Positions 1-64,000 of a DNA stretch of 64,000 nt are shown here, in pieces. Numbering within the stretch: the stretch's first letter is position 1; each line of letters begins with the position of its first letter. The stretch is taken from assembly GCA_041660605.1 (NCBI GenBank), contig JBAZWB010000002.1:1431-65430 (forward strand), written 5' to 3'. This DNA comes from Patescibacteria group bacterium. GTDB taxonomy: Bacteria; Patescibacteriota; Patescibacteriia; UBA10025; JAHIVO01. A program made the translations under genes and the position numbers. Below the pieces are notes generated by a model. That model was not told the origin of the DNA and made no database searches. It saw only the letters and a list, made by a program, of their open reading frames with translations.

Positions 1-357
1 AACTTCCTACTACAAATTTATAAGGATTAGCTTTGATTGTCGTATATCCAATAATTCCATATAATTCCACAATATGTTTTCTAACATTTTCATCGCTTAC
101 TTCTTTACGATTTTCATCAATAATTTTATTTTTTTCTTTTTCAAATTGCGATATCACCACTTCATGTTTTAGCCCATAATAACTTGTAGGGTCGTCTTGT
201 TTATAAATTGATAATACGTGATCTATAACTCGATTTCGATAATTATAAATAGAATTTCTAATGCTTTCTAATTTAAAAACAATAACTGCGCCCCCAAACC
301 CAAGAATTGCTCCTGATACTTGCCCAACCGTAGTTAAAGCATTTTGAATTTCCATAG
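1..357 (-). CDS. hypothetical protein, N-terminal part only (C-terminus runs off window start); one predicted TM segment
   Basis: ATG at 355-357 (minus) opens frame MEIQNALTTVGQVSGAILGFGGAVIVFKLESIRNSIYNYRNR... continuing to position 1; located in strongly AT-rich block 1-1100. Confidence 0.4.
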
Positions 358-369
358 TTTTACACAATT

Positions 370-1005
370 CTAAGAATGTAAAAAATAAAATAATCTATCG
401 CTATACTTTTTAATTCTCCTAATCCCCTTATGCAAGTCTCTCTTTTTCTGTTTTAATTGTTTTATAGTTTCAGTTTTTGACTGACTACTTAAAAAGTAGA
501 TTTTACTAGCTATAAATTCGTTATAAGTCTTACCTTTTGGTTGTGAAATACGGTGCTTAAATTCATTTGCCTGTGTTATATTTTCCTTAAGAATATCATC
601 ATTAATAATTTCGTTTAATAATTTGTATACTTTTGTCTTTTTTTTCACTTGGCTCATTCCCAATATTAAACTCTCGTTCACTTTTTCGATTGGCAATCCC
701 AACGAGAGAAAACAGTTTACTAATTGCATGCTTTTTTCCTTAAAAGTCGCAACTCGTAATATATAATTATGGTAATGATAATTAAAAAATAAAATTGGTA
801 AGGAAGATTGTGGGCCCCCTCTTTTTTTAAAAAATGATTTCAGTGACTTTTCAGCCTCAGGAAAAGTTCTTTTAGCTTCATCCTCATTTATTAATAATTC
901 TGTAATTAATTCAAAAAAGTCAGATAAAATTTTTTTTCTTTCTATCGACCACCCTCTTTTAGAAATATGAAAAAAATGAGATAACCTATAAGAGATTTTT
1001 GACAT
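370..1005 (-). CDS. hypothetical protein (211 aa), Lys/Asn-rich, no recognisable motif
   Basis: six-frame ORF, AT-rich composition unlike neighbouring dnaK; no competing ORF. Confidence 0.5.
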   Translation of the reverse strand: MSKISYRLSHFFHISKRGWSIERKKILSDFFELITELLINEDEAKRTFPEAEKSLKSFFKKRGGPQSSLPILFFNYHYHNYILRVATFKEKSMQLVNCFLSLGLPIEKVNESLILGMSQVKKKTKVYKLLNEIINDDILKENITQANEFKHRISQPKGKTYNEFIASKIYFLSSQSKTETIKQLKQKKRDLHKGIRRIKKYSDRLFYFLHS

Positions 1006-1125
1006 GCAATTTTTTTTAATCCATCAAAGAGCGGGCTCGAAATACGGCCCGCCCTTAGCGTTTATTTAATTCTTTTATTCGTGATTAATTTTGTATCCAT
1101 CTGAATTATTTAATCTGGCAACGCA

Positions 1126-1157
1126 CTATATGCCATAAGCTATAAGCTATAAGCTAT
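1126..1157. repeat. intergenic motif ctatatgccataagct followed by tandem heptamer (ATAAGCT)x3.3; member of a 4-locus repeat family
   Basis: direct reading: tatgccATAAGCTATAAGCTATAAGCTAT; related copies at 42665-42693, 55791-55870, 62811-62895. Confidence 0.7.
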
Positions 1158-3073
1158 TTTTTAACCTCCTCATACTCCGCATCCACCGGACCCTTATCTT
1201 TCGCTTTGGCTTTATCATCAGTTTTACCTGTTGAACCGCCTGGCTGTGCGCCGGGCTGGCCTTGCGGAGGCTTTTGATCTTTATACATGGCCTGCCCTAT
1301 TTTCTGAATTGTCTGCGATAAATCTTCCGTGGCTTTTTTAATAGCGTCGGCGTCGTCTTTATCCTTTACGTCTTTTACGGCCTTAACCTTATCTTCAACT
1401 TCTTTCTTGATCTTGTCGTCAACCTTATTGCCGGCGTCTTTCAAAGCTTTTTCCGCGGTAAATACCAGAGACTCGGCATTATTCCTGATATCAATCACTT
1501 CTTTTTTCTTTTTATCCTCAGCCTCATGAACCTTGGCATCCTGCTTCATTTTTTCCACTTCGTCTTTTGACAAACCGGATGAAGCGGTAATAGTGATGGA
1601 CTGCTCCTGGCCAGAAGCCTTATCTTTTGCCTTAACATTCAAAATACCGTTGGCATCAATATCAAACGAAACTTCCACCTGCGGTACGCCACGAGGTGAC
1701 GGAGGAATGCCGGACAAGATGAACCGGCCTAAAGTTTTGTTATCGCCAGCCATGGGCCGTTCGCCCTGCAGGACGTGTATTTCCACCGAAGTCTGATTGT
1801 CAGCCGCAGTAGAGAAGACCTGCGATTTGGCAGTTGGGATAGTTGTATTGCGTTCTATTAATGGCGTAGAAACACTGCCCAGGGTTTCGATGCCCAGAGT
1901 CAGCGGCGTAACGTCTAAGAGTAATACATCCTTAACGTCGCCCTGCAGTACGCCGGCTTGTACGGCCGCGCCGAGAGCCACCACTTCATCGGGATTAACG
2001 CCGATGTGCGGTTTTTTGCCGAAAAACTTTTCCACAGTTTCCAAAACTTTTGGCATGCGGGTCATGCCGCCGACCATTATTATTTCCTCAATGTCAGAAG
2101 TTTTCAGTTTGGCATCATCCAGCGCTTTTTGCACCGGACCCATGGTGTTTTCAATCAAGTCGCCGACTAAATCTTCCAGCTTAGCGCGGGAAAGTTTTAT
2201 AGTCAGATGTTTCGGACCGGATGAATCGGTGGTTATAAATGGCAGATTAATTTCCGTTTCAGCGGCCGTGGACAGCTCTATCTTGGCTTTTTCTCCGGCT
2301 TCTTTGAGGCGTTGCAGGGCCATCGGGTCTTTGCCCAGGTCAATGCCCTGGTCTTTCTTGAATTCCTCTATCAGCCAGTCAATGATGCGCTTGTCAAAGT
2401 CATCTCCGCCCAAATGGGTGTCGCCATTGGTGGATTTAACTTCCACGGTGTCAGAAGCCACGTCCAGGATGGAAATATCAAAAGTACCGCCGCCTAAATC
2501 GTAAACGGCGATCTGCTGATTTTTCTTTTTCTCAAAGCCATAGGCCAAGGCCGCGGCCGTTGGCTCATTGATGATACGGCGGACTTTCAGCCCGGCGATT
2601 TCACCGGCATCTTTGGTGGCCTGGCGCTGCGAGTCGTCAAAATACGCGGGCACGGTAATGACCGCTTCCTCGATCTTTTCGCCCAGTTTGGCTTCAGCGT
2701 CCGCTTTCAATTTCTGCAATATCATGGCGGAAACTTCCTGCGGCGTGTTTTCCTTGCCGTTCATCACCACTTTCACGCCCTGTCCGGCACGCACGATTTT
2801 ATACGGCATAGTTTCCACGTCCCGTTTTACTTCTTCGTCATCCCAATGGCGGCCAATCAAACGCTTCACTGAAAAAATGGTGTTTTCGTGGTTAGTCACT
2901 GCCTGGCGTTTGGCTACCTGGCCGACAACGCGTTCGCCTGTCTTGGTAATTGCCACAACCGAAGGGGTCGTCCGGTTGCCTTCCTTGTTTTCCAATACTT
3001 TTGGCTCGCCTCCCTCAATGATCGCCATGGCTGAATTGGTTGTGCCCAGATCAATTCCCAGAATCTTGCTCAT
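1154..3073 (-). CDS. dnaK: molecular chaperone DnaK (Hsp70)
   Basis: 639 aa; [19 protein letters not shown]..., DLGGGTFD, full Hsp70 architecture with Gly/Gln-rich C-terminal tail. Confidence 0.97.
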
Positions 3074-3119
3074 ATTTTTTCCTTTCTAAATGTTTATACT
3101 TATAAATTATAATTATTGA

Positions 3120-3476
3120 TTATTCAATCCTCTCCAGAAAATTATCGCTTTTTTCCAGCTCCTCGTGCAGATCCAGAACCTCTTCGCTCTTCAAAGATTT
3201 TTCGTTCTGGTATTTCGCCACTTCATCCTGCTCCAGGTCAGTCACCGTGCTGGCAACTTTGATGCCGAATGCGCCCAGGGCGATGATCGACAAAGCCGCG
3301 CTCTGGCAGGCGGAGCATTTTATGTACATGAGAGTCGCGCCTTCCTCTTCCTCGATCACTTCCAATCTGCCGAAATCGTACAGGCTGCCGCAAACCGGGC
3401 ATTTAGCTTCCAGCTTTATCCTCTCCGGCTTCGGTCCGCCGCCGCCGAAACTTGAAAAATTATTTGATAGTTTCAT
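3120..3476 (-). CDS. small zinc-ribbon protein (two CxxC pairs: CPVCGS / CSACQS), hypothetical
   Basis: 118-aa ORF sitting between hsp20 and dnaK in the heat-shock operon where dnaJ is often found; acidic C-terminus. Confidence 0.55.
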   Translation of the reverse strand: MKLSNNFSSFGGGGPKPERIKLEAKCPVCGSLYDFGRLEVIEEEEGATLMYIKCSACQSAALSIIALGAFGIKVASTVTDLEQDEVAKYQNEKSLKSEEVLDLHEELEKSDNFLERIE

Positions 3477-3581
3477 ATATTAATTTATTACTGATTATTC
3501 GCTCAGGGTCAGGCAATAATTTTTTACTGCCTCGCCCTGGACTGCCAATGGATGGCTGATACCCAGGTAAAATCAATCTGA

Positions 3582-4124
3582 TTATTTCTTATTCTTCTTA
3601 ATTACCACCTTGATGCTTTTCGGCTTGGCTTCCCCGGCTTTCGGGATGATCACTTTTAGAATTCCATTTTCAAATGTCGCTTTGGCCTTATCCGCCTTGA
3701 CATGGGTGGGCAGGGCGACCGAACGGTAGAACCGGCCATAGCGCACTTCCTGCCGGTAATAATTTTTTTCTTCAACTTCCGATTTGTGCTCAGAATTGCC
3801 CTCTATATGCAGGACGTCGTTTTCCACTGAGATATTCACTTTCTCCGGATCCACTCCGGCTAAAGGCGCTTCGACAATGACATTGTCCTTATCCTGATAA
3901 ACGTCCACCGCCGGGGTGAAATTGGGCATTTTCTGCGGCCAACCCATATTTTCATCGAAAAACTTATCCATATCTGCCGCGTCCCACATTGGACGCCATC
4001 TGATGATTGACATATAATATTCTCCTTTCTTAATTATCAATTTAATGGTTTGCGTTCTCGCGGCCCGTATCGTCACACGGTCTCGTTTATCTCTATCGAA
4101 AACGATACGCGCTGCGAAAACCAA
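3582..4124 (-). CDS. Hsp20/alpha-crystallin family small heat shock protein
   Basis: 180 aa; alpha-crystallin domain (DVYQDKDNVIVEAPLAGV...ENGILKVIIPK). Confidence 0.9.
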   Translation of the reverse strand: MVFAARIVFDRDKRDRVTIRAARTQTIKLIIKKGEYYMSIIRWRPMWDAADMDKFFDENMGWPQKMPNFTPAVDVYQDKDNVIVEAPLAGVDPEKVNISVENDVLHIEGNSEHKSEVEEKNYYRQEVRYGRFYRSVALPTHVKADKAKATFENGILKVIIPKAGEAKPKSIKVVIKKNKK

Positions 4125-4141
4125 ACCGCAAACTTTAAACG

Positions 4142-4615
4142 CTATTCTGCCACCTTCACTTTAGCCGGCTCCAGCACCCTGTCATACAGCTTATAACCCG
4201 GCTTAACCTCACTGATTATTACGCCACTGGCCACATTTTCTTTTTTTTCCTTAGCCACGGATTCGTGCAATTCAGGATTGAATTTTTCGCCTACTGTTTT
4301 TATTTCTTCAATGCCCAGGTCTTTCAATAAATTGCTGAACTGCTTTTTTATCTGCTCAATGCCTTTCAGCCATTCATCATTCTTTTTGTGCTCTTCGGGG
4401 ATATGCTGCCAGGCCAGTTTGAAATTGTCATTGACCGGCAGGAGCTGCAGTATCAGCGTGGCGTTGGCGAACTGCACCAGCTCCATCTGCTTTTTATCCG
4501 TTTCCTTTTTCAGATTTATGTAATCCGCCTTGGCCCGTTTCCAGCCGTTCAGATATTCATCCATCTTTTTTCTGGCTAATTCCAGTTCTTCTTTAATTTT
4601 TTTATCTTCCGGCAT
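4142..4615 (-). CDS. grpE: nucleotide exchange factor GrpE
   Basis: 157 aa; coiled-coil N-term plus GrpE C-terminal beta domain; position between hrcA and dnaK. Confidence 0.88.
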   Translation of the reverse strand: MPEDKKIKEELELARKKMDEYLNGWKRAKADYINLKKETDKKQMELVQFANATLILQLLPVNDNFKLAWQHIPEEHKKNDEWLKGIEQIKKQFSNLLKDLGIEEIKTVGEKFNPELHESVAKEKKENVASGVIISEVKPGYKLYDRVLEPAKVKVAE

Positions 4616-4624
4616 AAATAGTTT

Positions 4625-5332
4625 TTAAAGGTTAGAAAATAATTTTTTAATATATTTCATCATTGCCTGGTTATCTTCATAATTCATTCTCATTGGCCCT
4701 AATACTCCAATCACGCCGGTTTCTTCTCCTTCCAGGCAGTAGCTGGTGACAATAGAGCTGCAATCTTTGCCAAAGGGATTTTCTTCGCCGATCAAAATCT
4801 TAGCGCCGTCATATTCCTTTATCTGCTTAAATATGTTTTTTACCACTTCATCCAGATGGTCAACCACTTCCGAGATATGCTGGACCAGGTCAATCTTCTG
4901 GAATTCCGGCTGCCGGAAAAGATTTGACAAACCGGTATAATAGAAATTATCCGGGCTGAAGCCGATGAAAACCGCGTCTTTAGATAATTCAGCCAGGCCC
5001 TTGGCGACTTTTTTCACTACTGACTCCTTAGTCAAGCCCTTTTCTTTCAGCAATCCCTCCAGAAACCCTTTCTGCTTGTTAGACAGTTCAATATCTTTTA
5101 AAAAATTCTCAATGTAAAATTTCCATCCTTTTTCCGTGGGTATGCGACCAGCCGACGTGTATGGCTGATAAATAAAGCCTTCTTTTTCCAGGACTACCAT
5201 TTCATTCCTGATAGTCGCTGGTGAAAGCTTAAAATTGTGGTTATCCACAATAGTTTTAGAGGCGACGGTATTGCCGGTTTCAACATGCTCCTTGATTATG
5301 GCGCTAAGTAAAGCGCTTTTTCTGTCATTCAT
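4625..5332 (-). CDS. hrcA: heat-inducible transcriptional repressor HrcA (short form)
   Basis: N-terminal winged-helix signature ...TVASKTIVDNHNFKLSPATIRNEMVVLEKEGFIYQPYTSAGRIPT...; CIRCE operator immediately upstream. Confidence 0.85.
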   Translation of the reverse strand: MNDRKSALLSAIIKEHVETGNTVASKTIVDNHNFKLSPATIRNEMVVLEKEGFIYQPYTSAGRIPTEKGWKFYIENFLKDIELSNKQKGFLEGLLKEKGLTKESVVKKVAKGLAELSKDAVFIGFSPDNFYYTGLSNLFRQPEFQKIDLVQHISEVVDHLDEVVKNIFKQIKEYDGAKILIGEENPFGKDCSSIVTSYCLEGEETGVIGVLGPMRMNYEDNQAMMKYIKKLFSNL

Positions 5333-5358
5333 ATATTTGTATAGGTATTATAAATCAA

Positions 5359-5385
5359 TTAGCACTCTCACGTCAAGAGTGCTAA
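5359..5385. promoter_or_regulatory. CIRCE operator (HrcA binding site) TTAGCACTC-N9-GAGTGCTAA
   Basis: perfect inverted repeat ttagcactc tcacgtcaa gagtgctaa 27-53 nt upstream of hrcA start. Confidence 0.92.
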
Positions 5386-5424
5386 TTCGGGTTTTTTATT
5401 ATTAAGTAACCAAAATACTAGTTA

Positions 5425-6603
5425 CTAGACATTAAAATCAACTGTCGTGCCATTTTCGTTTGTAATAACAGGATACCTGCCAGACAAATCCCACGATTTC
5501 GGAGAAACTAAACCATCAATCGTAACCGTTTTTAATACTTCAGATGTTGTCTCAGGGCTATAAAGACGATACTTAGTTTGATTCCCTTCTATCTCCCCGT
5601 ATAGAATTTGCCACTTTCCATCAGGGCTTGCTCCATTGTGCGGATTGCACGTTTCATTGATGTAATCATATCCTCCCCACTCGCCTTTCGGACTTCCCAC
5701 TGTTTCTTCGGTCTTTGTCTTTAGATTAATAAATGATATTGTCGAAAACGATCCACAACCTTCTCCGTACGGTACAGCAACTAAAACGTCATGTCCACTA
5801 TCCCAAATTATATTGTCAAAAAGAGTGGTTGAAACATGATGAGCTGATTTGTATATACTGATCGGGTCTTCGTTTGTAAAAGAATTACTTGCAATATCAT
5901 ACACGATCCCCCGGGACTCAAGTGGCTGTGGACTCACAAGTCCTGGTTCAAACGCTTGAGAATGAATATCAAATTTACCGATTTCAATTATTATTTTTGA
6001 TTGGTTAATCGATGAGTTTACATTATATACCTGTTCAAAAATCTCACTGCCAACTACCCAAGGGGAAACATTAGGAAGCTTAGTTAGGACTAGAGTGCTA
6101 GTATTAAATAAGTAAAACTCTGGATTAACACCAGTCTCATACTCTATATCCTGATCACCAAAACTATCAAAACGAGTAGTTTTAGTTTCTCCTTTTTTCC
6201 AAAAAAGTAATCCATAGCGCGTCGCCTGAACGTGATACGTACTAGCATCAAACCCAACGTCTAACGATTCTGCTAGAGTAGCAGACAAGTAATGATATAG
6301 TTTGCCATTTTTATAATAAAAATTATAATTACTCCAGGGCGCTTCTTCATGATAATAAGATTGAAATTCACCTGTCACAGTATCACCAGCAGGGTTACTT
6401 GCATTTGTCGCAACATTTGTATTTTGTGCAGCTGCGTTAGTATTCAGATTTGTATTTCGAACAGTGGCGTTCTTATTTACTATTGTTAAAGTCGAGTCAT
6501 CATGAACAAACGCCGCATAAATTCCTACCCCGATAGCTAAAACAACCACGATGATAATCAGCAAAGGGGTTATTTTTATTGAATTCTTCTGTGGAGTTTC
6601 CAT
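5425..6603 (-). CDS. membrane-anchored (signal-anchor) extracytoplasmic protein, hypothetical; Asn/Thr-rich linker
   Basis: 392 aa; METPQKNSIKITPLLIIIVVVLAIGVGIYAA... ; N-terminus paralogous (nucleotide level) to ORF 7502-9778. Confidence 0.7.
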   Translation of the reverse strand: METPQKNSIKITPLLIIIVVVLAIGVGIYAAFVHDDSTLTIVNKNATVRNTNLNTNAAAQNTNVATNASNPAGDTVTGEFQSYYHEEAPWSNYNFYYKNGKLYHYLSATLAESLDVGFDASTYHVQATRYGLLFWKKGETKTTRFDSFGDQDIEYETGVNPEFYLFNTSTLVLTKLPNVSPWVVGSEIFEQVYNVNSSINQSKIIIEIGKFDIHSQAFEPGLVSPQPLESRGIVYDIASNSFTNEDPISIYKSAHHVSTTLFDNIIWDSGHDVLVAVPYGEGCGSFSTISFINLKTKTEETVGSPKGEWGGYDYINETCNPHNGASPDGKWQILYGEIEGNQTKYRLYSPETTSEVLKTVTIDGLVSPKSWDLSGRYPVITNENGTTVDFNV

Positions 6604-6612
6604 ATATTTAAT

Positions 6613-7542
6613 TTATTTGTTACCAAAATACATTGTTATATAACTGGTCACTTCCGGAACATCATATTCCCCTGTCACCTCAGCACTATCGCTTGAATCA
6701 AGTAACTGGTAATTGCCCACTTCACGAAGTTGTAAATATTTAAGTACTGCCCGTACGGTCTGAGGGGAATCAACAAAGAGTTGGTTTACTAAGTCAGGAT
6801 TCATCTGTTGCAATAATGGAATGTTGACTCCATTCTGCCTCATCGCTTCTTCATGTGAAACATAATGAGCAAAATCCACACTTGCCAGGACTAATGATCG
6901 GATAGGAAGTATTTCGTTAAGCGCTGTGGCCAATGCGTCAATTGACTCGTTACTGGTGTTGGCCTGGACTGTAATCGGGATTATTCTCGCGCCTGGAAAA
7001 CTTCGGCGAATAAATGGCACTAATCCGTTTATTGAATGTTCAGCAGTAAATATTTTCTCATCAACCTGAATAACGCTTCTGCCTAACAATTCGTTTATAA
7101 TATCCGAAGTTGGTTCAACTTTTCCATATGGCGTATCCCAAGAAGCTTCTGAAGTAGCTAAGTGATAATAACTGCGATTCATATGATCAGGGCCAATTAG
7201 CACAATTGTATCATATTGCTCTCGGGCACCTAGCGTACCGAAAAAATTACCTAATTTATGATTAGCCAATAAATGATGCGGTACGATCCCTGCCGATACT
7301 GAATCTAGTTCTAAAGTGCCGTCAGCTCCCTCGTATCCGCGATCGTAAACATCAGATTTTAAGAAAAATGAACGATGCGCCAATTCATTTGATGCGTTTA
7401 CTGGTCCCTGATTTATGTTGGCTACAATATCTGAATTATTAACCAGCGCCCAGGCTGTGAAACCGCCAGCAATCAAACCAGCAAGCAGCAACACTATAAG
7501 CTTAGTGAAGCGCACCGCCCCACTCAACCACGGTAAACCCAT
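6613..7542 (-). CDS. Memo-like / AmmeMemoRadiSam-system protein B family protein with N-terminal TM anchor
   Basis: 309 aa; Memo family motifs GIVPHH, IVLIGPDH, EHSINGLVPF, DFAHY; start overlaps upstream gene by 41 nt. Confidence 0.65.
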   Translation of the reverse strand: MGLPWLSGAVRFTKLIVLLLAGLIAGGFTAWALVNNSDIVANINQGPVNASNELAHRSFFLKSDVYDRGYEGADGTLELDSVSAGIVPHHLLANHKLGNFFGTLGAREQYDTIVLIGPDHMNRSYYHLATSEASWDTPYGKVEPTSDIINELLGRSVIQVDEKIFTAEHSINGLVPFIRRSFPGARIIPITVQANTSNESIDALATALNEILPIRSLVLASVDFAHYVSHEEAMRQNGVNIPLLQQMNPDLVNQLFVDSPQTVRAVLKYLQLREVGNYQLLDSSDSAEVTGEYDVPEVTSYITMYFGNK

Positions 7543-9778
7543 ATCGTTGTGGTGTTTTAATATTTAATGGTTCAACTGAATAAGGAGATTCAAGCGGCTG
7601 ATAGTCCATGAACACTCGGATAATAGAATCAGGCGCAGGCGCAACTGTTAAAGGGGCAAGTTTCTCAAATGCGGACTGATCAACAAATGTAATAAAGTAG
7701 TACGGACTATCCTGCAACTTCGGCACCCAAAAGTTTAAAAAGTCCGATTTTTCTTGCGCATTAAGGCCTAATAATGTCAGCTTATCCTGTAAAAGTGCAG
7801 CTACTTCGGTATTTTTTACGACAAAACCCTGCTTAGGCATTTCATAATTAAAACCGAATCCTTCCCAGAAAAGATATGGATAAGTTGCCATACCATCATA
7901 TTCCAGCTCCCCATTTGGGTGAGCTGTAACATTCCACCCGCCGTTTGGATAAACCGGATCAGTCAAAGAAAAGCCGCCGTTTGGAGCCACCTGGACATTT
8001 ACCTTAGTTGTTTGCTCAGGATACAAATAAATGACGGGCTTGCCGCACTCCACTGCGGGCAGAAAAGACACTTGTTTGAAGCGCACCCAATGGTCAAACG
8101 GATCCTTCCAATAGAAGAATGGATGCGAAGCGGTAAACGTTTCATAATCAGGCTTTGTATCTTCCTGCGGTAAATAAAATTGATCGTAAGTTTCCCTTAA
8201 TACTTCATTATTTTTATCAATGTATTCATAAACTTTATCCCCGGTACTGGTCTTGCCTGCGGCCTTCAGTTTGTCCAGTCCGCCCATTTCTTCCTCAGTG
8301 AAGATGGCGTGACAAGTACTACTGCCGCATCCGCCAGTCGGTTCATTAAAAGTATATTCAGCTGAATTTGAATTCCCGTCGCTCCAAGTAATTTCCGGGA
8401 TAAAACTGTTTGAAGACGAGAAATGCTCACGCTCTGCAAAATCTTTTATAAATTTAAGTTTGAGGTGGTATAGCCTTACCATGCCGTCCGGCATAACGAT
8501 GAAATAACAATTATACTGGGGATCGAAATATACTGCTCCCATTGAGGCATCAGTAAACACTGCCTGGGCTTGAGGATATTCAGTAGAACGCTTTTTAAGG
8601 TCGAATATTTCGGCGGCTAAATCAACCTTTGAATTAGGAATATCTATCACTGTTGGATAATCTAATCCAGAAATTGTAGAGGCAATATCATATATAAATG
8701 GAATTGTAAAATATGAAAGATTATCAGAATATTTTTCAAGATAGGTTAAGGACAATTTATCAGGATCGTAAACAACTCTATATAGATCCCGCCACCCCAT
8801 TTCCCCAAATTGCAAAATAACAACCAAATAATCACCGGCATACCTACCATTAGCGATTTCGCCTTCTTTATAATATTGGCGAAACCCATAAGAACCATCC
8901 AGACTTTCGATAACTGGATCAATTATATTTAATTCTATAGGTTCCTTTAGCCAGTTGATTTTCAATGCATATCCGTCGTTAGCTGAAAAAGATGTTGTAT
9001 TTTTTACTGCTGGAATAGATAACAAGGGCATCTTTTCAATAAATTTTACACTTTTTAAAATATCATTAATTACTCCTGCTTGTGTGGTTAATGATCTAAC
9101 AGAACCAGAAAAGTTAATTTCATAAACCCGATCCCCGCCATCAATAAAACCCCATAAATCAGTATAATCCTGGTGCGTTTCCGCTATGTTTAAAATAAAA
9201 ATTTTATTTTCTCCCTCAAACGCAACTGGCTCATTAAAAAGAAATTCTGTTGAACGATTGCTTTTGTACTTTTCAACCCACTGCGCAAGCGTATCATGGC
9301 TGTCGTTTTTATGATAAATTACACTTAAATTAAGGTAATATCTGTCTTGAGAAGTACCATATTGTCCATATGCTGAAAATAATCCATCCCCGTCATTCAA
9401 GCCCATGCCCGATTCATTAAAAGTCCAATCCGTTGGGATATCTAATGATAAACCATGGTCTCCGTGCTGGTACTTTATCGTTTGCCATTTTGTTGATTCA
9501 GAAGCGGCAGTTGTATCATGCGGCGCTACAATCACCGTTGGATTTACCTCAGAATTCACGGGGACATTTATATTGGTAATTTCATTAATATTTTGTTCAA
9601 CCGTATTTACATTGATATTAATGTTTGTATTTCTAACTCCGGTATTTTTATTTGCAAGTTTCGACGTCGAATCATCATGGACAAGCGCCGCATAAATCCC
9701 TACCCCGATAGCTAAAACAACCACGATAATAATCAGCAGTGGCGCAAATTTTAAAGAATGCTTCTGTGGTGTTTCCAT
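7502..9778 (-). CDS. large membrane-anchored extracytoplasmic protein (758 aa), hypothetical
   Basis: signal-anchor METPQKHSLKFAPLLIIIVVVLAIGVGIYAA then Asn/Thr-rich linker; long uninterrupted ORF. Confidence 0.75.
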   Translation of the reverse strand: METPQKHSLKFAPLLIIIVVVLAIGVGIYAALVHDDSTSKLANKNTGVRNTNININVNTVEQNINEITNINVPVNSEVNPTVIVAPHDTTAASESTKWQTIKYQHGDHGLSLDIPTDWTFNESGMGLNDGDGLFSAYGQYGTSQDRYYLNLSVIYHKNDSHDTLAQWVEKYKSNRSTEFLFNEPVAFEGENKIFILNIAETHQDYTDLWGFIDGGDRVYEINFSGSVRSLTTQAGVINDILKSVKFIEKMPLLSIPAVKNTTSFSANDGYALKINWLKEPIELNIIDPVIESLDGSYGFRQYYKEGEIANGRYAGDYLVVILQFGEMGWRDLYRVVYDPDKLSLTYLEKYSDNLSYFTIPFIYDIASTISGLDYPTVIDIPNSKVDLAAEIFDLKKRSTEYPQAQAVFTDASMGAVYFDPQYNCYFIVMPDGMVRLYHLKLKFIKDFAEREHFSSSNSFIPEITWSDGNSNSAEYTFNEPTGGCGSSTCHAIFTEEEMGGLDKLKAAGKTSTGDKVYEYIDKNNEVLRETYDQFYLPQEDTKPDYETFTASHPFFYWKDPFDHWVRFKQVSFLPAVECGKPVIYLYPEQTTKVNVQVAPNGGFSLTDPVYPNGGWNVTAHPNGELEYDGMATYPYLFWEGFGFNYEMPKQGFVVKNTEVAALLQDKLTLLGLNAQEKSDFLNFWVPKLQDSPYYFITFVDQSAFEKLAPLTVAPAPDSIIRVFMDYQPLESPYSVEPLNIKTPQRYGFTVVEWGGALH

Positions 9779-9808
9779 AAATTTATTTAATTTAAAAATT
9801 CTTAATTT

Positions 9809-19488: not shown

Positions 19489-21400
19489 CGCTATTGTTCA
19501 AAAGACTCCAGTTATGGAAAAAGCTGTCCTTGGTAAAATATTTTTCACCAGATAAAGGGTCTAGGGTGATGATCTTGGTGGGGTTATCCGCCGAGCCGAT
19601 AAAGCCGATAACCAGGCGCGTGTGCTCGCCGTTAATGGCCACCACGGTTCCGCCTTGCGGAGTTTTCCAGTCAATGCGCGTGCCGCTGCCCGCCGTACCC
19701 CAGACAATCACCGGGTTGCCTTTCTTGATTTCCGAGGTTAAATCCGCCAGGCTGCCGTCGGTAAAAGCCCGGGCAGTGCGGTAAGCGCGGGCAGCCTGGG
19801 CGATCGGCTGCCAGTAAACGCCGTAGCCGGTGGACGGCTGGTGCCCGTCAATATCGCCGACAAAAGCCAGATTAGGATTGCCCCAGACGCCGTCCGATTT
19901 TGGCGTGGTATCAAAGCCAATGGCGTCAATCAAAGTGGCTTCTGAAACGTCCACTCCCCGGAATTTTAGAGCCATCACTAAGGTGGCCACTTCACAGCTT
20001 AAATTATGCTCCTGCCGGTGGAAAGCGACATTCAATTTAGTAACGGAAAGCTCCGTGGTGAAAGAATATTCATATTTTTCTTCCGAAGCGTAACCTGCCC
20101 CAGCCTTAACGCCCGATGCCAGCGAAAATGCGTAGGCGGTATTATAGCTGAGCGGTGCCGTCGGCGTAAAAATCATGGCATTGCCATCCCAGCTGAATAC
20201 TCCCTCAGTCGCGGGTGAAATAGAAAACTTGCCCTCCGCGGATTTTTTATCAACCGCCTGGTCAAAGGTTGTTTTAATGGCGCTGTTAATCCCAATGCCG
20301 GAATATCCATTGTCGGGAAAGGCTTCAGAAACACGTACCGGCCCTAATGTCTTAAACTGATGCACGGAATCCTTCTCCAGATAGCCACCGTCGAAAGTTT
20401 TAGTGCCGGCGGCCAGAGTGACCGTATATTCCGTGTCTTTCTTCAGGGCGGCTGACTGAAAAGTTATTGTTTTATAGTCGTCGGTTTTCCACTGGCCTTC
20501 TACTGCCGGCTCTATCTTAATATTATTGCTAAATGAATCCATGTCCACATTTTTGTCCAAAGTTATGGAGACTGACTGCCCAAGGGAAACATTGTCACCG
20601 GTCGGAGAAAAATCAACAATGCCCGGGGCCTCCTGCACCTGCCATTCAGTTTCCTTGATTAACTCCGGCTCCGCCTGATAGCCAACCTCATCGGTGCCAA
20701 AAGTATAACGAATATTTTTTTTGAAAATTTTAAAAGTGTACTTCTGGCCTTGCAACAGATGCTCCTGGGGTTTAACCGTAAATATTTTTCCGCCATTATC
20801 GCTGGTTACTTCCATCTCAGCCTCCGGGACCAGACTGAACTGATACTCTGTCAACTTTTTACTGTTTTTATCCAGGGTGATCTCCCAGACAACTTCCGGA
20901 CTGATCGGCTGATCGTTGGCAGGTGAAATAGAATCTATTTTCGGCGCATCTTCAACCTGAAAAGTATAAGTGTAACTTTTTGACTGCCAAAATGAAGGCA
21001 GGATGCTTTTTACATTTGAAACAACAACTTCATAAGTTGTCCCGGGTTTCCAGGTTAGCTCCGGTCGGAAGACGATAGATCTGGATAGATGATTAGTAAA
21101 TAAATAGCGGCCATATTCCGTCTCACCATATACTTCGGGCGTTACTTCAATTTTCAGATTTCTGACCACCGGCAGGTTAAAATGAAATTCCAGGGTAGAA
21201 TCGGTGGTTACGAGGCCATTCTCCATCTTCATAACCAAAGATGGTTTTGGTGTCTGTACAAAATATAAATAGCCAATCATAACAAAAAAAAGTATTATAC
21301 CAATAATACTCCAAAATAGTGTTATTTTTCTGGTTTTGATTGATTTTTGTTTTTTATTTTGGCCAATATTTAACATGCTAATGAATAAATTATAACACAA
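19472..21400 (-). CDS. large surface protein: signal-anchor, tandem Ig-like (SbsA-Ig-like) repeats, C-terminal C39-like cysteine peptidase domain
   Basis: 642 aa; repeats with ISPANDQPISPE / FSPTGDNVSLGQ / FPDNGYSGI motifs; C-terminus HNLSCEVATLVMAL ... GEHTRLVIGFIG. Confidence 0.75.
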   Translation of the reverse strand: MCYNLFISMLNIGQNKKQKSIKTRKITLFWSIIGIILFFVMIGYLYFVQTPKPSLVMKMENGLVTTDSTLEFHFNLPVVRNLKIEVTPEVYGETEYGRYLFTNHLSRSIVFRPELTWKPGTTYEVVVSNVKSILPSFWQSKSYTYTFQVEDAPKIDSISPANDQPISPEVVWEITLDKNSKKLTEYQFSLVPEAEMEVTSDNGGKIFTVKPQEHLLQGQKYTFKIFKKNIRYTFGTDEVGYQAEPELIKETEWQVQEAPGIVDFSPTGDNVSLGQSVSITLDKNVDMDSFSNNIKIEPAVEGQWKTDDYKTITFQSAALKKDTEYTVTLAAGTKTFDGGYLEKDSVHQFKTLGPVRVSEAFPDNGYSGIGINSAIKTTFDQAVDKKSAEGKFSISPATEGVFSWDGNAMIFTPTAPLSYNTAYAFSLASGVKAGAGYASEEKYEYSFTTELSVTKLNVAFHRQEHNLSCEVATLVMALKFRGVDVSEATLIDAIGFDTTPKSDGVWGNPNLAFVGDIDGHQPSTGYGVYWQPIAQAARAYRTARAFTDGSLADLTSEIKKGNPVIVWGTAGSGTRIDWKTPQGGTVVAINGEHTRLVIGFIGSADNPTKIITLDPLSGEKYFTKDSFFHNWSLLNNSGVVVE

Positions 21401-21466
21401 AATTTAATTTTTTGCAAGTTAAAAAAGCATAATAATTAAATTACACCCTTTTTATAAAATACTAAT

Positions 21467-21700
21467 TTATTCTAAAACATCTTCTTCTGGTTTTTCAGCT
21501 TCCGCGGCGGCTGCGCTAATTTCCTTCTTCTTTTTAGCAAAAGTTGAAAAACCGAAAATAATGCCTACCAATCCAATCAAAATTAAAATACCAATATACC
21601 AATTGGGCATCTGAAAATCTTTTACGGTAAAAATAAGAAAAAGCACGCCATTTAAGCTTAATAAAATTCCGATTATTAACGAATACCAAGCGGTTATCAT
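21467..21700 (-). CDS. small membrane protein (77 aa, 2 TM), hypothetical
   Basis: hydrophobic ORF with acidic tail. Confidence 0.5.
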   Translation of the reverse strand: MITAWYSLIIGILLSLNGVLFLIFTVKDFQMPNWYIGILILIGLVGIIFGFSTFAKKKKEISAAAAEAEKPEEDVLE

Positions 21701-21716
21701 ATTTTTATATATTCAA

Positions 21717-22061
21717 TTATTTTTTGGTAATGGCATTGGTAAACCAGGAGATAACCCATAAGATTAGCCCGCCCAATACTGCCGTTGGCCAAAATGAGTC
21801 AATAGAAAAACCCGTAACCACTGAAGCTACTAGATACAGCAAGCCGGCATTAATTATAAAAGTGAATAAACCAAGTGTAAGAATATTTATAGGCAGTGTT
21901 AATATTACCAGAATTGGTTTTAATATCGCGTTGGCAATACCCAAAATTAAAGCTGCTAAAATAGCTGTTGGCCAAAATGAGTCAACATGAAAGCCGCTTA
22001 AAAATGAGGCTACTACCAGCAACGCGCCAGCATTTAATAACAATCTGATTAAAAAATGCAT
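21717..22061 (-). CDS. DUF360 / phage_holin_4_2 (YvlD-like) family 4-TM membrane protein
   Basis: 114 aa with internal duplication GFHVDSFWPTAILAALILGIANAILKPIL / GFSIDSFWPTAVLGGLILWVISWFTNAI. Confidence 0.7.
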   Translation of the reverse strand: MHFLIRLLLNAGALLVVASFLSGFHVDSFWPTAILAALILGIANAILKPILVILTLPINILTLGLFTFIINAGLLYLVASVVTGFSIDSFWPTAVLGGLILWVISWFTNAITKK

Positions 22062-22120
22062 ATTGTTTTTTTCTTAATGATATATTACCTTATGGAGATG
22101 AAAATATATTATTTGTAAAC

Positions 22121-22176
22121 CTAACTAACTTACTACTTACCAAACACTACATTCTACTTACTACTAACTAACATTC
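22121..22176. repeat. CTAC/GTAG-rich low-complexity spacer abutting tRNA-Glu 3' end
   Basis: ctaactaacttactacttaccaaacactacattctacttactactaactaacattc. Confidence 0.6.
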
Positions 22177-22255
22177 TGGTACCGCGTGTGGGATTCGAAC
22201 CCACGATCTCCTGGATGAGAACCAGGTGTCCTAGACCAAACTAGACGAACGCGGC
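22177..22255 (-). tRNA. tRNA-Glu (anticodon CUC), CCA encoded
   Basis: manual fold: acceptor GCCGCGU/ACGCGGU, D-arm GUCUAGUUUGGUCUAGGACA (cf. E. coli tRNA-Glu), anticodon stem CCUGG/CCAGG loop UUCUCAU, T-arm GUGGG-UUCGAAU-CCCAC. Confidence 0.85.
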
Positions 22256-22302
22256 ATGCGGGTAGGAAATCTGATATCACCCCCGGGCTACCTGCCCCGT
22301 AC

Positions 22303-22548
22303 TTATGAGCGGAGCGAATAAAGTGCGGGGGACGATAACGGCATAGAGTAGCTTTTTATTAATCGCTCTATTGCAATTCTCTTTTTCCAAGACTTTATCT
22401 GGCGTTCTCTTTTTCGCGCATCTGAATATGTTCTAAGCTCTTCACTAAAAACAAGCGCAACTGGCAGTCTAGATTTTGCATATTTTACTCCACCTCTTTG
22501 GTGCTTAATAATCCTTTGAGGTAAATCTTTCGTTGAACCAATATAATC
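22303..22548 (-). pseudogene. GIY-YIG nuclease (YhbQ/URI-like) gene remnant lacking the N-terminal GIY motif
   Basis: translation DYIGSTKDLPQRIIKHQRGGVKYAKSRLPVALVFSEELRTYSDARKRERQIKSWKKRIAIERLIK; upstream in-frame TAG, no Met; possible (TA)n slippage at the YIG junction. Confidence 0.55.
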
Positions 22549-22662
22549 CTATTTTTTGCCTACAATAAGCTTATCAAATAAGATTAAAAAAAATCAAGAG
22601 CTACAAAAAACCAGACCACATCTTCTGTCCCCTTTGCCCGGTATCAGTAGATACTCTTGATC

Positions 22663-22842
22663 TTATTTTCTGGCTGTTTCGAAGTAAATAGCCGCTAAAA
22701 TGGATAAGATTCCCATCTGCAGATAAAATGCTGAGGAGATGATAATAACCTCGTTCCTCACCTCGGTGACAAACCCAAAAATTCCGCACATTATACCAAA
22801 AACAATAAATGCAATCGGTATATACTTATTTCTGAAAATCAT
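22663..22842 (-). CDS. small membrane protein (59 aa), below ORF-track cutoff
   Basis: MIFRNKYIPIAFIVFGIMCGIFGFVTEVRNEVIIISSAFYLQMGILSILAAIYFETARK with strong SD (aagaaaggggg) 8 nt upstream; preferred over overlapping 22601-22789 frame. Confidence 0.4.
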   Translation of the reverse strand: MIFRNKYIPIAFIVFGIMCGIFGFVTEVRNEVIIISSAFYLQMGILSILAAIYFETARK

Positions 22843-22881
22843 TATTACACCCCCTTTCTTAATACCCCTATTATACTACAA

Positions 22882-23886
22882 TTACAAATTATTACCAAGA
22901 GTCTGGCAAGCCCGGACCAGGGCGTTAGCGTAACCCCATTCATTATCATACCAGGCAATTACCTTAACTAAATCTCCTCCAATTACCTTGGTCAGGCTTA
23001 GATCTACAATAGAAGCATGCGGATTGCCTATAAGATCCGAAGAAACCACGGGTTCTTTAGTTACTTCCATGACTTCTGCAAAATTCTTATCATTAGCGGC
23101 TTTTACCAGGGCTTTATTTACCTCTTCAACCGTAACCTTCCTCTCCAACAAAGCGGTTATATCTGACAAGGAAACAATAGGCGTAGGCACGCGAATAGCC
23201 AATCCGTCGAACAACCCCTTAATCTCCGGGATGGTTTCCGTGGTAGCAATGGCCGCACCGGTAGTGGTCGGGACGATATTCTGCGCCGCTGCTCTCGCCC
23301 GGCGTAAATCCTTATGTGGTCCGTCCACCAGGTTCTGATCCGCGGTATAGGAATGTACCGTAGTCATCCCCGCTTTTTTTATGCCAAATTCTTTTTGCAG
23401 TACTTTCATTACCGGTGAAATGCAATTGGTGGTGCAGGAAGCGTTGGAAATTATTTTCTGGCCTTTAATTTTTTCGTCATTAACTCCCATGACAATAGTA
23501 TCAACGTTTCCGCCTTTAGCTGGAGCGGAAATTATCACACGTTTCGCTCCCGCTTCAAGATGAGTACCCGCTAGCTCTGCTGTCACGAAGCGTCCGGTTG
23601 ATTCTACAACCACATCAATCTTTTTTTTGCCCCAGGGCAATTTTGCCGGTTCTTTTTGTGACAGCACCTCGTATTCATTTTTATCCACTATCAGGCTTTT
23701 TCCGGTATGGCTGATTTTTTTTTCATACCTGCCGTAAACAGTATCATATCTCAGAAGATGGGCGAGGGTCTCCGTGTCGGTCAAATCATTTATAGCCACC
23801 ACCTCAATATCTTTTTTCTCCAAAGCTATTTTGAAAACTGCCCGTCCGATTCTCCCGAAACCATTAATAGCGATTCTTATTGGCAT
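22882..23886 (-). CDS. gap: glyceraldehyde-3-phosphate dehydrogenase, type I
   Basis: NGFGRIGR, SNASCTTNC active site. Confidence 0.95.
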   Translation of the reverse strand: MPIRIAINGFGRIGRAVFKIALEKKDIEVVAINDLTDTETLAHLLRYDTVYGRYEKKISHTGKSLIVDKNEYEVLSQKEPAKLPWGKKKIDVVVESTGRFVTAELAGTHLEAGAKRVIISAPAKGGNVDTIVMGVNDEKIKGQKIISNASCTTNCISPVMKVLQKEFGIKKAGMTTVHSYTADQNLVDGPHKDLRRARAAAQNIVPTTTGAAIATTETIPEIKGLFDGLAIRVPTPIVSLSDITALLERKVTVEEVNKALVKAANDKNFAEVMEVTKEPVVSSDLIGNPHASIVDLSLTKVIGGDLVKVIAWYDNEWGYANALVRACQTLGNNL

Positions 23887-23909
23887 AATATTTATAATTA
23901 ATTTTAAAT

Positions 23910-24779
23910 TTATTTAATCTTATGGGCGCTGCCGAATATTTCCAGCTTTTCCTCTACGACGCGCTGTATGGCGCTGATTGAAGGCGACAAAATTTCCCGC
24001 GGATCAAACATTTCCGTATTGCTGGCTAATGTCTCTTTTAATGATTCCGCAAAGGCTAAGCGTATTTCAGTATCAATATTTATTATCATTATGCCGTTAA
24101 AAATCGCCTTTTTAATCTGTTCCGGCGGCAAACCCGATGCGCCATGCAAAACCAAAGGCACGCCTGGAATCAGTTTATTAATAGAGGCCAGACGCTCCAG
24201 ATCTAGGCCAGGATTGCCTTTTTGCATCTTAACAACGCCATGGACATTACCCACGGCTACAGCCAGCGTATCAACCGTGGTTTTATGCACGAATTCCTGG
24301 GCTTCCTGAGGGTCTGTCATCAGCTTTTCACGCTCTTCCGGGCTGACCTCTTCCAGGCCTTTAACGATGCCTAGCTCGCCTTGCGCCAAAACCTGCTTGC
24401 GATGGGCGAAATCAGCTGCCTGCCTGGTTAAAATAATATTCTCCATCATCGGCATGTCGGAGGCATCCATCATGATGGAAGAAAACCCGGCCCTGACGCA
24501 TTCAGCCACCGAACGGAAGCTCTTGCCATGATCCAAATGCAGGGCTAATGGCACCTTCCCGCTCTCTACCAGGGCGATCGCCTGCACAATGCTGGTTATC
24601 GCCTTCAGGCCGGCATACTGGATGCTGGTTTCGGAAACCTGCAGAATAGCCGGAGAATTCTTTTTTACCGCGGCTCTGACTACGCCCAAAGTTGTTTCCA
24701 GATTCTCGATATTGAACGCGCCGATCGCGTATTTTTTCTTTTTTGCGTCTTTTAATAACTCCGAAAGGTGTACTAGCAT
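23910..24779 (-). CDS. fba: class II fructose/tagatose-bisphosphate aldolase
   Basis: 289 aa; LALHLDHG, metal-binding His pattern of class II aldolases. Confidence 0.88.
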   Translation of the reverse strand: MLVHLSELLKDAKKKKYAIGAFNIENLETTLGVVRAAVKKNSPAILQVSETSIQYAGLKAITSIVQAIALVESGKVPLALHLDHGKSFRSVAECVRAGFSSIMMDASDMPMMENIILTRQAADFAHRKQVLAQGELGIVKGLEEVSPEEREKLMTDPQEAQEFVHKTTVDTLAVAVGNVHGVVKMQKGNPGLDLERLASINKLIPGVPLVLHGASGLPPEQIKKAIFNGIMIINIDTEIRLAFAESLKETLASNTEMFDPREILSPSISAIQRVVEEKLEIFGSAHKIK

Positions 24780-24782
24780 AAA

Positions 24783-25562
24783 TTATTTATTAATAAATGG
24801 GATGATTATTTTCTTAAAGCTTTCCGGCTGCCGGCTGGCGCTACCGACCAGCACTCCCTGAATATCTTCCATGGCTGCAAAACCTCCGACATTTTCAGCA
24901 TCGACTGAACCGCCGTATATGATGGTAACCGCCTTGGCTGTATATGGATCAAACATATTCTCCACCACCCGGCGAATCAGCTTATGGACTACCTGTGCTC
25001 CTTCCGGACTATCCGCCTGGCCGGAGGGGTTCTCCTGGCTGGTGCTGATGGCCCACATCGGTTCATAGGCGATGATCACTTTTTTCATTTCAAAACTGCG
25101 GACGTCAGAAAAGCATTTTTTGATTTTTTGCTCTATGACTTTCTTAGTCAAGCCGGTTTCCTTCTCTTCCAGATTCTCTCCCAGGCAGACGATGGGCACC
25201 AAACGGTTCTTTAATGCAATTTTAACTTTTTTGTTGACCAGAGCATCGTCTTCATTGAACAACTGGCGCCTTTCTGAGTGCCCGATGATGACGTATTTAC
25301 AGCCTGCATCAGCCAGCTGATGAGCGGAAATCTCGCCGGTATATGGCCCCTCCTCTTCCCAGAAAATATTCTGCGCCCCTATCTCAATCGGCCTGTCTCC
25401 GATCGCCTGCCCGACATATTCAAAAAAAACAATTGGAGGGCAGATAATCAGGTTTAATTTTTCCGTTTGAATATCGCTAATATCAAAATTAGAAAAAAAA
25501 CGCTTAATCTGGCGCAAATCCAGGTTCATTTTCCAGTTGGCTATTATGTAAGATTTCTTCAT
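24783..25562 (-). CDS. tpiA: triosephosphate isomerase
   Basis: IIANWKMN, IGAQN, GHSERR motifs. Confidence 0.95.
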   Translation of the reverse strand: MKKSYIIANWKMNLDLRQIKRFFSNFDISDIQTEKLNLIICPPIVFFEYVGQAIGDRPIEIGAQNIFWEEEGPYTGEISAHQLADAGCKYVIIGHSERRQLFNEDDALVNKKVKIALKNRLVPIVCLGENLEEKETGLTKKVIEQKIKKCFSDVRSFEMKKVIIAYEPMWAISTSQENPSGQADSPEGAQVVHKLIRRVVENMFDPYTAKAVTIIYGGSVDAENVGGFAAMEDIQGVLVGSASRQPESFKKIIIPFINK

Positions 25563-25632
25563 AGTAATACATTAAACATACCTTAAATTGACCTTTTTGT
25601 GGAGCCCTGCATCTGGCGCCGGGGTAAAAAAA

Positions 25633-26571
25633 CTACAGCCAATTATAATTGCCATATGCCCAGCTGATAAGCGCCTTGGCTTCTGCGAACCTGTCATCGC
25701 CCGTAGAACAATTGAATAAAAGCACCATCACCCGTTTTCCGTTCAGTTCCGACTGGCAGACAAATGTAAAGCCTGCTTCATTGATAAATCCGGTTTTGGC
25801 GCCAACCAGATTTATTTCGCTGTCATTCAAAAGCTTGTCCGTATTGGTAATCTTATGCGTAATCTTCCGGTCGATCGTTTCAAAAATGTATTCTTTCCTG
25901 GTCAGGGCATCGCGAATCTGCATATTATTCAGCGCGTACTGCGCTAATTGCGCGTATTCCTTGACTGTCGAAGTGTTTCTCGGGTCCAACCCGGTAACAT
26001 CATAAAAAACAGTATGCAGCAGGGCGTACTTGCCGGCTAGCTCATCCATCTGCGCGATAAATTCCTGCTCGGACAATCCGGTCGAGCGTGCCAGGGCTTT
26101 GGTGGCATTATTGGCGGAACCGACCAGGCTGGCATAAAACAAATCACCAACCGTTACCTTTTCCCCTGCTTTTACGTAAAGGCGGCTGCCCTCGGCATTG
26201 CTATTATCGCTCTCAATGATTTCTATTTCCTGCGAAAAATCTACTTTATTTTTTAAAAAAACCAGGGCCGTAACCAGTTTCGTCAGGCTGGCCAGCGGAG
26301 ACACCGCCTCGGCATTCTTCTGCCAAAGCACGGTACCGCTGTCTAAATCAACGACTACCGCTGAACTGGCGGTGATCAGCCGGTTCGGTGCCACCCAGGG
26401 AGATTTTGCCAAAGGCGGCGGCGGCCGAAATATATGATTTGGGTTGCCGTAGCCCTCTTCGAAAAAGCTATTGACCAAGCCCTGCTGCACCGGCGTACTG
26501 CTGTAGAGCAAAGCGCCGGTATTATCTACCTTATTTATTATTAATAGCGTCGCCAGAAGGAAAAATAGCAT
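25633..26571 (-). CDS. D-alanyl-D-alanine carboxypeptidase (peptidase S11, PBP5-like)
   Basis: signal peptide; SLTK (SxxK) active-site motif; S11 architecture. Confidence 0.8.
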   Translation of the reverse strand: MLFFLLATLLIINKVDNTGALLYSSTPVQQGLVNSFFEEGYGNPNHIFRPPPPLAKSPWVAPNRLITASSAVVVDLDSGTVLWQKNAEAVSPLASLTKLVTALVFLKNKVDFSQEIEIIESDNSNAEGSRLYVKAGEKVTVGDLFYASLVGSANNATKALARSTGLSEQEFIAQMDELAGKYALLHTVFYDVTGLDPRNTSTVKEYAQLAQYALNNMQIRDALTRKEYIFETIDRKITHKITNTDKLLNDSEINLVGAKTGFINEAGFTFVCQSELNGKRVMVLLFNCSTGDDRFAEAKALISWAYGNYNWL

Positions 26572-26574
26572 AAT

Positions 26575-27150
26575 CTACTCCTCATTAGTTTTGGCTTCCT
26601 CGGCCTGTCCGGCGCTGTCCTTCTCGAGCAATTTTTTCAGATTTTCATTGCTATTTAACTTTTCATAATCAGGCAGTTCCTCAACTCTGTTAAGGCCCAA
26701 GAATCTTAAAAAATCAAAGGTAGTATTATAGGTAGTCGCCATTTTCTCCCTGTCTTCTTTGGCCTCTACCAGGCCCTTGATCAGTAAATTCCTGATAATC
26801 AGGCTGCAATTGACACCCCTGATCTGCTCCAGCTCCGCCTTGGTAATAGGGCCGCGGTAGGCGATAATCGTCAAAGTCTCTAATGATGGCTTTGTCAGTT
26901 CGCCTGTTTGCTCGGATTTTATGAAATCTTTTACGATATAAGTATTTTGGGGATTGGTGGCCATTTGGTAGGAGCTTCCGGCCTTCTGAATATGGATGCC
27001 TTTGGCTTCCGTGTTCAGCTCTGCCATCAGCTCTTCGGCAGCTGTCTCAATTTCCTGTTTGTCTTTTTTTAATATTTCGCTTAATTTGCCAACTGATAAG
27101 GGCTTTCCGGAAATAAACAGCAGACTTTCAATCAAGGATTTTGTTTTCAT
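26575..27150 (-). CDS. scpB: segregation and condensation protein B
   Basis: 191 aa; tandem winged-helix ScpB signature; adjacent to scpA. Confidence 0.85.
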   Translation of the reverse strand: MKTKSLIESLLFISGKPLSVGKLSEILKKDKQEIETAAEELMAELNTEAKGIHIQKAGSSYQMATNPQNTYIVKDFIKSEQTGELTKPSLETLTIIAYRGPITKAELEQIRGVNCSLIIRNLLIKGLVEAKEDREKMATTYNTTFDFLRFLGLNRVEELPDYEKLNSNENLKKLLEKDSAGQAEEAKTNEE

Positions 27151-27175
27151 GGTATATTTAAAAATTAATTATTCA

Positions 27176-27910
27176 TTAAAGCGGATTTTCGTTGATAACC
27201 TCCCTCTCCTCGCCTGATAATCTTTTGATGACAATTTCATCGAAAACACTTTCCTGAACGACAGTGATGGTTCTCTGCTTGACCAGCTCCAGCAAAGCCA
27301 GGAAAGTAACAATGATTTCGGTTTTACTATTGGTGCTGCGCAGCAGCTCTCCAAATCGCAAAGTCGCCTGCTGGCTGATCATCGACTGGATATTAGCGAT
27401 GCGCTCTTTGATAGAGATAGTCTTGATCAATACTTCCTGGGGAAGATTTACCCAGACCTCCAGCCCGTGCAGCACCTGGCTGAATATTTCTTTCATTTTT
27501 TCGGCGGTTAAAGTCTTGGGCGGATTGAAAATTTTCTCTATCCTTATCACCATCCTTTCGCGGGGGAAGAGAAACTTTTTCTTGCCGATCATTTTGGTCA
27601 GCACTTTTGAAGCTTCATAAAATTCCCGATAGATCTTCAGCTGGCTCTCCAGATCAATGCCCTCTTCATCCTCGATTTCCAGCTGAGGCAGCAATAATCT
27701 CGATTTTATCAGGAGCAGTTTGGCGGCGATAACTAAAAAATCTGCCAATTCCTCCGTGGCAATGTCTTTTTCGTTATTTAAATATTCTAAATACTGAAAA
27801 GTGACTTTAGCCAGGGAAAGCTCGGTAATATCCAGCTTCTCCTGCTCGATCAGCTGCAGCAGCAGATCGAGAGGCCCTTCAAATTGTTCTAATTTTATTT
27901 TATAGCTCAT
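27176..27910 (-). CDS. scpA: segregation and condensation protein A
   Basis: 244 aa; LEQFEGPLDLLLQLIEQEKLDITELSLAKVTFQYLEYL kleisin N-terminus. Confidence 0.85.
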   Translation of the reverse strand: MSYKIKLEQFEGPLDLLLQLIEQEKLDITELSLAKVTFQYLEYLNNEKDIATEELADFLVIAAKLLLIKSRLLLPQLEIEDEEGIDLESQLKIYREFYEASKVLTKMIGKKKFLFPRERMVIRIEKIFNPPKTLTAEKMKEIFSQVLHGLEVWVNLPQEVLIKTISIKERIANIQSMISQQATLRFGELLRSTNSKTEIIVTFLALLELVKQRTITVVQESVFDEIVIKRLSGEEREVINENPL

Positions 27911-28375
27911 TTATATTAAGAATATTATTGCATTGATAACAATCAGCACGCACCAATTAACTATAGAAAACCATTTATTTCTCCACCAATCCCTGCCTTC
28001 AATATGAAAATCAGAAATCGGATAAAATAGCCTCGTGCCCCACACGCCCTTATGGGTAAAAATATCCATAAAAATATGCAGGTAATACGGAATGGTCACC
28101 AGCCACCAGGCCGGGTAAAAAATCGCTAAAACCGCGGCCAGGAGGGTAATCGGCAATAAACTATGCGCATACCGGTAAACAATCATGTATGAATCCCGCG
28201 GGTCCTCCGCGAATTTTTGACTGACCATATCGCGGAAATACTCGCTTCTCCAGCGTAAAATGCCGAAAATAGCGGGGATGATATCAGGCAAAGCGCCGGC
28301 CAGGGCCGCCCACAAAACCAAGGATGGTTTTCTGATCATAGTCGCCCCCCAGGCGGCATGAGACAAAGTATCCAT
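27911..28375 (-). CDS. membrane-bound metal-dependent hydrolase-like protein (DUF457/YdjM-like)
   Basis: 154 aa, 4 TM; MDTLSHAAWG N-terminus typical of DUF457. Confidence 0.5.
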   Translation of the reverse strand: MDTLSHAAWGATMIRKPSLVLWAALAGALPDIIPAIFGILRWRSEYFRDMVSQKFAEDPRDSYMIVYRYAHSLLPITLLAAVLAIFYPAWWLVTIPYYLHIFMDIFTHKGVWGTRLFYPISDFHIEGRDWWRNKWFSIVNWCVLIVINAIIFLI

Positions 28376-28378
28376 TTT

Positions 28379-28858
28379 TTACTTTTTATTTTTATCCTGC
28401 TTGCCCACCGCTCCAGTCTGGGCATTTTCTGATTTTATGAAATCTTTGACCTTTAGGCGCAGGCTCTCGGTGAAACTGCCGGCGGTAAATATCACCTCGC
28501 GTACTTTTAGCAAAGCTTTATCCACCAGTACGCCGGTTTTATGGATAGTGCCAAAAGGAGTAATGGCGCCTGGCTTGACATTAAACTTAGTTTTCATCTC
28601 ATTTTCTCTGGCAATCTGAACTTTTTTGGCTTTGAAAAATTTTTTTACTTTCGCCAGATCCAATTTATAATGAGCCGGGACGACTACCAGGAAATATTCC
28701 TTATCAACTTTGACCAGCAGGGTCTTGGCAATCTCGTTTAACTTCCTTTTTGTAGTTTTTGCCAGATCATACGCGGTATAGACTGTCCGGTGTTTCAGTA
28801 TTTCATACTTTATTTTATTCTTATCCAGATGGGATAAAAGCTTTTTTGAAATTGCCAT
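28379..28858 (-). CDS. YbaK/ProX-type aminoacyl-tRNA deacylase
   Basis: 159 aa; YbaK-like fold motifs (GAITPFG...VLVD). Confidence 0.6.
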   Translation of the reverse strand: MAISKKLLSHLDKNKIKYEILKHRTVYTAYDLAKTTKRKLNEIAKTLLVKVDKEYFLVVVPAHYKLDLAKVKKFFKAKKVQIARENEMKTKFNVKPGAITPFGTIHKTGVLVDKALLKVREVIFTAGSFTESLRLKVKDFIKSENAQTGAVGKQDKNKK

Positions 28859-28915
28859 AGGTTATTTTTTGAATAATGATAAAAAATATTAATTATTTAG
28901 CGTGTTTACAGAGTT

Positions 28916-29245
28916 TTACTTTTGCAAATCACTTTCCTCTTCTTCGTCCGGCTCCAGCGTGATTTCCAGTTTCAATCCCCCGATCCAGGCGGCGACGAGA
29001 TTATAAATTACCGCGCTGATTAATCCCCCTATAAACCCGACAACCGCACTGCCTATCAAACCGATAAATACGCCCAAAATGCCGAAATAGCTCGTATCCA
29101 TATCCAAAAAATGACTGGAGCTATAGCCGCTGGACAAAAGAATAAGAGGGATGGCAAATACTGCCCAAAGCAGATACCCGCCAACTGAAATAAAAGTGGT
29201 AATTTTGGCCAGCGAAATGATATTTAGCTTTTTTATTTCATACAT
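28916..29245 (-). CDS. membrane protein, hypothetical (109 aa)
   Basis: 3 hydrophobic segments, acidic C-terminus. Confidence 0.5.
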   Translation of the reverse strand: MYEIKKLNIISLAKITTFISVGGYLLWAVFAIPLILLSSGYSSSHFLDMDTSYFGILGVFIGLIGSAVVGFIGGLISAVIYNLVAAWIGGLKLEITLEPDEEEESDLQK

Positions 29246-29265
29246 AATGTTTAAGGTCTAATTTG

Positions 29266-29826
29266 TTATGCCTGAAGCTGATGTTTCTGGTGCCACCTTT
29301 TCTGGATAAAAAGCACCAGCCAGGTCAGCAGACCGACTAAAACTATCAGCACGATGTAGATGCCCAGTTTTTCATATTGCTCTATCAGGAAATAAAAAGC
29401 TTCGACTACCAGATGCAGGGTCATCCAGATGGAAAAAATAAAATAAGGCCAGGCGATAATTTTATTCGGACTTTCAATTTTCCGGTAATACAACCAAAAA
29501 TACAGGAGAAAGCCGGCCAGCAAAATTGGAATGGCAAATGCCGTATGGATCAGTAGGCGGTACATTTCATAGTCGCCCTGGTCATAGTTTGCACTGGAAG
29601 GGGTGGTGGGATAATAACTGTCAGAATATACCGGGTAACCGCCGCTGTATTGCGAGTAAGCAGGATTAAACCACTGATTGAGATCAAAAATGAACCTTTC
29701 TCCCAGAATTATCAGCACGATTGTCAGGATAATGACAAATAGTACTGCCATCCAGGACACCTTCACCTTTTTCTTTTTTGGCGATGGCGGAGGCGGGGGC
29801 ATTTGGGGAAGAATGTTTTTTGGCAT
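29266..29826 (-). CDS. membrane protein, hypothetical (186 aa), Pro-rich N-terminus
   Basis: MPKNILPQMPPPPPSPKKKK then 4 TM. Confidence 0.5.
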   Translation of the reverse strand: MPKNILPQMPPPPPSPKKKKVKVSWMAVLFVIILTIVLIILGERFIFDLNQWFNPAYSQYSGGYPVYSDSYYPTTPSSANYDQGDYEMYRLLIHTAFAIPILLAGFLLYFWLYYRKIESPNKIIAWPYFIFSIWMTLHLVVEAFYFLIEQYEKLGIYIVLIVLVGLLTWLVLFIQKRWHQKHQLQA

Positions 29827-29842
29827 AGTTTATATATGTTAA

Positions 29843-31645
29843 TTATTTATTTAACGGCTTTTTTAGTATTTTAACCACCGGATCGCTTTTTCGGCTGATC
29901 ACCATGATAGTAACGGCAAAACCTATGGATAGAGCCACGCCGGCGATAATTACCGCGTAAAAAGAGGAGAAAGAGCCGATGTTAGATGAAGCAATTTGCT
30001 TGCCTACCGTACTGGTATCGCTGGCCTCCCGAAAAAATAAATCCTCCGTCATCTGCGAATACGTCATGTTTCCGGTAAGCTTAGTCAGAAAATACTTTTT
30101 CTTGGACGGCTGCAGCAGCGCCTCTCCCTGGTCATCAAGGGCCAGGTTCTCCAGGCTTTTTTTATCTATCCAATTTGCATAAGTCGTAGAAAAGCCCGGC
30201 AAGGTTTTTTTGCCATCGGCTATTACATACAAAAGTATATTGACGGTATCCGAGCTGGCTGAATATATCGGCGTTATTTCAACATTTTGGTAATCAATAT
30301 TTTCTCCGCTAACCTCTTCCGTCAGGGAAGAATCAAAATGGGCCAAAAATAAAGTATCGGTGGCCGCCGCGAGGGCCTGACCGCCCAGTGCCGACTGATA
30401 ATCCGATTTAATGTCAGCGTCTGTCTTTTTTTCGCTGGAGATCATCACTTCATCCAATACGGCGTTGGCTGGTGAATTATAACCGTCATTTACCCGTTGG
30501 CCGATATACAGCTTCCCGCCTTTGGCTGAGGACATGCCCCAGGTAGAACCGCCATAGCTCGTTTCCATGGTTTGGGGGATTCCGTTTATATAAATAACCG
30601 GCGAATCACTCAGAGACCAGGTGGCCGCAATATGGTACCACTGGCCGCTATCCCAGCTTAAGGGCGTCTGATCGGAAGTCTTCCAAGCAACAAAAGCACC
30701 ATCTTTATAAGTTATAAATTGAAGATTATCATGACTGCTATCCTTGCCGTGCCGCAATTCAAAAACATCACTGCCATTGACATCCGTAACGTTTAATAAC
30801 GAATTATATCCCAGATTCATTGATGACCAGATACTGTCCGGCTTGACCCATAACTCTACGCTGCCGCTGTCGGAATTAAAAAAATTTGCCGAATCATTGC
30901 TTAATACATCCGCAGATCCTACATGCACGCCATTATTCAGCCGGCCAGTTGAATAGGTGGGGAGGAGGCCAGAGCTCTCCTGGGTTTGCGAAGTTATGGA
31001 GGAAATCTTCATCGGGAAAACTAATTTTTTCGTGGTAAAAGAGATATCCACCGGAGTGGCGTGCCCCTGGCGCAGCTGTTGGGAGACATCAGCCCAGGCC
31101 AGGCTCTCGGGATTAATTTTCATGGCGACAAAATACCAGTTATTTTCAATATAACTATCAAGCACATAGCTGGCGGAAGCAGGAAAATCATAGCCATTAT
31201 CCTGCAGCCACTTTGCCAGCGAGTTCTTATCGGTTGACGATAAAACCGTCACATCGTAATAATCAACTTTTTTTGTTTCTACCACCGTTACCCCAGAAGC
31301 CTCCTGCTTTACCGAACCGCTAAGGCCAAAAACATCCGTTGCGTAATTATAAACCGAGCCAGTGGCTGCTTCCAGCGAGGTAAAAATTTCATCAGAACCC
31401 TTTTTGACCGTTGGCTTGGAGGGAGTCGGCACTACCCAGCCGAAATCTTTGGCATTGCCCTGGAAGGAAATGGAAAGAATCAGATGCTCCACGCCCTGAT
31501 CATAAAAAACAACCGCCCGCTGGTCTGTTTCCTGTACCCAATAATCCGGAGGCGGCATGATCATGCCATCAGCAGCGGCAATTTGCGGGAAAATAAAAAT
31601 ACTGATTAGGATTAAAAACGCAAATTTTTGGACTGACGCCTTCAT
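29843..31645 (-). CDS. secreted, C-terminally TM-anchored protein with central LamG-like (concanavalin A-like lectin) domain; flanks resemble DUF2330
   Basis: signal peptide MKASVQKFAFLILISIFIFPQIAAA; VELWVKPDS...WYHIAATW LamG_3-like block; C-terminal hydrophobic anchor. Confidence 0.6.
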   Translation of the reverse strand: MKASVQKFAFLILISIFIFPQIAAADGMIMPPPDYWVQETDQRAVVFYDQGVEHLILSISFQGNAKDFGWVVPTPSKPTVKKGSDEIFTSLEAATGSVYNYATDVFGLSGSVKQEASGVTVVETKKVDYYDVTVLSSTDKNSLAKWLQDNGYDFPASASYVLDSYIENNWYFVAMKINPESLAWADVSQQLRQGHATPVDISFTTKKLVFPMKISSITSQTQESSGLLPTYSTGRLNNGVHVGSADVLSNDSANFFNSDSGSVELWVKPDSIWSSMNLGYNSLLNVTDVNGSDVFELRHGKDSSHDNLQFITYKDGAFVAWKTSDQTPLSWDSGQWYHIAATWSLSDSPVIYINGIPQTMETSYGGSTWGMSSAKGGKLYIGQRVNDGYNSPANAVLDEVMISSEKKTDADIKSDYQSALGGQALAAATDTLFLAHFDSSLTEEVSGENIDYQNVEITPIYSASSDTVNILLYVIADGKKTLPGFSTTYANWIDKKSLENLALDDQGEALLQPSKKKYFLTKLTGNMTYSQMTEDLFFREASDTSTVGKQIASSNIGSFSSFYAVIIAGVALSIGFAVTIMVISRKSDPVVKILKKPLNK

Positions 31646-31649
31646 ATAT

Positions 31650-31982
31650 TTATTTTCTTTTCTTATTAATGTTATTTAAAGGTAATTGTTGCTGTCTGCC
31701 GGACTGGCGCCTGACTTCTTTCCTGCCCCGGGGAGTTAATTTGACCTCATCGATAAACCATTTTTCCGGAGTGCGGCGGCCGTAACCGATTAATAAACCC
31801 CTCTTAATCATCCGCTCCAGGCTCTTGGTAATTATCCCCTGCTGATCCCCTGGTTTAGGAAGCTTGTTCTTCTTATCATAAAATTTCTGGAACTGAATTC
31901 TCTTGATTTTGCCGCCAGTTCCAAAGCTGCTTAATAAAATAAATTTTTGGAGCCGTGAAAGCTTCATACTGTCAATATCCAA
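31650..31982 (-). CDS. hypothetical basic protein (110 aa)
   Basis: six-frame ORF. Confidence 0.45.
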   Translation of the reverse strand: MDIDSMKLSRLQKFILLSSFGTGGKIKRIQFQKFYDKKNKLPKPGDQQGIITKSLERMIKRGLLIGYGRRTPEKWFIDEVKLTPRGRKEVRRQSGRQQQLPLNNINKKRK

Positions 31983-32115
31983 TTCTTAAATACCCAATAT
32001 CCATTAAATGTGCAAGTCCGTAGGAAAAGTCATTAATATCGTAATATAAATTGGAATTTGGAATTTCATTGGAAATTGGGTATCGGATATTGGTCATTAA
32101 TCCACTGACTAATAA

Positions 32116-33513
32116 TTACTTTTTATCAATTCGAATCTGCAAATCCCTCAACTGTTTCTCGTCCACCTCCGACGGACTTCCCGTCATCGGTTCGCGGTTA
32201 TCGCCGGTCTTGGGAAAAGCCACTACTTCCCTGACATTCGGTACACTAAGCAGTATCATCAATAGCCGGTCGATGCCCGGAGCAAATCCGCCGTGCGGCG
32301 GAACGCCGTATTCAAACGCTTCCAGCATATGCCCGAACTGCACTTTTGCCTCCTCACGGCTGACTCCAACCAGTTCCATTATTTTTTCCAAAACCTTCGG
32401 GTCTGTTGTCCTGATGCTGCCTCCGCCCACCTCATAACCGTTTAAAACCAGGTCATGCTGCCAGGAACGGACTTTTGCCGGAGCAGTTTCTAATAAGGGC
32501 AAATCTTCTGTTCGTGGCGCAGTAAAGATATGATGAAAGGCTACATACTTCCCGTCCTTTTTTTCCGGTTCGAAAAACGGCCAGTCAATAACATAGCAAA
32601 AGGCCAGCTCATTTGGATCATTTTTATCCTTACGCATATCCGGCTTATCGCTGCCGTACTTCTTCATCGCCTCATCAAAAGTAATCCTTGGCCACGGCGT
32701 AAAGGTCAGGTGTTTTTCGGGAAACAGGTCGCTTATCAATTTTGTAAAAAGCTTTTCCGTCAGATCAAGCAGCTCCGACTGCGAGATAAACGACATTTCC
32801 ATATCCAGCTGATAAAACTGGTCCGGCGCCCGGTCCGCTCTGGCATCCTCATCGCGGAAACAAGGCGCGATCTGGAAATATTTGTCAAAACCCGCCACCA
32901 TCAGCATCTGCTTGTACTGCTGCGGCGACTGGGGTAAAGCGTAAAACTTGCCGGGATACTGGCGCGACGGCACTAAGTAATCCCGGGCGCCCTCTGGCGT
33001 TGATTTGGCCAGTATCGGCGTTTCTATCTCGATAAAACCCGCCTCATGCAGAAAATCCCGAATAAATTTAATAGCTTTCGATCGGATGATTATCCGGCGT
33101 TGGTTTTTCATCCGGCGCAGGTCAAGATAGCGGTATTTAAAGCGCAGCTCTTCGCCAGGCTCTTCTTTATCAGTTTCCACAATTTCAAATGGAGGCGTCT
33201 TCGCACTGGAAAGGATTTTCATCTCCAGCGCCTGAATTTCCACCGCGCCGGTTGGCATGTCTTTATTAACCAGTTTGGCCGGCCTGTTATTCACCTGCCC
33301 GATAATTTCCACCACGAATTCCGGCCGCAATTGCTTCGCTTGTTCAAGCAGATCCTTTTTATCGGACAAAAAAACGACCTGGGCTAATCCGGAAACGTCC
33401 CATAAATCAATAAAAACCATTTTTCCCAGACGACGGGCGGTCCTGACCCAGCCGCATAATCTCACCTGCTGGTTAACGCTTTTGATTGTCTCAATCACTA
33501 AAGTCCTTTTCAT
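32116..33513 (-). CDS. aspS: aspartate--tRNA ligase, bacterial-type catalytic core but short (465 aa, no GAD insertion domain)
   Basis: anticodon-binding OB N-term; QSPQQYKQMLMVAGFDKYFQIAPCFRDEDARADR; C-term GGFAPGIDRLLMIL. Confidence 0.88.
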   Translation of the reverse strand: MKRTLVIETIKSVNQQVRLCGWVRTARRLGKMVFIDLWDVSGLAQVVFLSDKKDLLEQAKQLRPEFVVEIIGQVNNRPAKLVNKDMPTGAVEIQALEMKILSSAKTPPFEIVETDKEEPGEELRFKYRYLDLRRMKNQRRIIIRSKAIKFIRDFLHEAGFIEIETPILAKSTPEGARDYLVPSRQYPGKFYALPQSPQQYKQMLMVAGFDKYFQIAPCFRDEDARADRAPDQFYQLDMEMSFISQSELLDLTEKLFTKLISDLFPEKHLTFTPWPRITFDEAMKKYGSDKPDMRKDKNDPNELAFCYVIDWPFFEPEKKDGKYVAFHHIFTAPRTEDLPLLETAPAKVRSWQHDLVLNGYEVGGGSIRTTDPKVLEKIMELVGVSREEAKVQFGHMLEAFEYGVPPHGGFAPGIDRLLMILLSVPNVREVVAFPKTGDNREPMTGSPSEVDEKQLRDLQIRIDKK

Positions 33514-33525
33514 GAAGAATTTTTA

Positions 33526-34146
33526 TTATTGGAATTGCCAGGTCGCCAATACCGGAACTGACGAAGAGCTGTAATCGGCTTCATATAAATTACCATTATC
33601 TATAAAATAAATCTGGTCATTATCGCTGCTGCCGGGTTTCTGGCGATAGACAGTGGCCTGACGGCCTCCAACCTTTTCTGCGTAAGTCTGGTAGATATTG
33701 GGATTCACCCCTGTCAACCGCTCAAAAGCCGCAGCCAGGTCTTCTCCGGATTGCAGGCTGAAAACTTTAATGGAAAAAATATGCCGCTCTCCGGAATCGA
33801 AGGAAATGACTAAGCCCTGATATTGTGTATAAAAAATTGCCTCCTGCGTCAGCTTGTAATCGGACGGATAACTTAAAGTCAGGCCAAGATTGGGATCGGA
33901 ATATTTTTTCCAGCCGGCGGTATCAACATTCTTCGGTATATCCAAGCTGCGTTTGCTGAAAGCTTTGACGATCAGAATATTTGAAGTCGGCGTAGGATTC
34001 TCTATCCAGAAAAAATACAAAAAATAAAAGACAAAAACTACCACGATCGTCTCTATCAATATCACGGAGACTCCCCAGAAAGTGGAAAAACCCTGCTGAC
34101 TATGAATACTTTTTTTTATTTGCATAAATTTTTCGTTTTTAGGCAA
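33526..34146 (-). CDS. membrane-anchored hypothetical protein
   Basis: TM FWGVSVILIETIVVVFVFYFLYFF; start uncertain (overlaps next ORF by 31 nt). Confidence 0.5.
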   Translation of the reverse strand: MPKNEKFMQIKKSIHSQQGFSTFWGVSVILIETIVVVFVFYFLYFFWIENPTPTSNILIVKAFSKRSLDIPKNVDTAGWKKYSDPNLGLTLSYPSDYKLTQEAIFYTQYQGLVISFDSGERHIFSIKVFSLQSGEDLAAAFERLTGVNPNIYQTYAEKVGGRQATVYRQKPGSSDNDQIYFIDNGNLYEADYSSSSVPVLATWQFQ

Positions 34147-34520
34147 TCACCGCCGTTTTTATTTTTTATCAGCTTACCGCACGCTACATTGTTTCCCTCC
34201 AGAGAATTATACCCGCACCAGGCATAATAATCCCCGAATTTATCCAGAATAACATTGCCAACCCCGAGACAATTGCTATCCAAAATATAGCGGCTGTCGC
34301 ATTTATATACGCTGGTGGCATAGCACTCAGGGGGGAATTTATCATTTGCCTTGAAACAGGAAGCCGTCGCTTTTTCTTTGCCTTTTAAAAGCCGATAGGT
34401 TTCATTATTATTCAGAGTTATGGATATGCCGTCAAGCAAGACGAGCGACAGAGTCAATAATCCAAATAATATGATTGACAGGCTAGAGACTCCTTGCTGA
34501 TTTTTTGCTGATAATTTCAC
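34116..34520 (-). CDS. small secreted Cys-rich protein (134 aa)
   Basis: signal peptide then 9 Cys. Confidence 0.5.
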   Translation of the reverse strand: MKLSAKNQQGVSSLSIILFGLLTLSLVLLDGISITLNNNETYRLLKGKEKATASCFKANDKFPPECYATSVYKCDSRYILDSNCLGVGNVILDKFGDYYAWCGYNSLEGNNVACGKLIKNKNGGDCLKTKNLCK

Positions 34521-34524
34521 GAAT

Positions 34525-35817
34525 TTATGGCCTTAATCTGTTTAAAAGGCGCGGAAATGGTATGGTTTCGCGTACATGATCCAAACCGCAAATCCAGGCT
34601 ACCGTTCTCTCCAGTCCGATGCCAAATCCGGAATGCGGCACAGAACCGTAGCGCCGCAAGTCTAGATACCAGTCAAAATCCTTTTGCGGCAGCTTATACT
34701 CTTTGATTCTCTTTTCCAAAATTTTCAGATCCCAGACTCTTTCTGAACCGCCGATGATTTCACCGTAACCCTCCGGCGCCAGCAAATCGTCGCACATAGC
34801 CAGTTCAGGATTTGTCGGATCCGGCTGCATATAAAAGGCTTTTATTTTTGCGGGATAATTTGTAACAAATACCGGTTTGTCAAATTCTTTGGTTAAAAGC
34901 GTCTCATCATCAGCGCCCAGATCATCGCCAAACTTTATATCCGAACCAAGGACTTTTAGCTTATCAACCGCCTCCTGATATGAAATTCGCGGAAATGGAG
35001 TTTTAACTTTTTCCAATAAACTGATGTCCCGTTTTAAAATCTCCAGCTCCCGGGCACGGTTCCGCAAAATATGGCTGACGACATATTGCACTAATTTTTC
35101 CTGAACCTCCATATTTTCTTCGTGCTGCACGAACGCCGCTTCCGCATCAAGCATCCAGAATTCCATCATATGCCTTCTGGTCTTGGATTTTTCCGCGCGG
35201 AAAGTCGGACCGAAATCATAAACACGCCCGAGCGCCATGGCCAGGGCTTCCAGATAAAGCTGGCCGGATTGCGATAGATAGGCTTTCTCGTCAAAATAAT
35301 CGGTGGAAAAAAGCGTAGTCGTCCCCTCGCATGAGGTCGGGGTCAGAATCGGCGTATCAGTCAGAACATATCCCTGCTGCCGGAAAAATTCGCGCATTGA
35401 CCAGATAATCTCATCACGGATCCGCAAAATCGCCGTCTGGCGCTCTGAACGGATCCATAAATGCCGGTTATCCAGTAAAAAATCCACGCCATGCTCTTTC
35501 TTGGCAATCGGGTATTCCTCTGCAATGCTGATTAGCTTTAAATCCTTGACCTGCATTTCATAGCCAAACGGCGAGCGCTTATCTTCCATTGCCTGGCCAG
35601 ATACTTCAACGCTGGTTTCCATGGTTATTTTTTCGCAAGCCTGCCAGACTTCCGCGCTTACCTCATTTTTTGAGATAACCGCCTGTATTCTGCCAGTGCC
35701 ATCGCGCAATTGGAGGAAAAATATCTTACCGGAACTGCGGAAATTAAATACCCAGGCCTTGATTGTTATTTCCTGACCAAGGAAATTGGCTAAATCCGAT
35801 AGATAGACATGCTTCAT
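34525..35817 (-). CDS. asnS: asparagine--tRNA ligase
   Basis: 430 aa; class II motifs; C-terminus PHSGFGIGLERTVAWICGLDHVRETIPFPR. Confidence 0.9.
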   Translation of the reverse strand: MKHVYLSDLANFLGQEITIKAWVFNFRSSGKIFFLQLRDGTGRIQAVISKNEVSAEVWQACEKITMETSVEVSGQAMEDKRSPFGYEMQVKDLKLISIAEEYPIAKKEHGVDFLLDNRHLWIRSERQTAILRIRDEIIWSMREFFRQQGYVLTDTPILTPTSCEGTTTLFSTDYFDEKAYLSQSGQLYLEALAMALGRVYDFGPTFRAEKSKTRRHMMEFWMLDAEAAFVQHEENMEVQEKLVQYVVSHILRNRARELEILKRDISLLEKVKTPFPRISYQEAVDKLKVLGSDIKFGDDLGADDETLLTKEFDKPVFVTNYPAKIKAFYMQPDPTNPELAMCDDLLAPEGYGEIIGGSERVWDLKILEKRIKEYKLPQKDFDWYLDLRRYGSVPHSGFGIGLERTVAWICGLDHVRETIPFPRLLNRLRP

Positions 35818-35867
35818 ATTGATTTATCTTTTATTTCCTTAATATTATACCGTTTTTTTGTGTATTT

Positions 35868-35920
35868 TGCAAATATTAAAAAATCTAAAGTTAGCCAAAA
35901 CGATGTCTGAGCTTTAGATT
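35868..35920 (-). terminator. putative intrinsic terminator downstream of P-type ATPase gene
   Basis: aatctaaag...ctttagatt inverted repeat followed (minus sense) by TTTTTTAAT. Confidence 0.35.
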
Positions 35921-35976
35921 ATTAAAAACATTAAAATACGGGGTATAATCCCAATACTTGATGATAAAAAGGCTAA

Positions 35977-38688
35977 TTAGTCAATTTTATTAACAACCAA
36001 TCCGGCATGCTTATTTTTACTAACTAAGCCACGGCCATATAAAAGCCATTTAAGAAATTCCATCACCATAATAGTGAGGAGAGAAAACAGTAATACATAA
36101 AACCAGTCGGTTAGTACCATTGGCACAGTGCCGAATATTTGCTGGAAAAACGGTACATAGATCGCCAAAAATTGTACTGCTAATCCAAAAAAGCAGGCAA
36201 TGATCAGGTATGGATTTGAGAATAAATTCTGGCGCCAGATGGGCCGGCGTAATGAACGTGAGCTAAAAACATAAAATAATGAGTCAATCGCCACAGCCGT
36301 AAAGATAACCGTCCGGGCCAGCGCCAGGTCACCCCCAGCCTGCCAGAGCCAATAAAAAAGCCCAAGCGCGGCTAAACCTGTCACCAGACTGATGCCGATT
36401 ATCAAAGTGATGATTCGGCGATCCAGGATCGGTTGCTTCAGTTTTACCGGCTGCTCCTGCATAATCCCGGCCTCACCTGGTTCTAGCGTCAGGGCGACAT
36501 TGGGAAAGCCGTCAGTCACTAAATTAATCCACAATATCTGGGCAGCCAGCAACGGCAATGGCCATCCCAACAGCAAACTTACGGAAATAATGACCATCTC
36601 GGTAAAACTGTCCGACATTAAATACAATATTACTTTTTTAATATTATCGTAAATGATCCTGCCTTGCTCAACAGCTTTGACTATCGTGTTAAAATTATTA
36701 TCAAGCAGCACAATATCGGCAGTTTCTTTAGCCACGTCAGTGCCGGAACCAAGCGCTACGCCGATATCAGCCGACTTCAAGGCCGGCGCATCATTTATCC
36801 CATCACCGGTCATGGCCACCACTTCACCCTTAGCTTGCCAGGCATCAATGATCCTCAGCTTGTCCCGCGGATTGACTCTGGCATAAACGGAAATATCGGT
36901 AATCCGTCGGTGTAGGGCGGCTTCGTCCAGTTTTTCAAATTCCACACCTTCAATAATATTCTTATCCTCCGCCGGCAAACCGATCTCACGGGCAATCGCC
37001 TTGGCCGTCAGCCGATGATCGCCGGTCAGCATGACTGTCCTGATTCCAGCTCGCTGGCAGATTTCAATAGTCTTTTTCGCTTCCTGGCGCAGCGGGTCCT
37101 TGATGCCGACAAACCCGACAAAAACCAGATCCTCCATCGCTTTCTGATCGCTCATCATCTGACTGTAATCGTTCCTTACTTCCTTATAGCACAAGGCCAG
37201 GATCCTCAGACCCTCGCTGCTTAATTTTTCATATTCTTTGATTAATTTTTTCTTTTTTTCTGCATCAAGCTTGATTACCCTGCCGTCCAGATACGCGCGC
37301 GCTGAAAATTTCATTAAAAATTCCGGCGCGCCTTTGTAATAAATAGTCCGCTCTTTAGCTTGATTTTCATGCAAAGAAGCCATATATTTCCTGTCCGAAC
37401 TGAAGGGCACCACTTCCAGCCGGCGATTTTCTTTCCTGATCTTTGCCAGGTCCATGCCGGTTTGTGAAGCCGATAAAATCAGAGCCTTTTCCGTTGGATT
37501 TCCTATGACAGTTCGATGGACAACGCCCTCTTCCGGATCTTCAATATAGGCATCGGAAGCCAGTACGCCGATCTTCAAAGCTAAAAAATAGCTTTTTGCG
37601 CTGATTTCCTCGCTGTGCTCTTCAAAATTAAAACTGTTTGCATCCAGGCTTTCGTCATGAGTAATAATCTTTACGACTTTCATTTCCCCTTCCGTCAGAG
37701 TGCCTGTCTTATCGGTACAGATAACCGTAGTCGATCCCAGGGTTTCCGCAGCAATCAATTTCCTCACCAGCGCCTTATGCTTCAATATTCTCTGCATGCC
37801 GATGGCCAGTATGACCGTCAGCACCACTACCAAGCCCTCCGGCAAAGCCGCCACTGCCAGAGCGACCGCAGTGGTGAACATATCGCGAAAATCATATTTT
37901 AGAATAATTCCGGCCAGAAATACTACAAATGCCAAAATCAAAATTATTATGCCTAAATTTTTTGCCAGGCGTGAAAGTTTTTTTTGCAGGGGCGTGGGCT
38001 CATCCTCAGTTTTTTTTATTAAATTAGCGATTTTCCCTAATTCCGTCTTTTGTCCCGTGCCAACCACAATTCCCTCGCCTGAGCCGGAAACAACCGTCGT
38101 ACCCAGGAACAGCATATTTGTCTGTTCCGCCAATATCACCGCTGATTTGAGCGCCTTATCTGTTTTATTTACCGGTACGGATTCGCCGGTCAGACTGGCT
38201 TCGTTAACGCTTAAATCCGTTGAGCTGATTATTCTCAAGTCCGCCGGCACTCTTTGCCCGGCGCTGATGATGACGATGTCTCCTGGAACTAAATCCGTGG
38301 TGGCTAGGCGTTTTTCATGTCCCTGGCGCCGGACCGTGGCGTATTGAGTAACCACCTGCCGTAAAATCGCCAGAGACCTTTGAGCCCTATATTCCTGAAT
38401 GAACCCCACTAGCACATTCAAGCCGACGGCGGCGAGAATCACGTACATATTAACGATATCATCCAGAAAAAAACTTACTAAAGCGGCGATAAGTAAAATA
38501 TAAATTAGGGCGCTTTTAAATTGCCGGATAAGAATAAGCCAGGCAGAAAAAGATTTTTCGGCTGGTAATTTATTTTGGCCAAATTCATTCTGTCTTTTTT
38601 CTGCTTCATCCTGCTCTAAACCAGCTAAGTCGGTTTTCAGTGCCTTAAGCGCCTGCTCAATCGGATGATTAAAATATTGGTCTTCCAT
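35977..38688 (-). CDS. P-type cation-transporting ATPase (P2-type, Ca2+/Mg2+ ATPase-like)
   Basis: 903 aa; DKTGTLT phosphorylation site, TGDHRLTA, MTGDGINDAPAL, 10 TM. Confidence 0.92.
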   Translation of the reverse strand: MEDQYFNHPIEQALKALKTDLAGLEQDEAEKRQNEFGQNKLPAEKSFSAWLILIRQFKSALIYILLIAALVSFFLDDIVNMYVILAAVGLNVLVGFIQEYRAQRSLAILRQVVTQYATVRRQGHEKRLATTDLVPGDIVIISAGQRVPADLRIISSTDLSVNEASLTGESVPVNKTDKALKSAVILAEQTNMLFLGTTVVSGSGEGIVVGTGQKTELGKIANLIKKTEDEPTPLQKKLSRLAKNLGIIILILAFVVFLAGIILKYDFRDMFTTAVALAVAALPEGLVVVLTVILAIGMQRILKHKALVRKLIAAETLGSTTVICTDKTGTLTEGEMKVVKIITHDESLDANSFNFEEHSEEISAKSYFLALKIGVLASDAYIEDPEEGVVHRTVIGNPTEKALILSASQTGMDLAKIRKENRRLEVVPFSSDRKYMASLHENQAKERTIYYKGAPEFLMKFSARAYLDGRVIKLDAEKKKKLIKEYEKLSSEGLRILALCYKEVRNDYSQMMSDQKAMEDLVFVGFVGIKDPLRQEAKKTIEICQRAGIRTVMLTGDHRLTAKAIAREIGLPAEDKNIIEGVEFEKLDEAALHRRITDISVYARVNPRDKLRIIDAWQAKGEVVAMTGDGINDAPALKSADIGVALGSGTDVAKETADIVLLDNNFNTIVKAVEQGRIIYDNIKKVILYLMSDSFTEMVIISVSLLLGWPLPLLAAQILWINLVTDGFPNVALTLEPGEAGIMQEQPVKLKQPILDRRIITLIIGISLVTGLAALGLFYWLWQAGGDLALARTVIFTAVAIDSLFYVFSSRSLRRPIWRQNLFSNPYLIIACFFGLAVQFLAIYVPFFQQIFGTVPMVLTDWFYVLLFSLLTIMVMEFLKWLLYGRGLVSKNKHAGLVVNKID

Positions 38689-38792
38689 ATTTATGCTCTC
38701 ATTTTAGCATATAATAACATATTTAAAAACGGGTTCTCGATTGAAAGCCCGCTTTTAAATATTTAATTAGTTACAATAAATTTCTATATCAA

Positions 38793-39146
38793 TTACTTAG
38801 TGAAGCTAATAAATCTGCCGACAACAAAAGTCACTATCGCCCAGGCCAGTAAGATAATAATTAACCCGACTACCGCCGCTGAGATTATTTTTTTAGCAGT
38901 GGAAATCTTGTCTTCATTGCCACCCGCGGTCATCCAGATGAAACCACCATATAATACGAAAACAACGGCAATTAAACCCAGAAAACCGAGTACCCATTGA
39001 ATGATTTTAATAACTGTGGATTCTAAGTCAGCCGTACCTAAATTAAAAGTTGTTCCCAGATCGGCATTTATGGTTGCCTGAGCACTGACCACCGCTGGCA
39101 CTAATAAAATACCCAGCGCTAGGATTGAAATCAATAATTTTTTCAT
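38793..39146 (-). CDS. TrbC/VirB2-like pilin family small membrane protein (CPR 'pilin')
   Basis: signal peptide + two TM with GGFIWMTAGGNED loop; strong SD agggggtg upstream. Confidence 0.45.
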   Translation of the reverse strand: MKKLLISILALGILLVPAVVSAQATINADLGTTFNLGTADLESTVIKIIQWVLGFLGLIAVVFVLYGGFIWMTAGGNEDKISTAKKIISAAVVGLIIILLAWAIVTFVVGRFISFTK

Positions 39147-39420
39147 GACGCACCCCCTTTCGAACCCCCGTTAATTTGAATAATTAAAATTTCTTCTTGG
39201 TATATAAATAAAAAAATACTATAAAAATCAGTAATAGCGCTAAAACAAATCCCTGTCCGCCGGTTACATTCATAATCTAATTTATGAGCAATTTATTATT
39301 ATTTGTGCAATAAAGCTTTTAATCAATATTCGTGATTACCTTAGAATTATAACAATTTCCGGAAAATAAGCAAATAGAAATGTGCATTATAAAATCGCAA
39401 TCTGATTAACAAAAAATCAA

Positions 39421-39493
39421 GAACTCTCTGGGTCGTGCCCCGCCATTCGGCGGGGCGACACCTCCGCTCCTTTGGAGCGGAGTGCTCTATGGC
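39421..39493. repeat. structured repeat copy A (two GC-rich hairpins; outer end duplicates tRNA-Lys 3' end)
   Basis: gaactctctgggtcgtgCCCCGCCattcGGCGGGGcgacaCCTCCGCTCCtttGGAGCGGAGtgctcta; inverted relative to copy B at 39871-39962. Confidence 0.6.
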
Positions 39494-39535
39494 TATATAA
39501 GTTGTGGATTGTTAATTGAGAATTTAAAAACTCTT

Positions 39536-39608
39536 TGGGTCGTGCAGGGCTCGAACCTGCGACACCCTGCTTAAAAGGCAGGTGCTCTACCAACTGAGCT
39601 AACGACCC
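39536..39608 (-). tRNA. tRNA-Lys (anticodon UUU), no encoded CCA
   Basis: manual fold GGGTCGT-TA-GCTCAGTTGGTAGAGC-A-CCTGC-CTTTTAA-GCAGG-GTGTC-GCAGGTTCGAGCCCTGC-ACGACCC-A. Confidence 0.9.
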
Positions 39609-39853
39609 AGAGAGTTTTTAATTAATCCTCCAATATAATGTTTACTTTTGTGCTTTTTAATTTCTTTTTCAAACCGCAACGCTTCGGTTTTAGTAGGAAA
39701 GGATTTCTTATAAACCAGACTTAGCGATGAACGAGCCCTTGTCGCTCGCGAACGGCCCTGAAAATGACGTTTCAATCTGTCGGTCAAATTACTCGTACTA
39801 CCTGTATAATACCCTAAATCTTTTTTGCTTTGAAGGATTTAGACATAATGCAT
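39599..39853 (-). pseudogene. GIY-YIG nuclease (YhbQ-like) gene interrupted by in-frame TAA at conserved Tyr of YVYIL (TAA at 39839-39841)
   Basis: translation MHYV*ILQSKKDLGYYTGSTSNLTDRLKRHFQGRS...SLSLVYKKSFPTKTEALRFEKEIKKHKSK; 3' end overlaps tRNA-Lys 5' end by 10 nt. Confidence 0.65.
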
Positions 39854-39870
39854 ATCTTTTTAGTTCTCCA

Positions 39871-39962
39871 CGATACCTCCGCTCCAAAGGAGCGGAGTGC
39901 TCTACTTCACCCCGCCCAGTCAGGGCGGGGCAAGCTGCCTGCCTACCGTAACCCAGAGAGCC
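39871..39962. repeat. structured repeat copy B (inverted partner of copy A)
   Basis: cgataCCTCCGCTCCaaaGGAGCGGAGtgctctacttcaCCCCGCCCagtcaGGGCGGGGcaagctgcctgcctaccgtaacccagagagcc. Confidence 0.6.
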
Positions 39963-40101
39963 AAGGCGGGAACAAACAGCCCATAAAATTTTAAATTTAT
40001 TTTTGTTATGAAAATATAGTAGCAGAATTGAAATAAATACGCAAGCCTCTTGACCTTGACTCCGTTTAGAAATTTTGAGTCTCAATCAATTTCTAATGGG
40101 G

Positions 40102-40131
40102 TTGACAAATAATCATTTTTTATGTTAACGT
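40102..40131 (+). promoter_or_regulatory. candidate promoter: TTGACA -35 with weak -10 (TAACGT) at 18 nt
   Basis: gttgacaaataatcattttttatgttaacgt in AT-rich leader upstream of OMP-like gene. Confidence 0.3.
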
Positions 40132-40184
40132 ATTATATTAAAAACAGAACCTTAATATAAAAACAGCACTAGGAGGTGCCTATA

Positions 40185-41099
40185 ATGAAACGCAGTATTG
40201 TTTTCTCATTTTTCATCATTTGCCTATTTTGGACAGGCTTAATGGCGACTGATTCAACGACTGCTAAGCTCTCAATAACCTGCTATGGCCAGCTGCAATT
40301 CATCAGTAAAGACCCTGTATTCCAATACCAGGGTTTCAATATGCGCCGATTGCGGCCATCGGTTATATACACACAGAACGATAAGCTATCTTTCACCGGC
40401 GAAGTGCAGATCGGCAGCGGCCTGAAACTTCTCAGGGCGCACTTTGATTACCAGGCGATTCCCGGCTACTTGTATCTCAAAGGCGGACAATTTCCAAACC
40501 GTTTGATGTTCTTCGAGTCATCGCCTACCCGCAAGTACTTCGTCCTCGTCAGTCACCTTGACTACTATATCGAGGACCAGAATCCGACGGGTATAGCAGC
40601 CTACGGCCACTACAAGTTCTTTGCTTGGGAGTTACAAGTAACAAACGGGACTGTTACCGGAGCACCAGACAATAACGAACAGAAAGAAGTAAACTTCTGG
40701 ACCGAATGGAAAATCTCGCACGCCATTTTGTTAAGCACCTGCCTACAGCGCGGCAGACAACTAATTGACGAAAGGACAACAGCCTGGATTCAACTGAAAA
40801 CCGAGTACCTTGGACTCAACAGTGAGATCGGGGCAATTAACCAATCTTACAGCACCTCTACCTGCGGATTCTACCTCAATAACAAATTCCAAATCAGTCA
40901 ATTTGTGGCAATCGCCGGCAGAGTCGCCTTGCCCGTTGATCACAGTGAAGTGGTCATGGCTAACGGCTATATCGCCCGGAATGATCTGGAATTTACGCCA
41001 GGAGTGATTGTCAGCAAGGACAATTTCACGGCCAAGCTGAATACCATTATAAGCAGAAACGAACCAAGGTATGCAGCGGAAATTCAGTTCATTTTCTAA
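40185..41099 (+). CDS. predicted outer-membrane beta-barrel-like protein (signal peptide; C-terminal ...YAAEIQFIF)
   Basis: AGGAGG SD 40171-40176; start ATG 40185 preferred over GTG 40176; signal peptide MKRSIVFSFFIICLFWTGLMA; alternating-hydrophobic C-terminus ending in Phe. Confidence 0.6.
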   Translation: MKRSIVFSFFIICLFWTGLMATDSTTAKLSITCYGQLQFISKDPVFQYQGFNMRRLRPSVIYTQNDKLSFTGEVQIGSGLKLLRAHFDYQAIPGYLYLKGGQFPNRLMFFESSPTRKYFVLVSHLDYYIEDQNPTGIAAYGHYKFFAWELQVTNGTVTGAPDNNEQKEVNFWTEWKISHAILLSTCLQRGRQLIDERTTAWIQLKTEYLGLNSEIGAINQSYSTSTCGFYLNNKFQISQFVAIAGRVALPVDHSEVVMANGYIARNDLEFTPGVIVSKDNFTAKLNTIISRNEPRYAAEIQFIF

Positions 41100-41211
41100 C
41101 GTTTCAAGTGCTATTGTTATCGAACAAACAACGCGGCCAGCTCTCCCCCAGGGAAAGTTGGTCGTTTTTATAGTGGACAAGCTGTGAATACTATTGTGTA
41201 TATAATGAGCC

Positions 41212-41240
41212 TTGCTCAATGCGCGTTTTGGAGTTAAAAT
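41212..41240 (+). promoter_or_regulatory. candidate promoter TTGCTC-17-TAAAAT upstream of dnaB (also TGtATATAA extended -10 at 41196-41206)
   Basis: ttgctcaatgcgcgttttggagttaaaat. Confidence 0.35.
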
Positions 41241-41258
41241 ACATACACTATCAAATTT

Positions 41259-42620
41259 ATGGCCAACCAAAATATAGAAAAATTACCGCCCCAGAACCTG
41301 GAGGCCGAAAAGTCAGTTTTAGGCTCACTTTTGATTGATAAAGACGCCATTATCAGTATAGCCGACATTCTCATGCCTGATGACTTTTATAAAGACATGC
41401 ATGGTGATATTTTTGATGCCATGCTGGAATTGTTTGAAAACCGCGAACCGATAGACGTCGTTTCCCTGTCCAATAAACTGGAAGAAAAAGGACAGCTGGA
41501 AACTATCGGGGGACGAAGTTTCCTAGCCAGCCTGGCCAATATGGTGCCCAGCTCTTCCCACGTGGTCAATTATGCCCAAATCGTCCAGAAAAAAGCGACC
41601 CTCAGGAGATTACTGCAGGTGGCTTCGGAGATTACCAGCCTTGGCTATCAGGAAACGGAGAGCATGGAATCCCTGCTGGATAAGGCGGAACAGAGAATTT
41701 TCGGGGTCTCGCAGAAATACCTGAAACAGAACTTTATTCCCATTAAATCCGTTCTTACCGACGCCTTTGACCGCATCGACGAACTGCATCGCGAATCGGG
41801 CAAATTAAGGGGCATACCGACCGGATTTGGCGCCCTGGATAATATCTTAGCCGGACTACAGAAATCCGACCTGATAATTCTGGCCGCCAGGCCTTCAATC
41901 GGTAAAACCACTCTCGCCCTGGATATTGCCCGCCAAGTGGCAGTCAATAACAAAGTGCCGGTAGGCATCTTCAGCTTGGAAATGTCCAAGGAGCAGCTAG
42001 TTGACCGCATGCTATGCGCCCAGGCCGGCGTGGAGCTATGGAAAATGAGGACAGGCAGACTGTCCGAAGATGAAGATTTTTCCAATATCGGCCATGCCAT
42101 GGGCGCCCTGTCCGAAGCGCCGATTTTCATCGACGATTCCGCCACCGCCAATATTATGGAAATCAGGACCAAGGCCAGGCGCCTGCAAGCTGAACATAAT
42201 CTCGGCCTAATAGTGCTGGACTATTTACAGCTGATGCAGGGAACCCACGGCATAGAGAACCGCGTGCAGGAAATATCAGAAATTACTAGATCCTTGAAGG
42301 CAGTAGCGCGCGAATTGAACATACCGGTTTTGGCTTTATCACAGTTATCCCGCGCCGTGGAATCACGCACCCCTCCGATACCCAAGCTGGCCGACCTCCG
42401 TGAATCTGGCTCAATCGAGCAGGACGCTGACATTGTGATGTTCATTTATCGCGAAGGCATGTACAAAAAAGACATTGACCCCTCCAGGAAAAACATCGCG
42501 GAAATTCTTATTGCCAAGCATCGCAACGGCCCGACCGGGCAGATCCAGCTGTTTTTCGATGAAAATAAAGTGAGCTTCAAAAATCTTGAGCGTAAAATGG
42601 ACGTTGAACCGGCTTTTTAA
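41259..42620 (+). CDS. dnaB: replicative DNA helicase DnaB
   Basis: 453 aa; N-terminal DnaB domain LEAEKSVLGSLLID; Walker A GKTTLAL; RecA-like C-term. Confidence 0.95.
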   Translation: MANQNIEKLPPQNLEAEKSVLGSLLIDKDAIISIADILMPDDFYKDMHGDIFDAMLELFENREPIDVVSLSNKLEEKGQLETIGGRSFLASLANMVPSSSHVVNYAQIVQKKATLRRLLQVASEITSLGYQETESMESLLDKAEQRIFGVSQKYLKQNFIPIKSVLTDAFDRIDELHRESGKLRGIPTGFGALDNILAGLQKSDLIILAARPSIGKTTLALDIARQVAVNNKVPVGIFSLEMSKEQLVDRMLCAQAGVELWKMRTGRLSEDEDFSNIGHAMGALSEAPIFIDDSATANIMEIRTKARRLQAEHNLGLIVLDYLQLMQGTHGIENRVQEISEITRSLKAVARELNIPVLALSQLSRAVESRTPPIPKLADLRESGSIEQDADIVMFIYREGMYKKDIDPSRKNIAEILIAKHRNGPTGQIQLFFDENKVSFKNLERKMDVEPAF

Positions 42621-42664
42621 AAAAGGCAGATAGCTAATTGCATATGGCGGATAATAAAAATAAA

Positions 42665-42693
42665 CTATAAGCTATTTGCTATAGGCTATAAAC
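42665..42693. repeat. intergenic copy of ATAAGCTAT/GCTATAGGCTATA motif family
   Basis: ctataagctatttgctataggctataaac between dnaB and ybaB. Confidence 0.55.
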
Positions 42694-42709
42694 AATAAAC
42701 TAAAAACCT

Positions 42710-43009
42710 ATGTTTAATAAAATCAAGCAATTTAAAGAACTCCGCGACCAGGCCACGGAGATGAAAAAAATGCTGGCCCAGGAAACGGTCCACGCTGATG
42801 CCGCTCATGGAAAAATAAATGTGGTAATGGATGGCAATATGGAAATACTGTCAGTTGAAATAAATCCAGAACTGCTAAGCGTAGAAAAAAAAGAAAATTT
42901 AGAATCCGCAGTGCGCGACTCAGTCAATGAAGCTGTAAAAAAAGCCCAACGGGTCATGGCGCAGAAAATCCAGAGTATGGGCGGTTTAAATATGCCAGGA
43001 CTATCCTAA
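42710..43009 (+). CDS. ybaB: nucleoid-associated protein YbaB/EbfC
   Basis: 99 aa; typical YbaB size/sequence; classic ybaB-recR pairing. Confidence 0.85.
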   Translation: MFNKIKQFKELRDQATEMKKMLAQETVHADAAHGKINVVMDGNMEILSVEINPELLSVEKKENLESAVRDSVNEAVKKAQRVMAQKIQSMGGLNMPGLS

Positions 43010-43012
43010 ATT

Positions 43013-43618
43013 ATGGATACCTACCCTGATTCAATTAATAAATTAATAGAAAAATTTTTCAGCCTGCCCGGCATCGGCCCAAAAGCCGCCGAGCGCATTG
43101 TTTTTTATTTGCTGAAACAACCGCCAGCCGTCATTAATGATTTAATGAGCAACCTTGCCAACCTGAAAAAAGAAATAGTAATCTGCCAGCAATGTTTCAA
43201 CGTTTCCGCAAAAAATCCCTGCGAATTTTGCCAAGACGCTAAGCGCGATAAAACAATCATTTGCGTGATTTCTGAACCCCAGGATCTGCAGATCATTGAA
43301 AAGACTGGAGAATACCGCGGACTATATCATATCCTCGGGGGCAACCTGAATCCAGTGGAAGGCATTACTCCTGAAAAACTGCATATTGAACAGCTGATCA
43401 ATAGGATCCAGCAAAAATCCGCGGTTAAAGAAATAATTATCGCCACCAACCCGGATCTGGAAGGAGAATCAACGGCCATGTATCTGACGCGGAAATTAAA
43501 AGATTTTCCGGTGAAAATCACCCGCCTGGCCAAAGGCCTGTCCATGGGTTCAACGATAGAATATGCTGACGAAGTCACCATGTCAAACGCGCTGAAGGGG
43601 CGCCAGGAAATAAAATAA
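43013..43618 (+). CDS. recR: recombination protein RecR
   Basis: HhH N-term LPGIGPKAAERI, C4 zinc finger CQQCFN...CEFC, Toprim domain. Confidence 0.93.
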   Translation: MDTYPDSINKLIEKFFSLPGIGPKAAERIVFYLLKQPPAVINDLMSNLANLKKEIVICQQCFNVSAKNPCEFCQDAKRDKTIICVISEPQDLQIIEKTGEYRGLYHILGGNLNPVEGITPEKLHIEQLINRIQQKSAVKEIIIATNPDLEGESTAMYLTRKLKDFPVKITRLAKGLSMGSTIEYADEVTMSNALKGRQEIK

Positions 43619-43624
43619 AATAAA

Positions 43625-43660
43625 CAAAAAATTTCCCGAGTACCAGGAAATTTTTTTATT
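43625..43660. terminator. bidirectional rho-independent terminator (recR / rplU convergent)
   Basis: AAAAAATTTCCcgagtaccaGGAAATTTTTTT. Confidence 0.65.
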
Positions 43661-43664
43661 TATA

Positions 43665-43976
43665 CTAACCTATTTTTTCAATTTTTACCTTAGTAAACTG
43701 CTGGCGATGGCCTCTTTTTCTCCGATAGCGTACTTTTGATTTGAACTTAACAACCAGCACTTTTTTAGCCTTACCTTCTTCAGTAACTTTTCCAGTCGCT
43801 TTTACACCTTTTAAATAAGGCTTTCCCAGTTCAACTTTCTTACCGTCGGAAAACAAGAGCACCTTATCGAAAGAAACGCTGGCTCCTTTCTTTTTATCCA
43901 GTTTTTCGCAGGTTAAAACCTGTCCTTCGTGCACTTTGTACTGCTTGCCGCCCGTAGCGATGATTGCGTATTTCAT
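43665..43976 (-). CDS. rplU: 50S ribosomal protein L21
   Basis: MKYAIIATGGKQYKVHEGQVL... Confidence 0.9.
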   Translation of the reverse strand: MKYAIIATGGKQYKVHEGQVLTCEKLDKKKGASVSFDKVLLFSDGKKVELGKPYLKGVKATGKVTEEGKAKKVLVVKFKSKVRYRRKRGHRQQFTKVKIEKIG

Positions 43977-44048
43977 ATAGGTAAAATAAAAAGCTTAATA
44001 ATTAAAGCTTAGGTAGACTTACTCTTGATCATTGATATTCTAGCAGAC

Positions 44049-44534
44049 CTATTTATCTTTGTCAAAATTGATCGTCACTTCCTGCCCGACCTGCCAGTGG
44101 TTAGTATCGGCATAGCCGCTGTTAACTTCCAGTACATAATTAGCCGCCGCCTCCGGAATAATGCTGGCAACTCCGGGCGCAACCTTGGATGAAATAAAAG
44201 CGATTTTGCCGTCCTGAATCCAAATGATATCCAGAGGGAAATTCATGTTGATCATATTAAACGGGTACTTGGCGCTCTGACTAAAAACAAAAAGCATGGC
44301 GCGATCTGCGGGCAAGCTCTTGCGCCCGGATAGGCCCTTGGCTAAAGCCTGCGGAGTGTCGGCAATTTCTGCTTTGAAAGTGCTCTTGCCGATAGTCACC
44401 GTGGCCGTCTCTTTGATAACCATTTTTAAATAGTACGGCATCTCTTCCTCGATGCGGCTTCCGCCAACCGTCCAAAAAATTGAACCGATTATAATGGCGA
44501 TTATTATTAAGATCCAAATGCCTCGGTTGCCCAT
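44049..44534 (-). CDS. DUF192 (COG1430) family protein with N-terminal TM
   Basis: AMLFVFSQ...FPLDIIWIQDGKI...YVLEVNSGY signature. Confidence 0.7.
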   Translation of the reverse strand: MGNRGIWILIIIAIIIGSIFWTVGGSRIEEEMPYYLKMVIKETATVTIGKSTFKAEIADTPQALAKGLSGRKSLPADRAMLFVFSQSAKYPFNMINMNFPLDIIWIQDGKIAFISSKVAPGVASIIPEAAANYVLEVNSGYADTNHWQVGQEVTINFDKDK

Positions 44535-44544
44535 GATACGAAAT

Positions 44545-45675
44545 CTAATTAATATTATCGGCTGGCTTACTTCTCCTCCGATACGCCAATACTACGGCCA
44601 GGCCGGCAATAATCATAATAGCAGTTAATATCAATAAAGCAATCAGTTTCTGCCGTCCCGCAGTAAACAGGGCCGACAAACCGAATAAAACACTGATAAA
44701 ATAAAGGAGCAAAACCGCCTGACGGTGCGAGAGGCCCGCGTCCAGCAGGCGGAAATGAAAATGCTTTTTATCGGCCGTGCCGAACGGAGATTTTTTCTCA
44801 AAGAATGTCCGCCTGATAATTACCCAGAGGACGTCTAAAATCGGTATGCCCATGATTAATAAGGCAGTGGCGATTTTTGCTCCGGAAATAATCGACAAGA
44901 CGCCGAGCATAAAACCGGCGAACAGGCTGCCTCCCTCCCCCAGAAAAATCTTCGCCGGATGAAAATTAAAAAATAAGAACCCGGCCATGGCCCCGGCCAG
45001 GATGATTGCCAGAAGCGCCGTTTCCGGCTGGGCCACGACTTTGTCCAGACTGAGGAAAAAAAGGACTAATGAGCCGATAGTGGTAATACCCGCCACCAGC
45101 CCATCCAGCCCGTCTAAAAATTTGGTGGTGTAGGTCATGCCCATCAGCCAGACAAAAGCGAATAAATCCGCAAATAAGGTAAAATAATACGGTATATTAT
45201 TTATGGTAAAAATTTTTATTGAAATTCTGTCTAAATTTAAAACCCCGCCGAAAGGGTTGGTAATATAGGCGATGCCTACGCCGGAAGCAATGACCGCCAA
45301 GCAAGCCAAAATTGGCCAGACGATCTGCCTGCTCGGTTTCAAATTATGTTTATCATCCAGATAACCGCCGACCATGATTAATCCGCCAGCGATAAAAAGG
45401 CCTATTAAATACTTTGGCAGCATATACCCGCCGATTATTCTGTCGGAAAATAAGGCGTAGCCAAGCGTTACCAAAGTTACGGTAAAAAATATCGCCAAAC
45501 CGCCGAGCAAAGGCACCGGCCTTTTCTGTGCCTTGCGTTCAGGCGCGCTGTTTGCGGAGTCGGTAATCCCGCGCTTCAAGGCCAGCCTCCTGATCATTAA
45601 AGTAAAAAAAATCGACAAAGCGCCGGATAATAGGAAAGGAATGATGTAATGATAGTAGCTAAGATATTTTCCCAT
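44545..45675 (-). CDS. glycosyltransferase family 4 polyprenyl-phosphate sugar-1-phosphate transferase (MraY/WecA-like)
   Basis: 376 aa, about 10 TM, MraY/WecA-like N-terminal region. Confidence 0.65.
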   Translation of the reverse strand: MGKYLSYYHYIIPFLLSGALSIFFTLMIRRLALKRGITDSANSAPERKAQKRPVPLLGGLAIFFTVTLVTLGYALFSDRIIGGYMLPKYLIGLFIAGGLIMVGGYLDDKHNLKPSRQIVWPILACLAVIASGVGIAYITNPFGGVLNLDRISIKIFTINNIPYYFTLFADLFAFVWLMGMTYTTKFLDGLDGLVAGITTIGSLVLFFLSLDKVVAQPETALLAIILAGAMAGFLFFNFHPAKIFLGEGGSLFAGFMLGVLSIISGAKIATALLIMGIPILDVLWVIIRRTFFEKKSPFGTADKKHFHFRLLDAGLSHRQAVLLLYFISVLFGLSALFTAGRQKLIALLILTAIMIIAGLAVVLAYRRRSKPADNIN

Positions 45676-46084
45676 GGTTTCTGTCGAGATATGTTTGTAA
45701 AATTATTTGCGCGGCCTGCTGATCAATGTTCTGCCTGAAATCTTTTTCTTTTTTGTGGGCTTCATGGGACAAATTCCTGACCATAACACTGGTAAACCTT
45801 TCATCCTCATAAAAAATCGGCAGGTGGCAGACTTCAGACAATTGCCTGCCAAATTCCTTGACTTTAGCCGCCGCTTCGCCAATCTGGCCATTCTGGTCCA
45901 GCGGCAGGCCAATAACAAGCCCCTCTGCCTCTTCCTGGCGGCAGTATTCAGCAATTTTTTCAATGGCCTGATCTCTGGTGGCTTTTTCAATCCTTTCACG
46001 CGCAAAAGCGTATTTCCGGTCTTCGCTGGATATGGCCAGCCCGATATATCTGCTTCCATAATCAACACCCAAAACTTTTCCCAT
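45659..46084 (-). CDS. ruvX: Holliday junction resolvase-like protein RuvX/YqgF
   Basis: LGVDYGSRYIGLAIS N-terminus, 141 aa. Confidence 0.85.
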   Translation of the reverse strand: MGKVLGVDYGSRYIGLAISSEDRKYAFARERIEKATRDQAIEKIAEYCRQEEAEGLVIGLPLDQNGQIGEAAAKVKEFGRQLSEVCHLPIFYEDERFTSVMVRNLSHEAHKKEKDFRQNIDQQAAQIILQTYLDRNHGKIS

Positions 46085-46090
46085 TTGAAA

Positions 46091-46837
46091 TTATTTAGTT
46101 AATATTTTCGGGCCATTTTTGGTAATGGCAATCGTGTGTTCAAAATGGGCTGATAAAGAATGGTCAACCGTTATGACGGTCCAGCCGTCCGTCTCCGTTA
46201 TTACTTCCGGCCCCCCGATATTGACCATGGGCTCCAGGGCCAGCACCATGCCTTCTTCAAGTATGATGCCTTGATGCTTATCCCCAAAATTAGGTACCCG
46301 CGGCTCTTCATGCACCTCATAACCGACACCATGACCAACCAGGCTGCGTACCACGGAAAAATTATATTTCTCCACGAATGTCTGAATCGCATAGCCGATG
46401 TCGCCGATCCGGCTTCCTGGCCTGGCATTTTTTATTCCTTCATAAAGTGCCTGTTCTGTCACCTTAATCAGTTTCTTAGCTTCGGGGGGGACTTCACCGA
46501 CCGGCACGGTAACTGCCATATCAGTAAAAAAATCCTGATACTCTACTCCGATATCAATGCCGACAATATCGCCATTCTTAAGCTTGCGCCCGGCCCTTGG
46601 AATGCCATGAACCACCCCATGATTTATGGAGATGCAGGTGGCGTTCGGATAGCCTTCGAAGCCTTTGAACGACGGCTTGGCTCCTGATTTTAGTATTAAA
46701 GATTCAGCCAGTTTATCTAATTCTAAAACGTCTTTGCCGGGCTTGGCATTTTTTGCCACTTCATAGACGACTCCGGCTAAAATCTTGCCTGATCTGGCTA
46801 GCAATTGGATTTCTTCTGGCTTCTTTTTGGTAATCAT
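46091..46837 (-). CDS. map: type I methionine aminopeptidase
   Basis: 248 aa; pita-bread fold metal ligands (D..D..H..E..E pattern), ...HFEHTIAIT. Confidence 0.93.
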   Translation of the reverse strand: MITKKKPEEIQLLARSGKILAGVVYEVAKNAKPGKDVLELDKLAESLILKSGAKPSFKGFEGYPNATCISINHGVVHGIPRAGRKLKNGDIVGIDIGVEYQDFFTDMAVTVPVGEVPPEAKKLIKVTEQALYEGIKNARPGSRIGDIGYAIQTFVEKYNFSVVRSLVGHGVGYEVHEEPRVPNFGDKHQGIILEEGMVLALEPMVNIGGPEVITETDGWTVITVDHSLSAHFEHTIAITKNGPKILTK

Positions 46838-47502
46838 TTTTTTGCTATTTTTTTCAATACTTCTTCAGTCACCTGATTTATCGGCGGTTCTCCGTTTATT
46901 AAAATTAAAACTCCTTTTTTTCTGTAATAATCAATGACTGGTTTTGTTTGTTTATTGAAAATTTCCAGCCGTTTCGCAATAGCACTGGGCTTGTCGTCGT
47001 CCCGCTGATAGATCTCTCCGCCGCACTTGGGACAAACCCGCTGCCTGGCTTTTAAATTCACTCCCTCAATGAATATCCTCTTGCATTGGCGGCAGGTGCG
47101 CCTTAATTCCAGCCTCCGGATGGTGGTTTTTTTGGATATTGGCAGATAAAAAACATGTGAAATCGTTCTTCCGATTTGTACCAGTATCTTATTTAAAGCC
47201 CGGGCTTGTTTTAAATTTCGCGGATACCCGTCGAACAAAAGGCCCTTATTTTTTGGAGTATTTTTTACTGCCTGTCCGACAATTTTTATGACAAAATCCG
47301 AGGGTACCAGGTTGCCTTTGATGTTAATTATTCTATTGATTCTGCGGCCAAGGGCGCTTTTTTGGCGGGCCAGCTTTCGGAAGATGACGCCTGTCCCGAT
47401 ATAATGCAATCTGAATTTTTTAACTAAAAATTCCGCCTGCGTGCCTTTGCCAGACCCCTGCGGGCCGAGAATAATAACATTAAATTCTTTTCCCTTAATC
47501 AT
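46834..47502 (-). CDS. adk: adenylate kinase (zinc-lid type)
   Basis: GPQGSGKGTQA P-loop; lid CRQCKRIF...CPKCGGE. Confidence 0.93.
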   Translation of the reverse strand: MIKGKEFNVIILGPQGSGKGTQAEFLVKKFRLHYIGTGVIFRKLARQKSALGRRINRIINIKGNLVPSDFVIKIVGQAVKNTPKNKGLLFDGYPRNLKQARALNKILVQIGRTISHVFYLPISKKTTIRRLELRRTCRQCKRIFIEGVNLKARQRVCPKCGGEIYQRDDDKPSAIAKRLEIFNKQTKPVIDYYRKKGVLILINGEPPINQVTEEVLKKIAKK

Positions 47503-48088
47503 TTTGTATCTGCTGGATAATTTTATTAGTACCCTCCCGCAATTCTTCGATTGATCTGATATTTACCAGCATATAGTCGGCCATGGCAATCGGTCCGCCT
47601 TTTTCTATTTTTTCGATCTCGGCATAATCCCTGGACTCGGCTTCGGTACGTGAAAAAGAACGATACTTCATTTTCGGGTCATCCTTGTACCTTGAGCTCC
47701 TGTCCTCCAGCCGCGCGTATCTTAATTTTGGCGGGGCGAAAACGGACACTACTAAAAAACCGTCTCCATACTTTTTTTTGAATTCCTTGTATTCCGACCA
47801 GCTGTACAACCCATCACAAATAACCGGGCGGCTATTAGCCAGCATTTTTTCAATTTTTGGAAAATTTAAAATCGCAAAAGCGGCTGGGCCGTAATTTTTT
47901 CTGAATTCTTCTCGTATCGGCCTTTCATTTTCCTCTTTTGGCTCAAGGCCGCGGTGCTTAACTTCATCAAGCGTGATTTGGCCTAATCTCAGATATTGAT
48001 AGCCGGCTTTGGTGAAAACATCCGCCACTTCGCTTTTTCCCGAACCGCACATGCCCACTAAAGCCACGATTTTTTGTTCATTTTTCAT
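47495..48088 (-). CDS. P-loop nucleotide/nucleoside kinase-family protein (dephospho-CoA kinase-like), exact activity unclear
   Basis: VALVGMCGSGKSEVADVF Walker A; 197 aa. Confidence 0.45.
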   Translation of the reverse strand: MKNEQKIVALVGMCGSGKSEVADVFTKAGYQYLRLGQITLDEVKHRGLEPKEENERPIREEFRKNYGPAAFAILNFPKIEKMLANSRPVICDGLYSWSEYKEFKKKYGDGFLVVSVFAPPKLRYARLEDRSSRYKDDPKMKYRSFSRTEAESRDYAEIEKIEKGGPIAMADYMLVNIRSIEELREGTNKIIQQIQND

Positions 48089-48171
48089 ACTTTCTTATTA
48101 TACCTTAATTTTACTGAAAATAAAAAACCGGCTTTTGAATAAAGCCAGCCCGGTTGGAGTCTTAGCGAAGC

Positions 48172-49446
48172 TTAAAAACCCTCATAATTCCTCATGACCA
48201 GCTGGGATTCGATCTGCTTGACTATTTCGATAACCACGCTGACCACGATCAGAAGGCTGGTGCCTCCGACCACCAGGGTGGTGATATTCGTGAGCGACTG
48301 CACGATATTCGGCAAAATGGCGATAATGCCCAAAAACAGAGCGCCGCCAAGAATTATTCTGCTGGAAACATAGCCCAAGAAATCAGAGGTCGGCTTGCCT
48401 GGACGGATACCCGGGATAAATCCGCCTTGTTTCTGCAAATTCTCAGAAATCTGAGTCGGATGAAAAACAACGGCTGTATAAAAATAAGTAAACGCCACAA
48501 CTAGAACAAAATAGAAAACGGCATAAAAAAGCTGGTTTTTAAACACTGTAATCACCCAATTAGCCGTTCCGGCCAGCCAGGGTACGGGTGAATTTATAAA
48601 AAAATTGGCGATCATTGACGGGAATAAGACAATAGAAACGGCAAAAATTATCGGGATCACGCCGGCTTGATTGACCCTCATTGGCAGGTGAGTATCGACT
48701 CCGCCGTACATCCTCATGCCGCGTATGCGTTTAGCGTAGGAAACGGGAATATTACGCTGTCCCTCGGTAATGACTACGATAGCTGCTACGGTAATAAGGC
48801 CGATAATCACAAAAGCGATAACCGCCCCGATATTCGAAGCATCAAAAGTGGCGGCTGTCTGCTGAATGCTGGTTGGCACTCTGGCGACTATGCCTGCAAA
48901 AATTATCAGGGAAATGCCGTTGCCAATGTGCTTTTCAGAGATTAATTCGCCTATCCACATGATGAATACGGTGCCCGCAGTAATGGTAATGATGGCTGAA
49001 ATTAAATGAAAGACCGACAAATTGGTAATAATTCCAGCGCCCGACTGTTTTAACAGCGTAATCATGCTATAGGCCTGCAGGGCGGCTAAAGGCACAGTCA
49101 ATAAGCGCTGGTACTGATTCAGCTTATTGCGGCCCGCTTCGCCCTCTTTCTGCATTTCCTCAAGTTTAGGGATAACCATGGTCAGCAGCTGAAAAATGAT
49201 AGAAGCGGTAATATAAGGCGCCACGCCCAGCATGACTACGGAAAAATTTTCCATACCGCCGCCGGAAAAAACATTCAGCAGTCCGAGCAATTGATTACCC
49301 TGGAAAAAATTTTTCAGGCTTTCAATGTTCACGCCGGGTATGGGTATATGGGCGGCCAGGCGAAAAATAAAAAGCATAGCTAGCACGAATAAGATGCGGT
49401 TGCGTAAATCTTTAATTTTCCATATTTGCCTGATCTTCTCCCACAT
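48172..49446 (-). CDS. secY: preprotein translocase subunit SecY
   Basis: 424 aa, 10 TM, follows rplO. Confidence 0.95.
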   Translation of the reverse strand: MWEKIRQIWKIKDLRNRILFVLAMLFIFRLAAHIPIPGVNIESLKNFFQGNQLLGLLNVFSGGGMENFSVVMLGVAPYITASIIFQLLTMVIPKLEEMQKEGEAGRNKLNQYQRLLTVPLAALQAYSMITLLKQSGAGIITNLSVFHLISAIITITAGTVFIMWIGELISEKHIGNGISLIIFAGIVARVPTSIQQTAATFDASNIGAVIAFVIIGLITVAAIVVITEGQRNIPVSYAKRIRGMRMYGGVDTHLPMRVNQAGVIPIIFAVSIVLFPSMIANFFINSPVPWLAGTANWVITVFKNQLFYAVFYFVLVVAFTYFYTAVVFHPTQISENLQKQGGFIPGIRPGKPTSDFLGYVSSRIILGGALFLGIIAILPNIVQSLTNITTLVVGGTSLLIVVSVVIEIVKQIESQLVMRNYEGF

Positions 49447-49448
49447 AG

Positions 49449-49931
49449 CTATTCTTTCTTATGCGTTTTTTTAATATTCTTAACTATCAGCGGAATCAAT
49501 TGGATGCTGCCGCCTGCTTTTTTTATCGCTGTTTCAGCTGCCTTAGAAACCGCATTAACGTTTAAGGTAAATTTTTTCTTAAGAACGGTATTGCCGAGAA
49601 TCTTGATTCCGGCATTTGATGCAGGGACCAGCTTTTTTGCGTGCAATTTTTTTGGCGTAATCAATTCACCGTCATCAAACTTCTTTTCTAGGTCCTGAAG
49701 GTTTACAATCATAAAATTAGGAAAAAAACTCTTGAAACCTCGTGATTTAGGTATCTGCTGAAGCATCTGTTTCAAACCGCGCCTTCTGAGATTTTTTCGG
49801 CCGCCCGAACGGGACCTCTGGCCTTTTACCCCCCGGGTTGAATAATTGCCCCGGCCGGAGCCATTGCCGCGGCCGCGGCGCTTGCTCTGCTTCTTTTTTG
49901 GTGCTTTTAAATTTGATAGAGTTATAGTCAT
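49449..49931 (-). CDS. rplO: 50S ribosomal protein L15
   Basis: Gly/Arg-rich N-term KRRGRGNGSGRG; immediately follows rpsE with no L30 gene between. Confidence 0.92.
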   Translation of the reverse strand: MTITLSNLKAPKKKQSKRRGRGNGSGRGNYSTRGVKGQRSRSGGRKNLRRRGLKQMLQQIPKSRGFKSFFPNFMIVNLQDLEKKFDDGELITPKKLHAKKLVPASNAGIKILGNTVLKKKFTLNVNAVSKAAETAIKKAGGSIQLIPLIVKNIKKTHKKE

Positions 49932-49940
49932 ATACTGTTA

Positions 49941-50447
49941 TTACTGCCTTAATTTCTTGATTTGGTCAACTGTCTTCATCTCCCCCAGCGCCAAAATGGC
50001 AGCTTTGACATTATTAATCTTATTCTTGGTGCCCATAATTTTCGAGACCACGTTCTTAATGCCGGCTAATTCCATTACCGCCCTGAGTGGCCCGCCAGCG
50101 ATTACTCCGGTGCCGGAAGGTGCGGGCTTGAGAAGTATTTTGGCCGCGCCATATTTATAGCGTATAGTGCACGGCAATGAATCGTTGACAATATTTACCT
50201 TAACGAGATTTTTCTTGGCTGATCTGACAGCTTTATTTATGGCCATAGAGACATCTGCGCCTTTTCTCAGGCCCATGCCTACCTGTCCTTTTTTATCACC
50301 AACTACCACGCAGGCCCGGAAACTCATTCTTTTGCCGCCAGCCATGACGCGCGTCACCCGTGCGATATCAATTAATTTCTGCTCGAAATCATCATCCTTC
50401 TTTTGATGCCTGCGATCACCGCCTTTATTATCGCCTCTTCTTGCCAT
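49941..50447 (-). CDS. rpsE: 30S ribosomal protein S5
   Basis: 168 aa; S5 dsRBD + C-terminal domain. Confidence 0.93.
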   Translation of the reverse strand: MARRGDNKGGDRRHQKKDDDFEQKLIDIARVTRVMAGGKRMSFRACVVVGDKKGQVGMGLRKGADVSMAINKAVRSAKKNLVKVNIVNDSLPCTIRYKYGAAKILLKPAPSGTGVIAGGPLRAVMELAGIKNVVSKIMGTKNKINNVKAAILALGEMKTVDQIKKLRQ

Positions 50448-50458
50448 AAATTAATAAA

Positions 50459-50821
50459 TTAAAATTTAAGCCCGCTCTCTCTCATTCCGTCAGCTAATGC
50501 TTTGACCCGGCCGTGATATTTATAGCCGCGCCTGTCAAAGACGATCTTTGTAATCTTTTTCGCTACTGCCAGCTCACCGGCCTTTTTACCGACGCTGAAA
50601 GCGATTTCAATTTTTTTGATATTTTTAGTTTTCTTCACTGTTAAATCAGATGAACTGACCAGGGTTTTTCCTTTTTCATCATCAATCAGCTGAACACTGA
50701 TATGTCTGGCACTGCGGAAAACAGCCACGCGCGGCCGCACAGCAGTACCGTGGATAACTGCCCTGATTCTGCGCACCCGCGCAATTCTTTTTCTATTTTT
50801 TTCCGTTGATTTGTCTTTCAT
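50459..50821 (-). CDS. rplR: 50S ribosomal protein L18
   Basis: operon position, sequence. Confidence 0.9.
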   Translation of the reverse strand: MKDKSTEKNRKRIARVRRIRAVIHGTAVRPRVAVFRSARHISVQLIDDEKGKTLVSSSDLTVKKTKNIKKIEIAFSVGKKAGELAVAKKITKIVFDRRGYKYHGRVKALADGMRESGLKF

Positions 50822-50848
50822 AATATTTTTTTACTTGGAATATATCGA

Positions 50849-51400
50849 TTATCCGGCTCCGGCCGCTTTCACCACTTTGCCGGCTTTTCTTCTTACCACT
50901 TCGTCGATGTATCTGATCCCCTTGCCTTTGTATGGCTCTGGTTTGCGCAGATCCCTTATTTCAGCGGCAATTTGGCCGACCATCTGCTTATCCATGCCGG
51001 AAATTGTGATAACATTCTTCTCAATCTTGGCTTCCAGCTCCTCGGGTATGGGAAATTCAATCGGATGAGAATAACCTAAGATCAAAACTATTTTTTTCCC
51101 TGCCACCGAAGCGCGATAGCCCACACCGTTAATTTCCAGTTTTTTTTCATAGCCCTTGGTTACTCCTTCTATCATATTAGCTAATAGAACCCGGCTCAGT
51201 CCCCAGAGTTCGCGTGATCGCTTTTCTTCCGGTTTACTGACGTCAACGGTGATAATGCTATCTTTTTTTACAAAAATAACGCGGTGATGGAAGTCCTTCT
51301 CGAGCGTGCCTTTCGGGCCTTTGACGAGGACATGCTGCGCCTGAATATTGACTTCAACGCCAGCGGGTATGCTAATTGGTTTTTTTCCGACTCTTGGCAT
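50849..51400 (-). CDS. rplF: 50S ribosomal protein L6
   Basis: MPRVGKKPISIPAGVEV... Confidence 0.93.
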   Translation of the reverse strand: MPRVGKKPISIPAGVEVNIQAQHVLVKGPKGTLEKDFHHRVIFVKKDSIITVDVSKPEEKRSRELWGLSRVLLANMIEGVTKGYEKKLEINGVGYRASVAGKKIVLILGYSHPIEFPIPEELEAKIEKNVITISGMDKQMVGQIAAEIRDLRKPEPYKGKGIRYIDEVVRRKAGKVVKAAGAG

Positions 51401-51411
51401 AATTGTTTAAG

Positions 51412-51807
51412 CTAGTAAATTTCACAAATAACCTCTCCTCCGATTTTATTTTTCTTTACTTCCGTGTTAGTCATCAATCCCCTGGAAGTTGAGATCAGCA
51501 ATATTCCTAATGAAGGTAAGATTCTGGGTACATGCTTATAGCCATGGAATACTTTTCGTCCAGGCTTGCTGATTTTTTTGATGCCTCTGATGACCGACTG
51601 GCCTTCCTTATACTTTAAAACCAGGTGTAAAGATGATCCGGGCTTATTTATATTTTTAATCGTCTGAATCTCTTTGATAAATCCTTCGCGCACTAATATT
51701 TTACCTATTTCAAGCTTAATTTTCGAAGCAGGCACGAATACCTCCGGTAAATTTACCGTTGTTGCGTTCCTTATTCTTGTAAGCATGTCAGCGATTGGAT
51801 CGGTCAT
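51412..51807 (-). CDS. rpsH: 30S ribosomal protein S8
   Basis: MTDPIADMLTRIRNA. Confidence 0.93.
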   Translation of the reverse strand: MTDPIADMLTRIRNATTVNLPEVFVPASKIKLEIGKILVREGFIKEIQTIKNINKPGSSLHLVLKYKEGQSVIRGIKKISKPGRKVFHGYKHVPRILPSLGILLISTSRGLMTNTEVKKNKIGGEVICEIY

Positions 51808-51839
51808 ACTTTTATAGAAAAAACTTAATTAATAATATT

Positions 51840-52025
51840 TTACCAGCTTGACTTGGTTATTCCGGGTATTTCGCCATTATTTGCTAATTCACGGAAGCAG
51901 ATGCGGCAGAGCTTGAATTCCCTCATATAGCCGCGCCTTCTCCCACAGCGCCAGCAGCGCCTGACTATCCTCGAGGAAAACTTAGGTTTCTTTTTCGACT
52001 TCGCTATTTGAGAAGTTTTTGCCAT
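51840..52025 (-). CDS. rpsN: 30S ribosomal protein S14 type Z (zinc-binding, 61 aa)
   Basis: [20 protein letters not shown]. Confidence 0.92.
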
Positions 52026-52031
52026 AATTTT

Positions 52032-52574
52032 TTAATTCTTTTTAAATGGAAACCCCAGCAAGGTGAATAAGGCCACTCCCTGGTCATGCGACTGAGCGCT
52101 GGTGGAAATAACAACTTCCAGTCCATGAATCCTTTCCACTTCATCAGAGCGTATTTCCGGGAAAACAACGTGTTCCTTAAAACCGATGCTTAAATTCCCG
52201 CGCTGATCAACGCTCTTCTGCGGTATTCCCTGGAAATCCCGTACGCGCGGTAGGGTAATATTTACCAACTTATCCACAAAATCATACATCCTCTGCCCCC
52301 TGAGAGTTACCATGACACCAACGATGGCACCGGCTCTGATTTTAAAAGCAGAAATGGATTTTTTCGCTTTGGTCAGGACCGGCTTTTGCCCGGAAATTCT
52401 GGTCAGCGTACTGACCACGGTATCGCTGAACTTTTCATCCTTATTATTTTGGTTCAAACCACAATTAATGATAACTTTCAAAATCTTCGGCACGGCCATG
52501 CTGTTTTTCAGACCCAGCTTTTCCTTAATCGCCGGGATGACTGTTTTTTGATATTTTTTCTTTAATTCTGGCAT
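52032..52574 (-). CDS. rplE: 50S ribosomal protein L5
   Basis: 180 aa, position and sequence. Confidence 0.93.
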   Translation of the reverse strand: MPELKKKYQKTVIPAIKEKLGLKNSMAVPKILKVIINCGLNQNNKDEKFSDTVVSTLTRISGQKPVLTKAKKSISAFKIRAGAIVGVMVTLRGQRMYDFVDKLVNITLPRVRDFQGIPQKSVDQRGNLSIGFKEHVVFPEIRSDEVERIHGLEVVISTSAQSHDQGVALFTLLGFPFKKN

Positions 52575-52589
52575 AAAATAAAAAAATAT

Positions 52590-52898
52590 TTATATTGTTG
52601 ACTTACATTTACGGCAAATACGCATCTTTTTTCCTTCATTATTAACCATATATCCCACCCTCACTGCTTTATTGCATTTATTGCAGAACAACAAGACATT
52701 TGAAGCATTCATCGGCGCATTATATCTGACTACCTGTCCTTTTTCGCCCATTTTTTTCGGCCGCACGTTTTTTGCGGTCATATTGGCGCCTTCAACTACC
52801 AGCTTATTCAAATCAGGGAAAACCTGCAGGACTTTGCCTTTCTTGCCTTTGTCCTTGCCGGAGGTAACCTGCACTATGTCGTTTTTTTTGATATTCAT
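52590..52898 (-). CDS. rplX: 50S ribosomal protein L24 with C-terminal CxxC...CxxC
   Basis: KOW motif VTSGKDKGKKGKV; C-term FCNKCNK...ICRKCK. Confidence 0.9.
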   Translation of the reverse strand: MNIKKNDIVQVTSGKDKGKKGKVLQVFPDLNKLVVEGANMTAKNVRPKKMGEKGQVVRYNAPMNASNVLLFCNKCNKAVRVGYMVNNEGKKMRICRKCKSTI

Positions 52899-52909
52899 AA
52901 TTATGATTT

Positions 52910-53281
52910 TTATAACACTTCCGGGGCCAGTGAAATAATTTTCTGAAAGCCCTTGTTTCTTAACTCTCTGGCGACTGGTCCGAAAATTCGGGTGCCTCTC
53001 GGTTCTTTGGTTTTTTTATCAATTATCACGCCGGCATTATCGTCAAATCTGATGTAAGAGCCATCGGGGCGCCGGTATTCCTTATGCTGCCTGACTATCA
53101 CCATATGCACCACTTCGCTTTTTTTTACCATGCCATGCGGCACTGCTTCTTTTATAGTGACCGTGACAATATCTCCTATCATCCCGTATCTTTTTTTATA
53201 TCCGCCCAAAACCTTTATCACCATTACGCGTTTGGCGCCGGTATTGTCTGCTACTGTTAATTTTGACCTTGGTTGAACCAT
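52910..53281 (-). CDS. rplN: 50S ribosomal protein L14
   Basis: 123 aa. Confidence 0.93.
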
Positions 53282-53297
53282 AAGAGTTTAATATTTT

Positions 53298-53540
53298 TTA
53301 GACTTTCTTTACTACCGCCCATCTTTTCTGCTTGCTGTGCGGCCTGGCTTCTTCGATCACTACTTTATCTCCGGTATGATACTCGTTCTTCGGATCATGC
53401 GCTTTATATTTTTTTGAAACTTTATATTGCTTGTGGTATTTTGGATGCGTTTTTACCCGGGTAATAAGCACTACGACGGTTTTATCCATTTTGTCGCTGC
53501 TAATTACTCCTTCTAATTTTCTTTTTGGCTTATTATTCAT
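53298..53540 (-). CDS. rpsQ: 30S ribosomal protein S17
   Basis: 80 aa. Confidence 0.9.
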
Positions 53541-53549
53541 ACGGATATC

Positions 53550-53771
53550 CTATTTTTTAATGCTTTTACTCTTGAGCTCCTGCACAACTTTTTTTTCTTT
53601 CAATAACGTGAGTATCTGGGCGACCTCTCTTTTAATTGTGCGCAGGTCACGAACATCCTTATACTGCTTTGATGCGATTCTAAACCGCAAATCTCTGGTT
53701 TGCTCTCTTTGCGCTTTCAGGAGAGCGTTGAGTTCAGGCTCTGTCTTTTTCCTTAATTCATTTATTTCCAT
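53550..53771 (-). CDS. rpmC: 50S ribosomal protein L29
   Basis: 73 aa. Confidence 0.88.
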   Translation of the reverse strand: MEINELRKKTEPELNALLKAQREQTRDLRFRIASKQYKDVRDLRTIKREVAQILTLLKEKKVVQELKSKSIKK

Positions 53772-53775
53772 AATA

Positions 53776-54183
53776 TTAATCTTTGCTGATAAACCTTGTA
53801 TTCACGGATAATTTATGCGATGCCAGGCGCATGGCCTCTTTAGCGACCGATTTTTCCACGCCATCGATCTCGAACATAATTGTCCCGGGTTTTACCACGG
53901 CGACATAATGATCAACTGAACCTTTGCCGCCACCCATGCGGACTTCAGAGCCGTGATTGGTTACGGGCTTGTCAGGAAAAATCCTGATCCATATTTTTCC
54001 GCCTTTTTGCACAAAACGCGTCATCGCGCGGCGGGCCGCCTCAATCTGCCGTGAAGAGATCCAGGCGCCTTCCAGCGATTTCAAACCATGGCTGCCAAAA
54101 TCAAGATTAGTCTTAGAGCTGGCCTGTCCGCCAATTCTTCCTTTGTGCCATTTCCGGTGTTTTACTTTTTTTGGGATAAGCAT
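53776..54183 (-). CDS. rplP: 50S ribosomal protein L16
   Basis: [16 protein letters not shown]. Confidence 0.93.
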
Positions 54184-54186
54184 ACG

Positions 54187-54849
54187 CTATTTCGTTACTT
54201 TGGATTCATTAATTTTCTTAAATATCTGCCCTTTGTAGATCCAGACCTTCACTCCGACTAAGCCGTAAGTAGTATGGGCGGCGCCGCGGGCATAATCTAT
54301 ATCAGCCCGTAAAGTATGCAAAGGTATGCTGCCCTGGGAAAATTTTTCTTTTCTGGCGATTTCCGCTCCGTTCAAGCGTCCGCCGACGAGTATTTTTACA
54401 CCTTTAGCGCCTGCCTGTATGACTTGCTCAATCGATCTCTTAATGGCGCGGCGGAAAGGAATTCTTTTCTCCAGCTGTTCGATTATATTCTGGCTGACCA
54501 GCTGAGCGCTGGTAAATGGATTAGACACTTCATGGATATTCAGGTTCAGCTTGGACTTTTTCTGCAGGAACTTTTTCCTGATTTCTTTCTTCAGGTCTTC
54601 CGCCCCTGCGCCTCCGCGGCCGATAACGATGCCTGGCTTGGAAGTATATAAATTAAGGGTAATCTCGTCTCCGGACCTTTCGACGTCAATATTCGCCACG
54701 CCGGCTTCTTTCAGCCTGACAGCCAGCCATTTCCTGATTCTAATATCCTGCTCCAGATAAGCAGCATAATTCTTATCAGCAAACCATTTTGATTTCCAGT
54801 TGCTGGTGATTATCAGACGAAACGCTTTTGGATGTACTTTTTGCCCCAT
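54187..54849 (-). CDS. rpsC: 30S ribosomal protein S3
   Basis: MGQKVHPKAFRL, KH domain. Confidence 0.93.
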   Translation of the reverse strand: MGQKVHPKAFRLIITSNWKSKWFADKNYAAYLEQDIRIRKWLAVRLKEAGVANIDVERSGDEITLNLYTSKPGIVIGRGGAGAEDLKKEIRKKFLQKKSKLNLNIHEVSNPFTSAQLVSQNIIEQLEKRIPFRRAIKRSIEQVIQAGAKGVKILVGGRLNGAEIARKEKFSQGSIPLHTLRADIDYARGAAHTTYGLVGVKVWIYKGQIFKKINESKVTK

Positions 54850-54850
54850 A

Positions 54851-55402
54851 TTATCTTTCTCCTAGTCTTCTTGTAAATTTATCTTTAATATTTTGAAAGC
54901 TTGAGCCGCTCGGTTTTTTGACTTCTTCGGACGATTCCTCCTGGCCTTTTTTGCCCTTAGCCTCGTGCTTGATATCTTTGAAGTCAACTATCTTTTTTTC
55001 CACTTTTTTTGCTACTCCCTTTTTACCGGCAGCTGCGGCTTTCTTTGATTTCGCTTTCTTACCAGCGCCCGCCTGCTCATCCAGAATAACCGTAATATGC
55101 GAGGATCTTTTCATGATCATGCCGGCCCGGCCAAAGGCCCTGGCTCTCCACCTTTTGATGACCGGCCCCTGGTCCACAAAAATTCTTTTGATGAACAAAT
55201 TGTCTTTGGATAATTTGAAATTATTTTCTGCGTTGGCCTCGGCTGATTTTATCAGCTTCAATACCGGCAAAGCAGCTTCTTTGGTTAAAAAACTCAGCTG
55301 CTGCACGGCTCGCTCCACCGTTTTTCCTGCCACCAGGCTGGTCACCAGCCTGACTTTTCGCGGTGATATCTTCAGAAATCTTAATTTTGCAGTTACTTCC
55401 AT
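54851..55402 (-). CDS. rplV: 50S ribosomal protein L22 with Lys/Ala-rich C-terminal extension
   Basis: 183 aa. Confidence 0.9.
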   Translation of the reverse strand: MEVTAKLRFLKISPRKVRLVTSLVAGKTVERAVQQLSFLTKEAALPVLKLIKSAEANAENNFKLSKDNLFIKRIFVDQGPVIKRWRARAFGRAGMIMKRSSHITVILDEQAGAGKKAKSKKAAAAGKKGVAKKVEKKIVDFKDIKHEAKGKKGQEESSEEVKKPSGSSFQNIKDKFTRRLGER

Positions 55403-55413
55403 ATTAAAAAATA

Positions 55414-55767
55414 TTATTCTTTAGCTTCTTTTTTGGGCGCTTCTTCAGCTTGCGCACTTTGCTGTGCCTTTTTCTCGGCTTCTGCGGCAGCGGCTTCCTC
55501 TTCTCTCTGCATGCGGCCGCCGTGCTTGACGAATTTACGGGTGAGGGAGAATTCGCCCAATTTATGCCCAACCATGTTTTCTATGATAAAAACGGAAATA
55601 TGATCCTTGCCGTTATGGACGCCAAAAGTGAAACCGACCATTTCCGGAGTAATCACCGATGACCTGGACCAGGTCTTGATGACCGTCTTTTCTCCCTGTC
55701 TGACTTTCGACATTTTTTTCAGCAGTTTCGGATCGGTAAATGGGCCTTTTTTTAAACTTCTTGACAT
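55414..55767 (-). CDS. rpsS: 30S ribosomal protein S19 with Glu/Ala/Lys-rich C-terminal tail
   Basis: [12 protein letters not shown]... Confidence 0.92.
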
Positions 55768-55790
55768 ATTGTTTGATGGTTTATGACTAA

Positions 55791-55870
55791 TGGCTTATAG
55801 CTTATGGCATATAGCTTATAGCATGTGGCTGATATCTGCACTTACTATACGCCATATGCTATAAGCTACC
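55791..55870. repeat. rplB-rpsS intergenic copies (both orientations) of the ATAAGCTAT / GCTATATGCCATAAGC motif family
   Basis: tggcttatagcttatggcatatagcttatagc ... gccatatgctataagctacc; 98-bp spacer inside the S10 operon. Confidence 0.65.
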
Positions 55871-56696
55871 CTCTTCTTCTAATAATTAATTTATCGGAAT
55901 ATTTCCCCTTTTTCCTGGTTTTAACGCCGAGAGCGGGTTTGCCCCAGGGAGTCTTCGGGTGTTTCAAGCCGATCGGATTATGGCCTTCGCCGCCGCCATG
56001 CGGGTGATCAACCGGATTCATCGCCTTGCCCCTGACTGACGGCCTGATGCCGCGCCAGCGCTTCTTGCCGGCCTTGCCAAGCCTGACATTCTCGTGATCA
56101 ACATTTGAAGCCTGCCCAATGGTGGCCATGCACTCTATGCTGAATTTCCTGATTTCACCTGAGGGCAGCTTTAACTGAGCATAGTCATTTTCAATTGATT
56201 GTATAATCGCCCCCGTACCGGCCGAGCGGACAAAAAAACTGCTTTTTCCCGGCTGAATCTCTATATCATGCACCATAATGCCAACGGGAATTTTTGACAA
56301 TGGCAATCGGTTGCCGACAGCAATGTCCAGCTTTGATTTTGAGGCGGAAATCTCATCGCCGACTTTCAATCCGGCTGGTGCAATGATATATTCCACCTTA
56401 TTATCAGCGTATTTTATCAGGGCCAGCCAGGCAGACCTGCCTGGATCGTATTCAATCGCCACTACTTTTGCAGCTTTATCAATGGCATTGCTCCGGTCAC
56501 TGATGATGCGGTAAAAACTCTTGTGCCCGCCGCCCTGGTGCCGAACGGTGATTTTACCCGTATTGTTGCGGCCACCCTGTATCTTTTTGATAATCAGCAA
56601 ACTTTTTTCCGGAGCTTTTCTTGAAAGCTCGGAACGATCGAGTGCTGAAGCCTGGCGGCGGCCAGCTGTTGTAGGTTTTAGAATATTTACTGTCAT
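55866..56696 (-). CDS. rplB: 50S ribosomal protein L2
   Basis: 276 aa. Confidence 0.95.
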   Translation of the reverse strand: MTVNILKPTTAGRRQASALDRSELSRKAPEKSLLIIKKIQGGRNNTGKITVRHQGGGHKSFYRIISDRSNAIDKAAKVVAIEYDPGRSAWLALIKYADNKVEYIIAPAGLKVGDEISASKSKLDIAVGNRLPLSKIPVGIMVHDIEIQPGKSSFFVRSAGTGAIIQSIENDYAQLKLPSGEIRKFSIECMATIGQASNVDHENVRLGKAGKKRWRGIRPSVRGKAMNPVDHPHGGGEGHNPIGLKHPKTPWGKPALGVKTRKKGKYSDKLIIRRRG

Positions 56697-56705
56697 ATTA
56701 TATGA

Positions 56706-57197
56706 TTATAGCCCTTCCTGGATTTCAATTTTTTCATCGGGCATTAAAGTGACGATCGCTTTTTTCCAGCGCTTTGTCCGGCCTTCTGTGCGGCCGTAAC
56801 GGATTTCTTTGCCATGCATATTTATGATGTTAACTTTGACCACGTCAACGTCATAAAGTCTTTTTATCGCCTGCTTCACCTGAATTTTATTGGCTCTGGG
56901 CGCGACTTCGAAAACATATTGGTGGTTGATGCCCAGCGAAGAGCCTTTTTCCGTAATCAGCGGTTTGATCAAAATCTGGTAAGCCTTTCCGGTGTCCTCT
57001 TTTTTCTGTTTGGACTTCCTGGTTTTTTTGTCCGCTTTTTTCTGAACAGTAGCCATGCGGCCATCGGGAGTAACTACGGTTTCCGAAACCACCTCTTTGC
57101 TCTCCTCTTTAACGGATTCTTTCTTCGGGTATTTTTTTTCTTCCGGCTTCTTCTGTTCAGCGGGTTTTTTTCTTTTGAATTTATCTAAAATTCCCAT
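56706..57197 (-). CDS. rplW: 50S ribosomal protein L23 with about 65-aa Lys-rich N-terminal extension
   Basis: core ...LIKPLITEKG... Confidence 0.88.
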   Translation of the reverse strand: MGILDKFKRKKPAEQKKPEEKKYPKKESVKEESKEVVSETVVTPDGRMATVQKKADKKTRKSKQKKEDTGKAYQILIKPLITEKGSSLGINHQYVFEVAPRANKIQVKQAIKRLYDVDVVKVNIINMHGKEIRYGRTEGRTKRWKKAIVTLMPDEKIEIQEGL

Positions 57198-57198
57198 A

Positions 57199-57828
57199 TT
57201 ATCTTAAGTAAGTTTTTTTAATAACATCCAGACTGTCTTTCGTAATAACCAGATACTGGAAGTTTAATATGTCAATAATATTCAAGCTGTCCGCGTTCAG
57301 TAATTTTGCCCCAGAAATATTGCGCACGGATTTTTTCACTTTTTCATCATTCTTGCCGGTTATCAGCAGGGCTGTTTTTTTGACTTTCAATTTGGCTAAA
57401 ATATGGACAATCTGCTTCGTCTTTATTTTCACCAATTCCAGTTTATCTAAAATAATAATTTTCCCATCTTTTGCCTTGTCGGTGAGAACCATGAATAAGG
57501 CTTTCTTTTTTGCTTTTTTATTTAGCTTTAATTCATAATTACGGTCGCTTTGCGGACCGAAAGTAACGCCGCCGCCTTTCCAGATTGGCGAGCGTATGGA
57601 TCCGTGCCGCGCCCGACCGGTGCCTTTTTGCTTCCAGGGCTTGCGTCCTCCGCCTCTGACTTCTGATCTGTCTTTTGAATGGGCGACAGCTACGCGTTTA
57701 TTGGCCATCTGCGTCCTGACTGACTGCATCACCAATCCGGCATTGGCTTTTACTTCAAAAATTTTCGGTTCAAGCTTTACTTCGCCGACTTCCTTACCTT
57801 CTGTATTGTAAACTTTTACTTTTAACAT
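57199..57828 (-). CDS. rplD: 50S ribosomal protein L4
   Basis: 209 aa. Confidence 0.93.
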   Translation of the reverse strand: MLKVKVYNTEGKEVGEVKLEPKIFEVKANAGLVMQSVRTQMANKRVAVAHSKDRSEVRGGGRKPWKQKGTGRARHGSIRSPIWKGGGVTFGPQSDRNYELKLNKKAKKKALFMVLTDKAKDGKIIILDKLELVKIKTKQIVHILAKLKVKKTALLITGKNDEKVKKSVRNISGAKLLNADSLNIIDILNFQYLVITKDSLDVIKKTYLR

Positions 57829-57834
57829 ATTTAA

Positions 57835-58557
57835 CTATTTAGTCTTTTTCTTATCTGCTGTTTTGGCCGGAGTTTTTTCTTTATCAGCGGTTTTCTCGGC
57901 TGGAGCTGGAGCAGCAACGGTTTCATTTTTCTCGGTTGGCGCCAATTTTATTTCCCCGGCAGCCGATATCCTCACCAGGCTATGCCTGGCGCCCGGCAAA
58001 GCGCCTTTGATAAAAAGCAGATCATTAGCCGCGTCTATTTCAATAATTTCTAAATTCTTGACGCTGGCCTGGGCATTTCCCATATGGCCGGCCATCCTCA
58101 TCCCTTTGAAAACTCTCTGCGGGTCAGTGGAACCGATTGAGCCTGGCATGCGTACCTGGTCTTTAGTGCCATGAGTAGTCCGGTGGCCTTTGAACCCGTG
58201 CCTTTTGACCACTCCCTGAAATCCCTTGCCTTTGGAAATTCCGGTAACGTTGACCATCTCCCCTGGCTGGAAAATCTGGACATTTAAAATATCGCCTCTT
58301 TTTAAATTTAAAACGCCCGCTTCAACAAACTCGGCTAAACTGCTGTATTCCGGCAATCCTTTGAGGTGCCCCTTGGCCGGCTTGTTTATTTTATGGCTGC
58401 CGAATCCAAGCTGAACGGCCTGATATCCGTCATTTTCCTTTGTTTTGACCTGGGTCACGTGGCACGGACCGGCTTTTACAACCGTTACCGGCATTACCTT
58501 GCCGTCATCAGCGAACCGCTGGGTCATTTCTATTTTTTCTCCGATTATGAATTTCAT
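57835..58557 (-). CDS. rplC: 50S ribosomal protein L3 (start at MKFIIGEKIEMTQRF preferred; ORF-track start 58647 gives implausible 30-aa leader)
   Basis: L3 consensus N-term begins at internal Met; C-terminal Ala/Pro/Lys-rich tail. Confidence 0.88.
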   Translation of the reverse strand: MKFIIGEKIEMTQRFADDGKVMPVTVVKAGPCHVTQVKTKENDGYQAVQLGFGSHKINKPAKGHLKGLPEYSSLAEFVEAGVLNLKRGDILNVQIFQPGEMVNVTGISKGKGFQGVVKRHGFKGHRTTHGTKDQVRMPGSIGSTDPQRVFKGMRMAGHMGNAQASVKNLEIIEIDAANDLLFIKGALPGARHSLVRISAAGEIKLAPTEKNETVAAPAPAEKTADKEKTPAKTADKKKTK

Positions 58558-58739
58558 AAAATATTTTAATACAAAAAACCGGTCATTTTTGGAGTTCGCC
58601 AGAATTATTAGTGCTCCGGAAAAACCGGCCTTTCTATCATCTGGCAAATCGTTATCTGAGGATTAGAACAGATTGTACAAGAATTGTCATCCTCAGAACC
58701 TATTCACCTGTTATATTTTATAATGAATAAGTTGCGAGA

Positions 58740-59108
58740 CTACATTTTAATTTCCACGTCCACGCCAGCCGGTAAATTCAGATTCGTCATGGCGTCAATG
58801 GTTTTTGGCGTCGGATTAATCACGTCAATCAAACGTTTATGAACGCGCATCTCGTACTGTTCGCGTGCGTCTTTATGAACAAAGGTCGAGCTGTTTACGG
58901 TATAGCGTTTTTTTTCTGTGGGTAAAGGAATGGGACCGCGGGTTTTTGCGCCAGTCCGTATCGCCGTTTCCAGGATAGTCCGCGTTGATTGATCAATTAT
59001 TTTGTGATCATAAGCGCGAATTCTAATCCTAATACGCTGCTGAACTTCTTCGTTCTCGTCTTTGTTCTTTGTTTGGTTATCAGCTTTGTCAGCTTGCTTG
59101 GTCGTCAC
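58740..59108 (-). CDS. rpsJ: 30S ribosomal protein S10 (about 20-aa N-terminal extension)
   Basis: [18 protein letters not shown] core. Confidence 0.92.
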
Positions 59109-59205
59109 TTTGTGTAGTGAAATTAAATGTTCTTTATTATCTAAATTTACGATTTTATAATGTCAGATTAGAAAATTCCAGATTATTCTGGAATTTTCAT
59201 GGTCC

Positions 59206-60390
59206 TTATTTATAGATTTTTGTAACCACGCCGGCGCCTACGGTATGACCGCCCTCGCGGATGGCGAAACGCTGCTGCTCTTCCAGGGCAATCGGGACAA
59301 TCAGCTTGACTTTCAGGGTAACTGTATCGCCAGGCATGACCATTTCAGTCTTTTCTGGTAATTCTACGTCGCCGGTCACATCCGTGGTGCGGATATAAAA
59401 CTGAGGTTTGTAGCCCTTGAAAAACGGTGTGTGCCGTCCGCCTTCTTCTTTGGTCAGAATGTAGATTTCTCCGTCAAATTCAGTGTGCGGCGTAACAGTT
59501 CCCGGTTTGCCGATTACCTGTCCGCGTTCCACGTCTTCTTTCTTGGTGCCTCGCAATAGAATACCTGCGTTATCGCCTGCCTGACCTTCATCCAGCTGCT
59601 TATTGAACATTTCAATGCCGGTAACTACCGTTTTGGTCGTTTCTTTCATGCCGACAATTTCTATCTCATCATTCAGTTTTACCTTGCCTCTCTCGATTCT
59701 CCCGGTCACTACCGTACCGCGGCCTTCAATGGAAAAAATATCCTCAATCGGCATTAAGAAAGGCTTCTCAATGTCGCGCTTTGGCTCTGGAATATATTCA
59801 TCCAATGCTTTTGTCAGTTCCATTATGGCTTCTGCGGCCTTTTCGTCCCCTTCCAGGGCTTTCAGGGCTGAACCTTTGATCACGGGCACTTTATCGCCGT
59901 CATATTGGTATTTCTTCAGTAAATCACGCACTTCCACTTCAACCAGGTCAATCAGTTCCTTGTCATCAACCATGTCAATTTTATTCAAAAATACTATAAT
60001 ATTCGGCACGCCGACCTGGTGAGCCAAAAGAATGTGCTCGCGGGTCTGGGGCATCGGGCCGTCAGCGGCGGAAACAACTAAAATTGCTCCATCCATCTGC
60101 GCGGCACCAGTGATCATATTCTTCACATAGTCAGCATGGCCAGGGCAGTCAATATGGGCATAATGCCTTTTTTCTGTTTCATATTCTACGTGAGCAGTAG
60201 CAATTGTAATACCACGCTCTTTTTCTTCCGGGGCATTATCAATCTGATCAACGGATTTTTCCTGAGCCACAAAACCCTTGTCTTTTAAAACTTTTAATAT
60301 AGCGGCAGTTAATGTGGTCTTGCCATGATCAACGTGACCAATAGTACCAACGTTAACATGCGGTTTTGTTCGTTCAAATTTAGCAGTCAT
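59206..60390 (-). CDS. tuf: elongation factor Tu
   Basis: [14 protein letters not shown], 394 aa. Confidence 0.97.
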
Positions 60391-60697
60391 AGTAGTTAGT
60401 TTTAGTTATTTTTAATACTAAATTACCTTTTAAACTTCAGACTATTAATTTTTAAGCAAAATGTCAATAGCCACAATTTCTGAATAGCAATCTGAATTAT
60501 AGCAATCCCTAACACTTTTCGCAAGTATCTACGGACCCGCCAGAAATCAATATTTTATATCGGATTTTATCTAAATTTACTTTTTTGCCTAATATTAGCT
60601 AAAATATTTAAAATATCCGCTCACTTCTTCTGCCACTTATCCCCAATTTTGTGGATATTTATTAAATAATGCCAAAAACTAATCTATTTTTAAAGAA

Positions 60698-62791
60698 TTA
60701 TTTCTTTTTTCCTGTGCCAGCTTCTTCTTCACCGATAATCTGATTTAACACATTGCGGGGCACGATCTGGTGATTCAGGTATTCCATTGAATACGAAGCC
60801 CGGCCCTGCGACATGGAGCGCAGTTGCGTGGCATAGCCGAACATTTCAGATAACGGCACTTCGGCGTCAATAATTTTCATATTGCCGCGATCCCGCATTT
60901 CCTTGATAGTGGCGCGTTTGGAATTCAAATCGCCTATTACGTCTCCCATAAACTTTTCCGGAGTGACAACTTCAACCTTCATGATCGGCTCAAGTAAAAC
61001 TAAACCGGCTTTCTTGGTAGCTGCCTGCAGGGCGATAGAACCGGATATTTTAAAGGCTGCTTCGGATGAATCAACTTCATGGTATGAGCCGTCCAGAACT
61101 GTGGCCTTCAGGTCAATCAACGGGTAATGGGCCAAAACACCCCTGTCCATAGCTTCTTTAATGCCTTTTTCAATCGGGGTAATGTATTCCTGAGGAATAT
61201 TTCCACCCTTAACTTCGTTAACGAATTCGAAGCCCTTGCCTCTTTCCTGAGGTTCAACGCGGATTACGCAATGGCCGTATTGGCCGCGGCCGCCTGACTG
61301 GCGGATGTATTTTCCCTCAGCTTCGGCAATCTTGGTAATGGTTTCCTTATAAGCCACCTGCGGCTTGCCGACGTTGGCTTCAACTTTGAACTCTCTTTTC
61401 ATGCGGTCAACCAATACTTCCAGATGCAGCTCGCCCATGCCGGAGATAATCGTCTGATTTATTTCCTCGTCGCTTTTCACCCGGAAAGTCGGGTCTTCCT
61501 GAGATAATTTTGACAAAGCCATGCCCATTCTTTCCTGGTCAGCTTTGGTCTTCGGCTCAATAGCTACGGAAATTACCGGCTCTGGGAAATTTATGGATTC
61601 CAGGGTAATAGGATGGTCGGGATCGCATAAAGTATCTCCGGTAGTGGAGTTTTTCAGGCCAACGGCAGCGGCAATTTCACCGGAATACACCTCTTTTACC
61701 TCTTCGCGCTTATTGGCATGCATGCGGACTATCCGGCCGACACGCTCTTTGTTTCCTGTCCTGGTATTCAAAATATAAGACCCGGCGGTAACCACGCCTG
61801 AATAAACTCGAAAAAATGTCAGCGTGCCAACATAGGGATCAGTGGCGACTTTGAAGGCCAGAGCGGCAAAAGGATCGCTGTCAGAAGGTTTCACCGCGAT
61901 CTCCTTTTCAGTTTTGGGCTCCTGGCCGGTAATCGGCGGCACATCCAATGGCGATGGCAGATAATCAACCACCGCATCCAATAAAAATTGTATGCCTTTG
62001 TTTTTCAAGGCAGAGCCGACAAAAATCGGCATCAGCTTATTGGCGATAGTCGCCTGGCGCAAAACGCGCTTCAGCTCTTCTATGGATATCTCTTTGCCGT
62101 CCAGATATTTCTGCAGCAAGACATCGTCCTGTTCGGCAATTTTTTCTACCAGATTATTGCGGTATTCATCCACCTTAGCCTTCATATCTTCAGGAACTTC
62201 CTGGTCTTCCCATTCTTTGCCCATTTCATCTTTATAAACCCGCGCTTTTTTCTCAAAAAGTTCGATTATCCCTATAAAATTCGTTTCTGCTCCGATTGGC
62301 AGCTGAACCGGAATGGCATTGGGAGTCAGGCGTTCTTTAATCGCTGCTACGTCTGCATAAAAATCAGCGCCGGTACGGTCCATTTTATTGATAAAGCCCA
62401 TCAGCGGTACATTAAATTTTTCTGCCTGATGAAAAACGGTTTCGGATTGCGGCTCTACGCCGGCCACTCCGTCAAAAACGATAAAACCGCCGTCCAGTAC
62501 GCGCAGACTGCGCTGTACCTCCACGGTAAAATCTATATGGCCGGGAGTATCAATAATATTGATGCGGCTGGTTTTCCAAAAACAGGTGGTAGCCGCCGAA
62601 GTAATGGTAATGCCGCGCTCTTTTTCCTGCTCCATCCAGTCCATTTCCGCTGCGCCTTCGTGCACTTCTCCGATTTTATGTTTTTTGCCGGTATAATAAA
62701 GAATCCGCTCTGAAACGGTTGTTTTTCCGGCATCAATGTGAGCAATTATTCCTATGTTACGTGTATTTTCTAGGCTATATTCTCTTGGCAT
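60698..62791 (-). CDS. fusA: elongation factor G
   Basis: 697 aa; AHIDAGKTT; five-domain EF-G. Confidence 0.97.
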
Positions 62792-62810
62792 AATTTTGTT
62801 GGTTGTTTAT

Positions 62811-62895
62811 GGCGTATGGCTAATTGCTTATAGTTATATTAGAACCTGCCTATCTACTATAAATTACGGGCTATAAGCTATAGGCTATATGCCAC
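62811..62895. repeat. fusA-rpsG intergenic copies of the motif family (tatggctaattgcttatag ... gctataagctataggctatatgccac)
   Basis: direct reading; 110-bp spacer. Confidence 0.6.
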
Positions 62896-62901
62896 ACATT
62901 A

Positions 62902-63366
62902 CTAGGCAAAATGCGCGAACGCCCGGTTGGCTTCCGCCATTCGGTGCACGTCTTCGCGCTTTTTAATGGCTTCACCCTGCTTATTCGAAGCGTCAATCAG
63001 CTCCAGAGCCAGCTTTTCAAACATGGGCTTGCCCTTGCGGTTGGTGGCGGCGGCGATCAGCCAGCGCATCGCCAGTCCGAATTTCCTGTCGCCTTTCACT
63101 TCCACCGGGATCTGATAGTTGGCGCCGCCAATGCGCTTTGATTTTACTTCTATAACAGGCGCAACATTTTTCATGGCCAGCTCAAAAGTCTGCAAGCCGG
63201 GTTTTTTCGTTTTTTCCTCTATATAATCAAAAGCGTTATAAACAATAGACTGGGCAATGGTCTTTTTGCCCCGGGACATAATGAGGTTTATAAATTTTCC
63301 TAAAATAATATTATTGAATTTCGGATCTTGTTTCGGCTTTCTTTTTGGTGCTTTTTTTCCTCTCAT
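62902..63366 (-). CDS. rpsG: 30S ribosomal protein S7
   Basis: 154 aa. Confidence 0.93.
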   Translation of the reverse strand: MRGKKAPKRKPKQDPKFNNIILGKFINLIMSRGKKTIAQSIVYNAFDYIEEKTKKPGLQTFELAMKNVAPVIEVKSKRIGGANYQIPVEVKGDRKFGLAMRWLIAAATNRKGKPMFEKLALELIDASNKQGEAIKKREDVHRMAEANRAFAHFA

Positions 63367-63395
63367 GAATGATAAAAAATTGATTAAATGCGATC

Positions 63396-63809
63396 TTACT
63401 GCCTTTTAGCGCCGTAAAGGCTCCTGCCCTGTTTTCTATCGGCTACCCCCTGGGTGTCATAAACTCCGCGGATGACGTGATAGCGCACGCCAGGCAAATC
63501 CTTAACGCGTCCGCCCCTGATCAAAACGATCGAGTGCTCCTGCAGATTATGCCCAACGCCGGGTATATAAGCGGTGACTTCCATGCCGTTTGACAGGCGG
63601 ACACGGGCAATCTTGCGCAGAGCGGAATTCGGCTTTTTCGGGGTGACGGTGGTTACCTTTACGCACACGCCTCTTTTGAAAGGCGAACTCTTCGGCAGGT
63701 TAGTGCGCTTCCTTCTGATAGTATTTAAAACAGGCTCCAAAGCTGGAGTTTTTGATTTTTTCTTGGTGGATTTTCTGCCAATTCTTATCAATTGGTTAAT
63801 GGTGGGCAT
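63396..63809 (-). CDS. rpsL: 30S ribosomal protein S12
   Basis: MPTINQLIR... Confidence 0.95.
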
Positions 63810-64000
63810 TTTGAAACGTTAAAAAGTAATAAAAAAGTATCAGATTTAGATACCGGGTTAGCCATATCATAACAAAGCTATTTCACTATGTCAAATATCA
63901 GGGCTTTTTACTAAAACAGCAGAGGGACGCCCAGTAATTTGCTGATAAAATTAACGATCGGGTAGATGATATAGCTAAAAACTGAAATATTGAAGATGAC

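Follow-up and report, generated by a model that had tools for sequence, protein, structure and literature searches.

The window analysed here, a 64,000-nt stretch of DNA from a Patescibacteria (CPR) MAG, is 90.5% coding, and most genes of the source genome lack a Shine-Dalgarno sequence. Related repeats lie in four of its spacers, next to dnaK and a HEPN-domain gene, between dnaB and ybaB, between rplB and rpsS, and between rpsG and fusA, all flanking genes being those named in an initial annotation of the sequence. That annotation had proposed a repeat family with four loci, and all the strings it quoted were found in place: a search with the pattern GCYATADGCYATADGCYATA, allowing up to two mismatches, gave 15 matches, all of them at the four loci, compared to 0.01 expected from dinucleotide shuffles. 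Under a Markov model of AT-rich intergenic DNA only, the four spacers hold 16 matching windows versus 0.03 expected. Scanning for the motif over 84 kb of the 960-kb contig yielded five copies (about 5 per 84 kb), all five intergenic, with the fifth just outside the window. The rplB-rpsS and rpsG-fusA spacers had been described as unusually long, at 98 and 110 nt; a recount returned the same lengths, and in relatives free of the element the rplB-rpsS spacer measures 9, 9, 27 and ~52 nt.

Register analysis identified the repeat unit as an imperfect tandem heptanucleotide, GCYATAD. The 7-nt period was detected by TRF at all four loci (1126-1157, 42660-42707, 55793-55822 and 62870-62889; 2.9-6.9 copies), and the window contains nine regions with lag-7 periodicity and none with lags of 4, 5, 8, 9, 10 or 11. 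The shared core motif of the initial annotation reflects a real family, whose 7-nt periodicity, stop-to-start layout and kinship with known heptanucleotide repeats had been overlooked. Likewise, both orientations had been noticed at rplB-rpsS, where they are indeed present, but not the opposite arms at 42628-42648 and 62807-62834, which make three of the four loci inverted pairs of facing arrays between co-directional genes; locus 1, at dnaK, has a single arm. The three two-armed elements fill their spacers, extending from the stop codon of the preceding gene up to ~15 nt short of the following ATG. In most copies a gap of 7-35 nt separates the facing arrays, giving an 80-110-bp quasi-palindrome across the whole spacer, and the best inverted-repeat pairs of the entire window come from these loci.

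Locus 1 (1125..1159, minus strand) is a lone array of five heptads without a partner arm, reading ACTATAT GCCATAA GCTATAA GCTATAA GCTATTT on the plus strand; its transcribed strand is (UAGCUUA)n, starting at the dnaK stop codon TAG (1154-1156). The three copies of ATAAGCT reported here exist, provided that the one within 'ccataagct' is included in the total. At locus 2, in the dnaB-ybaB spacer on the plus strand, the stop-side (distal) arm at 42628..42648, AGATAGC TAATTGC ATATGGC, is the reverse complement of GCCATAT GCAATTA GCTATCT, and the start-side (proximal) arm at 42664..42705, ACTATAA GCTATTT GCTATAG GCTATAA ACAATAA ACTAAAA, ends 4 nt 5' of the ybaB ATG (42710). Locus 3 occupies the rplB-rpsS spacer on the minus strand. 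The first triplet of its distal arm (55844..55868; UAGCUUA UAGCAUA UGGCGUA UAG on the transcribed strand) is the rplB stop codon (55866-55868), while the proximal arm of ~9 heptads (55774..55836), GCCACAT GCTATAA GCTATAT GCCATAA GCTATAA GCCATTA GTCATAA ACCATCA, degenerates into an A/C-rich tail, the end of which is 6 nt 5' of the rpsS ATG (55767). Locus 4, in the rpsG-fusA spacer and also on the minus strand, has its distal arm at 62870..62897 (plus strand: GCTATAA GCTATAG GCTATAT GCCACAC), 4 nt 3' of the rpsG stop codon (62902-62904); the proximal arm at 62807..62834, ACTATAA GCAATTA GCCATAC GCCATAA, leads into the A/C-rich tail ACAACCAACAAAATT, after which comes the fusA ATG (62791).

Within the heptad, C2, A4 and T5 hardly vary, in contrast to the freely variable positions 3 and 7. 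C2 and A4 are each found in 43 of 44 heptads, a conservation that is inflated by the pre-selection of these heptads at 5 or more matches out of 7. Each heptad carries a stop codon, UAG or UAA, on either strand, and the 7-nt period places such stops in three frames. In the source genome and in its relative L124, all two-armed copies have one polarity with respect to transcription: the stop-side arm is followed by TATAGTAA, CCACATGC stands 5' of the start-side arm, and the A/C-rich tail adjoins the start codon. The ends of the copies vary (GTAGC, ATAGC, CTAGT, TTAGC), and neither a target-site duplication nor fixed terminal inverted repeats could be recognised at them.

As for RNA structure in the r-protein spacers, which the initial annotation had envisaged, the prediction was clear for rplB-rpsS, the strongest hairpin of the set (-35.2 kcal/mol, z = -5.7, start-codon region unpaired), and weaker for rpsG-fusA (-24 kcal/mol, z = -1.7). 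The dnaB-ybaB element is predicted to fold at -16.3 kcal/mol (z = -2.3) and an rpsG-fusA hairpin of L124 reaches a predicted z of -4.9; pairing in the predicted structures spares the AUG and the final 20-30 nt. Half of the copies, namely locus 1 (z = +0.64), L121:5640 and the rplX-rplE copy of L124, are predicted to fold no better than shuffled sequence. Moreover, co-variation between arms was absent among 21 two-armed elements, in which complementarity at variable positions was 0.515 within and 0.497 between elements (permutation P = 0.29).

The distribution of the family among relatives is patchy. The rplB-rpsS spacer carries it in the source genome and in L124 and lacks it in L205, L206, L207 and L125, and in protein identity L124 stands at 83% to L205 and L206 but at only 80% to the source. 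Conserved translation proteins of the source and L124 are only ~80% identical, and yet both have the GCYATAD family and its layout. Copies of the same genome have loop sequence in common: TATAGTAA...CCACATGC occurs both in the rplB-rpsS copy of the source and in L121:5640, two L124 copies share TAGTAAATTAATTACCAT, and two L204 copies have the same loop. Over 8-13 kb, the contigs of three samples show 100% identity and offer no divergence over which to compare unit number, so that slippage polymorphism is not observable; between lineages, unit number does differ. The heptad itself changes from genome to genome, and some genomes use two; other uncultivated bacteria have comparable heptad hairpins in their ribosomal operons, with a heptad particular to each. 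In L124, the rpsG-fusA spacer holds a hairpin of another heptad, GTAATAN, and the rplB-rpsS spacer of L204 is occupied by a hairpin of an unrelated one. Across 79 unrelated rplB loci (L126-L204), lag 7 stands at 29 versus 1-7 for the other lags that are not multiples of 3, and several of these loci have stop-to-start heptad hairpins built from other units. Other CPR genomes contain single arrays 5-20 nt upstream of start codons and tRNA genes, ending 7-14 nt before the tRNA 5' end in two of them. Across phyla, GCYATAD arrays lie on the two strands relative to genes in similar numbers (27 vs 21), and on viral contigs permuted control heptads turn up as often as GCYATAD does (33, 39 and 67 versus 37).

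A second heptad family, GTAGTWR, is found in two further spacers, with a placement similar to that of GCYATAD. A GTAGTWG array of ~10 units on the transcribed strand (19415..19485, minus strand; plus strand ACTACCA) begins at the stop of a Big_5/Peptidase_C39_2 gene (19472..21400), within the spacer that separates this gene from the next. The other array, of GTAGTAA type with ~6 units on the transcribed strand (22128..22170, minus strand), directly follows the 3' end of tRNA-Glu (22177-22255), upstream of a holin-like gene.

Searches for known signals on the GCYATAD elements gave largely negative results. No sigma-70 hexamer pair (-35/-10, 16-18 nt apart) is present on the sense strand of any element; one weak antisense match occurs in locus 2. 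A good promoter is located elsewhere, upstream of tuf. The terminator-like matches listed in the scans all lie outside the heptad elements, the stems being AU-rich and followed by A/C-rich, not U-rich, sequence. In Rfam, the matches at gathering score in the whole window are two tRNAs only, and nothing appears at E <= 5 within 55300-63500; an Rfam r-protein leader or other curated RNA family was rejected for want of a covariance-model match, tRNAs apart. The RNA attenuation element contemplated in the initial annotation is not borne out, as there is no U-tract terminator, promoter or Rfam match. The Pfam annotation of the genes in the 84 kb shows neither a RAYT or other transposase nor a HutP-like or other dedicated RNA-binding gene.

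We tentatively favour the reading that GCYATAD is a dispersed heptanucleotide-repeat family, selfish or neutral and tolerated within operons, forming at most an imperfect stem-loop in the mRNA and not a dedicated regulator. It fits best because of the patchy presence, the shared loops, the decayed-looking hairpins and the lack of co-variation between arms. The arrays would arise and stay alike by replication slippage of 7-nt units, and copying or gene conversion between loci may have spread and homogenised them. Several features could make them tolerable: since the stops of an array lie in all three frames, a copy that abuts a gene would end translation at once; the unpaired A/C-rich tail of the start-side arm would keep the downstream start codon open; and the two arms may fold back on each other. 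Transcribed as part of the operon mRNA, the element would then probably act as a REP-like imperfect intercistronic stem-loop, punctuating mRNA decay and translation. Some observations speak against a neutral passenger. The conservation of C2 and A4 is unlike the neutral decay of a slipped array and hints that the motif is read; polarity is constant in the source and L124, where random insertion would give both orientations; and family and layout survive in two lineages ~80% identical. Nor was a mobilising enzyme seen in the 84 kb, or a target-site duplication at the ends.

If the motif is read, the arrays could be, in line with the protein-binding site that the initial annotation had also considered, a cis-regulatory site for an oligomeric nucleic-acid-binding protein that recognises the 7-nt register and controls the flanking cistrons, an explanation that we consider unlikely. 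The protein would bind either mRNA (as an S1-, cold-shock-, KH- or HutP-like factor contacting UAG or CNAU every 7 nt) or DNA, and would set translation or decay of the flanking cistrons. It would account for a motif that is conserved while pairing is not, for the constant polarity relative to transcription and for the lone CPR arrays just upstream of start codons and tRNA genes; on the mRNA, the stop-side arms are (UAG-N4)n, spaced like the HutP site of Bacillus. The Pfam-annotated genes of the 84 kb include no candidate for such a protein, however, and the neighbours (dnaK, dnaB-ybaB, r-proteins and a DUF2090 gene) have no common function. The cross-phylum strand bias is slight, and each genome has its own heptad, sometimes two, so that each lineage would need a co-evolved reader. 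Similar proposals have been made for TAACTGA repeats (PMC4679880) and Nostoc heptamers (bioRxiv 10.1101/2022.06.06.494920).

Slightly less plausible is selection for the hairpin itself, whose stem spans the spacer from the stop codon almost to the start, be it as a site for RNase III or other processing that sets the stability of operon segments, or as a device that brings stop and start codons together and keeps translational coupling in an SD-poor genome. The extent of the elements, the predicted opening of the last 20-30 nt and AUG, the strong folds of the rplB-rpsS copy and of rpsG-fusA in L124, and the hairpins of unrelated heptads in the same spacers (rpsG-fusA of L124, rplB-rpsS of L204) would suit this, but in half of the copies the predicted fold is no stronger than with shuffled sequence, compensatory variation between arms is absent, locus 1 and several CPR copies have one arm only, and 9-nt spacers suffice in the closest relatives. 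Another reading, improbable in our estimation, posits a widespread and hitherto unrecognised class of stop-to-start heptad hairpins in SD-poor uncultivated bacteria. The repeats would be bound by a conserved component that measures RNA 7 nt at a time, for instance ribosomal protein S1 or an OB fold of cold-shock type, which would pass ribosomes on from one gene's stop to the next gene's start, and each genome would evolve its own heptad while keeping period and layout. If so, the recurrence of hairpins in rplB-rpsS, rpsG-fusA and tuf-rpsJ of unrelated lineages would signify function and not tolerance. We regard as equally improbable a non-autonomous transposon of the classical kind (MITE or REPIN) with a dedicated transposase encoded elsewhere in the genome. 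The inverted pairs of 80-110 bp, the loops common to copies and the patchy presence among relatives are reminiscent of one, and REP dimers, too, lie between unidirectional ORFs and downstream of coding regions (PMC3733652). There is, however, no consistent terminal tag (GTAG or CGTC), and the density is only ~5 per 84 kb; a classical MITE was rejected for arms that are tandem repeats of variable heptad number and not fixed terminal repeats and that match each other no better within an element than between elements, for the lack of a recognisable target-site duplication and for the absence of a RAYT or other transposase in the 84 kb. The MITE-like selfish repeat of the initial annotation fits best as a dispersed selfish or neutral family. 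Very improbable, finally, is an internal promoter, intrinsic terminator or attenuator of the ribosomal superoperon: the heptads do hold the -10-box-like hexamers TATAAG and TATAGC, and arrays stop shortly before tRNA 5' ends in two other CPR genomes, but no element has a sense-strand sigma-70-type pair or a U-run behind a G+C-rich stem, A/C-rich sequence follows the stem instead, and the good promoter lies upstream of tuf.

The preferred reading, a tolerated heptanucleotide-repeat family, can be set against several known systems, the nearest being the GGGAATC heptamers of Xanthomonas, the TAACTGA heptamers of Beggiatoaceae and REP elements. In Bacillus hut mRNA, the HutP site comprises UAG triplets 4 nt apart, with a 7-nt period, in two clusters. 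Stop-side arms of the form UAGCUUA UAGCUUA UAG resemble this site; unlike it, many units have UGG or UUG in place of UAG, and there is no terminator to antagonise. A HutP-type antiterminator was rejected, as the UAG-N4 of the stop-side arms is accompanied by neither a terminator nor, in the 84 kb, a HutP-like gene.

The REP/BIME/REPIN elements (Di Nocera 2013, PMC3733652; Bertels and Rainey 2011, PMC3116915) are, like GCYATAD, short extragenic palindromes often in pairs of opposite orientation, situated between unidirectional ORFs 3' of coding regions; they form species-specific families, are transcribed, and are thought to stabilise mRNA as RNA hairpins. Extragenic inverted pairs occur at three of our four loci. 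REP palindromes, however, measure 20-40 bp, bear an unpaired GTAG or CGTC tag at one end (PMC3733652) and often go with a RAYT, whereas GCYATAD arms are heptads in variable number, with no constant tag, no RAYT in 84 kb and a much lower copy density.

Among the long simple sequence repeats of prokaryotes, those with a 7-nt unit show the strongest over-representation, and polymerase slippage has been suggested as an explanation (Mrazek 2007, as cited in PMC4679880 and PMC4692102). The cyanobacterial STRR and contiguous Nostoc heptamers (bioRxiv 10.1101/2022.06.06.494920) are likewise genome-wide tandem heptamers near promoters or start codons, and heptanucleotide repeats of STRR type are cited for Calothrix (via PMC4692102); in E. 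coli reporters, deletion of the heptamers upstream of recO altered the response of the recO promoter to NtcA activation and LexA repression (bioRxiv 10.1101/2022.06.06.494920). They differ from GCYATAD in their units (TTTTGAA, GACYAAT), in forming direct arrays only and in belonging to another phylum. GCYATAD also resembles TAACTGA of marine Beggiatoaceae and some Cyanobacteria and Bacteroidetes (MacGregor 2015, PMC4679880), with 2-6 tandem intergenic heptamers mostly a few nt from start codons, downstream genes mostly lacking a Shine-Dalgarno sequence, copies within r-protein operons, including upstream of fusA, and stop codons in the unit; binding of S1, Csp or Csr has been proposed for it (PMC4679880). 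The unit sequence is different, TAACTGA arrays are nearly all direct (169 direct sets, 1 indirect; PMC4679880) while GCYATAD mostly forms inverted pairs, and in GCYATAD the stop-side arm adjoins the upstream gene.

Xanthomonas (GGGANTN)n repeats are 89-93% intergenic, mostly between co-directional ORFs and near the end of the upstream ORF, and 70-75 arrays per genome form convergent inverted pairs capable of a stem-loop (PMC4692102). Xanthomonas GGGAATC and Nostoc GGGGAYT (Rehm et al. 2015, PMC4692102) also combine fixed and free positions in heterogeneous arrays of typically ~4 units, and occupancy of the Xanthomonas heptamers differs between related species, as for GCYATAD (PMC4692102). Those repeats are G-rich and have been studied as G-quadruplex formers, whereas GCYATAD, AT-rich apart from a GC clamp, is unable to form G4; its setting also differs from that in Xanthomonas, with a 0.96-Mb CPR host and copies that run from stop to start within the ribosomal superoperon. 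With at least three head-to-tail 7-nt units recurring at intergenic loci within the 84 kb, the GCYATAD family is a new example of an already described kind of bacterial heptamer repeat.

The repeat that the initial annotation had described at four intergenic loci proved to be a genuine family: the three-unit pattern GCYATADGCYATADGCYATA, allowing up to two mismatches, matched 15 times, always within these loci, while dinucleotide shuffles of the window predict 0.01 matches. When the null was drawn from the AT-rich spacers only, 0.03 windows were expected and 16 found, in 4 spacers. The strings quoted for the family were all present where they had been placed, and its neighbours had been named correctly, namely dnaK and a HEPN-domain gene (1125-1159), dnaB and ybaB (42628-42705), rplB and rpsS (55774-55868), and rpsG and fusA (62807-62897). 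All copies are intergenic, although 90.5% of the window is coding, and the top inverted-repeat pairs of the entire window come from this family. The finding is real, but the term heptad-repeat hairpins suits it better than the composite motif of the initial annotation. TRF gives a period of 7 at each of the four loci, and self-similarity at a 7-nt offset (lag 7) picks out nine regions of the window; lags 4, 5, 8, 9, 10 and 11 yield none.

Among units pre-filtered at 5 of 7 matches, the in-register consensus is G-C-Y-A-T-A-D, in which C2, A4 and T5 hardly vary and any base is tolerated at positions 3 and 7. On the transcribed strand, three loci share a common layout of stop-side arm, loop, start-side arm and A/C-rich tail. 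The stop-side arm consists of NUAUAGC-type units and starts at, or no more than 12 nt from, the upstream stop codon; a loop of 7-35 nt separates it from the start-side arm of GCYAUAA units, which decays into the tail (ACCAUAA, ACAAACA), ending 4-15 nt before the AUG. The initial annotation had located the arrays, but overlooked the opposite arms in the dnaB-ybaB (42628-42648) and rpsG-fusA (62807-62834) spacers. The dnaK locus holds a lone stop-side arm, whose first bases are the dnaK stop codon, and the repeat may supply the stop codon of some genes. Mini-ORFs that begin at ATGGCR variants of the unit are present at the dnaK locus (MAYSALPD and stop; 1128-1110, sense strand) and in the rplB-rpsS spacer (MAYSKCRYQPHAISYMP and stop; 55852-55800, sense strand), both of which are probably incidental.

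A fifth copy of the same layout lies 4 kb past the right window edge (positions 5640-5750 of the adjoining contig stretch, L121), and the 10 kb to the left of the window contain none. A second family, GTAGTWR on the transcribed strand, occurs twice: at 19415-19485, where it immediately follows the stop codon of a Big_5/Peptidase_C39_2 gene, and at 22128-22170, where it immediately follows tRNA-Glu; altogether, 7 of the 30 window spacers of at least 50 nt contain heptad arrays.

Several other repeats were observed. Directly 3' of tRNA-Lys lies a weak A/C-rich heptad array (39502-39529; CAATTAA CAATCCA CAACTTA on the transcribed strand) that resembles the decayed tails of GCYATAD start-side arms. 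The same tRNA is flanked by two copies, 88% identical, of a G+C-rich palindrome (CGACACCTCCGCTCCTTTGGAGCGGAGTGCTCTA; 39440-39500 and 39871-39904), one of them adjoined by a second hairpin, CCCCGCCATTCGGCGGGG; ARAGORN and Rfam called nothing but the tRNA at these palindromes. To the right of the window, a 92-nt duplicate of 87% identity (L121 2826-2916 and 4700-4789) repeats the 5' end of a DUF2090 gene (ATGCTCGGATATAACAA...) upstream of the neighbouring Fic-domain gene and is probably a gene-fragment relic. In two pairs of neighbouring large genes without Pfam matches, the 5' ends are 80-81% identical over 90 and 178 nt (17039-17128 and 19260-19349; 6441-6618 and 9616-9793); they resemble paralogous N-termini and might be signal or anchor regions of surface proteins.

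In predicted mRNA folds, compared with shuffled sequence, the elements differ widely. RNA structure prediction, which had been proposed for the ribosomal protein spacers, yielded the strongest hairpin for rplB-rpsS (-35.2 kcal/mol, z = -5.7) and a weaker one for rpsG-fusA (-24.0 kcal/mol, z = -1.7); the values are -16.3 kcal/mol (z = -2.3) for dnaB-ybaB, -9.9 kcal/mol (z = +0.6) for the dnaK locus and -16.9 kcal/mol (z = -0.5) for the fifth copy. Where predicted stems form, they carry one mismatch per heptad, at variable positions, and the final 20-30 nt including the AUG are left unpaired. Complementarity at variable positions was compared in 21 GCYATAD elements with two arms, taken from the window, one relative and other phyla: arms of the same element scored 0.515 and arms drawn from different elements 0.497 (permutation P = 0.29). 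The pairing potential is therefore explained by the heptad consensus alone; this set gave no sign of compensatory maintenance of the arms or of a recent perfect inverted duplication.

The source is a metagenome-assembled genome of Patescibacteria (CPR), and the family is patchily distributed among its relatives, the nearest of which are only about 70% identical in L2 and about 80% over five translation proteins; one is annotated as Candidatus Kerfeldbacteria. Contigs from two other samples were 100% identical to the window and hence without divergence to compare. One relative (L124; L2 71% identical) has two GCYATAD elements of the two-arm form with near-identical loops, the first again in the rplB-rpsS spacer, here 82 nt long, and the second in the rplX-rplE spacer; in its rpsG-fusA spacer another heptad, GTAATAN, is predicted to build a strong hairpin (z = -4.9). 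In the latter spacer, an apparent duplicated EF-G N-terminus precedes a G+C-rich hairpin, behind which lies the called fusA start (L124 1090-1205), which may represent a small insertion with duplication. The rplB-rpsS spacers of L205, L206, L207 and L125 contain no heptads and measure 9, 9, 27 and about 52 nt, bearing out the earlier statement that this spacer is long in the source. As L124 is nearer to L205/L206 (83%) than to the source (80%), the distribution of the element requires gains or losses.

Most of the loci obtained when metagenomes were searched for relatives were distant, with 50-60% L2 identity, and 79 unrelated rplB loci (L126-L204, 724 kb) contained no GCYATAD arrays. Among non-multiple-of-three periods in these loci, lag 7 dominates, with 29 regions against 1-7 per other lag, and several of its regions are stop-to-start hairpins of other heptads: CTAGGTT and GTGGACA in L204, including its rplB-rpsS spacer, GTTTTGA in L165, TGACGNN in L151 and GTTCCAG between tuf and rpsJ in L145; the tuf-rpsJ spacer of L143 holds a direct array, (CGATTGA)5. 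This hints at an architecture shared by many uncultivated lineages with lineage-specific heptads. The GCYATAD pattern itself has at least 120 matches in reference genomes of many phyla, about twenty of the matches listed being of the two-arm form, and in other CPR genomes arrays lie just upstream of start codons, rplP and tRNA genes. A universal motif conserved across phyla was nevertheless rejected: GCYATAD is not special, because three permuted heptads with the same composition match viral contigs equally often (33, 39 and 67 matches against 37), and the strand bias relative to genes is slight in arrays across phyla. Nor was a conserved loop of the family upheld. The rplB-rpsS loop TAGTAAGTGCAGATATCAGCCACATGC (55822-55850, sense strand) closely matches the loop AAGTAGTGCAGAGATCTCAATGAGCCACATTGCC (4440-4510) of a GCCATAA hairpin in a Gemmatimonadales MAG (L004), situated between multihaem cytochrome and large Mo/FeS oxidoreductase genes, and is absent from every other locus compared; the likeness could reflect transfer, convergence or chance, the last roughly estimated at about 0.005.

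How did these arrays arise, and why do they persist? We tentatively favour a dispersed heptanucleotide-repeat family that would have been created and homogenised by 7-nt slippage together with copying between loci. We infer that the arrays may persist as tolerated passengers because they present stop codons in all frames of both strands, leave the downstream start region open and can fold upon themselves; on the mRNA they would act like an imperfect, REP-like stem-loop between cistrons. The anatomy, the statistics, the patchy phylogeny and the negative tests, by contrast, were observed directly. The main rival, a binding array read in 7-nt register by a putative factor, agrees with the motif-level conservation and the constant polarity, yet it is unlikely given that the heptads are lineage-specific and that no candidate reader was found in 84 kb (the window and 20 kb of flanking contig). 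A hairpin selected for processing or coupling is somewhat less likely still: the arms do not co-vary and half of the copies fold no better than shuffles, and on these grounds we rejected an RNA stem under selection. A MITE or REPIN mobilised by a transposase is similarly unlikely. The genes annotated in the 84 kb include no transposase, no RAYT and no HutP-like protein. DNA-uptake sequences were rejected because of the density, about one per 17 kb.

That the elements are promoters or terminators is hardly credible, as none has a sigma-70-type promoter or a coincident intrinsic terminator on the sense strand; membership of an Rfam family was likewise rejected, with only two tRNAs found in the window and the ribosomal region empty even at E <= 5. 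The region's best sigma-70-like promoter (TTGCGA-17-TATAAT with upstream TG; 60524..60496, minus strand) was seen in the 307-nt fusA-tuf spacer (60391-60697) and points to a promoter of their own for tuf and the S10 operon. Of 71 window genes, only about 13 show even a 4-nt SD-like match at most 20 nt from the start codon, and the upstream regions are A/T-rich (AAATAAATAT-like), so that translation in this CPR genome seems to be initiated largely without SD sequences. Since most genes of the source have no SD, its absence before ybaB, rpsS and fusA is not a special trait of repeat-associated genes.

While heptad repeats as such are known and GCYATAD is a further example, the family is new, as are its phylum, its occurrence in an ultra-small CPR genome, where one would expect pressure on every base, and the clear two-arm stop-to-start architecture within the cell's most conserved operon. 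For annotation, the elements account for anomalously long ribosomal protein spacers. If mere passengers, they mark those spacers of the ribosomal superoperon that tolerate 100-nt insertions; if read in 7-nt register, they would indicate an SD-independent mode of translational control, and stop-to-start heptad hairpins across uncultivated lineages may prove to be read rather than merely tolerated.

Our literature search found no paper containing GCYATAD-family sequences, and we know of no role established for heptanucleotide repeats in the two decades since their over-representation was noted. According to Mrazek (2007), as cited in PMC4679880 and PMC4692102, no other long simple repeats are as over-represented in prokaryotes, with polymerase slippage as the proposed cause. 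About 186 heterogeneous (GGGANTN)n arrays occur in Xanthomonas, mostly of 4 units and about 90% intergenic, which lie mostly between co-directional ORFs, near the upstream one, with 70-75 convergent pairs (PMC4692102). In Beggiatoaceae, TAACTGA repeats stand just upstream of SD-less start codons, including those of fusA and ribosomal protein genes (PMC4679880), and Nostoc heptamers affect the expression of recO and recF (bioRxiv 10.1101/2022.06.06.494920). REP elements differ in their GTAG or CGTC tags and RAYT partners, neither of which was found for GCYATAD elements in the 84 kb, but like these they are extragenic, paired and transcribed (PMC3733652).

What the first reader, a model, noticed from the sequence alone, without database searches (positions are those of the whole stretch)
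6489..9778. Nucleotide-level duplicated signal-anchor 5' modules on two otherwise unrelated surface-protein genes
The first about 115 nt of ORF 5425-6603 (region 6489-6603) and of ORF 7502-9778 (region 9664-9778) are roughly 88% identical in DNA. They encode METPQK[N/H]S[I/L]K..PLLIIIVVVLAIGVGIYAA[F/L]VHDDST. The mature domains are 392 aa and 758 aa and have no detectable similarity. Together with the zinc-knuckle case this is a second instance of 5' module exchange in the same 15 kb. It suggests recombination or gene conversion that shuffles export or anchoring leaders between accessory genes. Alternatively it suggests conserved 5' mRNA/leader function.
Basis: seen in the sequence. Interest (0 to 1): 0.55.

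Follow-up and report, generated by a model that had tools for sequence, protein, structure and literature searches.

The report
Shared membrane-anchor cassette on two genes
Two neighbouring, otherwise unrelated surface-protein genes of an uncultured Patescibacteria (CPR) bacterium carry the same N-terminal membrane-anchor segment because one gene's 5' end was copied onto the other inside the genome, which is a real but fairly ordinary case of modular gene evolution.

Summary
ORF A (5425-6603, minus strand) and ORF B (7502-9778, minus strand) share a 5' module. Identity is 86% over the first 114 nt and 80% over 178 nt, and a 29-nt core is identical. The rest of the two proteins shows no homology, even profile against profile. 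Three independent assemblies carry the same locus, so it is not a mis-assembly.

The module encodes a short Lys-containing tail, a 22-residue hydrophobic helix, a VHDDST motif and the start of an Asn/Thr-rich stalk. This looks like a Sec-type signal-anchor.

Orthologues of A and B in other Patescibacteria (about 50-55% identical) carry quite different anchors. The sharing therefore arose inside this lineage, probably from B to A.

Synonymous sites show a mosaic. The helix core is nearly identical at the codon level (15 of 17 codons, P = 1e-6). The flanks are conserved only as protein, with synonymous sites at the random level and dN/dS about 0.1. This fits an older copy kept by selection, with the core later re-homogenised by short-tract gene conversion.

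I found no RNA structure, Rfam match, lipobox, pilin signal or nearby recombinase.

It resembles the conserved 5' cassettes of Mycoplasma vsp/vpma surface-protein genes, without their switching machinery. Interest is modest.

The parts
5425..6603 (-). ORF A, 392 aa. N-terminal anchor module, then a disordered Asn/Thr-rich stalk (about aa 34-72), then a beta-propeller ectodomain (aa 75-392). Last gene of the operon.
   Evidence: ORF list. AlphaFold2 model with mean pLDDT 83.6: helix 12-33, pLDDT below 50 for 34-72, all-beta for 75-392. Foldseek hits are generic beta-propellers such as TolB, lactonases and Kelch. No Pfam or NCBIfam match. The family has 28 representative clusters.
7502..9778 (-). 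ORF B, 758 aa. The same anchor module and stalk, then a large multi-domain ectodomain. Its C-terminal part (VECGKPVIYLYP...) is widespread in Patescibacteria.
   Evidence: No Pfam, NCBIfam or PDB sequence match. The AlphaFold2 model has low confidence (pLDDT 41), so it was not used.
6489..6603 (-). Copy 1 of the shared 5' module (codons 1-38 of A): METPQKNSIKITPLLIIIVVVLAIGVGIYAAFVHDDST.
   Evidence: Alignment and codon table. NG86 for codons 1-38: dS 0.52, dN 0.067, dN/dS 0.13.
9664..9778 (-). Copy 2 of the shared 5' module (codons 1-38 of B): METPQKHSLKFAPLLIIIVVVLAIGVGIYAALVHDDST.
6511..6561 (-). Helix-core tract in A (codons 15-31). This is the putative recent gene-conversion tract and contains the exact 29-mer 6524-6552.
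   Evidence: 15 of 17 codons are identical against 5.3 expected (P = 1.3e-6); dS 0.15, dN 0. Exact 29-mer.
9686..9736 (-). Helix-core tract in B (codons 15-31). Contains the exact 29-mer 9699-9727.
6379..6488 (-). Asn/Thr-rich stalk-coding region of A (codons 39 to about 75). Similarity to B decays here and is gone by about +200 nt.
   Evidence: Sliding identity. Best 60-nt in-frame identity between the A and B stalks is 63%, against 50-57% for unrelated Asn/Thr-rich stalks in the window. Same-codon count is at the random level, 5 of 10 against 4.8 expected.
9494..9663 (-). Asn/Thr-rich stalk-coding region of B (codons 39 to about 95).
6604..6618 (-). Short A/T-rich stretch upstream of A's ATG that is shared with B (TAAATTAAATA). 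It includes the TAA stop of the Memo-like gene. A starts 9 nt after that stop.
   Evidence: Alignment. Identity drops to background beyond about -20 to -30. The repeat limit is 6618.
9779..9793 (-). Corresponding A/T-rich stretch upstream of B's ATG.
6613..7542 (-). Memo-like gene (309 aa) with its own, different N-terminal hydrophobic segment. It lies between the two module copies and overlaps the end of B by 41 nt.
   Evidence: Pfam PF01875 E = 2e-25. TIGR04336 E = 2.6e-29. The B-Memo pair is conserved across Patescibacteria.
9809..10495 (-). First gene of the putative operon (228 aa): a different anchor, an Asn/Thr-rich stalk and a Cys-rich ectodomain.
   Evidence: Its N-terminus matches that of an L004 protein with an unrelated body.

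Best explanation
The two copies are paralogous 5' cassettes. Each carries the translation start region, a short Lys-containing cytoplasmic tail, a 22-residue hydrophobic helix, an acidic VHDDST motif just outside the membrane, and the start of an Asn/Thr-rich stalk.

Such a cassette would act as an uncleaved Sec/SRP-type signal-anchor (N-terminus in, C-terminus out). It would tether two different ectodomains to the cell surface of a Patescibacteria (Kerfeldbacteria-like) bacterium: a beta-propeller in A and a large multi-domain protein in B.

The sharing arose by DNA transfer within the genome, after this lineage split from its nearest sequenced relatives. The most likely route is a copy of B's 5' end onto the gene that sits in the variable slot between the Memo-like gene and hrcA. 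The peptide has since been kept by purifying selection. The helix core was probably re-homogenised later by short-tract gene conversion between the two direct repeats, which lie 3.2 kb apart.

Shown: common descent of the DNA, unrelated gene bodies, different anchors in orthologues, and mosaic synonymous divergence. Inferred: the B-to-A direction, gene conversion as the mechanism, and the membrane topology.
For: Common descent of the DNA:
- 23 of 32 same-amino-acid codons are identical against 11.2 expected (P = 1e-5).
- In the core, 15 of 17 codons are identical against 5.3 expected (P = 1.3e-6).
- A 29-mer is identical in both copies and found only there in the window.

Unrelated bodies:
- BLASTP finds nothing beyond residue 78.
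- hhalign of the A family (17 sequences) against the B family (4 sequences) gives only a 17-column match.

Origin after the lineage split:
- B orthologues are 48-55% identical in the body but only about 17-38% identical in the first 40 residues.
- The nearest A orthologue is 55% identical in the body but about 23-29% in the anchor.
- A and B within the window share 33 of the first 38 residues.

Direction:
- Four of the six other full-length B orthologues start with ME[T/Q/L]..P-type anchors. The best outside match of the module is the B orthologue of L012/L008.
- No other A-family member has this anchor. The A family carries at least three other anchor types.

Variable slot:
- L015 has B-Memo-HrcA, L004 has B-Memo-541aa-287aa-HrcA, and the window has B-Memo-A-HrcA.
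- In L004 the two inserted genes also share an anchor type with that genome's B.

Mosaic divergence:
- dS is 1.33 for codons 1-14, 0.15 for codons 15-31 and 1.68 for codons 32-52; dN is 0.15, 0 and 0.19.
- Same-codon counts in the flanks are at the random level (8 of 15 against 5.8 expected, P = 0.17). Core against flanks gives Fisher P = 0.05.

Anchor character:
- AlphaFold2 predicts a helix at residues 12-33 followed by a disordered stalk in A (confident model). The low-confidence B model also shows a helix at 12-33.
- Lys6 and Lys10 lie before the helix and Asp35 and Asp36 after it, which fits the positive-inside rule (read directly from the sequence).

An independent parallel: adjacent lipoprotein genes in L037 share their 5' end at 87-97% identity with dS 0.12.
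Against: - There are only two sequences and about 40 codons, so the core-versus-flank contrast is borderline (Fisher P = 0.05-0.02). It could reflect chance or selection on synonymous sites.
- No close relative exists in the databases searched (all are at or below 55% identity), so timing and direction rest on distant outgroups.
- Gene conversion needs pre-existing homology, and how the first copy was joined to an unrelated body is unknown.
- Cleavage by signal peptidase I after IYA(30) cannot be excluded, because no signal-peptide predictor was available. In that case the module would be a signal peptide rather than an anchor.
- The rest of the roughly 960-kb genome could not be scanned, so more copies may exist.
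Confidence: 0.7

Rival explanations
1. A single partial duplication or fusion, with no later gene conversion. B's 5' end was copied once in front of A's body. The uneven synonymous divergence would then be sampling noise, or selection on codons in the helix core (for example on translation speed or SRP recognition).
For: Overall dS for the module is 0.52, an intermediate value. The core-versus-flank contrast is only borderline significant (P = 0.05). Only 17 core codons are involved.
Against: Flank synonymous sites are statistically indistinguishable from random (8 of 15 against 5.8 expected), while the core is at 15 of 17 (P = 1.3e-6). The core uses a mixture of synonymous codons (ATT/ATC, GTG/GTT/GTA, GGG/GGA, GCT/GCG) in the same order in both copies, which simple codon bias does not explain.
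Confidence: 0.2
2. The module is a sequence-specific address or assembly tag. The identical tails, helices and VHDDST motifs would be kept because both proteins must be recognised by the same partner, or must pair through their helices. The partner might be the membrane-anchored Memo-like enzyme encoded between them. The helix carries an A23xxxG27xxxA31 small-residue motif. Each genome would then evolve its own tag for this locus. This reading is compatible with the best explanation for the origin of the copies.
For: The flanks are conserved as protein although their synonymous sites are saturated (dN/dS about 0.11), whereas anchors of orthologues diverge almost completely. In L004 the three genes around the Memo-like gene also share one anchor type, different from the window's. 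The genes appear to be co-transcribed: B overlaps the Memo-like gene by 41 nt, A starts 9 nt after it, and the CIRCE element and promoter-like site of hrcA follow A.
Against: The Memo-like protein itself carries a different anchor. No known sorting-signal family matches. In four other genomes with a full-length B orthologue (L012-L015) no gene near Memo shares B's anchor, and in L006 the match is only weak. No N-terminus-only hits were found in the 1.84-billion-protein library. The helix motif is a common feature of membrane helices.
Confidence: 0.15
3. A conserved 5' mRNA element (leader structure, regulatory RNA or membrane-targeting signal) is what is being preserved, rather than the peptide.
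For: Identity starts about 12-20 nt upstream of the ATG and includes the start region. The core shows conservation at synonymous sites.
Against: The predicted folds are no more stable than those of shuffled sequence (z = +0.67 and +0.49) and differ between the two copies. There is no Rfam match at E <= 1. Ten to eleven synonymous changes against five to six non-synonymous changes (dN/dS 0.13) point to constraint on the protein.
Confidence: 0.03
4. Assembly artefact, or chance similarity between hydrophobic leaders.
For: None found.
Against: The locus is identical in three independent assemblies from different runs. The copies differ at 14% of positions, so they would not have been collapsed. 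The codon-level test gives P = 1e-5. No shuffle produced a 29-mer match.
Confidence: 0.01

Closest known systems
Mycoplasma vsp / vpma (and vlp) variable surface lipoprotein gene families
   Same: Clustered surface-protein genes share a conserved 5' end that encodes the export signal, while the mature parts share no significant homology (PMC2268961, Introduction). The organisms have small genomes and depend on their surface proteins.
   Different: In Mycoplasma the signal is a lipoprotein signal with an AAKC lipobox. The conserved part includes about 72 nt of 5' UTR that holds the recombination sites. An adjacent tyrosine recombinase (Xer1/Mbr) inverts DNA around a single promoter to give phase variation (PMC2268961). 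Here there is no Cys or lipobox. Upstream identity is only about 12-20 nt. There are two direct-repeat copies in one operon, and no recombinase domain among the precomputed Pfam hits for the genes listed within about 10 kb on either side. There is no evidence of switching.
Concerted evolution / short-tract gene conversion between bacterial paralogues (for example tuf genes or rRNA operons; from general knowledge)
   Same: The copies within one genome are far more alike than orthologues between genomes. There is a patch of very low synonymous divergence inside an older duplicate.
   Different: Here the homologous tract is only about 50-200 nt and is joined to unrelated gene bodies. Classical cases homogenise whole genes.
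Family-specific Sec signal peptides on diverse surface proteins (YSIRK-G/S and KxYKxGKxW signals of Gram-positive bacteria; class III, pilin-like signals on Sulfolobus sugar-binding proteins; from general knowledge)
   Same: One recognisable N-terminal export sequence is found on many unrelated ectodomains. In the relatives sampled here, one anchor type (M..[KR]GF..V..WYY.[QE]HKD[DE]) occurs on at least five unrelated bodies.
   Different: None of those motifs is present in the window's module. NCBIfam models, which I expected to cover the prepilin and other sorting signals, gave no hit. The window's module was found on only two genes.
Adjacent lipoprotein genes in a Candidatus Peregrinibacteria MAG (locus L037, 8678-9448 and 9485-11254)
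   Same: This is another CPR genome. Two neighbouring genes in the same orientation share about 150 nt of 5' end (from -30 to +120, 87-97% identity) and have unrelated bodies. One of them is a homologue of B's C-terminal domain.
   Different: The signal is a lipoprotein signal (FFAGC lipobox). The event is more recent and uniform (dS 0.12).

Membership tests
Sec-type N-terminal signal-anchor (type II membrane protein) | A short positively charged N-terminal region followed by a hydrophobic helix of about 20 or more residues | tested here: met
   Lys6 and Lys10 are followed by a 22-residue apolar segment. AlphaFold2 predicts a helix at residues 12-33 in the confident A model and also in the low-confidence B model.
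Sec-type N-terminal signal-anchor (type II membrane protein) | Charge distribution that fits the positive-inside rule (N-terminus in, C-terminus out) | tested here: met
   The net charge is positive before the helix and acidic after it (HDD). This is read directly from the sequence.
Sec-type N-terminal signal-anchor (type II membrane protein) | Not cleaved by signal peptidase I; the protein stays in the membrane | not testable with these tools
   A weak possible cleavage site, G-I-Y-A(30)|A, exists. No signal-peptide predictor or experiment was available.
Mycoplasma-type phase-variable surface lipoprotein loci (vsp/vpma/vlp/vsa) | Lipoprotein signal peptide with a lipobox cysteine | tested here: not met
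   There is no Cys in residues 1-80 of A or B.
Mycoplasma-type phase-variable surface lipoprotein loci (vsp/vpma/vlp/vsa) | A conserved 5' untranslated region that carries the recombination sites (about 72 nt in vpma, PMC2268961) | tested here: not met
   Identity falls to background (23-33%) beyond about -30 nt. A starts 9 nt after the stop of the preceding gene.
Mycoplasma-type phase-variable surface lipoprotein loci (vsp/vpma/vlp/vsa) | An adjacent site-specific recombinase, with inverted gene orientations that allow switching | tested here: not met
   No integrase or recombinase Pfam family appears among the precomputed hits for the genes listed in L001, about 10 kb on either side of B; many of those genes have no hit on record. 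Both copies lie in direct orientation. Three assemblies show the same arrangement.
Type IV pilin-like (class III) signal peptides | Prepilin peptidase motif ([KR]G|F..E5) or a match to a prepilin N-terminal domain model | tested here: not met
   The window module has no Gly-Phe junction. NCBIfam gave no hit at E <= 1 for A, B, or the relatives' KGF-type anchors.
Paralogues under gene conversion (concerted evolution) | The copies within one genome are more similar to each other than each is to its orthologue | tested here: met
   The A and B anchors share 33 of 38 residues. Anchors of orthologues are 17-38% identical, although the bodies are 48-55% identical.
Paralogues under gene conversion (concerted evolution) | A discrete tract of low synonymous divergence within older, diverged sequence | tested here: inconclusive
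   dS is 0.15 in the core against 1.3-1.7 in the flanks. Fisher P = 0.05-0.02 on very few sites.
Known structured RNA leaders (Rfam) | A match to a covariance model, or a fold more stable than that of shuffled sequence | tested here: not met
   No Rfam match at E <= 1 in 5000-11000. z = +0.67 and +0.49.

The most novel reading that the evidence does not exclude
The anchor may be more than a generic membrane tether. It could be a lineage-specific address or assembly tag that each of these CPR genomes keeps identical on the ectoproteins encoded around the conserved B-Memo gene pair. The tag would be maintained by both selection and gene conversion. New ectodomains dropped into the variable slot between the Memo-like gene and hrcA would then be recruited to the same surface complex.
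Probability: 0.15. Interest if true: 0.55.

Novelty: new member of a known kind. Interest (0 to 1): 0.3.

Why it matters
CPR/Patescibacteria are thought to live attached to other cells and to depend on a fast-evolving surface proteome that is almost entirely unannotated. This locus gives a datable example of how that proteome is built. A ready-made cassette (start region, anchor, stalk) is reused on unrelated ectodomains. Orthologous ectodomains wear different anchors in different genomes.

This has practical consequences. N-termini of such proteins should not be used for orthology or family assignment. Anchor type may instead mark which proteins belong together within one genome. If the anchor proves to be a specific assembly tag, it would offer a way to find surface complexes in organisms that cannot be cultured. 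Otherwise this is an ordinary case of domain shuffling combined with gene conversion.

Tried and rejected
Searches for more copies of the module all came back empty:
- The word-indexed protein search with the 52-aa module found no candidate, not even A or B themselves, so this search is uninformative.
- The scan of GTDB species-representative genomes found nothing.
- The scan of JGI metagenome contigs found nothing.
- A phmmer search of full-length A against 1.84 billion representative proteins returned 28 hits. All were A-domain relatives and none matched the N-terminus only. B itself was also missed, probably because its 50%-identity cluster is represented by an orthologue with another anchor. 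Absence of further copies is therefore not proven.

Other tests that gave nothing:
- RNA-element hypothesis: folding and Rfam were both negative.
- Known sorting signals or domains: Pfam and NCBIfam gave nothing for A, B or the relatives' anchors.
- Remote homology between A and B: hhalign was negative.
- PDB sequence searches with both family profiles were negative.
- The structure of B had pLDDT 41 from a 4-sequence alignment and was unusable, so no fold search was run.
- A further collinear 16-nt match (6296-6311 vs 9476-9491) lies in different reading frames in the two genes and was dismissed as chance.
- A mobile-element origin: no inverted repeats flank either copy.

Full report
**1. Observation**

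A self-comparison of the whole 64-kb window yields only two long direct-repeat families. One is 6441-6618 vs 9616-9793 (178 nt, 80%). The other is the zinc-knuckle pair 17039-17128 vs 19260-19349 (81%).

The first repeat covers the 5' ends of ORF A (5425-6603, minus strand, 392 aa) and ORF B (7502-9778, minus strand, 758 aa).
- The first 114 coding nt are 86% identical without gaps.
- A 29-mer (6524-6552 and 9699-9727) is identical in both copies and occurs nowhere else in the window; no shuffle produced a match.
- Identity starts about 12-20 nt upstream of the ATG, peaks at +45 to +105 (97%), and fades inside the Asn/Thr-rich region by about +200.
- BLASTP aligns residues 1-78 (64% identity, E = 1e-20) and nothing else.

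**2. Is it more than chance or artefact?**

Among 32 positions of codons 1-38 where both genes encode the same non-Met/Trp residue, 23 use the same codon. The window's codon usage predicts 11.2 (P = 1e-5). This excludes convergence of hydrophobic leaders.

The same locus is present in three independent assemblies (ENA ERZ27249449, a 960-kb contig; Logan SRR18595301; Logan SRR6484324). There is no difference in the A-Memo-B region, and one SNP in about 20 kb lies elsewhere. The two copies differ at 14% of positions. Mis-assembly is therefore very unlikely, although read coverage itself could not be examined.

**3. Organism and gene context**

The proteins are annotated in NCBI as coming from a Patescibacteria group MAG. 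The nearest relative found is a Candidatus Kerfeldbacteria MAG, locus L004 (DnaK 84%, GrpE 67%, HrcA 57%, B 52% identity).

The gene order on the minus strand is as follows.
- A 228-aa anchored Cys-rich protein (9809-10495).
- B, which overlaps the next gene by 41 nt.
- A Memo-like protein with its own, different hydrophobic N-terminus (6613-7542; PF01875 and TIGR04336).
- A, which starts 9 nt after the Memo-like gene's stop.
- A promoter-like site and a CIRCE operator (5357-5387), followed by hrcA-grpE-hsp20-dnaK.

A is thus the last gene of a probable four-gene operon, and the two module copies are direct repeats 3175 nt apart.

**4. The proteins**

The module reads METPQK[N/H]S[I/L]K[I/F][T/A]PLLIIIVVVLAIGVGIYAA[F/L]VHDDST.
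- It has two Lys residues before a 22-residue apolar stretch and acidic residues after it. AlphaFold2 models residues 12-33 as a helix in both proteins, though only the A model is confident. In A, residues 34-72 are disordered.
- This fits an N-in/C-out Sec-type signal-anchor followed by an Asn/Thr-rich stalk. Other genes of the window share this architecture (9809-10495 and 12023-12832).
- Cleavage after IYA(30) cannot be excluded with the tools available.

A's ectodomain (residues 75-392) is a confident beta-propeller (mean pLDDT 83.6). It gives only generic propeller matches in the PDB. B is a multi-domain protein of unknown fold; its model was unusable. Profile-profile comparison of the A family (17 sequences) with the B family (4 sequences) finds no relationship. 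Neither protein matches Pfam, NCBIfam or PDB sequences. "Otherwise unrelated" is therefore correct.

**5. Comparative evidence**

B has few full-length orthologues, at 48-55% identity (P0002-P0004; loci L004, L006, L008/L012, L013, L014, L015). A belongs to a small family of 28 representative clusters; the nearest members are 55% identical. The anchors of these orthologues are quite different from the window's module, at 17-38% identity over the first 40 residues.

The A family alone carries at least four anchor types:
- the window's type;
- an M..[KR]GF..V..WYY.[QE]HKD[DE] type (P0006, P0022, P0025);
- a type like that of window gene 9809-10495 (P0021, P0009);
- a ..GWW..NLEK type (P0020, P0030).

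The KGF/WYY type also sits on at least five unrelated bodies in L004, L009 and L010. The window gene 9809-10495 shares its anchor and stalk (37% over 99 residues) with an L004 protein that has an unrelated body. Anchor and body therefore have different histories in these lineages.

A and B are far more alike in the anchor than either is to its own orthologues. The sharing must therefore come from DNA transfer inside this lineage after the split from the sampled relatives, whether as a recent copy or as concerted evolution.

Four of the six other full-length B orthologues begin with ME[T/Q/L]..P-type anchors. The best outside match of the module is the B orthologue of L012/L008. No other A-family member has this anchor. 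B is therefore the likely donor, though the support is moderate.

**6. A variable slot**

- L015 has B-Memo-HrcA with nothing in between.
- L004 has B-Memo-541aa-287aa-HrcA.
- The window has B-Memo-A-HrcA.

In L004 the two inserted genes share an anchor type with that genome's B (49-58% identity over 26-35 residues, and about 65-70% at DNA level over about 70 nt). That anchor type differs from the window's. Twice, therefore, genes in this slot carry the resident B-type anchor.

**7. Age and selection**

Nei-Gojobori estimates for codons 1-38 are dS 0.52, dN 0.067 and dN/dS 0.13. The signal is mosaic.

| Codons | Region | dS | dN |
|---|---|---|---|
| 1-14 | flank | 1.33 | 0.15 |
| 15-31 | helix core | 0.15 | 0 |
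| 32-52 | flank | 1.68 | 0.19 |

- In the core, 15 of 17 codons are identical (P = 1.3e-6).
- In the flanks, same-codon counts are at the random level (8 of 15 against 5.8 expected, P = 0.17).
- In the stalk they are also random (5 of 10 against 4.8 expected).
- The core-versus-flank contrast gives Fisher P = 0.05.

The simplest reading has two stages. An older copy of the whole module has been held by purifying selection on the peptide. A more recent short conversion tract then covered the helix core. With so few sites this remains suggestive rather than proven.

**8. How common is this?**

I compared the first 80 residues of 1073 ORFs from the window and about 85 CPR loci. I kept only pairs with no similarity beyond residue 120.
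- Such N-terminus-only matches are about 10 times more frequent within loci than between loci.
- Only three are strong: the A/B pair (95 bits), the window's zinc-knuckle pair (55 bits), and two adjacent lipoprotein genes in a Peregrinibacteria MAG (L037, 90 bits).
- The L037 pair shares about 150 nt of 5' end, with dS 0.12. One of its members is a homologue of B's C-terminal domain.

The process recurs in CPR but is infrequent, and this window holds two of the three cases.

**9. Alternatives tested**

- A structured or regulatory 5' RNA: folds are no better than for shuffled sequence (z = +0.67 and +0.49) and differ between the copies. There is no Rfam match. Synonymous changes outnumber non-synonymous ones.
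- A Mycoplasma-like switching locus: there is no lipobox, no conserved 5' UTR, no recombinase domain among the genes listed within about 10 kb on either side, the copies are in direct orientation, and three assemblies show the same arrangement.
- A pilin-type signal: no motif is present and no NCBIfam model matched.
- A mobile element: no flanking inverted repeats were found.

**10. Comparison with what is known, and verdict**

The closest known analogues are the Mycoplasma vsp/vpma families. There the 5' UTR and the signal-peptide region are conserved across genes whose mature parts share no homology (PMC2268961). Family-specific signal peptides of Gram-positive bacteria and archaea are a further analogue (from general knowledge). 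The present case works like these in being a reusable export cassette. It lacks their defining features: lipoprotein processing, recombinase-driven switching, and recognisable motifs. Mechanistically it is best filed under paralogue duplication with gene conversion. It is a new, small example of a known kind in a poorly studied phylum.

**11. Limits**

Only two copies and about 40 codons are available. No close relatives exist in the databases searched. The rest of the genome could not be scanned, and all searches for further copies came back empty but with known blind spots. Topology and cleavage are inferred, not measured.

Noticed in passing
window 17039-17128 and 19260-19349 (ORFs 12948-17126 and 17593-19347, minus strand): This is a second 5' module pair, 81% identical in DNA. 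It encodes a zinc-knuckle-like N-terminus, MPEQ[Q/R]P.N.C..CG[Y/F]P.E.GEHDCPNAP, on a 1392-aa and a 584-aa protein that are otherwise unrelated. For codons 1-30, dS is 0.58 and dN is 0.18. A 1524-aa protein in L015 begins with a similar zinc-knuckle N-terminus (BLASTP aligns only about the first 130 residues, 27% identity), which hints that the module belongs to the large protein.
   Followed up: partly
window 19297: This is the only base that differs between the window and three other assemblies over about 20 kb. It lies inside the zinc-knuckle repeat. It is a synonymous change (GTT against GTG, codon 17 of the 584-aa ORF). The other assemblies carry the base found in the paralogous copy.
   Followed up: partly
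window 6613-9778; loci L004, L006, L012-L090: B's C-terminal domain (VECGKPVIYLYP...) and a membrane-anchored Memo-like gene form a conserved pair across Patescibacteria. A Memo homologue is present in 66 loci (window included) out of the 85 sets of ORFs compared, and lies immediately downstream of 35 of 79 B-domain genes. The two genes often overlap, and the Memo-like part is often within a protein of about 600 aa. The function is unknown. No AMMECR1 or radical-SAM partner was seen among the genes listed for the loci examined, though this was not checked systematically.
   Followed up: partly
L037 8678-9448 and 9485-11254 (Candidatus Peregrinibacteria CAIRYL010000119.1): Two adjacent lipoprotein genes share about 150 nt of 5' end (from -30 to +120, 87-97% identity, dS 0.12). 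The shared part encodes M[R/K]N[I/L]LFL[I/L]PLLFFAGCENPMQTAITPE..., and the bodies are unrelated. The second gene is a homologue of B's C-terminal domain.
   Followed up: partly
window 9809-10495 vs L004 8816-9361: The anchor and stalk of the 228-aa window protein are 37% identical over 99 residues (E = 4e-12) to those of an L004 protein that carries a Big_5 domain. The bodies are unrelated (Cys-rich against Big_5). This is another mismatch between anchor and body at a syntenic position.
   Followed up: partly
L004 10001-15624; L009 4390-7164; L010 1171-2691; proteins P0022 and P0025: A recurrent anchor type, M..[KR]G[FL][IV]..V......[GA].[AS]W[YW][YF]..[HN][KQ]D[DE], sits on at least five unrelated ectodomains in several Kerfeldbacteria-like genomes. 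The KGF junction loosely recalls prepilin signals, but no NCBIfam model matched.
   Followed up: partly
window 5357-5387: A canonical CIRCE operator (TTAGCACTC-N9-GAGTGCTAA), with a promoter-like site (5376-5347), lies directly upstream of hrcA-grpE-hsp20-dnaK. It marks the end of the surface-protein operon.
   Followed up: no
L006 1990-7813: In this genome a 1655-aa alpha-2-macroglobulin-like protein is followed by a second Memo-like gene that overlaps it. This is in addition to the genome's B-Memo pair.
   Followed up: no

Follow-up and report, generated by a model that had tools for sequence, protein, structure and literature searches.

A predicted exported Memo-like protein encoded beside a large surface protein in a Patescibacteria group bacterium

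The Memo family spans bacteria to humans, and its human member MEMO1 has been studied in cancer. To our knowledge, the reaction of no member has been established, and the AmmeMemoRadiSam system of bacteria, whose protein B is of this family, is uncharacterised. In Gram-negative bacteria, alpha-2-macroglobulin (A2M) is paired with an accessory gene, as A2M-PBP1c. MEMO1 binds iron and copper, its metal ligands being His49, His81 and Cys244, the last of which is a glutamate at the same position in LigB and DesB; no enzymatic activity has been demonstrated for it, and with standard substrates it did not act as a dioxygenase (PMC11081632).

Here we analyse a Memo-like gene in a patescibacterial stretch of 64 kb, referred to in full as the window. 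We interpret its product, with a probability of roughly 0.65, as a metal enzyme with the Memo/LigB fold that is tethered to the membrane outside the cytoplasm, stands apart from the AmmeMemoRadiSam system and, together with its neighbour, makes up a surface module of two genes. The features on which this reading draws are the following:

9809..10495, minus strand: upstream gene for a 228-aa anchored, Cys-rich protein (ORF and translation)
7502..9778, minus strand: partner gene for a 758-aa anchored surface protein, directly upstream of the Memo-like gene
9671..9748, minus strand: N-terminal membrane helix of the partner, residues 11-36 (AF2), with a disordered Asn-rich linker next to it
9044..9487, minus strand: PsbP-like domain of the partner, approximately residues 98-245 (Foldseek)
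7505..8911, minus strand: conserved core of the partner, residues ~290-758, with the motifs ECGKPVIYLYP, YPYLFWEG and EWGG
7502..7542, minus strand: 41-nt overlap of the partner 3' end and the Memo start (sequence)
6613..7542, minus strand: Memo-like gene, 309 aa, ATG at 7542, stop at 6613-6615 (ORF list and translation)
7444..7500, minus strand: export signal of the Memo-like protein, hydrophobic helix of residues 15-33 (Kyte-Doolittle peak 2.29, charge distribution)
6616..7386, minus strand: globular Memo/LigB-fold domain, residues 53-309
5425..6603, minus strand: downstream gene for a 392-aa anchored protein, starting 9 nt past the Memo stop

The preliminary description had placed the protein in the Memo family on the strength of four motifs, and both the motifs and the placement held: GIVPHH (His89, His90), LIGPDH (His120), AEHSINGLVPF (His169) and SVDFAHY (Asp223, His226) are all found, and the Pfam Memo model PF01875 matches with 90 bits (cut-off 27, E 2e-25; protein residues 99-304, HMM positions 52-268). 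NCBIfam TIGR04336 scores 102.3 bits (cut-off 26). In a Foldseek search with the AF2 model (pLDDT 90.8), the best five matches were human MEMO1 chains (E ~1e-15 to 4e-15, TM 0.64-0.71), and DOPA, aminophenol, gallate and protocatechuate dioxygenases matched as well, at E 1e-7 to 1e-5. The Pfam search gave no LigB (PF02900) match at E<=0.01 for the window protein, and two relatives from the same clade have sub-threshold LigB matches of 22-23 bits (cut-off 26.3). A PGA_cap domain (PF09587) is absent from the protein and from all ORFs of the window.

Across 85 sequences of the clade, His89, His90, His120, His169, Asp223, His226, Ser259, Thr299 and Ser300 are invariant, as is Ser221. His89, His120, His169, Asp223 and His226 align with His49, His81, His131, Asp189 and His192 of MEMO1, so that both metal-binding histidines of MEMO1 are kept. 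A His-His-Cys site of the MEMO1 type is not found; by its coordinates in the Pfam HMM and by the succession of secondary-structure elements, it is Asp258 that appears to sit where MEMO1 has Cys244, and this position is Asp in 80 of 81 clade sequences and Cys in one. Direct alignments for the Cys244 equivalent (MAFFT with MEMO1, pairwise global, and hhalign against a single MEMO1 and a 17-sequence MEMO1 profile) were set aside, the region being ambiguous and the tails inconsistent or truncated. Mapped in this way through MEMO1, His89, His120, Asp258, His169 and His226 would correspond to the LigB/DesB residues, and the site is predicted to be a 2-His-1-carboxylate centre resembling that of LigB dioxygenases, complete with both neighbouring histidines.

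The N-terminus carries the hydrophobic segment LIVLLLAGLIAGGFTAWAL (residues 15-33) that had been read as a signal anchor. It is preceded by Arg11 and Lys14 and followed by 15 residues free of positive charge, and the AF2 model shows a helix over residues 4-43 and a disordered linker over 45-51. Since the segment ends in A-W-A|L, a cleavable signal peptide is possible instead of a permanent anchor; judging from these residues the N-terminus could be either, and both would put the domain outside the membrane. The public gene call (P0001) starts at GTG 7494 and yields 293 aa, and the N-terminus is hydrophobic with either start. We favour ATG 7542, because the same ATG recurs with an identical 41-nt overlap in two relatives (L001 and L004). 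A hydrophobic N-terminal helix is present in 78 of 83 relatives, 15 of which have a lipoprotein lipobox, and where gene calls in relatives were truncated, the helix was regained on extension to an upstream in-frame start. The suggested extracytoplasmic location is thus supported by the positive-inside charges, by the recurrence of the helix, by fusions to CapA-type domains (see below) and by the N-terminal anchors of the partner families, while the cytoplasmic location expected of an AmmeMemoRadiSam protein B is not what these sequence features indicate.

The overlap with the upstream gene, reported before as 41 nt, is exact, because that gene stops at 7502 and the Memo ATG lies at 7542; it suggests that the two genes are translationally coupled. 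The setting among surface proteins was also borne out, as the flanking proteins of 228, 758 and 392 aa are all N-terminally anchored, each opening with a hydrophobic anchor and continuing with an Asn-rich linker. The 228-aa gene, which is preceded on the minus strand by a promoter-like site (10542..10515), is probably the first gene of the Memo operon and the 392-aa gene probably its last. The 392-aa protein has no Pfam match, shares 64% identity with the partner over its N-terminal 76 aa and is not conserved in related loci.

The 758-aa partner has no match in Pfam (also at E<=1) or NCBIfam. Orthologues of 41-52% identity lie directly upstream of Memo in four related loci (L001, L002, L004 and L005), and an N-terminal TM helix is found in 28 of 29 members of the family. 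In the AF2 model of the partner (pLDDT 84; low over residues 35-95), the PsbP-like domain, whose residue range was assigned from the secondary structure of the model, is matched in Foldseek by PsbP, CyanoP, LpqN, DcrB and Tsi3 (E 3e-5 to 1e-3); a profile search finds this domain only in a subgroup of ~750 aa, most family members being without the region. The core is matched by 7197 clusters at 50% identity in a profile search and has no invariant histidine among its invariant columns. It had no PDB match by sequence profile or by fold (Foldseek), and PADLOC and a Foldseek search against BFVD were negative or uninformative, leaving the PsbP-like N-terminal domain as the only part of the partner that was recognised. 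Seen from the partner side, Memo is adjacent in 37 of 44 independent metagenome loci.

The preliminary description had called the gene one that lacks its usual partners. AMMECR1-like and radical-SAM genes are indeed absent from the window, as judged by a motif scan and by Pfam scans of unannotated ORFs, and no real ORF of the 64 kb carries CX3CX2C or the AMMECR1-type GCIG motif; a partner nevertheless exists, in the form of the overlapping 758-aa gene. Likewise, the anchored Memo in a surface setting was confirmed but is not a one-off. A scan built on an alignment of eight closer sequences led to a sample of 83 non-redundant related loci, hosted by Patescibacteria, Bacillota, Atribacterota and others, including Clostridia and Coprothermobacterota. 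This exported clade is widespread and, it appears, undescribed: literature on AmmeMemoRadiSam, DUF3160, Memo-like proteins with macroglobulin and Memo/PGA_cap held no account of the arrangement. NCBI names the relatives 'AmmeMemoRadiSam system protein B', which is probably a misnomer in this context, because the clade pairs Memo with another partner.

In 77 of the 83 loci, the partner family, A2M or a DUF3160 protein is encoded within four genes of Memo (partner family in 31, partner family and A2M together in one, A2M in 25, DUF3160 in 20), and a large anchored gene is directly adjacent in 72, mostly overlapping or within ~20 nt; in the 25 Memo-A2M pairs a 4-nt overlap is usual. The Memo sequences themselves group by partner class, with 69 of 71 nearest neighbours falling in the same class. 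The partner family, A2M and DUF3160 are all N-terminally anchored; a domain common to the three was considered and rejected, the families being unrelated on comparison. MetRS, CvpA, TatD, MurA-like and HrcA were likewise rejected as members of the module, their recurrence being judged lineage synteny. In 36 of the 83 copies Memo is fused to a C-terminal CapA/PGA_cap metallophosphoesterase (E about 1e-57), though never in A2M-linked copies. No separate CapA gene was found near unfused copies, the window included, and the Pfam families seen most often in the flanking genes include no PgsB/PgsC-type genes.

Taken at the level of mechanism, Memo would be the constant component of the module. Its gene would share a transcript, and probably be coupled in translation, with the gene for the large surface protein upstream, whose place in other lineages is taken by A2M or a DUF3160 protein. 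The Memo domain would sit next to the partner on the outside of the membrane, where its catalytic target might be the partner itself, which it would mature or modify, or else an envelope ligand bound by the partner. A physical or functional interaction of the two, like the type of chemistry, is something we infer, adjacency and co-evolution being correlative only. Most hosts are anaerobes, and fusion of Memo to a CapA-type metallophosphoesterase is frequent; for these reasons we would prefer a metal-dependent reaction of a non-oxidative kind, on an envelope substrate that is polymeric or bears phosphate, to ring cleavage with O2. Against this preference argues the predicted 2-His-1-carboxylate site with both catalytic histidines, as in a true extradiol dioxygenase, and the phosphoester idea may not apply to the window protein, since it has no CapA domain and no CapA gene nearby.

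The active site is what gives weight to the most serious alternative, in which the protein would be a true extradiol dioxygenase or oxidase of the catechol or DOPA type, working outside the cytoplasm with Fe(II) on His89, His120 and Asp258, with His169 and His226 in acid/base roles, and with a substrate group, aromatic or catecholic, that is carried by the partner or present in the environment. All five catalytic-centre residues of LigB/DesB appear, by their aligned positions, to have invariant counterparts, a carboxylate replaces the unusual Cys of MEMO1, the Foldseek matches include DOPA, aminophenol, gallate and protocatechuate dioxygenases (E 1e-7 to 1e-5), and some clade members have weak LigB matches in Pfam. 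We nonetheless regard this as unlikely, as the best matches in sequence and fold are to Memo and not to LigB, the window protein has no LigB match at E<=0.01 in Pfam, and the related loci have no aromatic-catabolism genes nearby. The hosts, moreover, belong by general knowledge to largely anaerobic lineages, namely groundwater Patescibacteria, Atribacterota, Clostridia and Coprothermobacterota. MEMO1, for its part, was inactive as a dioxygenase on standard substrates (PMC11081632).

The same property of MEMO1, which binds iron and copper with no demonstrated enzymatic activity (PMC11081632), speaks for a non-catalytic role, in which the window protein might be a metal-binding or scaffold subunit, for example one that binds iron or copper outside the cytoplasm, or a metallochaperone that loads the fused CapA domain or the partner. 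Conserved metal ligands and the frequent fusion to a dinuclear metallophosphoesterase would fit such a function, which we consider improbable all the same. Residues other than ligands are invariant too (His90, His169, Asp223, His226, Ser221, Thr299, Ser300), suggesting substrate handling, and neither A2M nor the partner-family proteins have obvious metal sites, the partner core being without invariant histidine. Hardly credible, finally, is the reading as a canonical AmmeMemoRadiSam protein B of the cytoplasm, whose partners would lie elsewhere in the genome and whose hydrophobic N-terminus would be an artefact of the start codon or else an N-in anchor. The TIGR04336 score of 102 bits and the name that NCBI gives to close relatives would agree with it, and the genome was inspected over 64 kb only. 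Yet both candidate starts give a hydrophobic N-terminus, positive charges lie N-terminal of the helix, 78 of 83 relatives (15 of them lipoproteins) share the export signal, neither AMMECR1-like nor radical-SAM families recur in 148 genes flanking the related copies, CX3CX2C occurs in only 2 of 265 neighbouring ORFs, and a different conserved partner is present.

The tethered metal enzyme that we prefer gives the Memo family a testable context, on the extracellular side, with a His-His-Asp in place of a His-His-Cys site and frequent phosphoesterase fusion, and makes the conserved neighbour of exported Memo a likely substrate or co-worker. The analysis also reveals an accessory gene for the A2Ms of single-membrane bacteria, draws attention to a surface-protein family of great size, with about 7,200 clusters at 50% identity, for which no domain database has an entry, and shows the automatic name 'AmmeMemoRadiSam system protein B' being given to proteins probably outside that system. 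It is tempting to speculate further that exported Memo, alone or CapA-fused, and an interchangeable large anchored protein constitute an envelope system of two components that has so far gone unrecognised and that would be widespread among bacteria with a single membrane and those of candidate phyla, an idea which we hold as tentative and as somewhat doubtful. By analogy with A2M-PBP1c defence and repair, of which the pair would be a monoderm counterpart, Memo would then work together with a 'binder/trap' protein, or else activate or modify it. If true, this would for the first time set a protein of the Memo family in the context of a physiological substrate.

Compared with known systems, the window protein shares its fold and Pfam family with human MEMO1 (PDB 3BCZ, 7KQ8, 7L5C) at an identity of only about 15% and is without the insertion that follows His192 in MEMO1; MEMO1 is a protein of the cytosol with Cys244 as a metal ligand, whereas the window protein is predicted to be exported and has Asp at the inferred Cys position. 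It passes the HMM cut-off of TIGR04336 protein B, but protein A and the radical-SAM activase are not in the window, and whereas the radical-SAM chemistry of AmmeMemoRadiSam is cytoplasmic, the predicted exported protein has a large surface protein as its conserved neighbour. With the class III extradiol dioxygenases (LigB, DesB, 2-aminophenol and DOPA 4,5-dioxygenases) it has in common the superfamily fold and, as far as aligned residues tell, the 2-His-1-carboxylate arrangement with two catalytic histidines, the carboxylate being Asp and not the Glu of the LigB type; unlike them, it scores as Memo, is predicted to be exported and has no aromatic-catabolism gene context. The link to CapA/PgsA (Pfam PGA_cap) lies in the 36 of 83 clade members in which Memo, with the same N-terminal anchor, is fused to PGA_cap, although the window protein itself is without that domain. 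From A2M-PBP1c the locus differs in that the accessory enzyme is Memo-like and not a penicillin-binding protein, and in that the large protein of the window comes from a Pfam-less family unrelated to A2M; the likeness is that of a large anchored envelope protein encoded beside a dedicated envelope enzyme, which extends to A2M itself in the 25 exported Memo-A2M loci.

The gene at 6613..7542 on the minus strand encodes a Memo-fold protein of 309 aa with a conserved export signal. The preliminary description had placed it in the Memo family on the strength of four motifs, all of which are found in its translation (GIVPHH, LIGPDH, AEHSINGLVPF and SVDFAHY), and the assignment holds: the protein scores 90 bits against Pfam Memo PF01875 (gathering score 27) and 102 bits against NCBIfam TIGR04336, "AmmeMemoRadiSam system protein B" (cut-off 26). 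In an AlphaFold2 model built from an alignment of 16 homologues (mean pLDDT 90.8), an N-terminal helix (residues 4-43) is joined through a disordered linker (45-51) to a compact domain that starts near residue 55, and the hydrophobic segment noticed earlier, LIVLLLAGLIAGGFTAWAL at residues 15-33, precedes both linker and domain. Foldseek comparison of this model with the PDB returned human MEMO1 as the top match (E 4e-15, TM 0.65-0.71), then TK2203 and LigB-type dioxygenases (DOPA, aminophenol, gallate and protocatechuate).

The gene had also been described as embedded among surface proteins, and it does belong to a head-to-tail array of four anchored proteins on the minus strand (5425-10495):

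9809..10495, minus strand, Cys-rich protein of 228 aa, 30-nt gap to the partner gene
7502..9778, minus strand, partner protein of 758 aa, 41-nt overlap with the Memo gene
6613..7542, minus strand, Memo protein of 309 aa with ATG start, 9-nt gap to the 392-aa gene
5425..6603, minus strand, protein of 392 aa, 92-nt gap to the separately promoted hrcA

The 41-nt overlap reported previously follows from the stop of the partner gene at 7502 and the Memo ATG at 7542. The gene for the 228-aa protein, the first of the array, is preceded by a promoter-like site. At the other end, directly ahead of hrcA, a CIRCE operator (5347-5387; perfect inverted repeat AATTAGCACTC-N9-GAGTGCTAATT) and a promoter with near-consensus -35/-10 elements overlap; together they mark hrcA-grpE-hsp20-dnaK as a heat-shock operon of its own, and the site delimits the surface-protein operon on its 3' side. 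Among relatives, conservation is limited to the partner-Memo pair. The N-terminal 76 aa (signal anchor and Asn-rich linker) of the 392-aa protein (5425-6603) and the partner (7502-9778) are 64% identical, which suggests that an export/linker module may recently have been duplicated or exchanged between these neighbours.

The window is of Patescibacteria type; besides hrcA-grpE-dnaK it contains ribosomal-protein operons, and a protein identical to the window's occurs in a public record labelled "Patescibacteria group bacterium". Upstream of the Memo pair lie two anchored Peptidase_C39_2-like proteins (12023-12832 and 19472-21400), one of them with Big_5 domains; both genes are syntenic in a Kerfeldbacteria genome (L001, 1-1246 and 2274-3083), with 50% identity between the 269-aa proteins. 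Two further proteins of 1392 and 584 aa (12948-17126; 17593-19347) share the zinc-ribbon-like N-terminus MPEQxPxNxCxxCGxPxExGEHDCPNAP, and beside dnaK a 211-aa protein (370-1005) matches the HEPN_Cthe2314 family (E 2e-8), whose domain may be that of a toxin or of a defence-type nuclease.

The public gene call (P0001) starts at GTG 7494 and yields 293 aa. The ATG at 7542 is backed by two relatives (L001 and L004), both with an in-frame ATG and the same 41-nt overlap. All three proteins have the N-terminal peptide LSNGAVR(Y/F)xK in common, but its conservation is not independent evidence for the ATG because the region doubles, in another frame, as coding sequence for the conserved end, EWGGAL, of the upstream protein. 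Either start results in the hydrophobic N-terminus. From the ATG, the helix has Arg11 and Lys14 on its N-terminal side and no Lys or Arg in the 15 residues past it, so that an N-in, C-out orientation is predicted; since the hydrophobic segment ends in Ala-Trp-Ala|Leu, cleavage by signal peptidase is possible. The strongest evidence on topology comes from comparison with relatives: an N-terminal hydrophobic helix is found in 78 of 83 Memo homologues and a lipoprotein lipobox in 15 (LSGC, LTGC, LAGC, VTGC and LAAC in five of the first 16), and gene calls seemingly without a signal regained the TM helix when extended to an upstream in-frame start. Helix charges, signals and lipoboxes support the extracytoplasmic placement proposed earlier, and we infer that the protein acts on the outer face of the membrane.

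Among the metal ligands, whose conservation was to be checked, the histidines are kept. Pro88, His89, His90, Pro118, His120, Ser221, Asp223, Phe224, His226, Thr299 and Ser300 are invariant over 85 sequences, apart from gaps in partial ones, and His169 is kept in 76 of 82. Profile alignments map His89, His120, His169, Asp223 and His226 onto MEMO1 (3BCZ, 7KQ8, 7L5C) His49, His81, His131, Asp189 and His192, respectively. In MEMO1, His49, His81 and Cys244 are ligands of iron or copper, Cys244 standing where LigB, DesB and aminophenol dioxygenase have a glutamate ligand (PMC11081632). Direct sequence alignments of the C-terminal third with MEMO1 were unreliable and were set aside. The MEMO1 fragment from Asn241 on corresponds to Memo HMM positions 221-268, and window-protein residues 99-304 cover positions 52-268 in a single stretch, which puts Asp258 at about position 222-224, the Cys244 column. 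In the model Asp258 stands two residues ahead of helix 260-272, which is followed by the penultimate strand; we take Cys244 to stand in the same relation to its helix in 3BCZ. Of 81 sequences, 80 have Asp in column 258 and one has Cys. HMM columns, helix order and this one Cys-bearing clade member point to Asp258 as the probable counterpart of Cys244 and hence to restoration of a 2-His-1-carboxylate site that is flanked by both histidines; the His/Asp centre is conserved across the clade.

Memo and a large anchored protein form a conserved two-gene module. In each of the four close relatives with contigs (L001, L002, L004, L005), a partner orthologue (747-762 aa, 41-52% identity) immediately precedes the Memo homologue. 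In the more distant L008 the Memo gene is followed by a 636-aa protein, 42% identical to the C-terminal ~280 aa of the partner, and a 458-aa protein with weak similarity to part of that region only. In a second arrangement (L002 4711-5580, L006/L007) the upstream position is taken by a giant alpha-2-macroglobulin (A2M), whose gene overlaps that of the Memo homologue. A survey with the eight closest Memo sequences, at one genome per species, gave 80 loci, hosted mostly by Patescibacteria and also by Bacillota, Atribacterota, Chloroflexi and Coprothermobacterota; doubtful labels ("binchicken"/TPA_asm records) were left out of taxonomic conclusions, many Patescibacteria-type loci being titled "uncultured Gammaproteobacteria bacterium" (L010, L018, L019, L023 and others). 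ORF calling, HMM searches and all-against-all clustering gave 83 non-redundant loci.

Neighbours within four genes of Memo in the 83 loci, and fusion of Memo to a PGA_cap domain
Partner family: 31 loci, plus one that has A2M as well; 18 fused, 13 unfused
Alpha-2-macroglobulin: 25 loci; 0 fused, 25 unfused
DUF3160 (representative Pfam E 9e-151): 20 loci; 12 fused, 8 unfused
None of these: 6 loci, two at contig ends

The three neighbour families are mutually unrelated and all have an N-terminal anchor. The large gene immediately adjoins Memo in 72 of the 83 loci, on the same strand and mostly upstream, usually with a 4-41-nt overlap or a gap of at most ~20 nt, and the module is apparently translationally coupled. 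Nearest-neighbour Memo sequences fall into the same neighbour class in 69 of 71 cases, which is consistent with co-evolution, host taxonomy being a partial confounder. From the partner side, 80 metagenome loci were sampled on the basis of similarity to the partner, 44 with at least 1 kb on each side; Memo adjoins the partner in 37 of these 44, in either gene order. In 36 of the 83 Memo homologues, which are about 570-630 aa long, the C-terminal part is a metallophosphoesterase-type domain, PGA_cap (CapA; Pfam E about 1e-57). The window protein is an unfused Memo, and no separate PGA_cap gene was found in the window or near other unfused copies. Among the A2M neighbours, only 8 of 20 full-length proteins retain the GCxEQ thioester motif, and those from Moraniibacteria-type genomes, full-length or not, bear a Hint/intein-like insertion (L069 608-5803; L007 2-2386; Pfam PT-HINT and Intein_splicing matches).

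The partner itself has no match in Pfam, NCBIfam or PADLOC. When 1.84 billion representative proteins were searched with its profile, 7197 clusters (50% identity) were recovered at E<=1e-3, 3859 of them at E<=1e-30; most matches are 550-650 aa long and cover only residues ~290-758 (window 7505-8911), and ten sampled members are unnamed or "hypothetical protein". Its AF2 model (pLDDT 84) begins with a TM helix and a disordered Asn-rich linker, followed by a PsbP-like domain (~98-245, assigned from secondary structure; Foldseek matches PsbP, LpqN, DcrB and Tsi3), a beta-rich region and an alpha/beta region, the last two without a solved-structure match by Foldseek against the PDB or PDB profile search. 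Residues ~290-758 represent a very large family without a Pfam, NCBIfam, PADLOC or PDB match. Its invariant polar residues include Glu577, Lys580, Glu639, Glu676, Arg721, Arg745 and Glu752, and Cys578 is nearly invariant. Outside its own family, the core is structurally closest to a Terrestrivirus protein (E 1e-9) that is itself uncharacterised.

That the window protein is a canonical cytoplasmic member of an AmmeMemoRadiSam set (AMMECR1, Memo and radical SAM) is disfavoured. As stated in the preliminary description, the 64-kb window lacks AMMECR1 and radical-SAM genes: no real ORF contains CX3CX2C or GCIG, and Pfam scans of unannotated ORFs gave only other families. In the 148 genes that lie one or two places from related Memo copies the commonest Pfam families are housekeeping (tRNA synthetases, CvpA, TatD, MurA-like, HrcA), AMMECR1 and Radical_SAM are outside the 25 commonest (the rarest of which has two members), and of 265 neighbours only 2 contain CX3CX2C. 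Accordingly the pair behaves like a self-contained module in varied surroundings, and in all the contexts covered it is independent of AmmeMemoRadiSam genes. As to its chemistry, an extradiol-type oxygenase is a live option, which the putatively restored facial triad and both catalytic histidines would fit. However, the hosts are largely anaerobic, the protein matches Memo better than LigB and phosphoesterase fusions are frequent, and a non-oxidative, metal-dependent reaction on an envelope substrate is for these reasons weakly favoured.

The exported Memo protein may cooperate with its neighbour or act upon it. The pattern of one constant enzyme whose large partners are unrelated and interchangeable is to be expected for two types of role: Memo might be dedicated to maturing or modifying the large partners, or might be a catalytic subunit shared among different binding/trap proteins. 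Full-text literature, with incomplete coverage and hence as absence of evidence only, contained no description of exported Memo proteins, of an association of Memo with A2M, DUF3160 or CapA, or of the partner family. While the Memo fold and family are already known, the cellular location, the probably altered metal ligand and the conserved partnership are new. In Gram-negative bacteria A2M is paired with PBP1c, which is a loose precedent for an envelope enzyme paired with A2M.

Follow-up and report, generated by a model that had tools for sequence, protein, structure and literature searches.

Nucleases of the SegB type that ride on tRNA genes occur in T-even phages, where the free-standing segB gene of T4 and T6 is embedded among tRNA genes. 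The recognition site of SegB contains the T-psi-C motif and the gene spreads with neighbouring tRNA genes (PMC2330249); SegB also drives tandem amplification of a unit of tRNA-Tyr and segB, via the homology of the segB 3' end to the tRNA 5' end (PMC13096335). Integrative elements targeting tRNA or tmRNA genes leave the inserted DNA flanked by partial copies of the RNA gene, of which a working version is preserved. Interrupted tRNA genes are represented by the split tRNAs of Nanoarchaeum and by group I introns with GIY-YIG genes in tRNA anticodon loops. According to PMC1564403, the stand-alone Slx1-like group represents the GIY-YIG fold in its minimal form, and the tRNA passages of that paper note only a fusion to a TrmH-like tRNA methyltransferase; neither in these passages nor in the literature searched did we find a link between the UPF0213 group and tRNA pseudo-copies or hairpins.

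Here we analyze a tRNA-Lys locus in a 64-kb stretch of a cellular CPR genome (the window, taken at its full length). Judging from sequence comparisons, the locus is probably a decaying copy of a tRNA-nested selfish nuclease cassette, analogous to SegB but structurally distinct from it, and this cassette looks like an apparently undescribed minimal relative of the phage tRNA-targeting homing nucleases. Literature searches on GIY-YIG in connection with tRNA, tmRNA, CPR/Patescibacteria, YhbQ and UPF0213 yielded no description of such an arrangement. A small, tRNA-associated, decaying homing-type cassette had already been suggested in the preliminary description of this DNA; the suggestion holds in essence, given the recurrence of the design, its tandem arrays, its presence and absence among relatives and the nonsense codon, whereas the geometry of inverted copies and the integration at the tRNA 3' end had to be given up.

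All parts of the cassette lie on the minus strand of the window (Table 1), in the following order: a presumed tRNA promoter, a 5' piece of a tRNA-Lys copy (X5'), a GIY-YIG gene, the working tRNA-Lys, a spacer, and a 3' piece (X3'). That the two pieces flank tRNA-Lys(UUU) and that each contains two GC hairpins agrees with what had been noted before. The presumed promoter, TTGCGT-17-TACTAT, was not called by a consensus promoter scan; it is the positional counterpart of TTGCCA-17-TAATAT/TAACAT, observed upstream of the module at loci L004, L005, L009, L020, and L012 of other genomes. The place matching that of the possible older tRNA remnant is occupied by AUAUGGGCUGUU.. in L009 and L020, and by GAGCCCGUUAGCU in L004. 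Between the pilin gene and a gene encoding 307 aa, the GIY-YIG pseudogene is the sole ORF with a domain match, and there is no integrase or recombinase.

Table 1. Parts of the tRNA-Lys locus, with their positions in the window.
Feature	Position	Strand	Basis or remark
Presumed promoter (TTGCGT, 17 nt, TACTAT)	40016-40044	minus	suggested by position
Possible older tRNA 5' remnant AUGGGCUGUUUGUUCC, directly after the presumed promoter	39969-39984	minus	weak; tentative
X5' (copy B of the preliminary description), 5' portion of the dead tRNA-Lys copy: leader CUCUC, UGGGUUAC, decayed D-arm insert, hp2, UGAAGUAGAGCA, hp1, GUAUCG	39871-39960	minus	
hp2, CCCCGCCC-UGACU-GGGCGGGG, in the D loop of X5'	39910-39930	minus	
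hp1 in X5', CUCCGCUCC-UUU-GGAGCGGAG	39877-39897	minus	ends 23 nt before ATG
Leader from the variable-loop remnant to ATG	39854-39870	minus	degenerated in the window
GIY-YIG pseudogene, ORF1 type, 84 codons	39599-39853	minus	PF01541 match and relatives
ATG of the pseudogene	39853-39851	minus	
In-frame TAA of the pseudogene	39841-39839	minus	
Stop UAG of the pseudogene	39601-39599	minus	
Functional tRNA-Lys(UUU)	39535-39609	minus	ARAGORN; Rfam RF00005, 74.2 bits
AT-rich spacer and tRNA trailer	39494-39534	minus	trailer pairs with tRNA leader, 12/14 leader-trailer pairs
X3' (copy A of the preliminary description), 3' portion of the dead tRNA-Lys copy: AUAGAGCA, hp1, GUGUC, GC hairpin replacing the T arm, ACGACCCA, trailer GAGAGUU	39422-39490	minus	
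hp1 in X3', CUCCGCUCC-AAA-GGAGCGGAG, at the anticodon-arm position	39462-39482	minus	
hp2-like hairpin GCCCCGCC-GAAU-GGCGGGGC, at the T-arm position of X3'	39437-39456	minus	

By alignment, X5' and X3' are the 5' and 3' parts of a tRNA-Lys pseudo-copy with the hairpin hp1 replacing the anticodon arm; for X5' the assignment is settled by its cleaner homologues, such as those in L004 and L018. In X5', tRNA-Lys positions 1-26 are followed by hp1, the variable loop, and what remains of the T arm on its 5' side. X3' leads from the 3' side of the D arm through hp1 and the variable loop to a GC hairpin that replaces the T arm, and on to the acceptor 3' strand with the trailer. When X3' is aligned with tRNA-Lys, the linkers UAGAGCA, GUGUCG, and ACGACCCA are seen to be kept along with the trailer, and both arms to be replaced. 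The duplication of the tRNA 3' end with its flank at the outer end of this piece, reported earlier, extends over 25 nt with 84% identity. The insertion point of hp2, between CAGCUUG and UGAAGUAGAGCA, is shared with L005, L010, and L012; D-loop inserts are observed in L005, L009, and L020.

The two pieces had been interpreted as inverted copies of a 70–90 bp element, which the alignments do not support. The palindromic 21-nt hp1 core and the 10-nt outer end (CTCTCTGGGT / ACCCAGAGAG) are the only parts inverted between the flanks, the latter being simply the acceptor stem of the tRNA, extended into leader and trailer, a feature also found in the working tRNA. On the contrary, the 34-nt block CGAYAC-hp1-TGCTCTA is a direct repeat with 88% identity (39456-39489 and 39871-39904), and both pieces are co-directional with tRNA-Lys, as follows from alignment to tRNA-Lys and to the relatives.

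The hairpin CTCCGCTCC-N3-GGAGCGGAG, with the hp1 stem CUCCGC..GCGGAG, has two matches in 64 kb compared to 0.01 expected, and no further repeat copies are present in the window. These two copies are perfectly complementary to each other, loop included. In all 14 hp1 copies considered here, UAGAGCA borders one side and G(U/G)(G/A)U(C/U) the other, and the same CUCCG/CGGAG stem occurs in different phyla, with the reservation that in L009, L010, and L012, found via the hp1-stem pattern, hp1 is conserved by construction. Most copies have a stem of 6–9 bp and a loop of 3–4 nt, with L019 alternatively forming a 6-bp stem and a 7-nt loop. The distance from the end of hp1 to the ATG is 17–24 nt in eight loci, the tmRNA-linked one included.

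The ORF reads MHYV*ILQSKKDLGYYTGST and, with the stop read as Tyr, its residues 1-71 match PF01541 with E=3.8e-17 (62.8 bits, the cut-off being 22.6). Among solved structures the best match is 1zg2 (UPF0213 protein BH0048, E=5.8e-12), followed by 1ywl (UPF0213, 6e-3) and then SLX1 chains, which bears out the label "YhbQ-like" given to the gene earlier; the NCBIfam model for group I intron endonucleases yields 17 bits at a cut-off of 56. By these matches, the protein is a minimal GIY-YIG domain of the Slx1/UPF0213 type and stands closer to that group than to the I-TevI/Seg or I-TevI/UvrC branch. The catalytic domain covers all 84 aa, leaving no DNA-binding or other extra domain, and hence sequence-specific homing is not expected from the protein alone. 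Intact relatives (P0002, P0003, P0013, and P0016) show 60–65% identity, and dN/dS for intact ORF1 is 0.097, indicating purifying selection. The family is broad and mostly single-domain, with members in many phyla. No phage or viral matches were obtained in protein-profile and hp1-pattern scans of IMG/VR and in tblastn searches against GenBank phages, so that a phage origin is without support.

The TAA at codon 5, pointed out in the preliminary description, replaces the first Tyr of the GIY strand, which is Tyr in all relatives. The window copy is thus read as a pseudogene whose nuclease is dead in this genome. The TAA is probably real and not a sequencing error: the JGI gene call P0001 has 100% identity and is shortened to 58 aa, which fits the same stop in a separately recorded JGI contig. 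Recoding of the stop codon was considered and rejected as unlikely, since TAA is the usual terminator here, closing 17 of 25 long ORFs.

The overlap of the ORF 3' end with the tRNA is 10–11 nt, as had been observed, the stop codon UAG being formed by tRNA bases U8-A9-G10 and the last ORF codons by the tRNA acceptor strand. At the other end, the ORF starts at the former position of the T loop in the dead copy, and the leader position corresponds in relatives to the 5' half of the T arm. Signs of tRNA overlap (LAQLVEHS-type read-through, C-terminal GR) are recognizable in a handful of 128 homologues, too few to serve as a statistic.

The same design is carried by tRNA-Lys at six further loci and, with the same layout, by tRNA-Arg(UCU) in an Elusimicrobia genome (L019); a looser version adjoins a gene identified by Rfam as tmRNA (L014). 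Loci L004 and L005 were found by protein homology. In the GTDB genome set the exact 25-base hp1 pattern has no matches, and the relaxed pattern TAGAGCACTCCGC-N3-9-GCGGAGGT has seven. Four of these seven, three Ruminococcus contigs (L006-L008) and L011, fall in high-GC coding DNA without tRNAs and were dropped as chance matches; each of the remaining three (L009, L010, and L012) contains both a GIY-YIG gene and tRNA-Lys.

The repeatable unit consists of tRNA positions 1-26, hp1, the variable loop, the 5' half of the T arm, and the ORF, and is located, single or in tandem, upstream of a complete tRNA. The flanks of the unit correspond in sequence to the resident tRNA, and hp1 is shared by all. 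For example, L004 has a perfect tRNA 5' half with hp1, and in L018 and L019 X5' is identical to the resident tRNA at positions 1-26 and from position 44 into the T loop. In L018 two identical copies of tRNA 1-26, hp1, and leader stand in tandem, the second being followed by an ORF remnant; L019 likewise has tandem units and an ORF remnant, and the L009 ORF carries a frameshift. Pieces homologous to X3' are present in L005 and L009, the former lacking the acceptor strand. In L014, an hp1-like hairpin is located 24 nt upstream of a related ORF, and the ORF stop is followed by an 18-nt stretch with 17 matches to the tmRNA 3' end, from the T loop onward, giving the order tmRNA, element, 18-nt duplicate of the tmRNA 3' end. 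Other relatives are fused to partially duplicated genes, namely those of tRNA-Leu, tRNA-Glu, and one further RNA.

Presence of the parts varies among related genomes. The flanks of L009 and L020 are approximately 98% identical; what distinguishes the two loci is an indel of 93 nt corresponding to X3', absent in L020. X5' without X3' is found in L018, L019, and L020, and L012, located at the syntenic pilin-DnaB locus, has neither X5' nor ORF1. X3' and X5'/ORF1 are thus gained or lost independently, as the locus comparison indicates, and the decay of X3' differs by lineage. The module in the window and in L018 is inverted relative to DnaB as compared to L009, L020, and L012. The search for an empty site proposed in the preliminary description gave these partial absences, but no completely empty site among the compared loci. 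All CPR tRNA-Lys cases with visible flanks (the window, L009, L012, L018, and L020) belong to one orthologous locus beside DnaB and, where visible, the pilin gene; therefore, much of the pattern could reflect vertical inheritance and local rearrangement, not repeated invasion.

Compared to SegB, the locus shares a GIY-YIG gene embedded among tRNA genes, an ORF junction in the T loop, the SegB site containing the T-psi-C stem-loop motif, and tandem units of dead tRNA plus ORF (L018, L019) resembling the SegB-driven amplification, with the ORF 3' end coinciding with the tRNA 5' end. Also as in Seg-type systems, the gene lies beside its presumed target and is present in some syntenic relatives and absent in others (ORF1 and X5' in L012). 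Unlike SegB, the window protein has only 84 aa, all catalytic domain, belongs to the Slx1/UPF0213 branch and lacks a DNA-binding domain; the host is a cell and not a phage; the dead tRNA copy has a conserved hairpin for the anticodon arm; and the ORF overlaps the tRNA, using U8-A9-G10 as its stop. The UPF0213 group (E. coli YhbQ, BH0048, EF2693), to which the closest solved structures belong, has the same minimal size and no auxiliary domain.

We propose that the ORF entered a tRNA copy at its T loop, with the functional tRNA kept as a second copy. The nuclease would break tRNA-coding DNA, by analogy with phage T4/T6 SegB at the T-psi-C motif, and repair and unequal recombination between tRNA-derived repeats could then copy, amplify, invert, or delete the unit. 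Transcription would run from the tRNA promoter, with the dead copy serving as a 5' leader and hp1 presumably travelling with the ORF; possible roles of hp1 are reduction of repeat homology, burying of the sole GGAGG, or providing a handle for a structure-specific nuclease. As the working tRNA beside the ORF keeps its T loop and anticodon arm, it would stay a target, whereas insertion destroys a classical homing site.

A function at the RNA level is unlikely as the main explanation. The flanks might be halves of a tRNA-like fold directing processing, or hp1 might be a cis-regulatory leader hairpin acting on translation or stability of the nuclease mRNA, the latter version being compatible with the cassette. 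The folding check suggested for the two pieces is in favour: both are more stable than shuffled controls (z = -5.4 and -3.3), and a 566-nt transcript folds with its outer ends paired and the two hp1 copies paired (z = -8.3). The loops of hp1 are mutually complementary in the window (UUU/AAA) and L009 (CUAU/AUAG), the outer stem varies yet stays paired (C-G, U-A, and, in L019, A-U), the distance from hp1 to the ATG is nearly fixed, and the hp1 3' arm holds the sole GGAGG upstream of the ORF. However, this GGAGG lies 16–22 nt from the AUG, too far for a normal ribosome-binding site, and we do not claim a Shine-Dalgarno-sequestering role for hp1. In perfect DNA palindromes, loop flips and symmetric changes also arise without RNA selection, and the L005 loops are identical, not complementary. 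Scans with the covariance models of Rfam 15, run both with gathering thresholds and with E allowed up to 10, revealed only tRNA and tmRNA, and the looser setting gave no other plausible family across 39200-40200; nor was an intron RNA fold seen in the Rfam scans of the locus. Finally, the tRNA-like bracket is not conserved, X3' being absent in L018, L019, and L020 and incomplete in L005. The same dispensability and lineage-wise decay of X3', with the lack of an Rfam match, disfavour the alternative raised earlier, that the pieces are two structured RNAs with genes of their own. The split-tRNA or "intron" reading, suggested by 5' and 3' tRNA-like pieces parted by an ORF, GC-rich complementary segments at the break, complementary loops, and pairable outer ends, was rejected, as X3' is dispensable or incomplete in relatives; moreover, unlike in split or intron-containing tRNAs, the pieces have no anticodon loop and a complete tRNA-Lys lies between them.

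The remaining explanations concern the origin of the repeats. Integration at the tRNA 3' end, as read from the duplicated end in the preliminary description, does not fit, as no integrase is present and only 41 nt without cargo separate tRNA-Lys from X3'. Partial RNA-gene duplicates beside a preserved working gene are shared with integrative elements, and L014 has exactly the form of one at a tmRNA gene; compared to such elements, the units described here are only 0.3–0.7 kb long, and the ORF1 type duplicates the 5' two-thirds of the tRNA, upstream of it. A different site-specific event, insertion of a circle of about 415 bp (leader, ORF1, tRNA-Lys, spacer, and one 34-nt site UAGAGCA-hp1-GUGUCG) into a complete anticodon-less pseudo-tRNA, would leave direct repeats with a palindromic center, as observed, and uninterrupted hp1-bearing pseudo-tRNAs do exist in L010 and L012, while L005 and L009 have the same bracket, with a period of 400–430 nt. 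We nevertheless hold it to be quite improbable: no recombinase gene lies in or beside the module, the 3–4 nt spacer is too short for known tyrosine-recombinase core sites, X5' alone in L018, L019, and L020 makes the two-sided bracket non-obligatory, and a duplicate of 40–60 nt of the ORF 3' end upstream of X5' in L004 and L005 is more readily accounted for by unequal recombination than by insertion into a naive site. Ordinary duplication and decay of tRNA-Lys beside a housekeeping Slx1/YhbQ-type gene sharing the tRNA promoter, with no selfish element involved, would agree with the single syntenic CPR locus, the breadth of the mostly single-domain family, and purifying selection on ORF1. This is very unlikely, given the hp1-bearing dead copy with its ORF on another tRNA in another phylum (L019), the tmRNA case, and the fusions to other RNA gene duplicates; besides, losses (two pseudogenes in the window, remnants in L018 and L019, and the frameshift in L009) are too frequent for a housekeeping gene, and random decay would not put one and the same perfect hairpin in the place of the anticodon arm with exactly kept linkers. 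A transposon or MITE-like element with terminal inverted repeats of 70–90 bp carrying tRNA-Lys and the nuclease gene is least credible and can practically be set aside. The perfect 10-nt outer repeat, the inverted hp1 copies, and both orientations relative to DnaB would fit it, but the outer repeat belongs to the tRNA itself, the flanks are co-directional and non-equivalent (5' part versus 3' part), 64 kb contain no further copies, and neither a transposase nor a target-site duplication is seen.

The hairpin hp1 and the other perfect GC palindromes found with these genes might even be working partners of the nuclease, defining a class of structure-guided homing, although we regard this as a long shot. 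The minimal Slx1-like enzyme would recognize an extruded hairpin or cruciform in the dead tRNA copy, and portable homology arms would be supplied by the D-arm and T-arm sequences, universally conserved in tRNA and tmRNA genes. Such an element would be able to move between tRNA species and phyla, and this would be the first biological role for the widespread UPF0213/YhbQ-type proteins. The locus in any case provides a concrete genomic context for a possible role of stand-alone Slx1/UPF0213 proteins, and suggests that the phage tRNA-riding nucleases have a much smaller version in cellular genomes of uncultured bacteria of ultra-small size and of at least one further phylum. Its compaction is extreme, as promoter, leader, and stop of the cassette all seem to be taken from tRNA sequence, namely the tRNA promoter, a dead tRNA copy, and U8-A9-G10 of the tRNA. 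Such cassettes would explain why AT-rich CPR genomes contain GC hairpins and pieces resembling tRNAs close to tRNA genes, features that can confuse annotation and break assemblies; in this genome the element is apparently dead and the practical consequence is small.

Two minor observations concern other junctions between GIY-YIG genes and tRNAs. The Logan contig L002 ends at TAGAGCAC inside the tRNA, hinting at alternative junctions. The window also contains a second case, a 5'-truncated GIY-YIG remnant fused to a 5' fragment of tRNA-Glu, just upstream of tRNA-Glu.

By sequence, the two GC-rich pieces flanking the tRNA-Lys gene and the small GIY-YIG gene (ORF1) of the window are the front (X5') and the back (X3') of a dead tRNA-Lys. 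In the minus-strand alignment to tRNA-Lys, the single-stranded linkers UAGAGCA, GUGUCG, and ACGACCCA of X3' are all exact and the trailer is kept; the anticodon arm is swapped for a hairpin, CUCCGCUCC-AAA-GGAGCGGAG (hp1), and the T arm for GCCCCGCC-GAAU-GGCGGGGC. X5' opens with the leader and the 5' acceptor strand (CUCUC-UGGGU..), holds an inserted GC hairpin (hp2) in its D loop, and continues via GUAGAGCA, hp1 with a UUU loop, and GUAUCG into the ORF. As the alignment matches both pieces on the minus strand, they are co-directional with the tRNA. Hence the preliminary description, a real and mostly accurate observation, erred in treating them as inverted copies: hp1 and its immediate surroundings form a 34-nt direct repeat with 88% identity, and inversion between X5' and X3' is limited to the palindromic core and the 10-nt outer ends. 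The perfect hairpin reported in both copies, CTCCGCTCC-N3-GGAGCGGAG, does occur exactly twice in 64 kb, compared to 0.01 expected. A scan of the whole window yielded 16 perfect GC-rich hairpins, and the four whose long stems are richest in GC are all inside this locus.

Features of the tRNA-Lys/GIY-YIG locus and other features of the window
Feature	Position	Strand	Remarks
X5' (GC-rich piece, copy B)	39960→39871	minus	
ORF1	39853→39599	minus	84 codons
tRNA-Lys(UUU)	39609→39535	minus	ARAGORN; Rfam 74.2 bits
AT-rich spacer	between tRNA-Lys and X3'	minus	41 nt
X3' (GC-rich piece, copy A)	39490→39422	minus	
Weak counterpart of TTGCCA-17-TAATAT	40044–40016		
29-aa hydrophobic ORF (MNVTGGQGFVLALLLIFIVFFYLYTKKKF)	39184–39273	minus	immediately upstream of T4SS-type pilin gene
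307-aa gene	40176–41099		module–DnaB interval; no Pfam match
GIY-YIG pseudogene	22300–22556	minus	PF01541, E=1e-10
tRNA-Glu(CUC)	22177–22255		directly downstream of the pseudogene

The neighboring genes encode a T4SS-type pilin, P-type ATPase, DnaB, YbaB, and RecR. The window sequence is that of the 960-kb ENA contig ERZ27249449:k141_729649, and the closest relatives are labeled Patescibacteria or Parcubacteria, indicating a bacterium of the candidate phyla radiation (CPR). The 29-aa ORF probably encodes a conserved small membrane protein; loci L002 and L018 each have a 29-aa gene call at the matching place, and a peptide resembling it can be read in L012. L002, a Logan contig from a different sample (SRR18595301), is identical to the window, its position 1 being window 39589; its end falls precisely on TAGAGCAC, a sequence of the tRNA D arm that X5' and X3' share, which suggests an assembly-graph branch, possibly caused by strain variants differing upstream of the tRNA.

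Comparison with relatives makes the reading of X5' and X3' as parts of a dead tRNA-Lys secure. The two closest intact proteins (63–65% identity), identified via protein homology, come from short contigs with the same layout as the window. One of them, L004, has a perfect tRNA-Lys 5' half, CUCCGC-UUU-GCGGAG, GUGUC, and the ORF, whose final codons form the 5' end of the next tRNA; in the other, L005, an X5' containing hp2 and inserts in the D arm is followed by the ORF, tRNA-Lys, the spacer, and X3'. Scanning of genome and metagenome collections with the hp1 pattern produced three real matches, all three with tRNA-Lys and a small GIY-YIG gene. In L009, a Patescibacteria genome, the order is X5'-ORF-tRNA-X3', the T arm of X3' being almost normal, and in L012 and L010 a gene of a second GIY-YIG subfamily (ORF2) is located after the tRNA and continues into an uninterrupted pseudo-tRNA bearing hp2 and hp1. 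A profile search retrieved 475 relatives and yielded three more loci. L018 contains two identical tandem units (tRNA 1–26, hp1, GUGUC, ACAGGUUUCAGAG), one before the full ORF and the other before an ORF remnant, with a complete tRNA-Lys afterwards; L019, from an Elusimicrobia genome, repeats this two-unit arrangement on tRNA-Arg(UCU), with hairpins CUCCGAUU-UUU-AAUCGGAG and CUCCGAUU-UUC-AAUCGGAG. L020, with flanks ~98% identical to those of L009, has an intact ORF and lacks X3', the difference being a 93-nt indel between direct repeats.

In L018 and L019, X5' equals the resident tRNA over positions 1–26 and again from position 44 up to the start of the ORF in the T loop; thus, the ORF junction is the T loop. 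Across the loci, the block comprising the dead tRNA front, hp1, the T-arm 5' half, and the ORF appears as a repeatable unit preceding the working tRNA, in single, tandem, degraded, or absent state, with the trailing X3' varying independently. The comparison with related genomes proposed in the preliminary description yielded no fully empty site among the loci compared. DnaB adjoins the module (X5' to X3') in all loci with visible flanks (the window, L009, L012, L018, and L020), and the pilin gene is visible on the other side in all of these except L009. As most tRNA-Lys examples are at one chromosomal locus, part of the pattern reflects vertical inheritance and local rearrangement. In the comparison, which covered window 39300–41260, the whole module is inverted relative to DnaB between two sets of loci, facing away from DnaB in the window and L018 and towards it in L009, L020, and L012. 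The module–DnaB interval is variable: besides the 307-aa gene of the window, there is an 88-aa gene in L018, and L009, L012, and L020 have nothing in the interval. In L010 (640–800, minus strand), extra tRNA 5' fragments, GGGACGUUAGCUCAGCUUA-hp2-UAAAGUAGAGCAG and GCGCGCCUAUAGCUCAAUUGGUAGA, lie upstream of tRNA-Lys(CUU), and the pseudo-tRNA after ORF2 has an encoded CCA at its end and an acceptor strand mismatched to the neighboring tRNA, which suggests repeated or transferred insertions.

The in-frame stop at the conserved Tyr of the GIY-YIG gene is probably real: the fifth codon is TAA, and the domain match has E=3.8e-17 when it is read as Tyr. Recoding is unlikely, because TAA terminates 17 of the 25 long ORFs in the window. 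A 100% identical JGI gene call (P0001) begins only at residue 27, as would be expected of a gene caller if the separately recorded JGI contig has the same stop. ORF1 is also broken in L009, by a frameshift. Intact ORF1 is under purifying selection (dN/dS 0.097, L004 vs. L005), and its stop codon coincides with tRNA U8-A9-G10 in the window, L004, L005, L018, and L020. The 84-aa protein is catalytic domain throughout, with no DNA-binding domain. Among solved structures, the UPF0213 proteins BH0048 and EF2693 come closest, followed by eukaryotic SLX1, and against the group I intron endonuclease family the protein scores far below the threshold; this places ORF1 among stand-alone prokaryotic Slx1-like proteins, presented in PMC1564403 as the minimal form of the fold, and outside the I-TevI/Seg branch.

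All 14 hp1 copies take the exact place of the anticodon arm, preceded by UAGAGCA (the D arm 3' side and base 26) and followed by the variable loop, G(U/G)(G/A)U(C/U). In each lineage, the sequences on either side of hp1 correspond to those of its resident tRNA (Lys or Arg). All copies share the CUCCG/CGGAG stem, three loci having been selected by that stem. The distance from the hp1 end to ATG is 17–24 nt in eight ORF1-clade loci, including a tmRNA-linked one; in the second subfamily, hp1 follows the stop codon rather than preceding ATG. Candidate roles are breaking up repeat homology, so that the unit is deleted less often, an mRNA leader hairpin, and a structural handle for the Slx1-like, structure-specific enzyme; were hp1 a nuclease substrate, the locus would be more interesting. 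The alternative that the flanking elements are structured RNAs is not supported, the suggested Rfam scan having detected only tRNA and tmRNA at the locus and its relatives; it possibly holds for hp1 as a cis element.

More distant GIY-YIG relatives adjoin partial duplicates of other RNA genes amid GC hairpins: tmRNA in L014, where a second copy of the gene's 3' end, starting at the T loop (17/18 nt), directly follows the ORF stop, tRNA-Leu in L016, and an RNA gene of unidentified type in L013. Overall, the association with RNA genes is based on about a dozen loci. In the window itself, a second GIY-YIG pseudogene (see the table) is 5'-truncated, with the N-terminal strand missing, and has a tRNA-Glu-like 5' fragment (AUGCCGUUAUCGUC) fused to its 3' end; next come an hp1-like GC hairpin with GCUCCGCUC and then the real tRNA-Glu. 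A very long perfect GC palindrome (23-bp stem, GAA loop) is found at 755–803 of L016, 33 nt before the GIY-YIG ATG. In L014 (1120–1500), a repeated hairpin block separates the tmRNA gene from the ORF, in a stretch where the assembly contains a run of N.

The preliminary description is right in substance in proposing a decaying, tRNA-associated nuclease cassette: it belongs to the free-standing GIY-YIG nuclease genes that ride on tRNA genes, a kind already known, and is distinguished by the minimal Slx1-type enzyme, the tRNA overlap, and the conserved hairpin replacing the anticodon arm in dead copies. In the most likely scenario, the ORF would have inserted into the T loop of a tRNA copy, and the dead copy would serve as a leader whose transcription starts at the tRNA promoter; upstream of the module, relatives have a TTGCCA-17-TAATAT element. 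The nuclease would break tRNA-coding DNA, and subsequent recombination between tRNA-derived repeats would copy, amplify, invert, or delete the block. This route mirrors phage SegB, whose recognition site includes the T-psi-C motif and which spreads with neighboring tRNA genes (PMC2330249), and which drives tandem amplification of the tRNA-Tyr–segB unit via the homology that the 5' end of the tRNA shares with the 3' end of segB (PMC13096335). Counting against it are the lack of a DNA-binding domain, the single chromosomal locus of most tRNA-Lys examples, and the T loop retained by the working tRNA, which would stay a target. No counterpart of the cassette was found in viral collections and phage genomes, nor a description of the arrangement in the literature on GIY-YIG with tRNA, tmRNA, CPR/Patescibacteria, YhbQ, or UPF0213. 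Since L012 has ORF2 and a pseudo-tRNA at the position equivalent to X3', one may speculate that X3' is a relic of a second-subfamily element with its ORF deleted.

Beyond the acceptor stem of tRNA-Lys, leader and trailer pair at 12–14 of 14 positions in six loci (window 39515–39625, L005, L009, L010, L012, and L020), compared to just 1–7 of 14 for other tRNAs, and the helix sequence differs by lineage. Together with the acceptor stem they form a continuous helix of ~21–23 bp, possibly a stem for RNase III-type processing or, as DNA, an inverted repeat that could mediate inversion.
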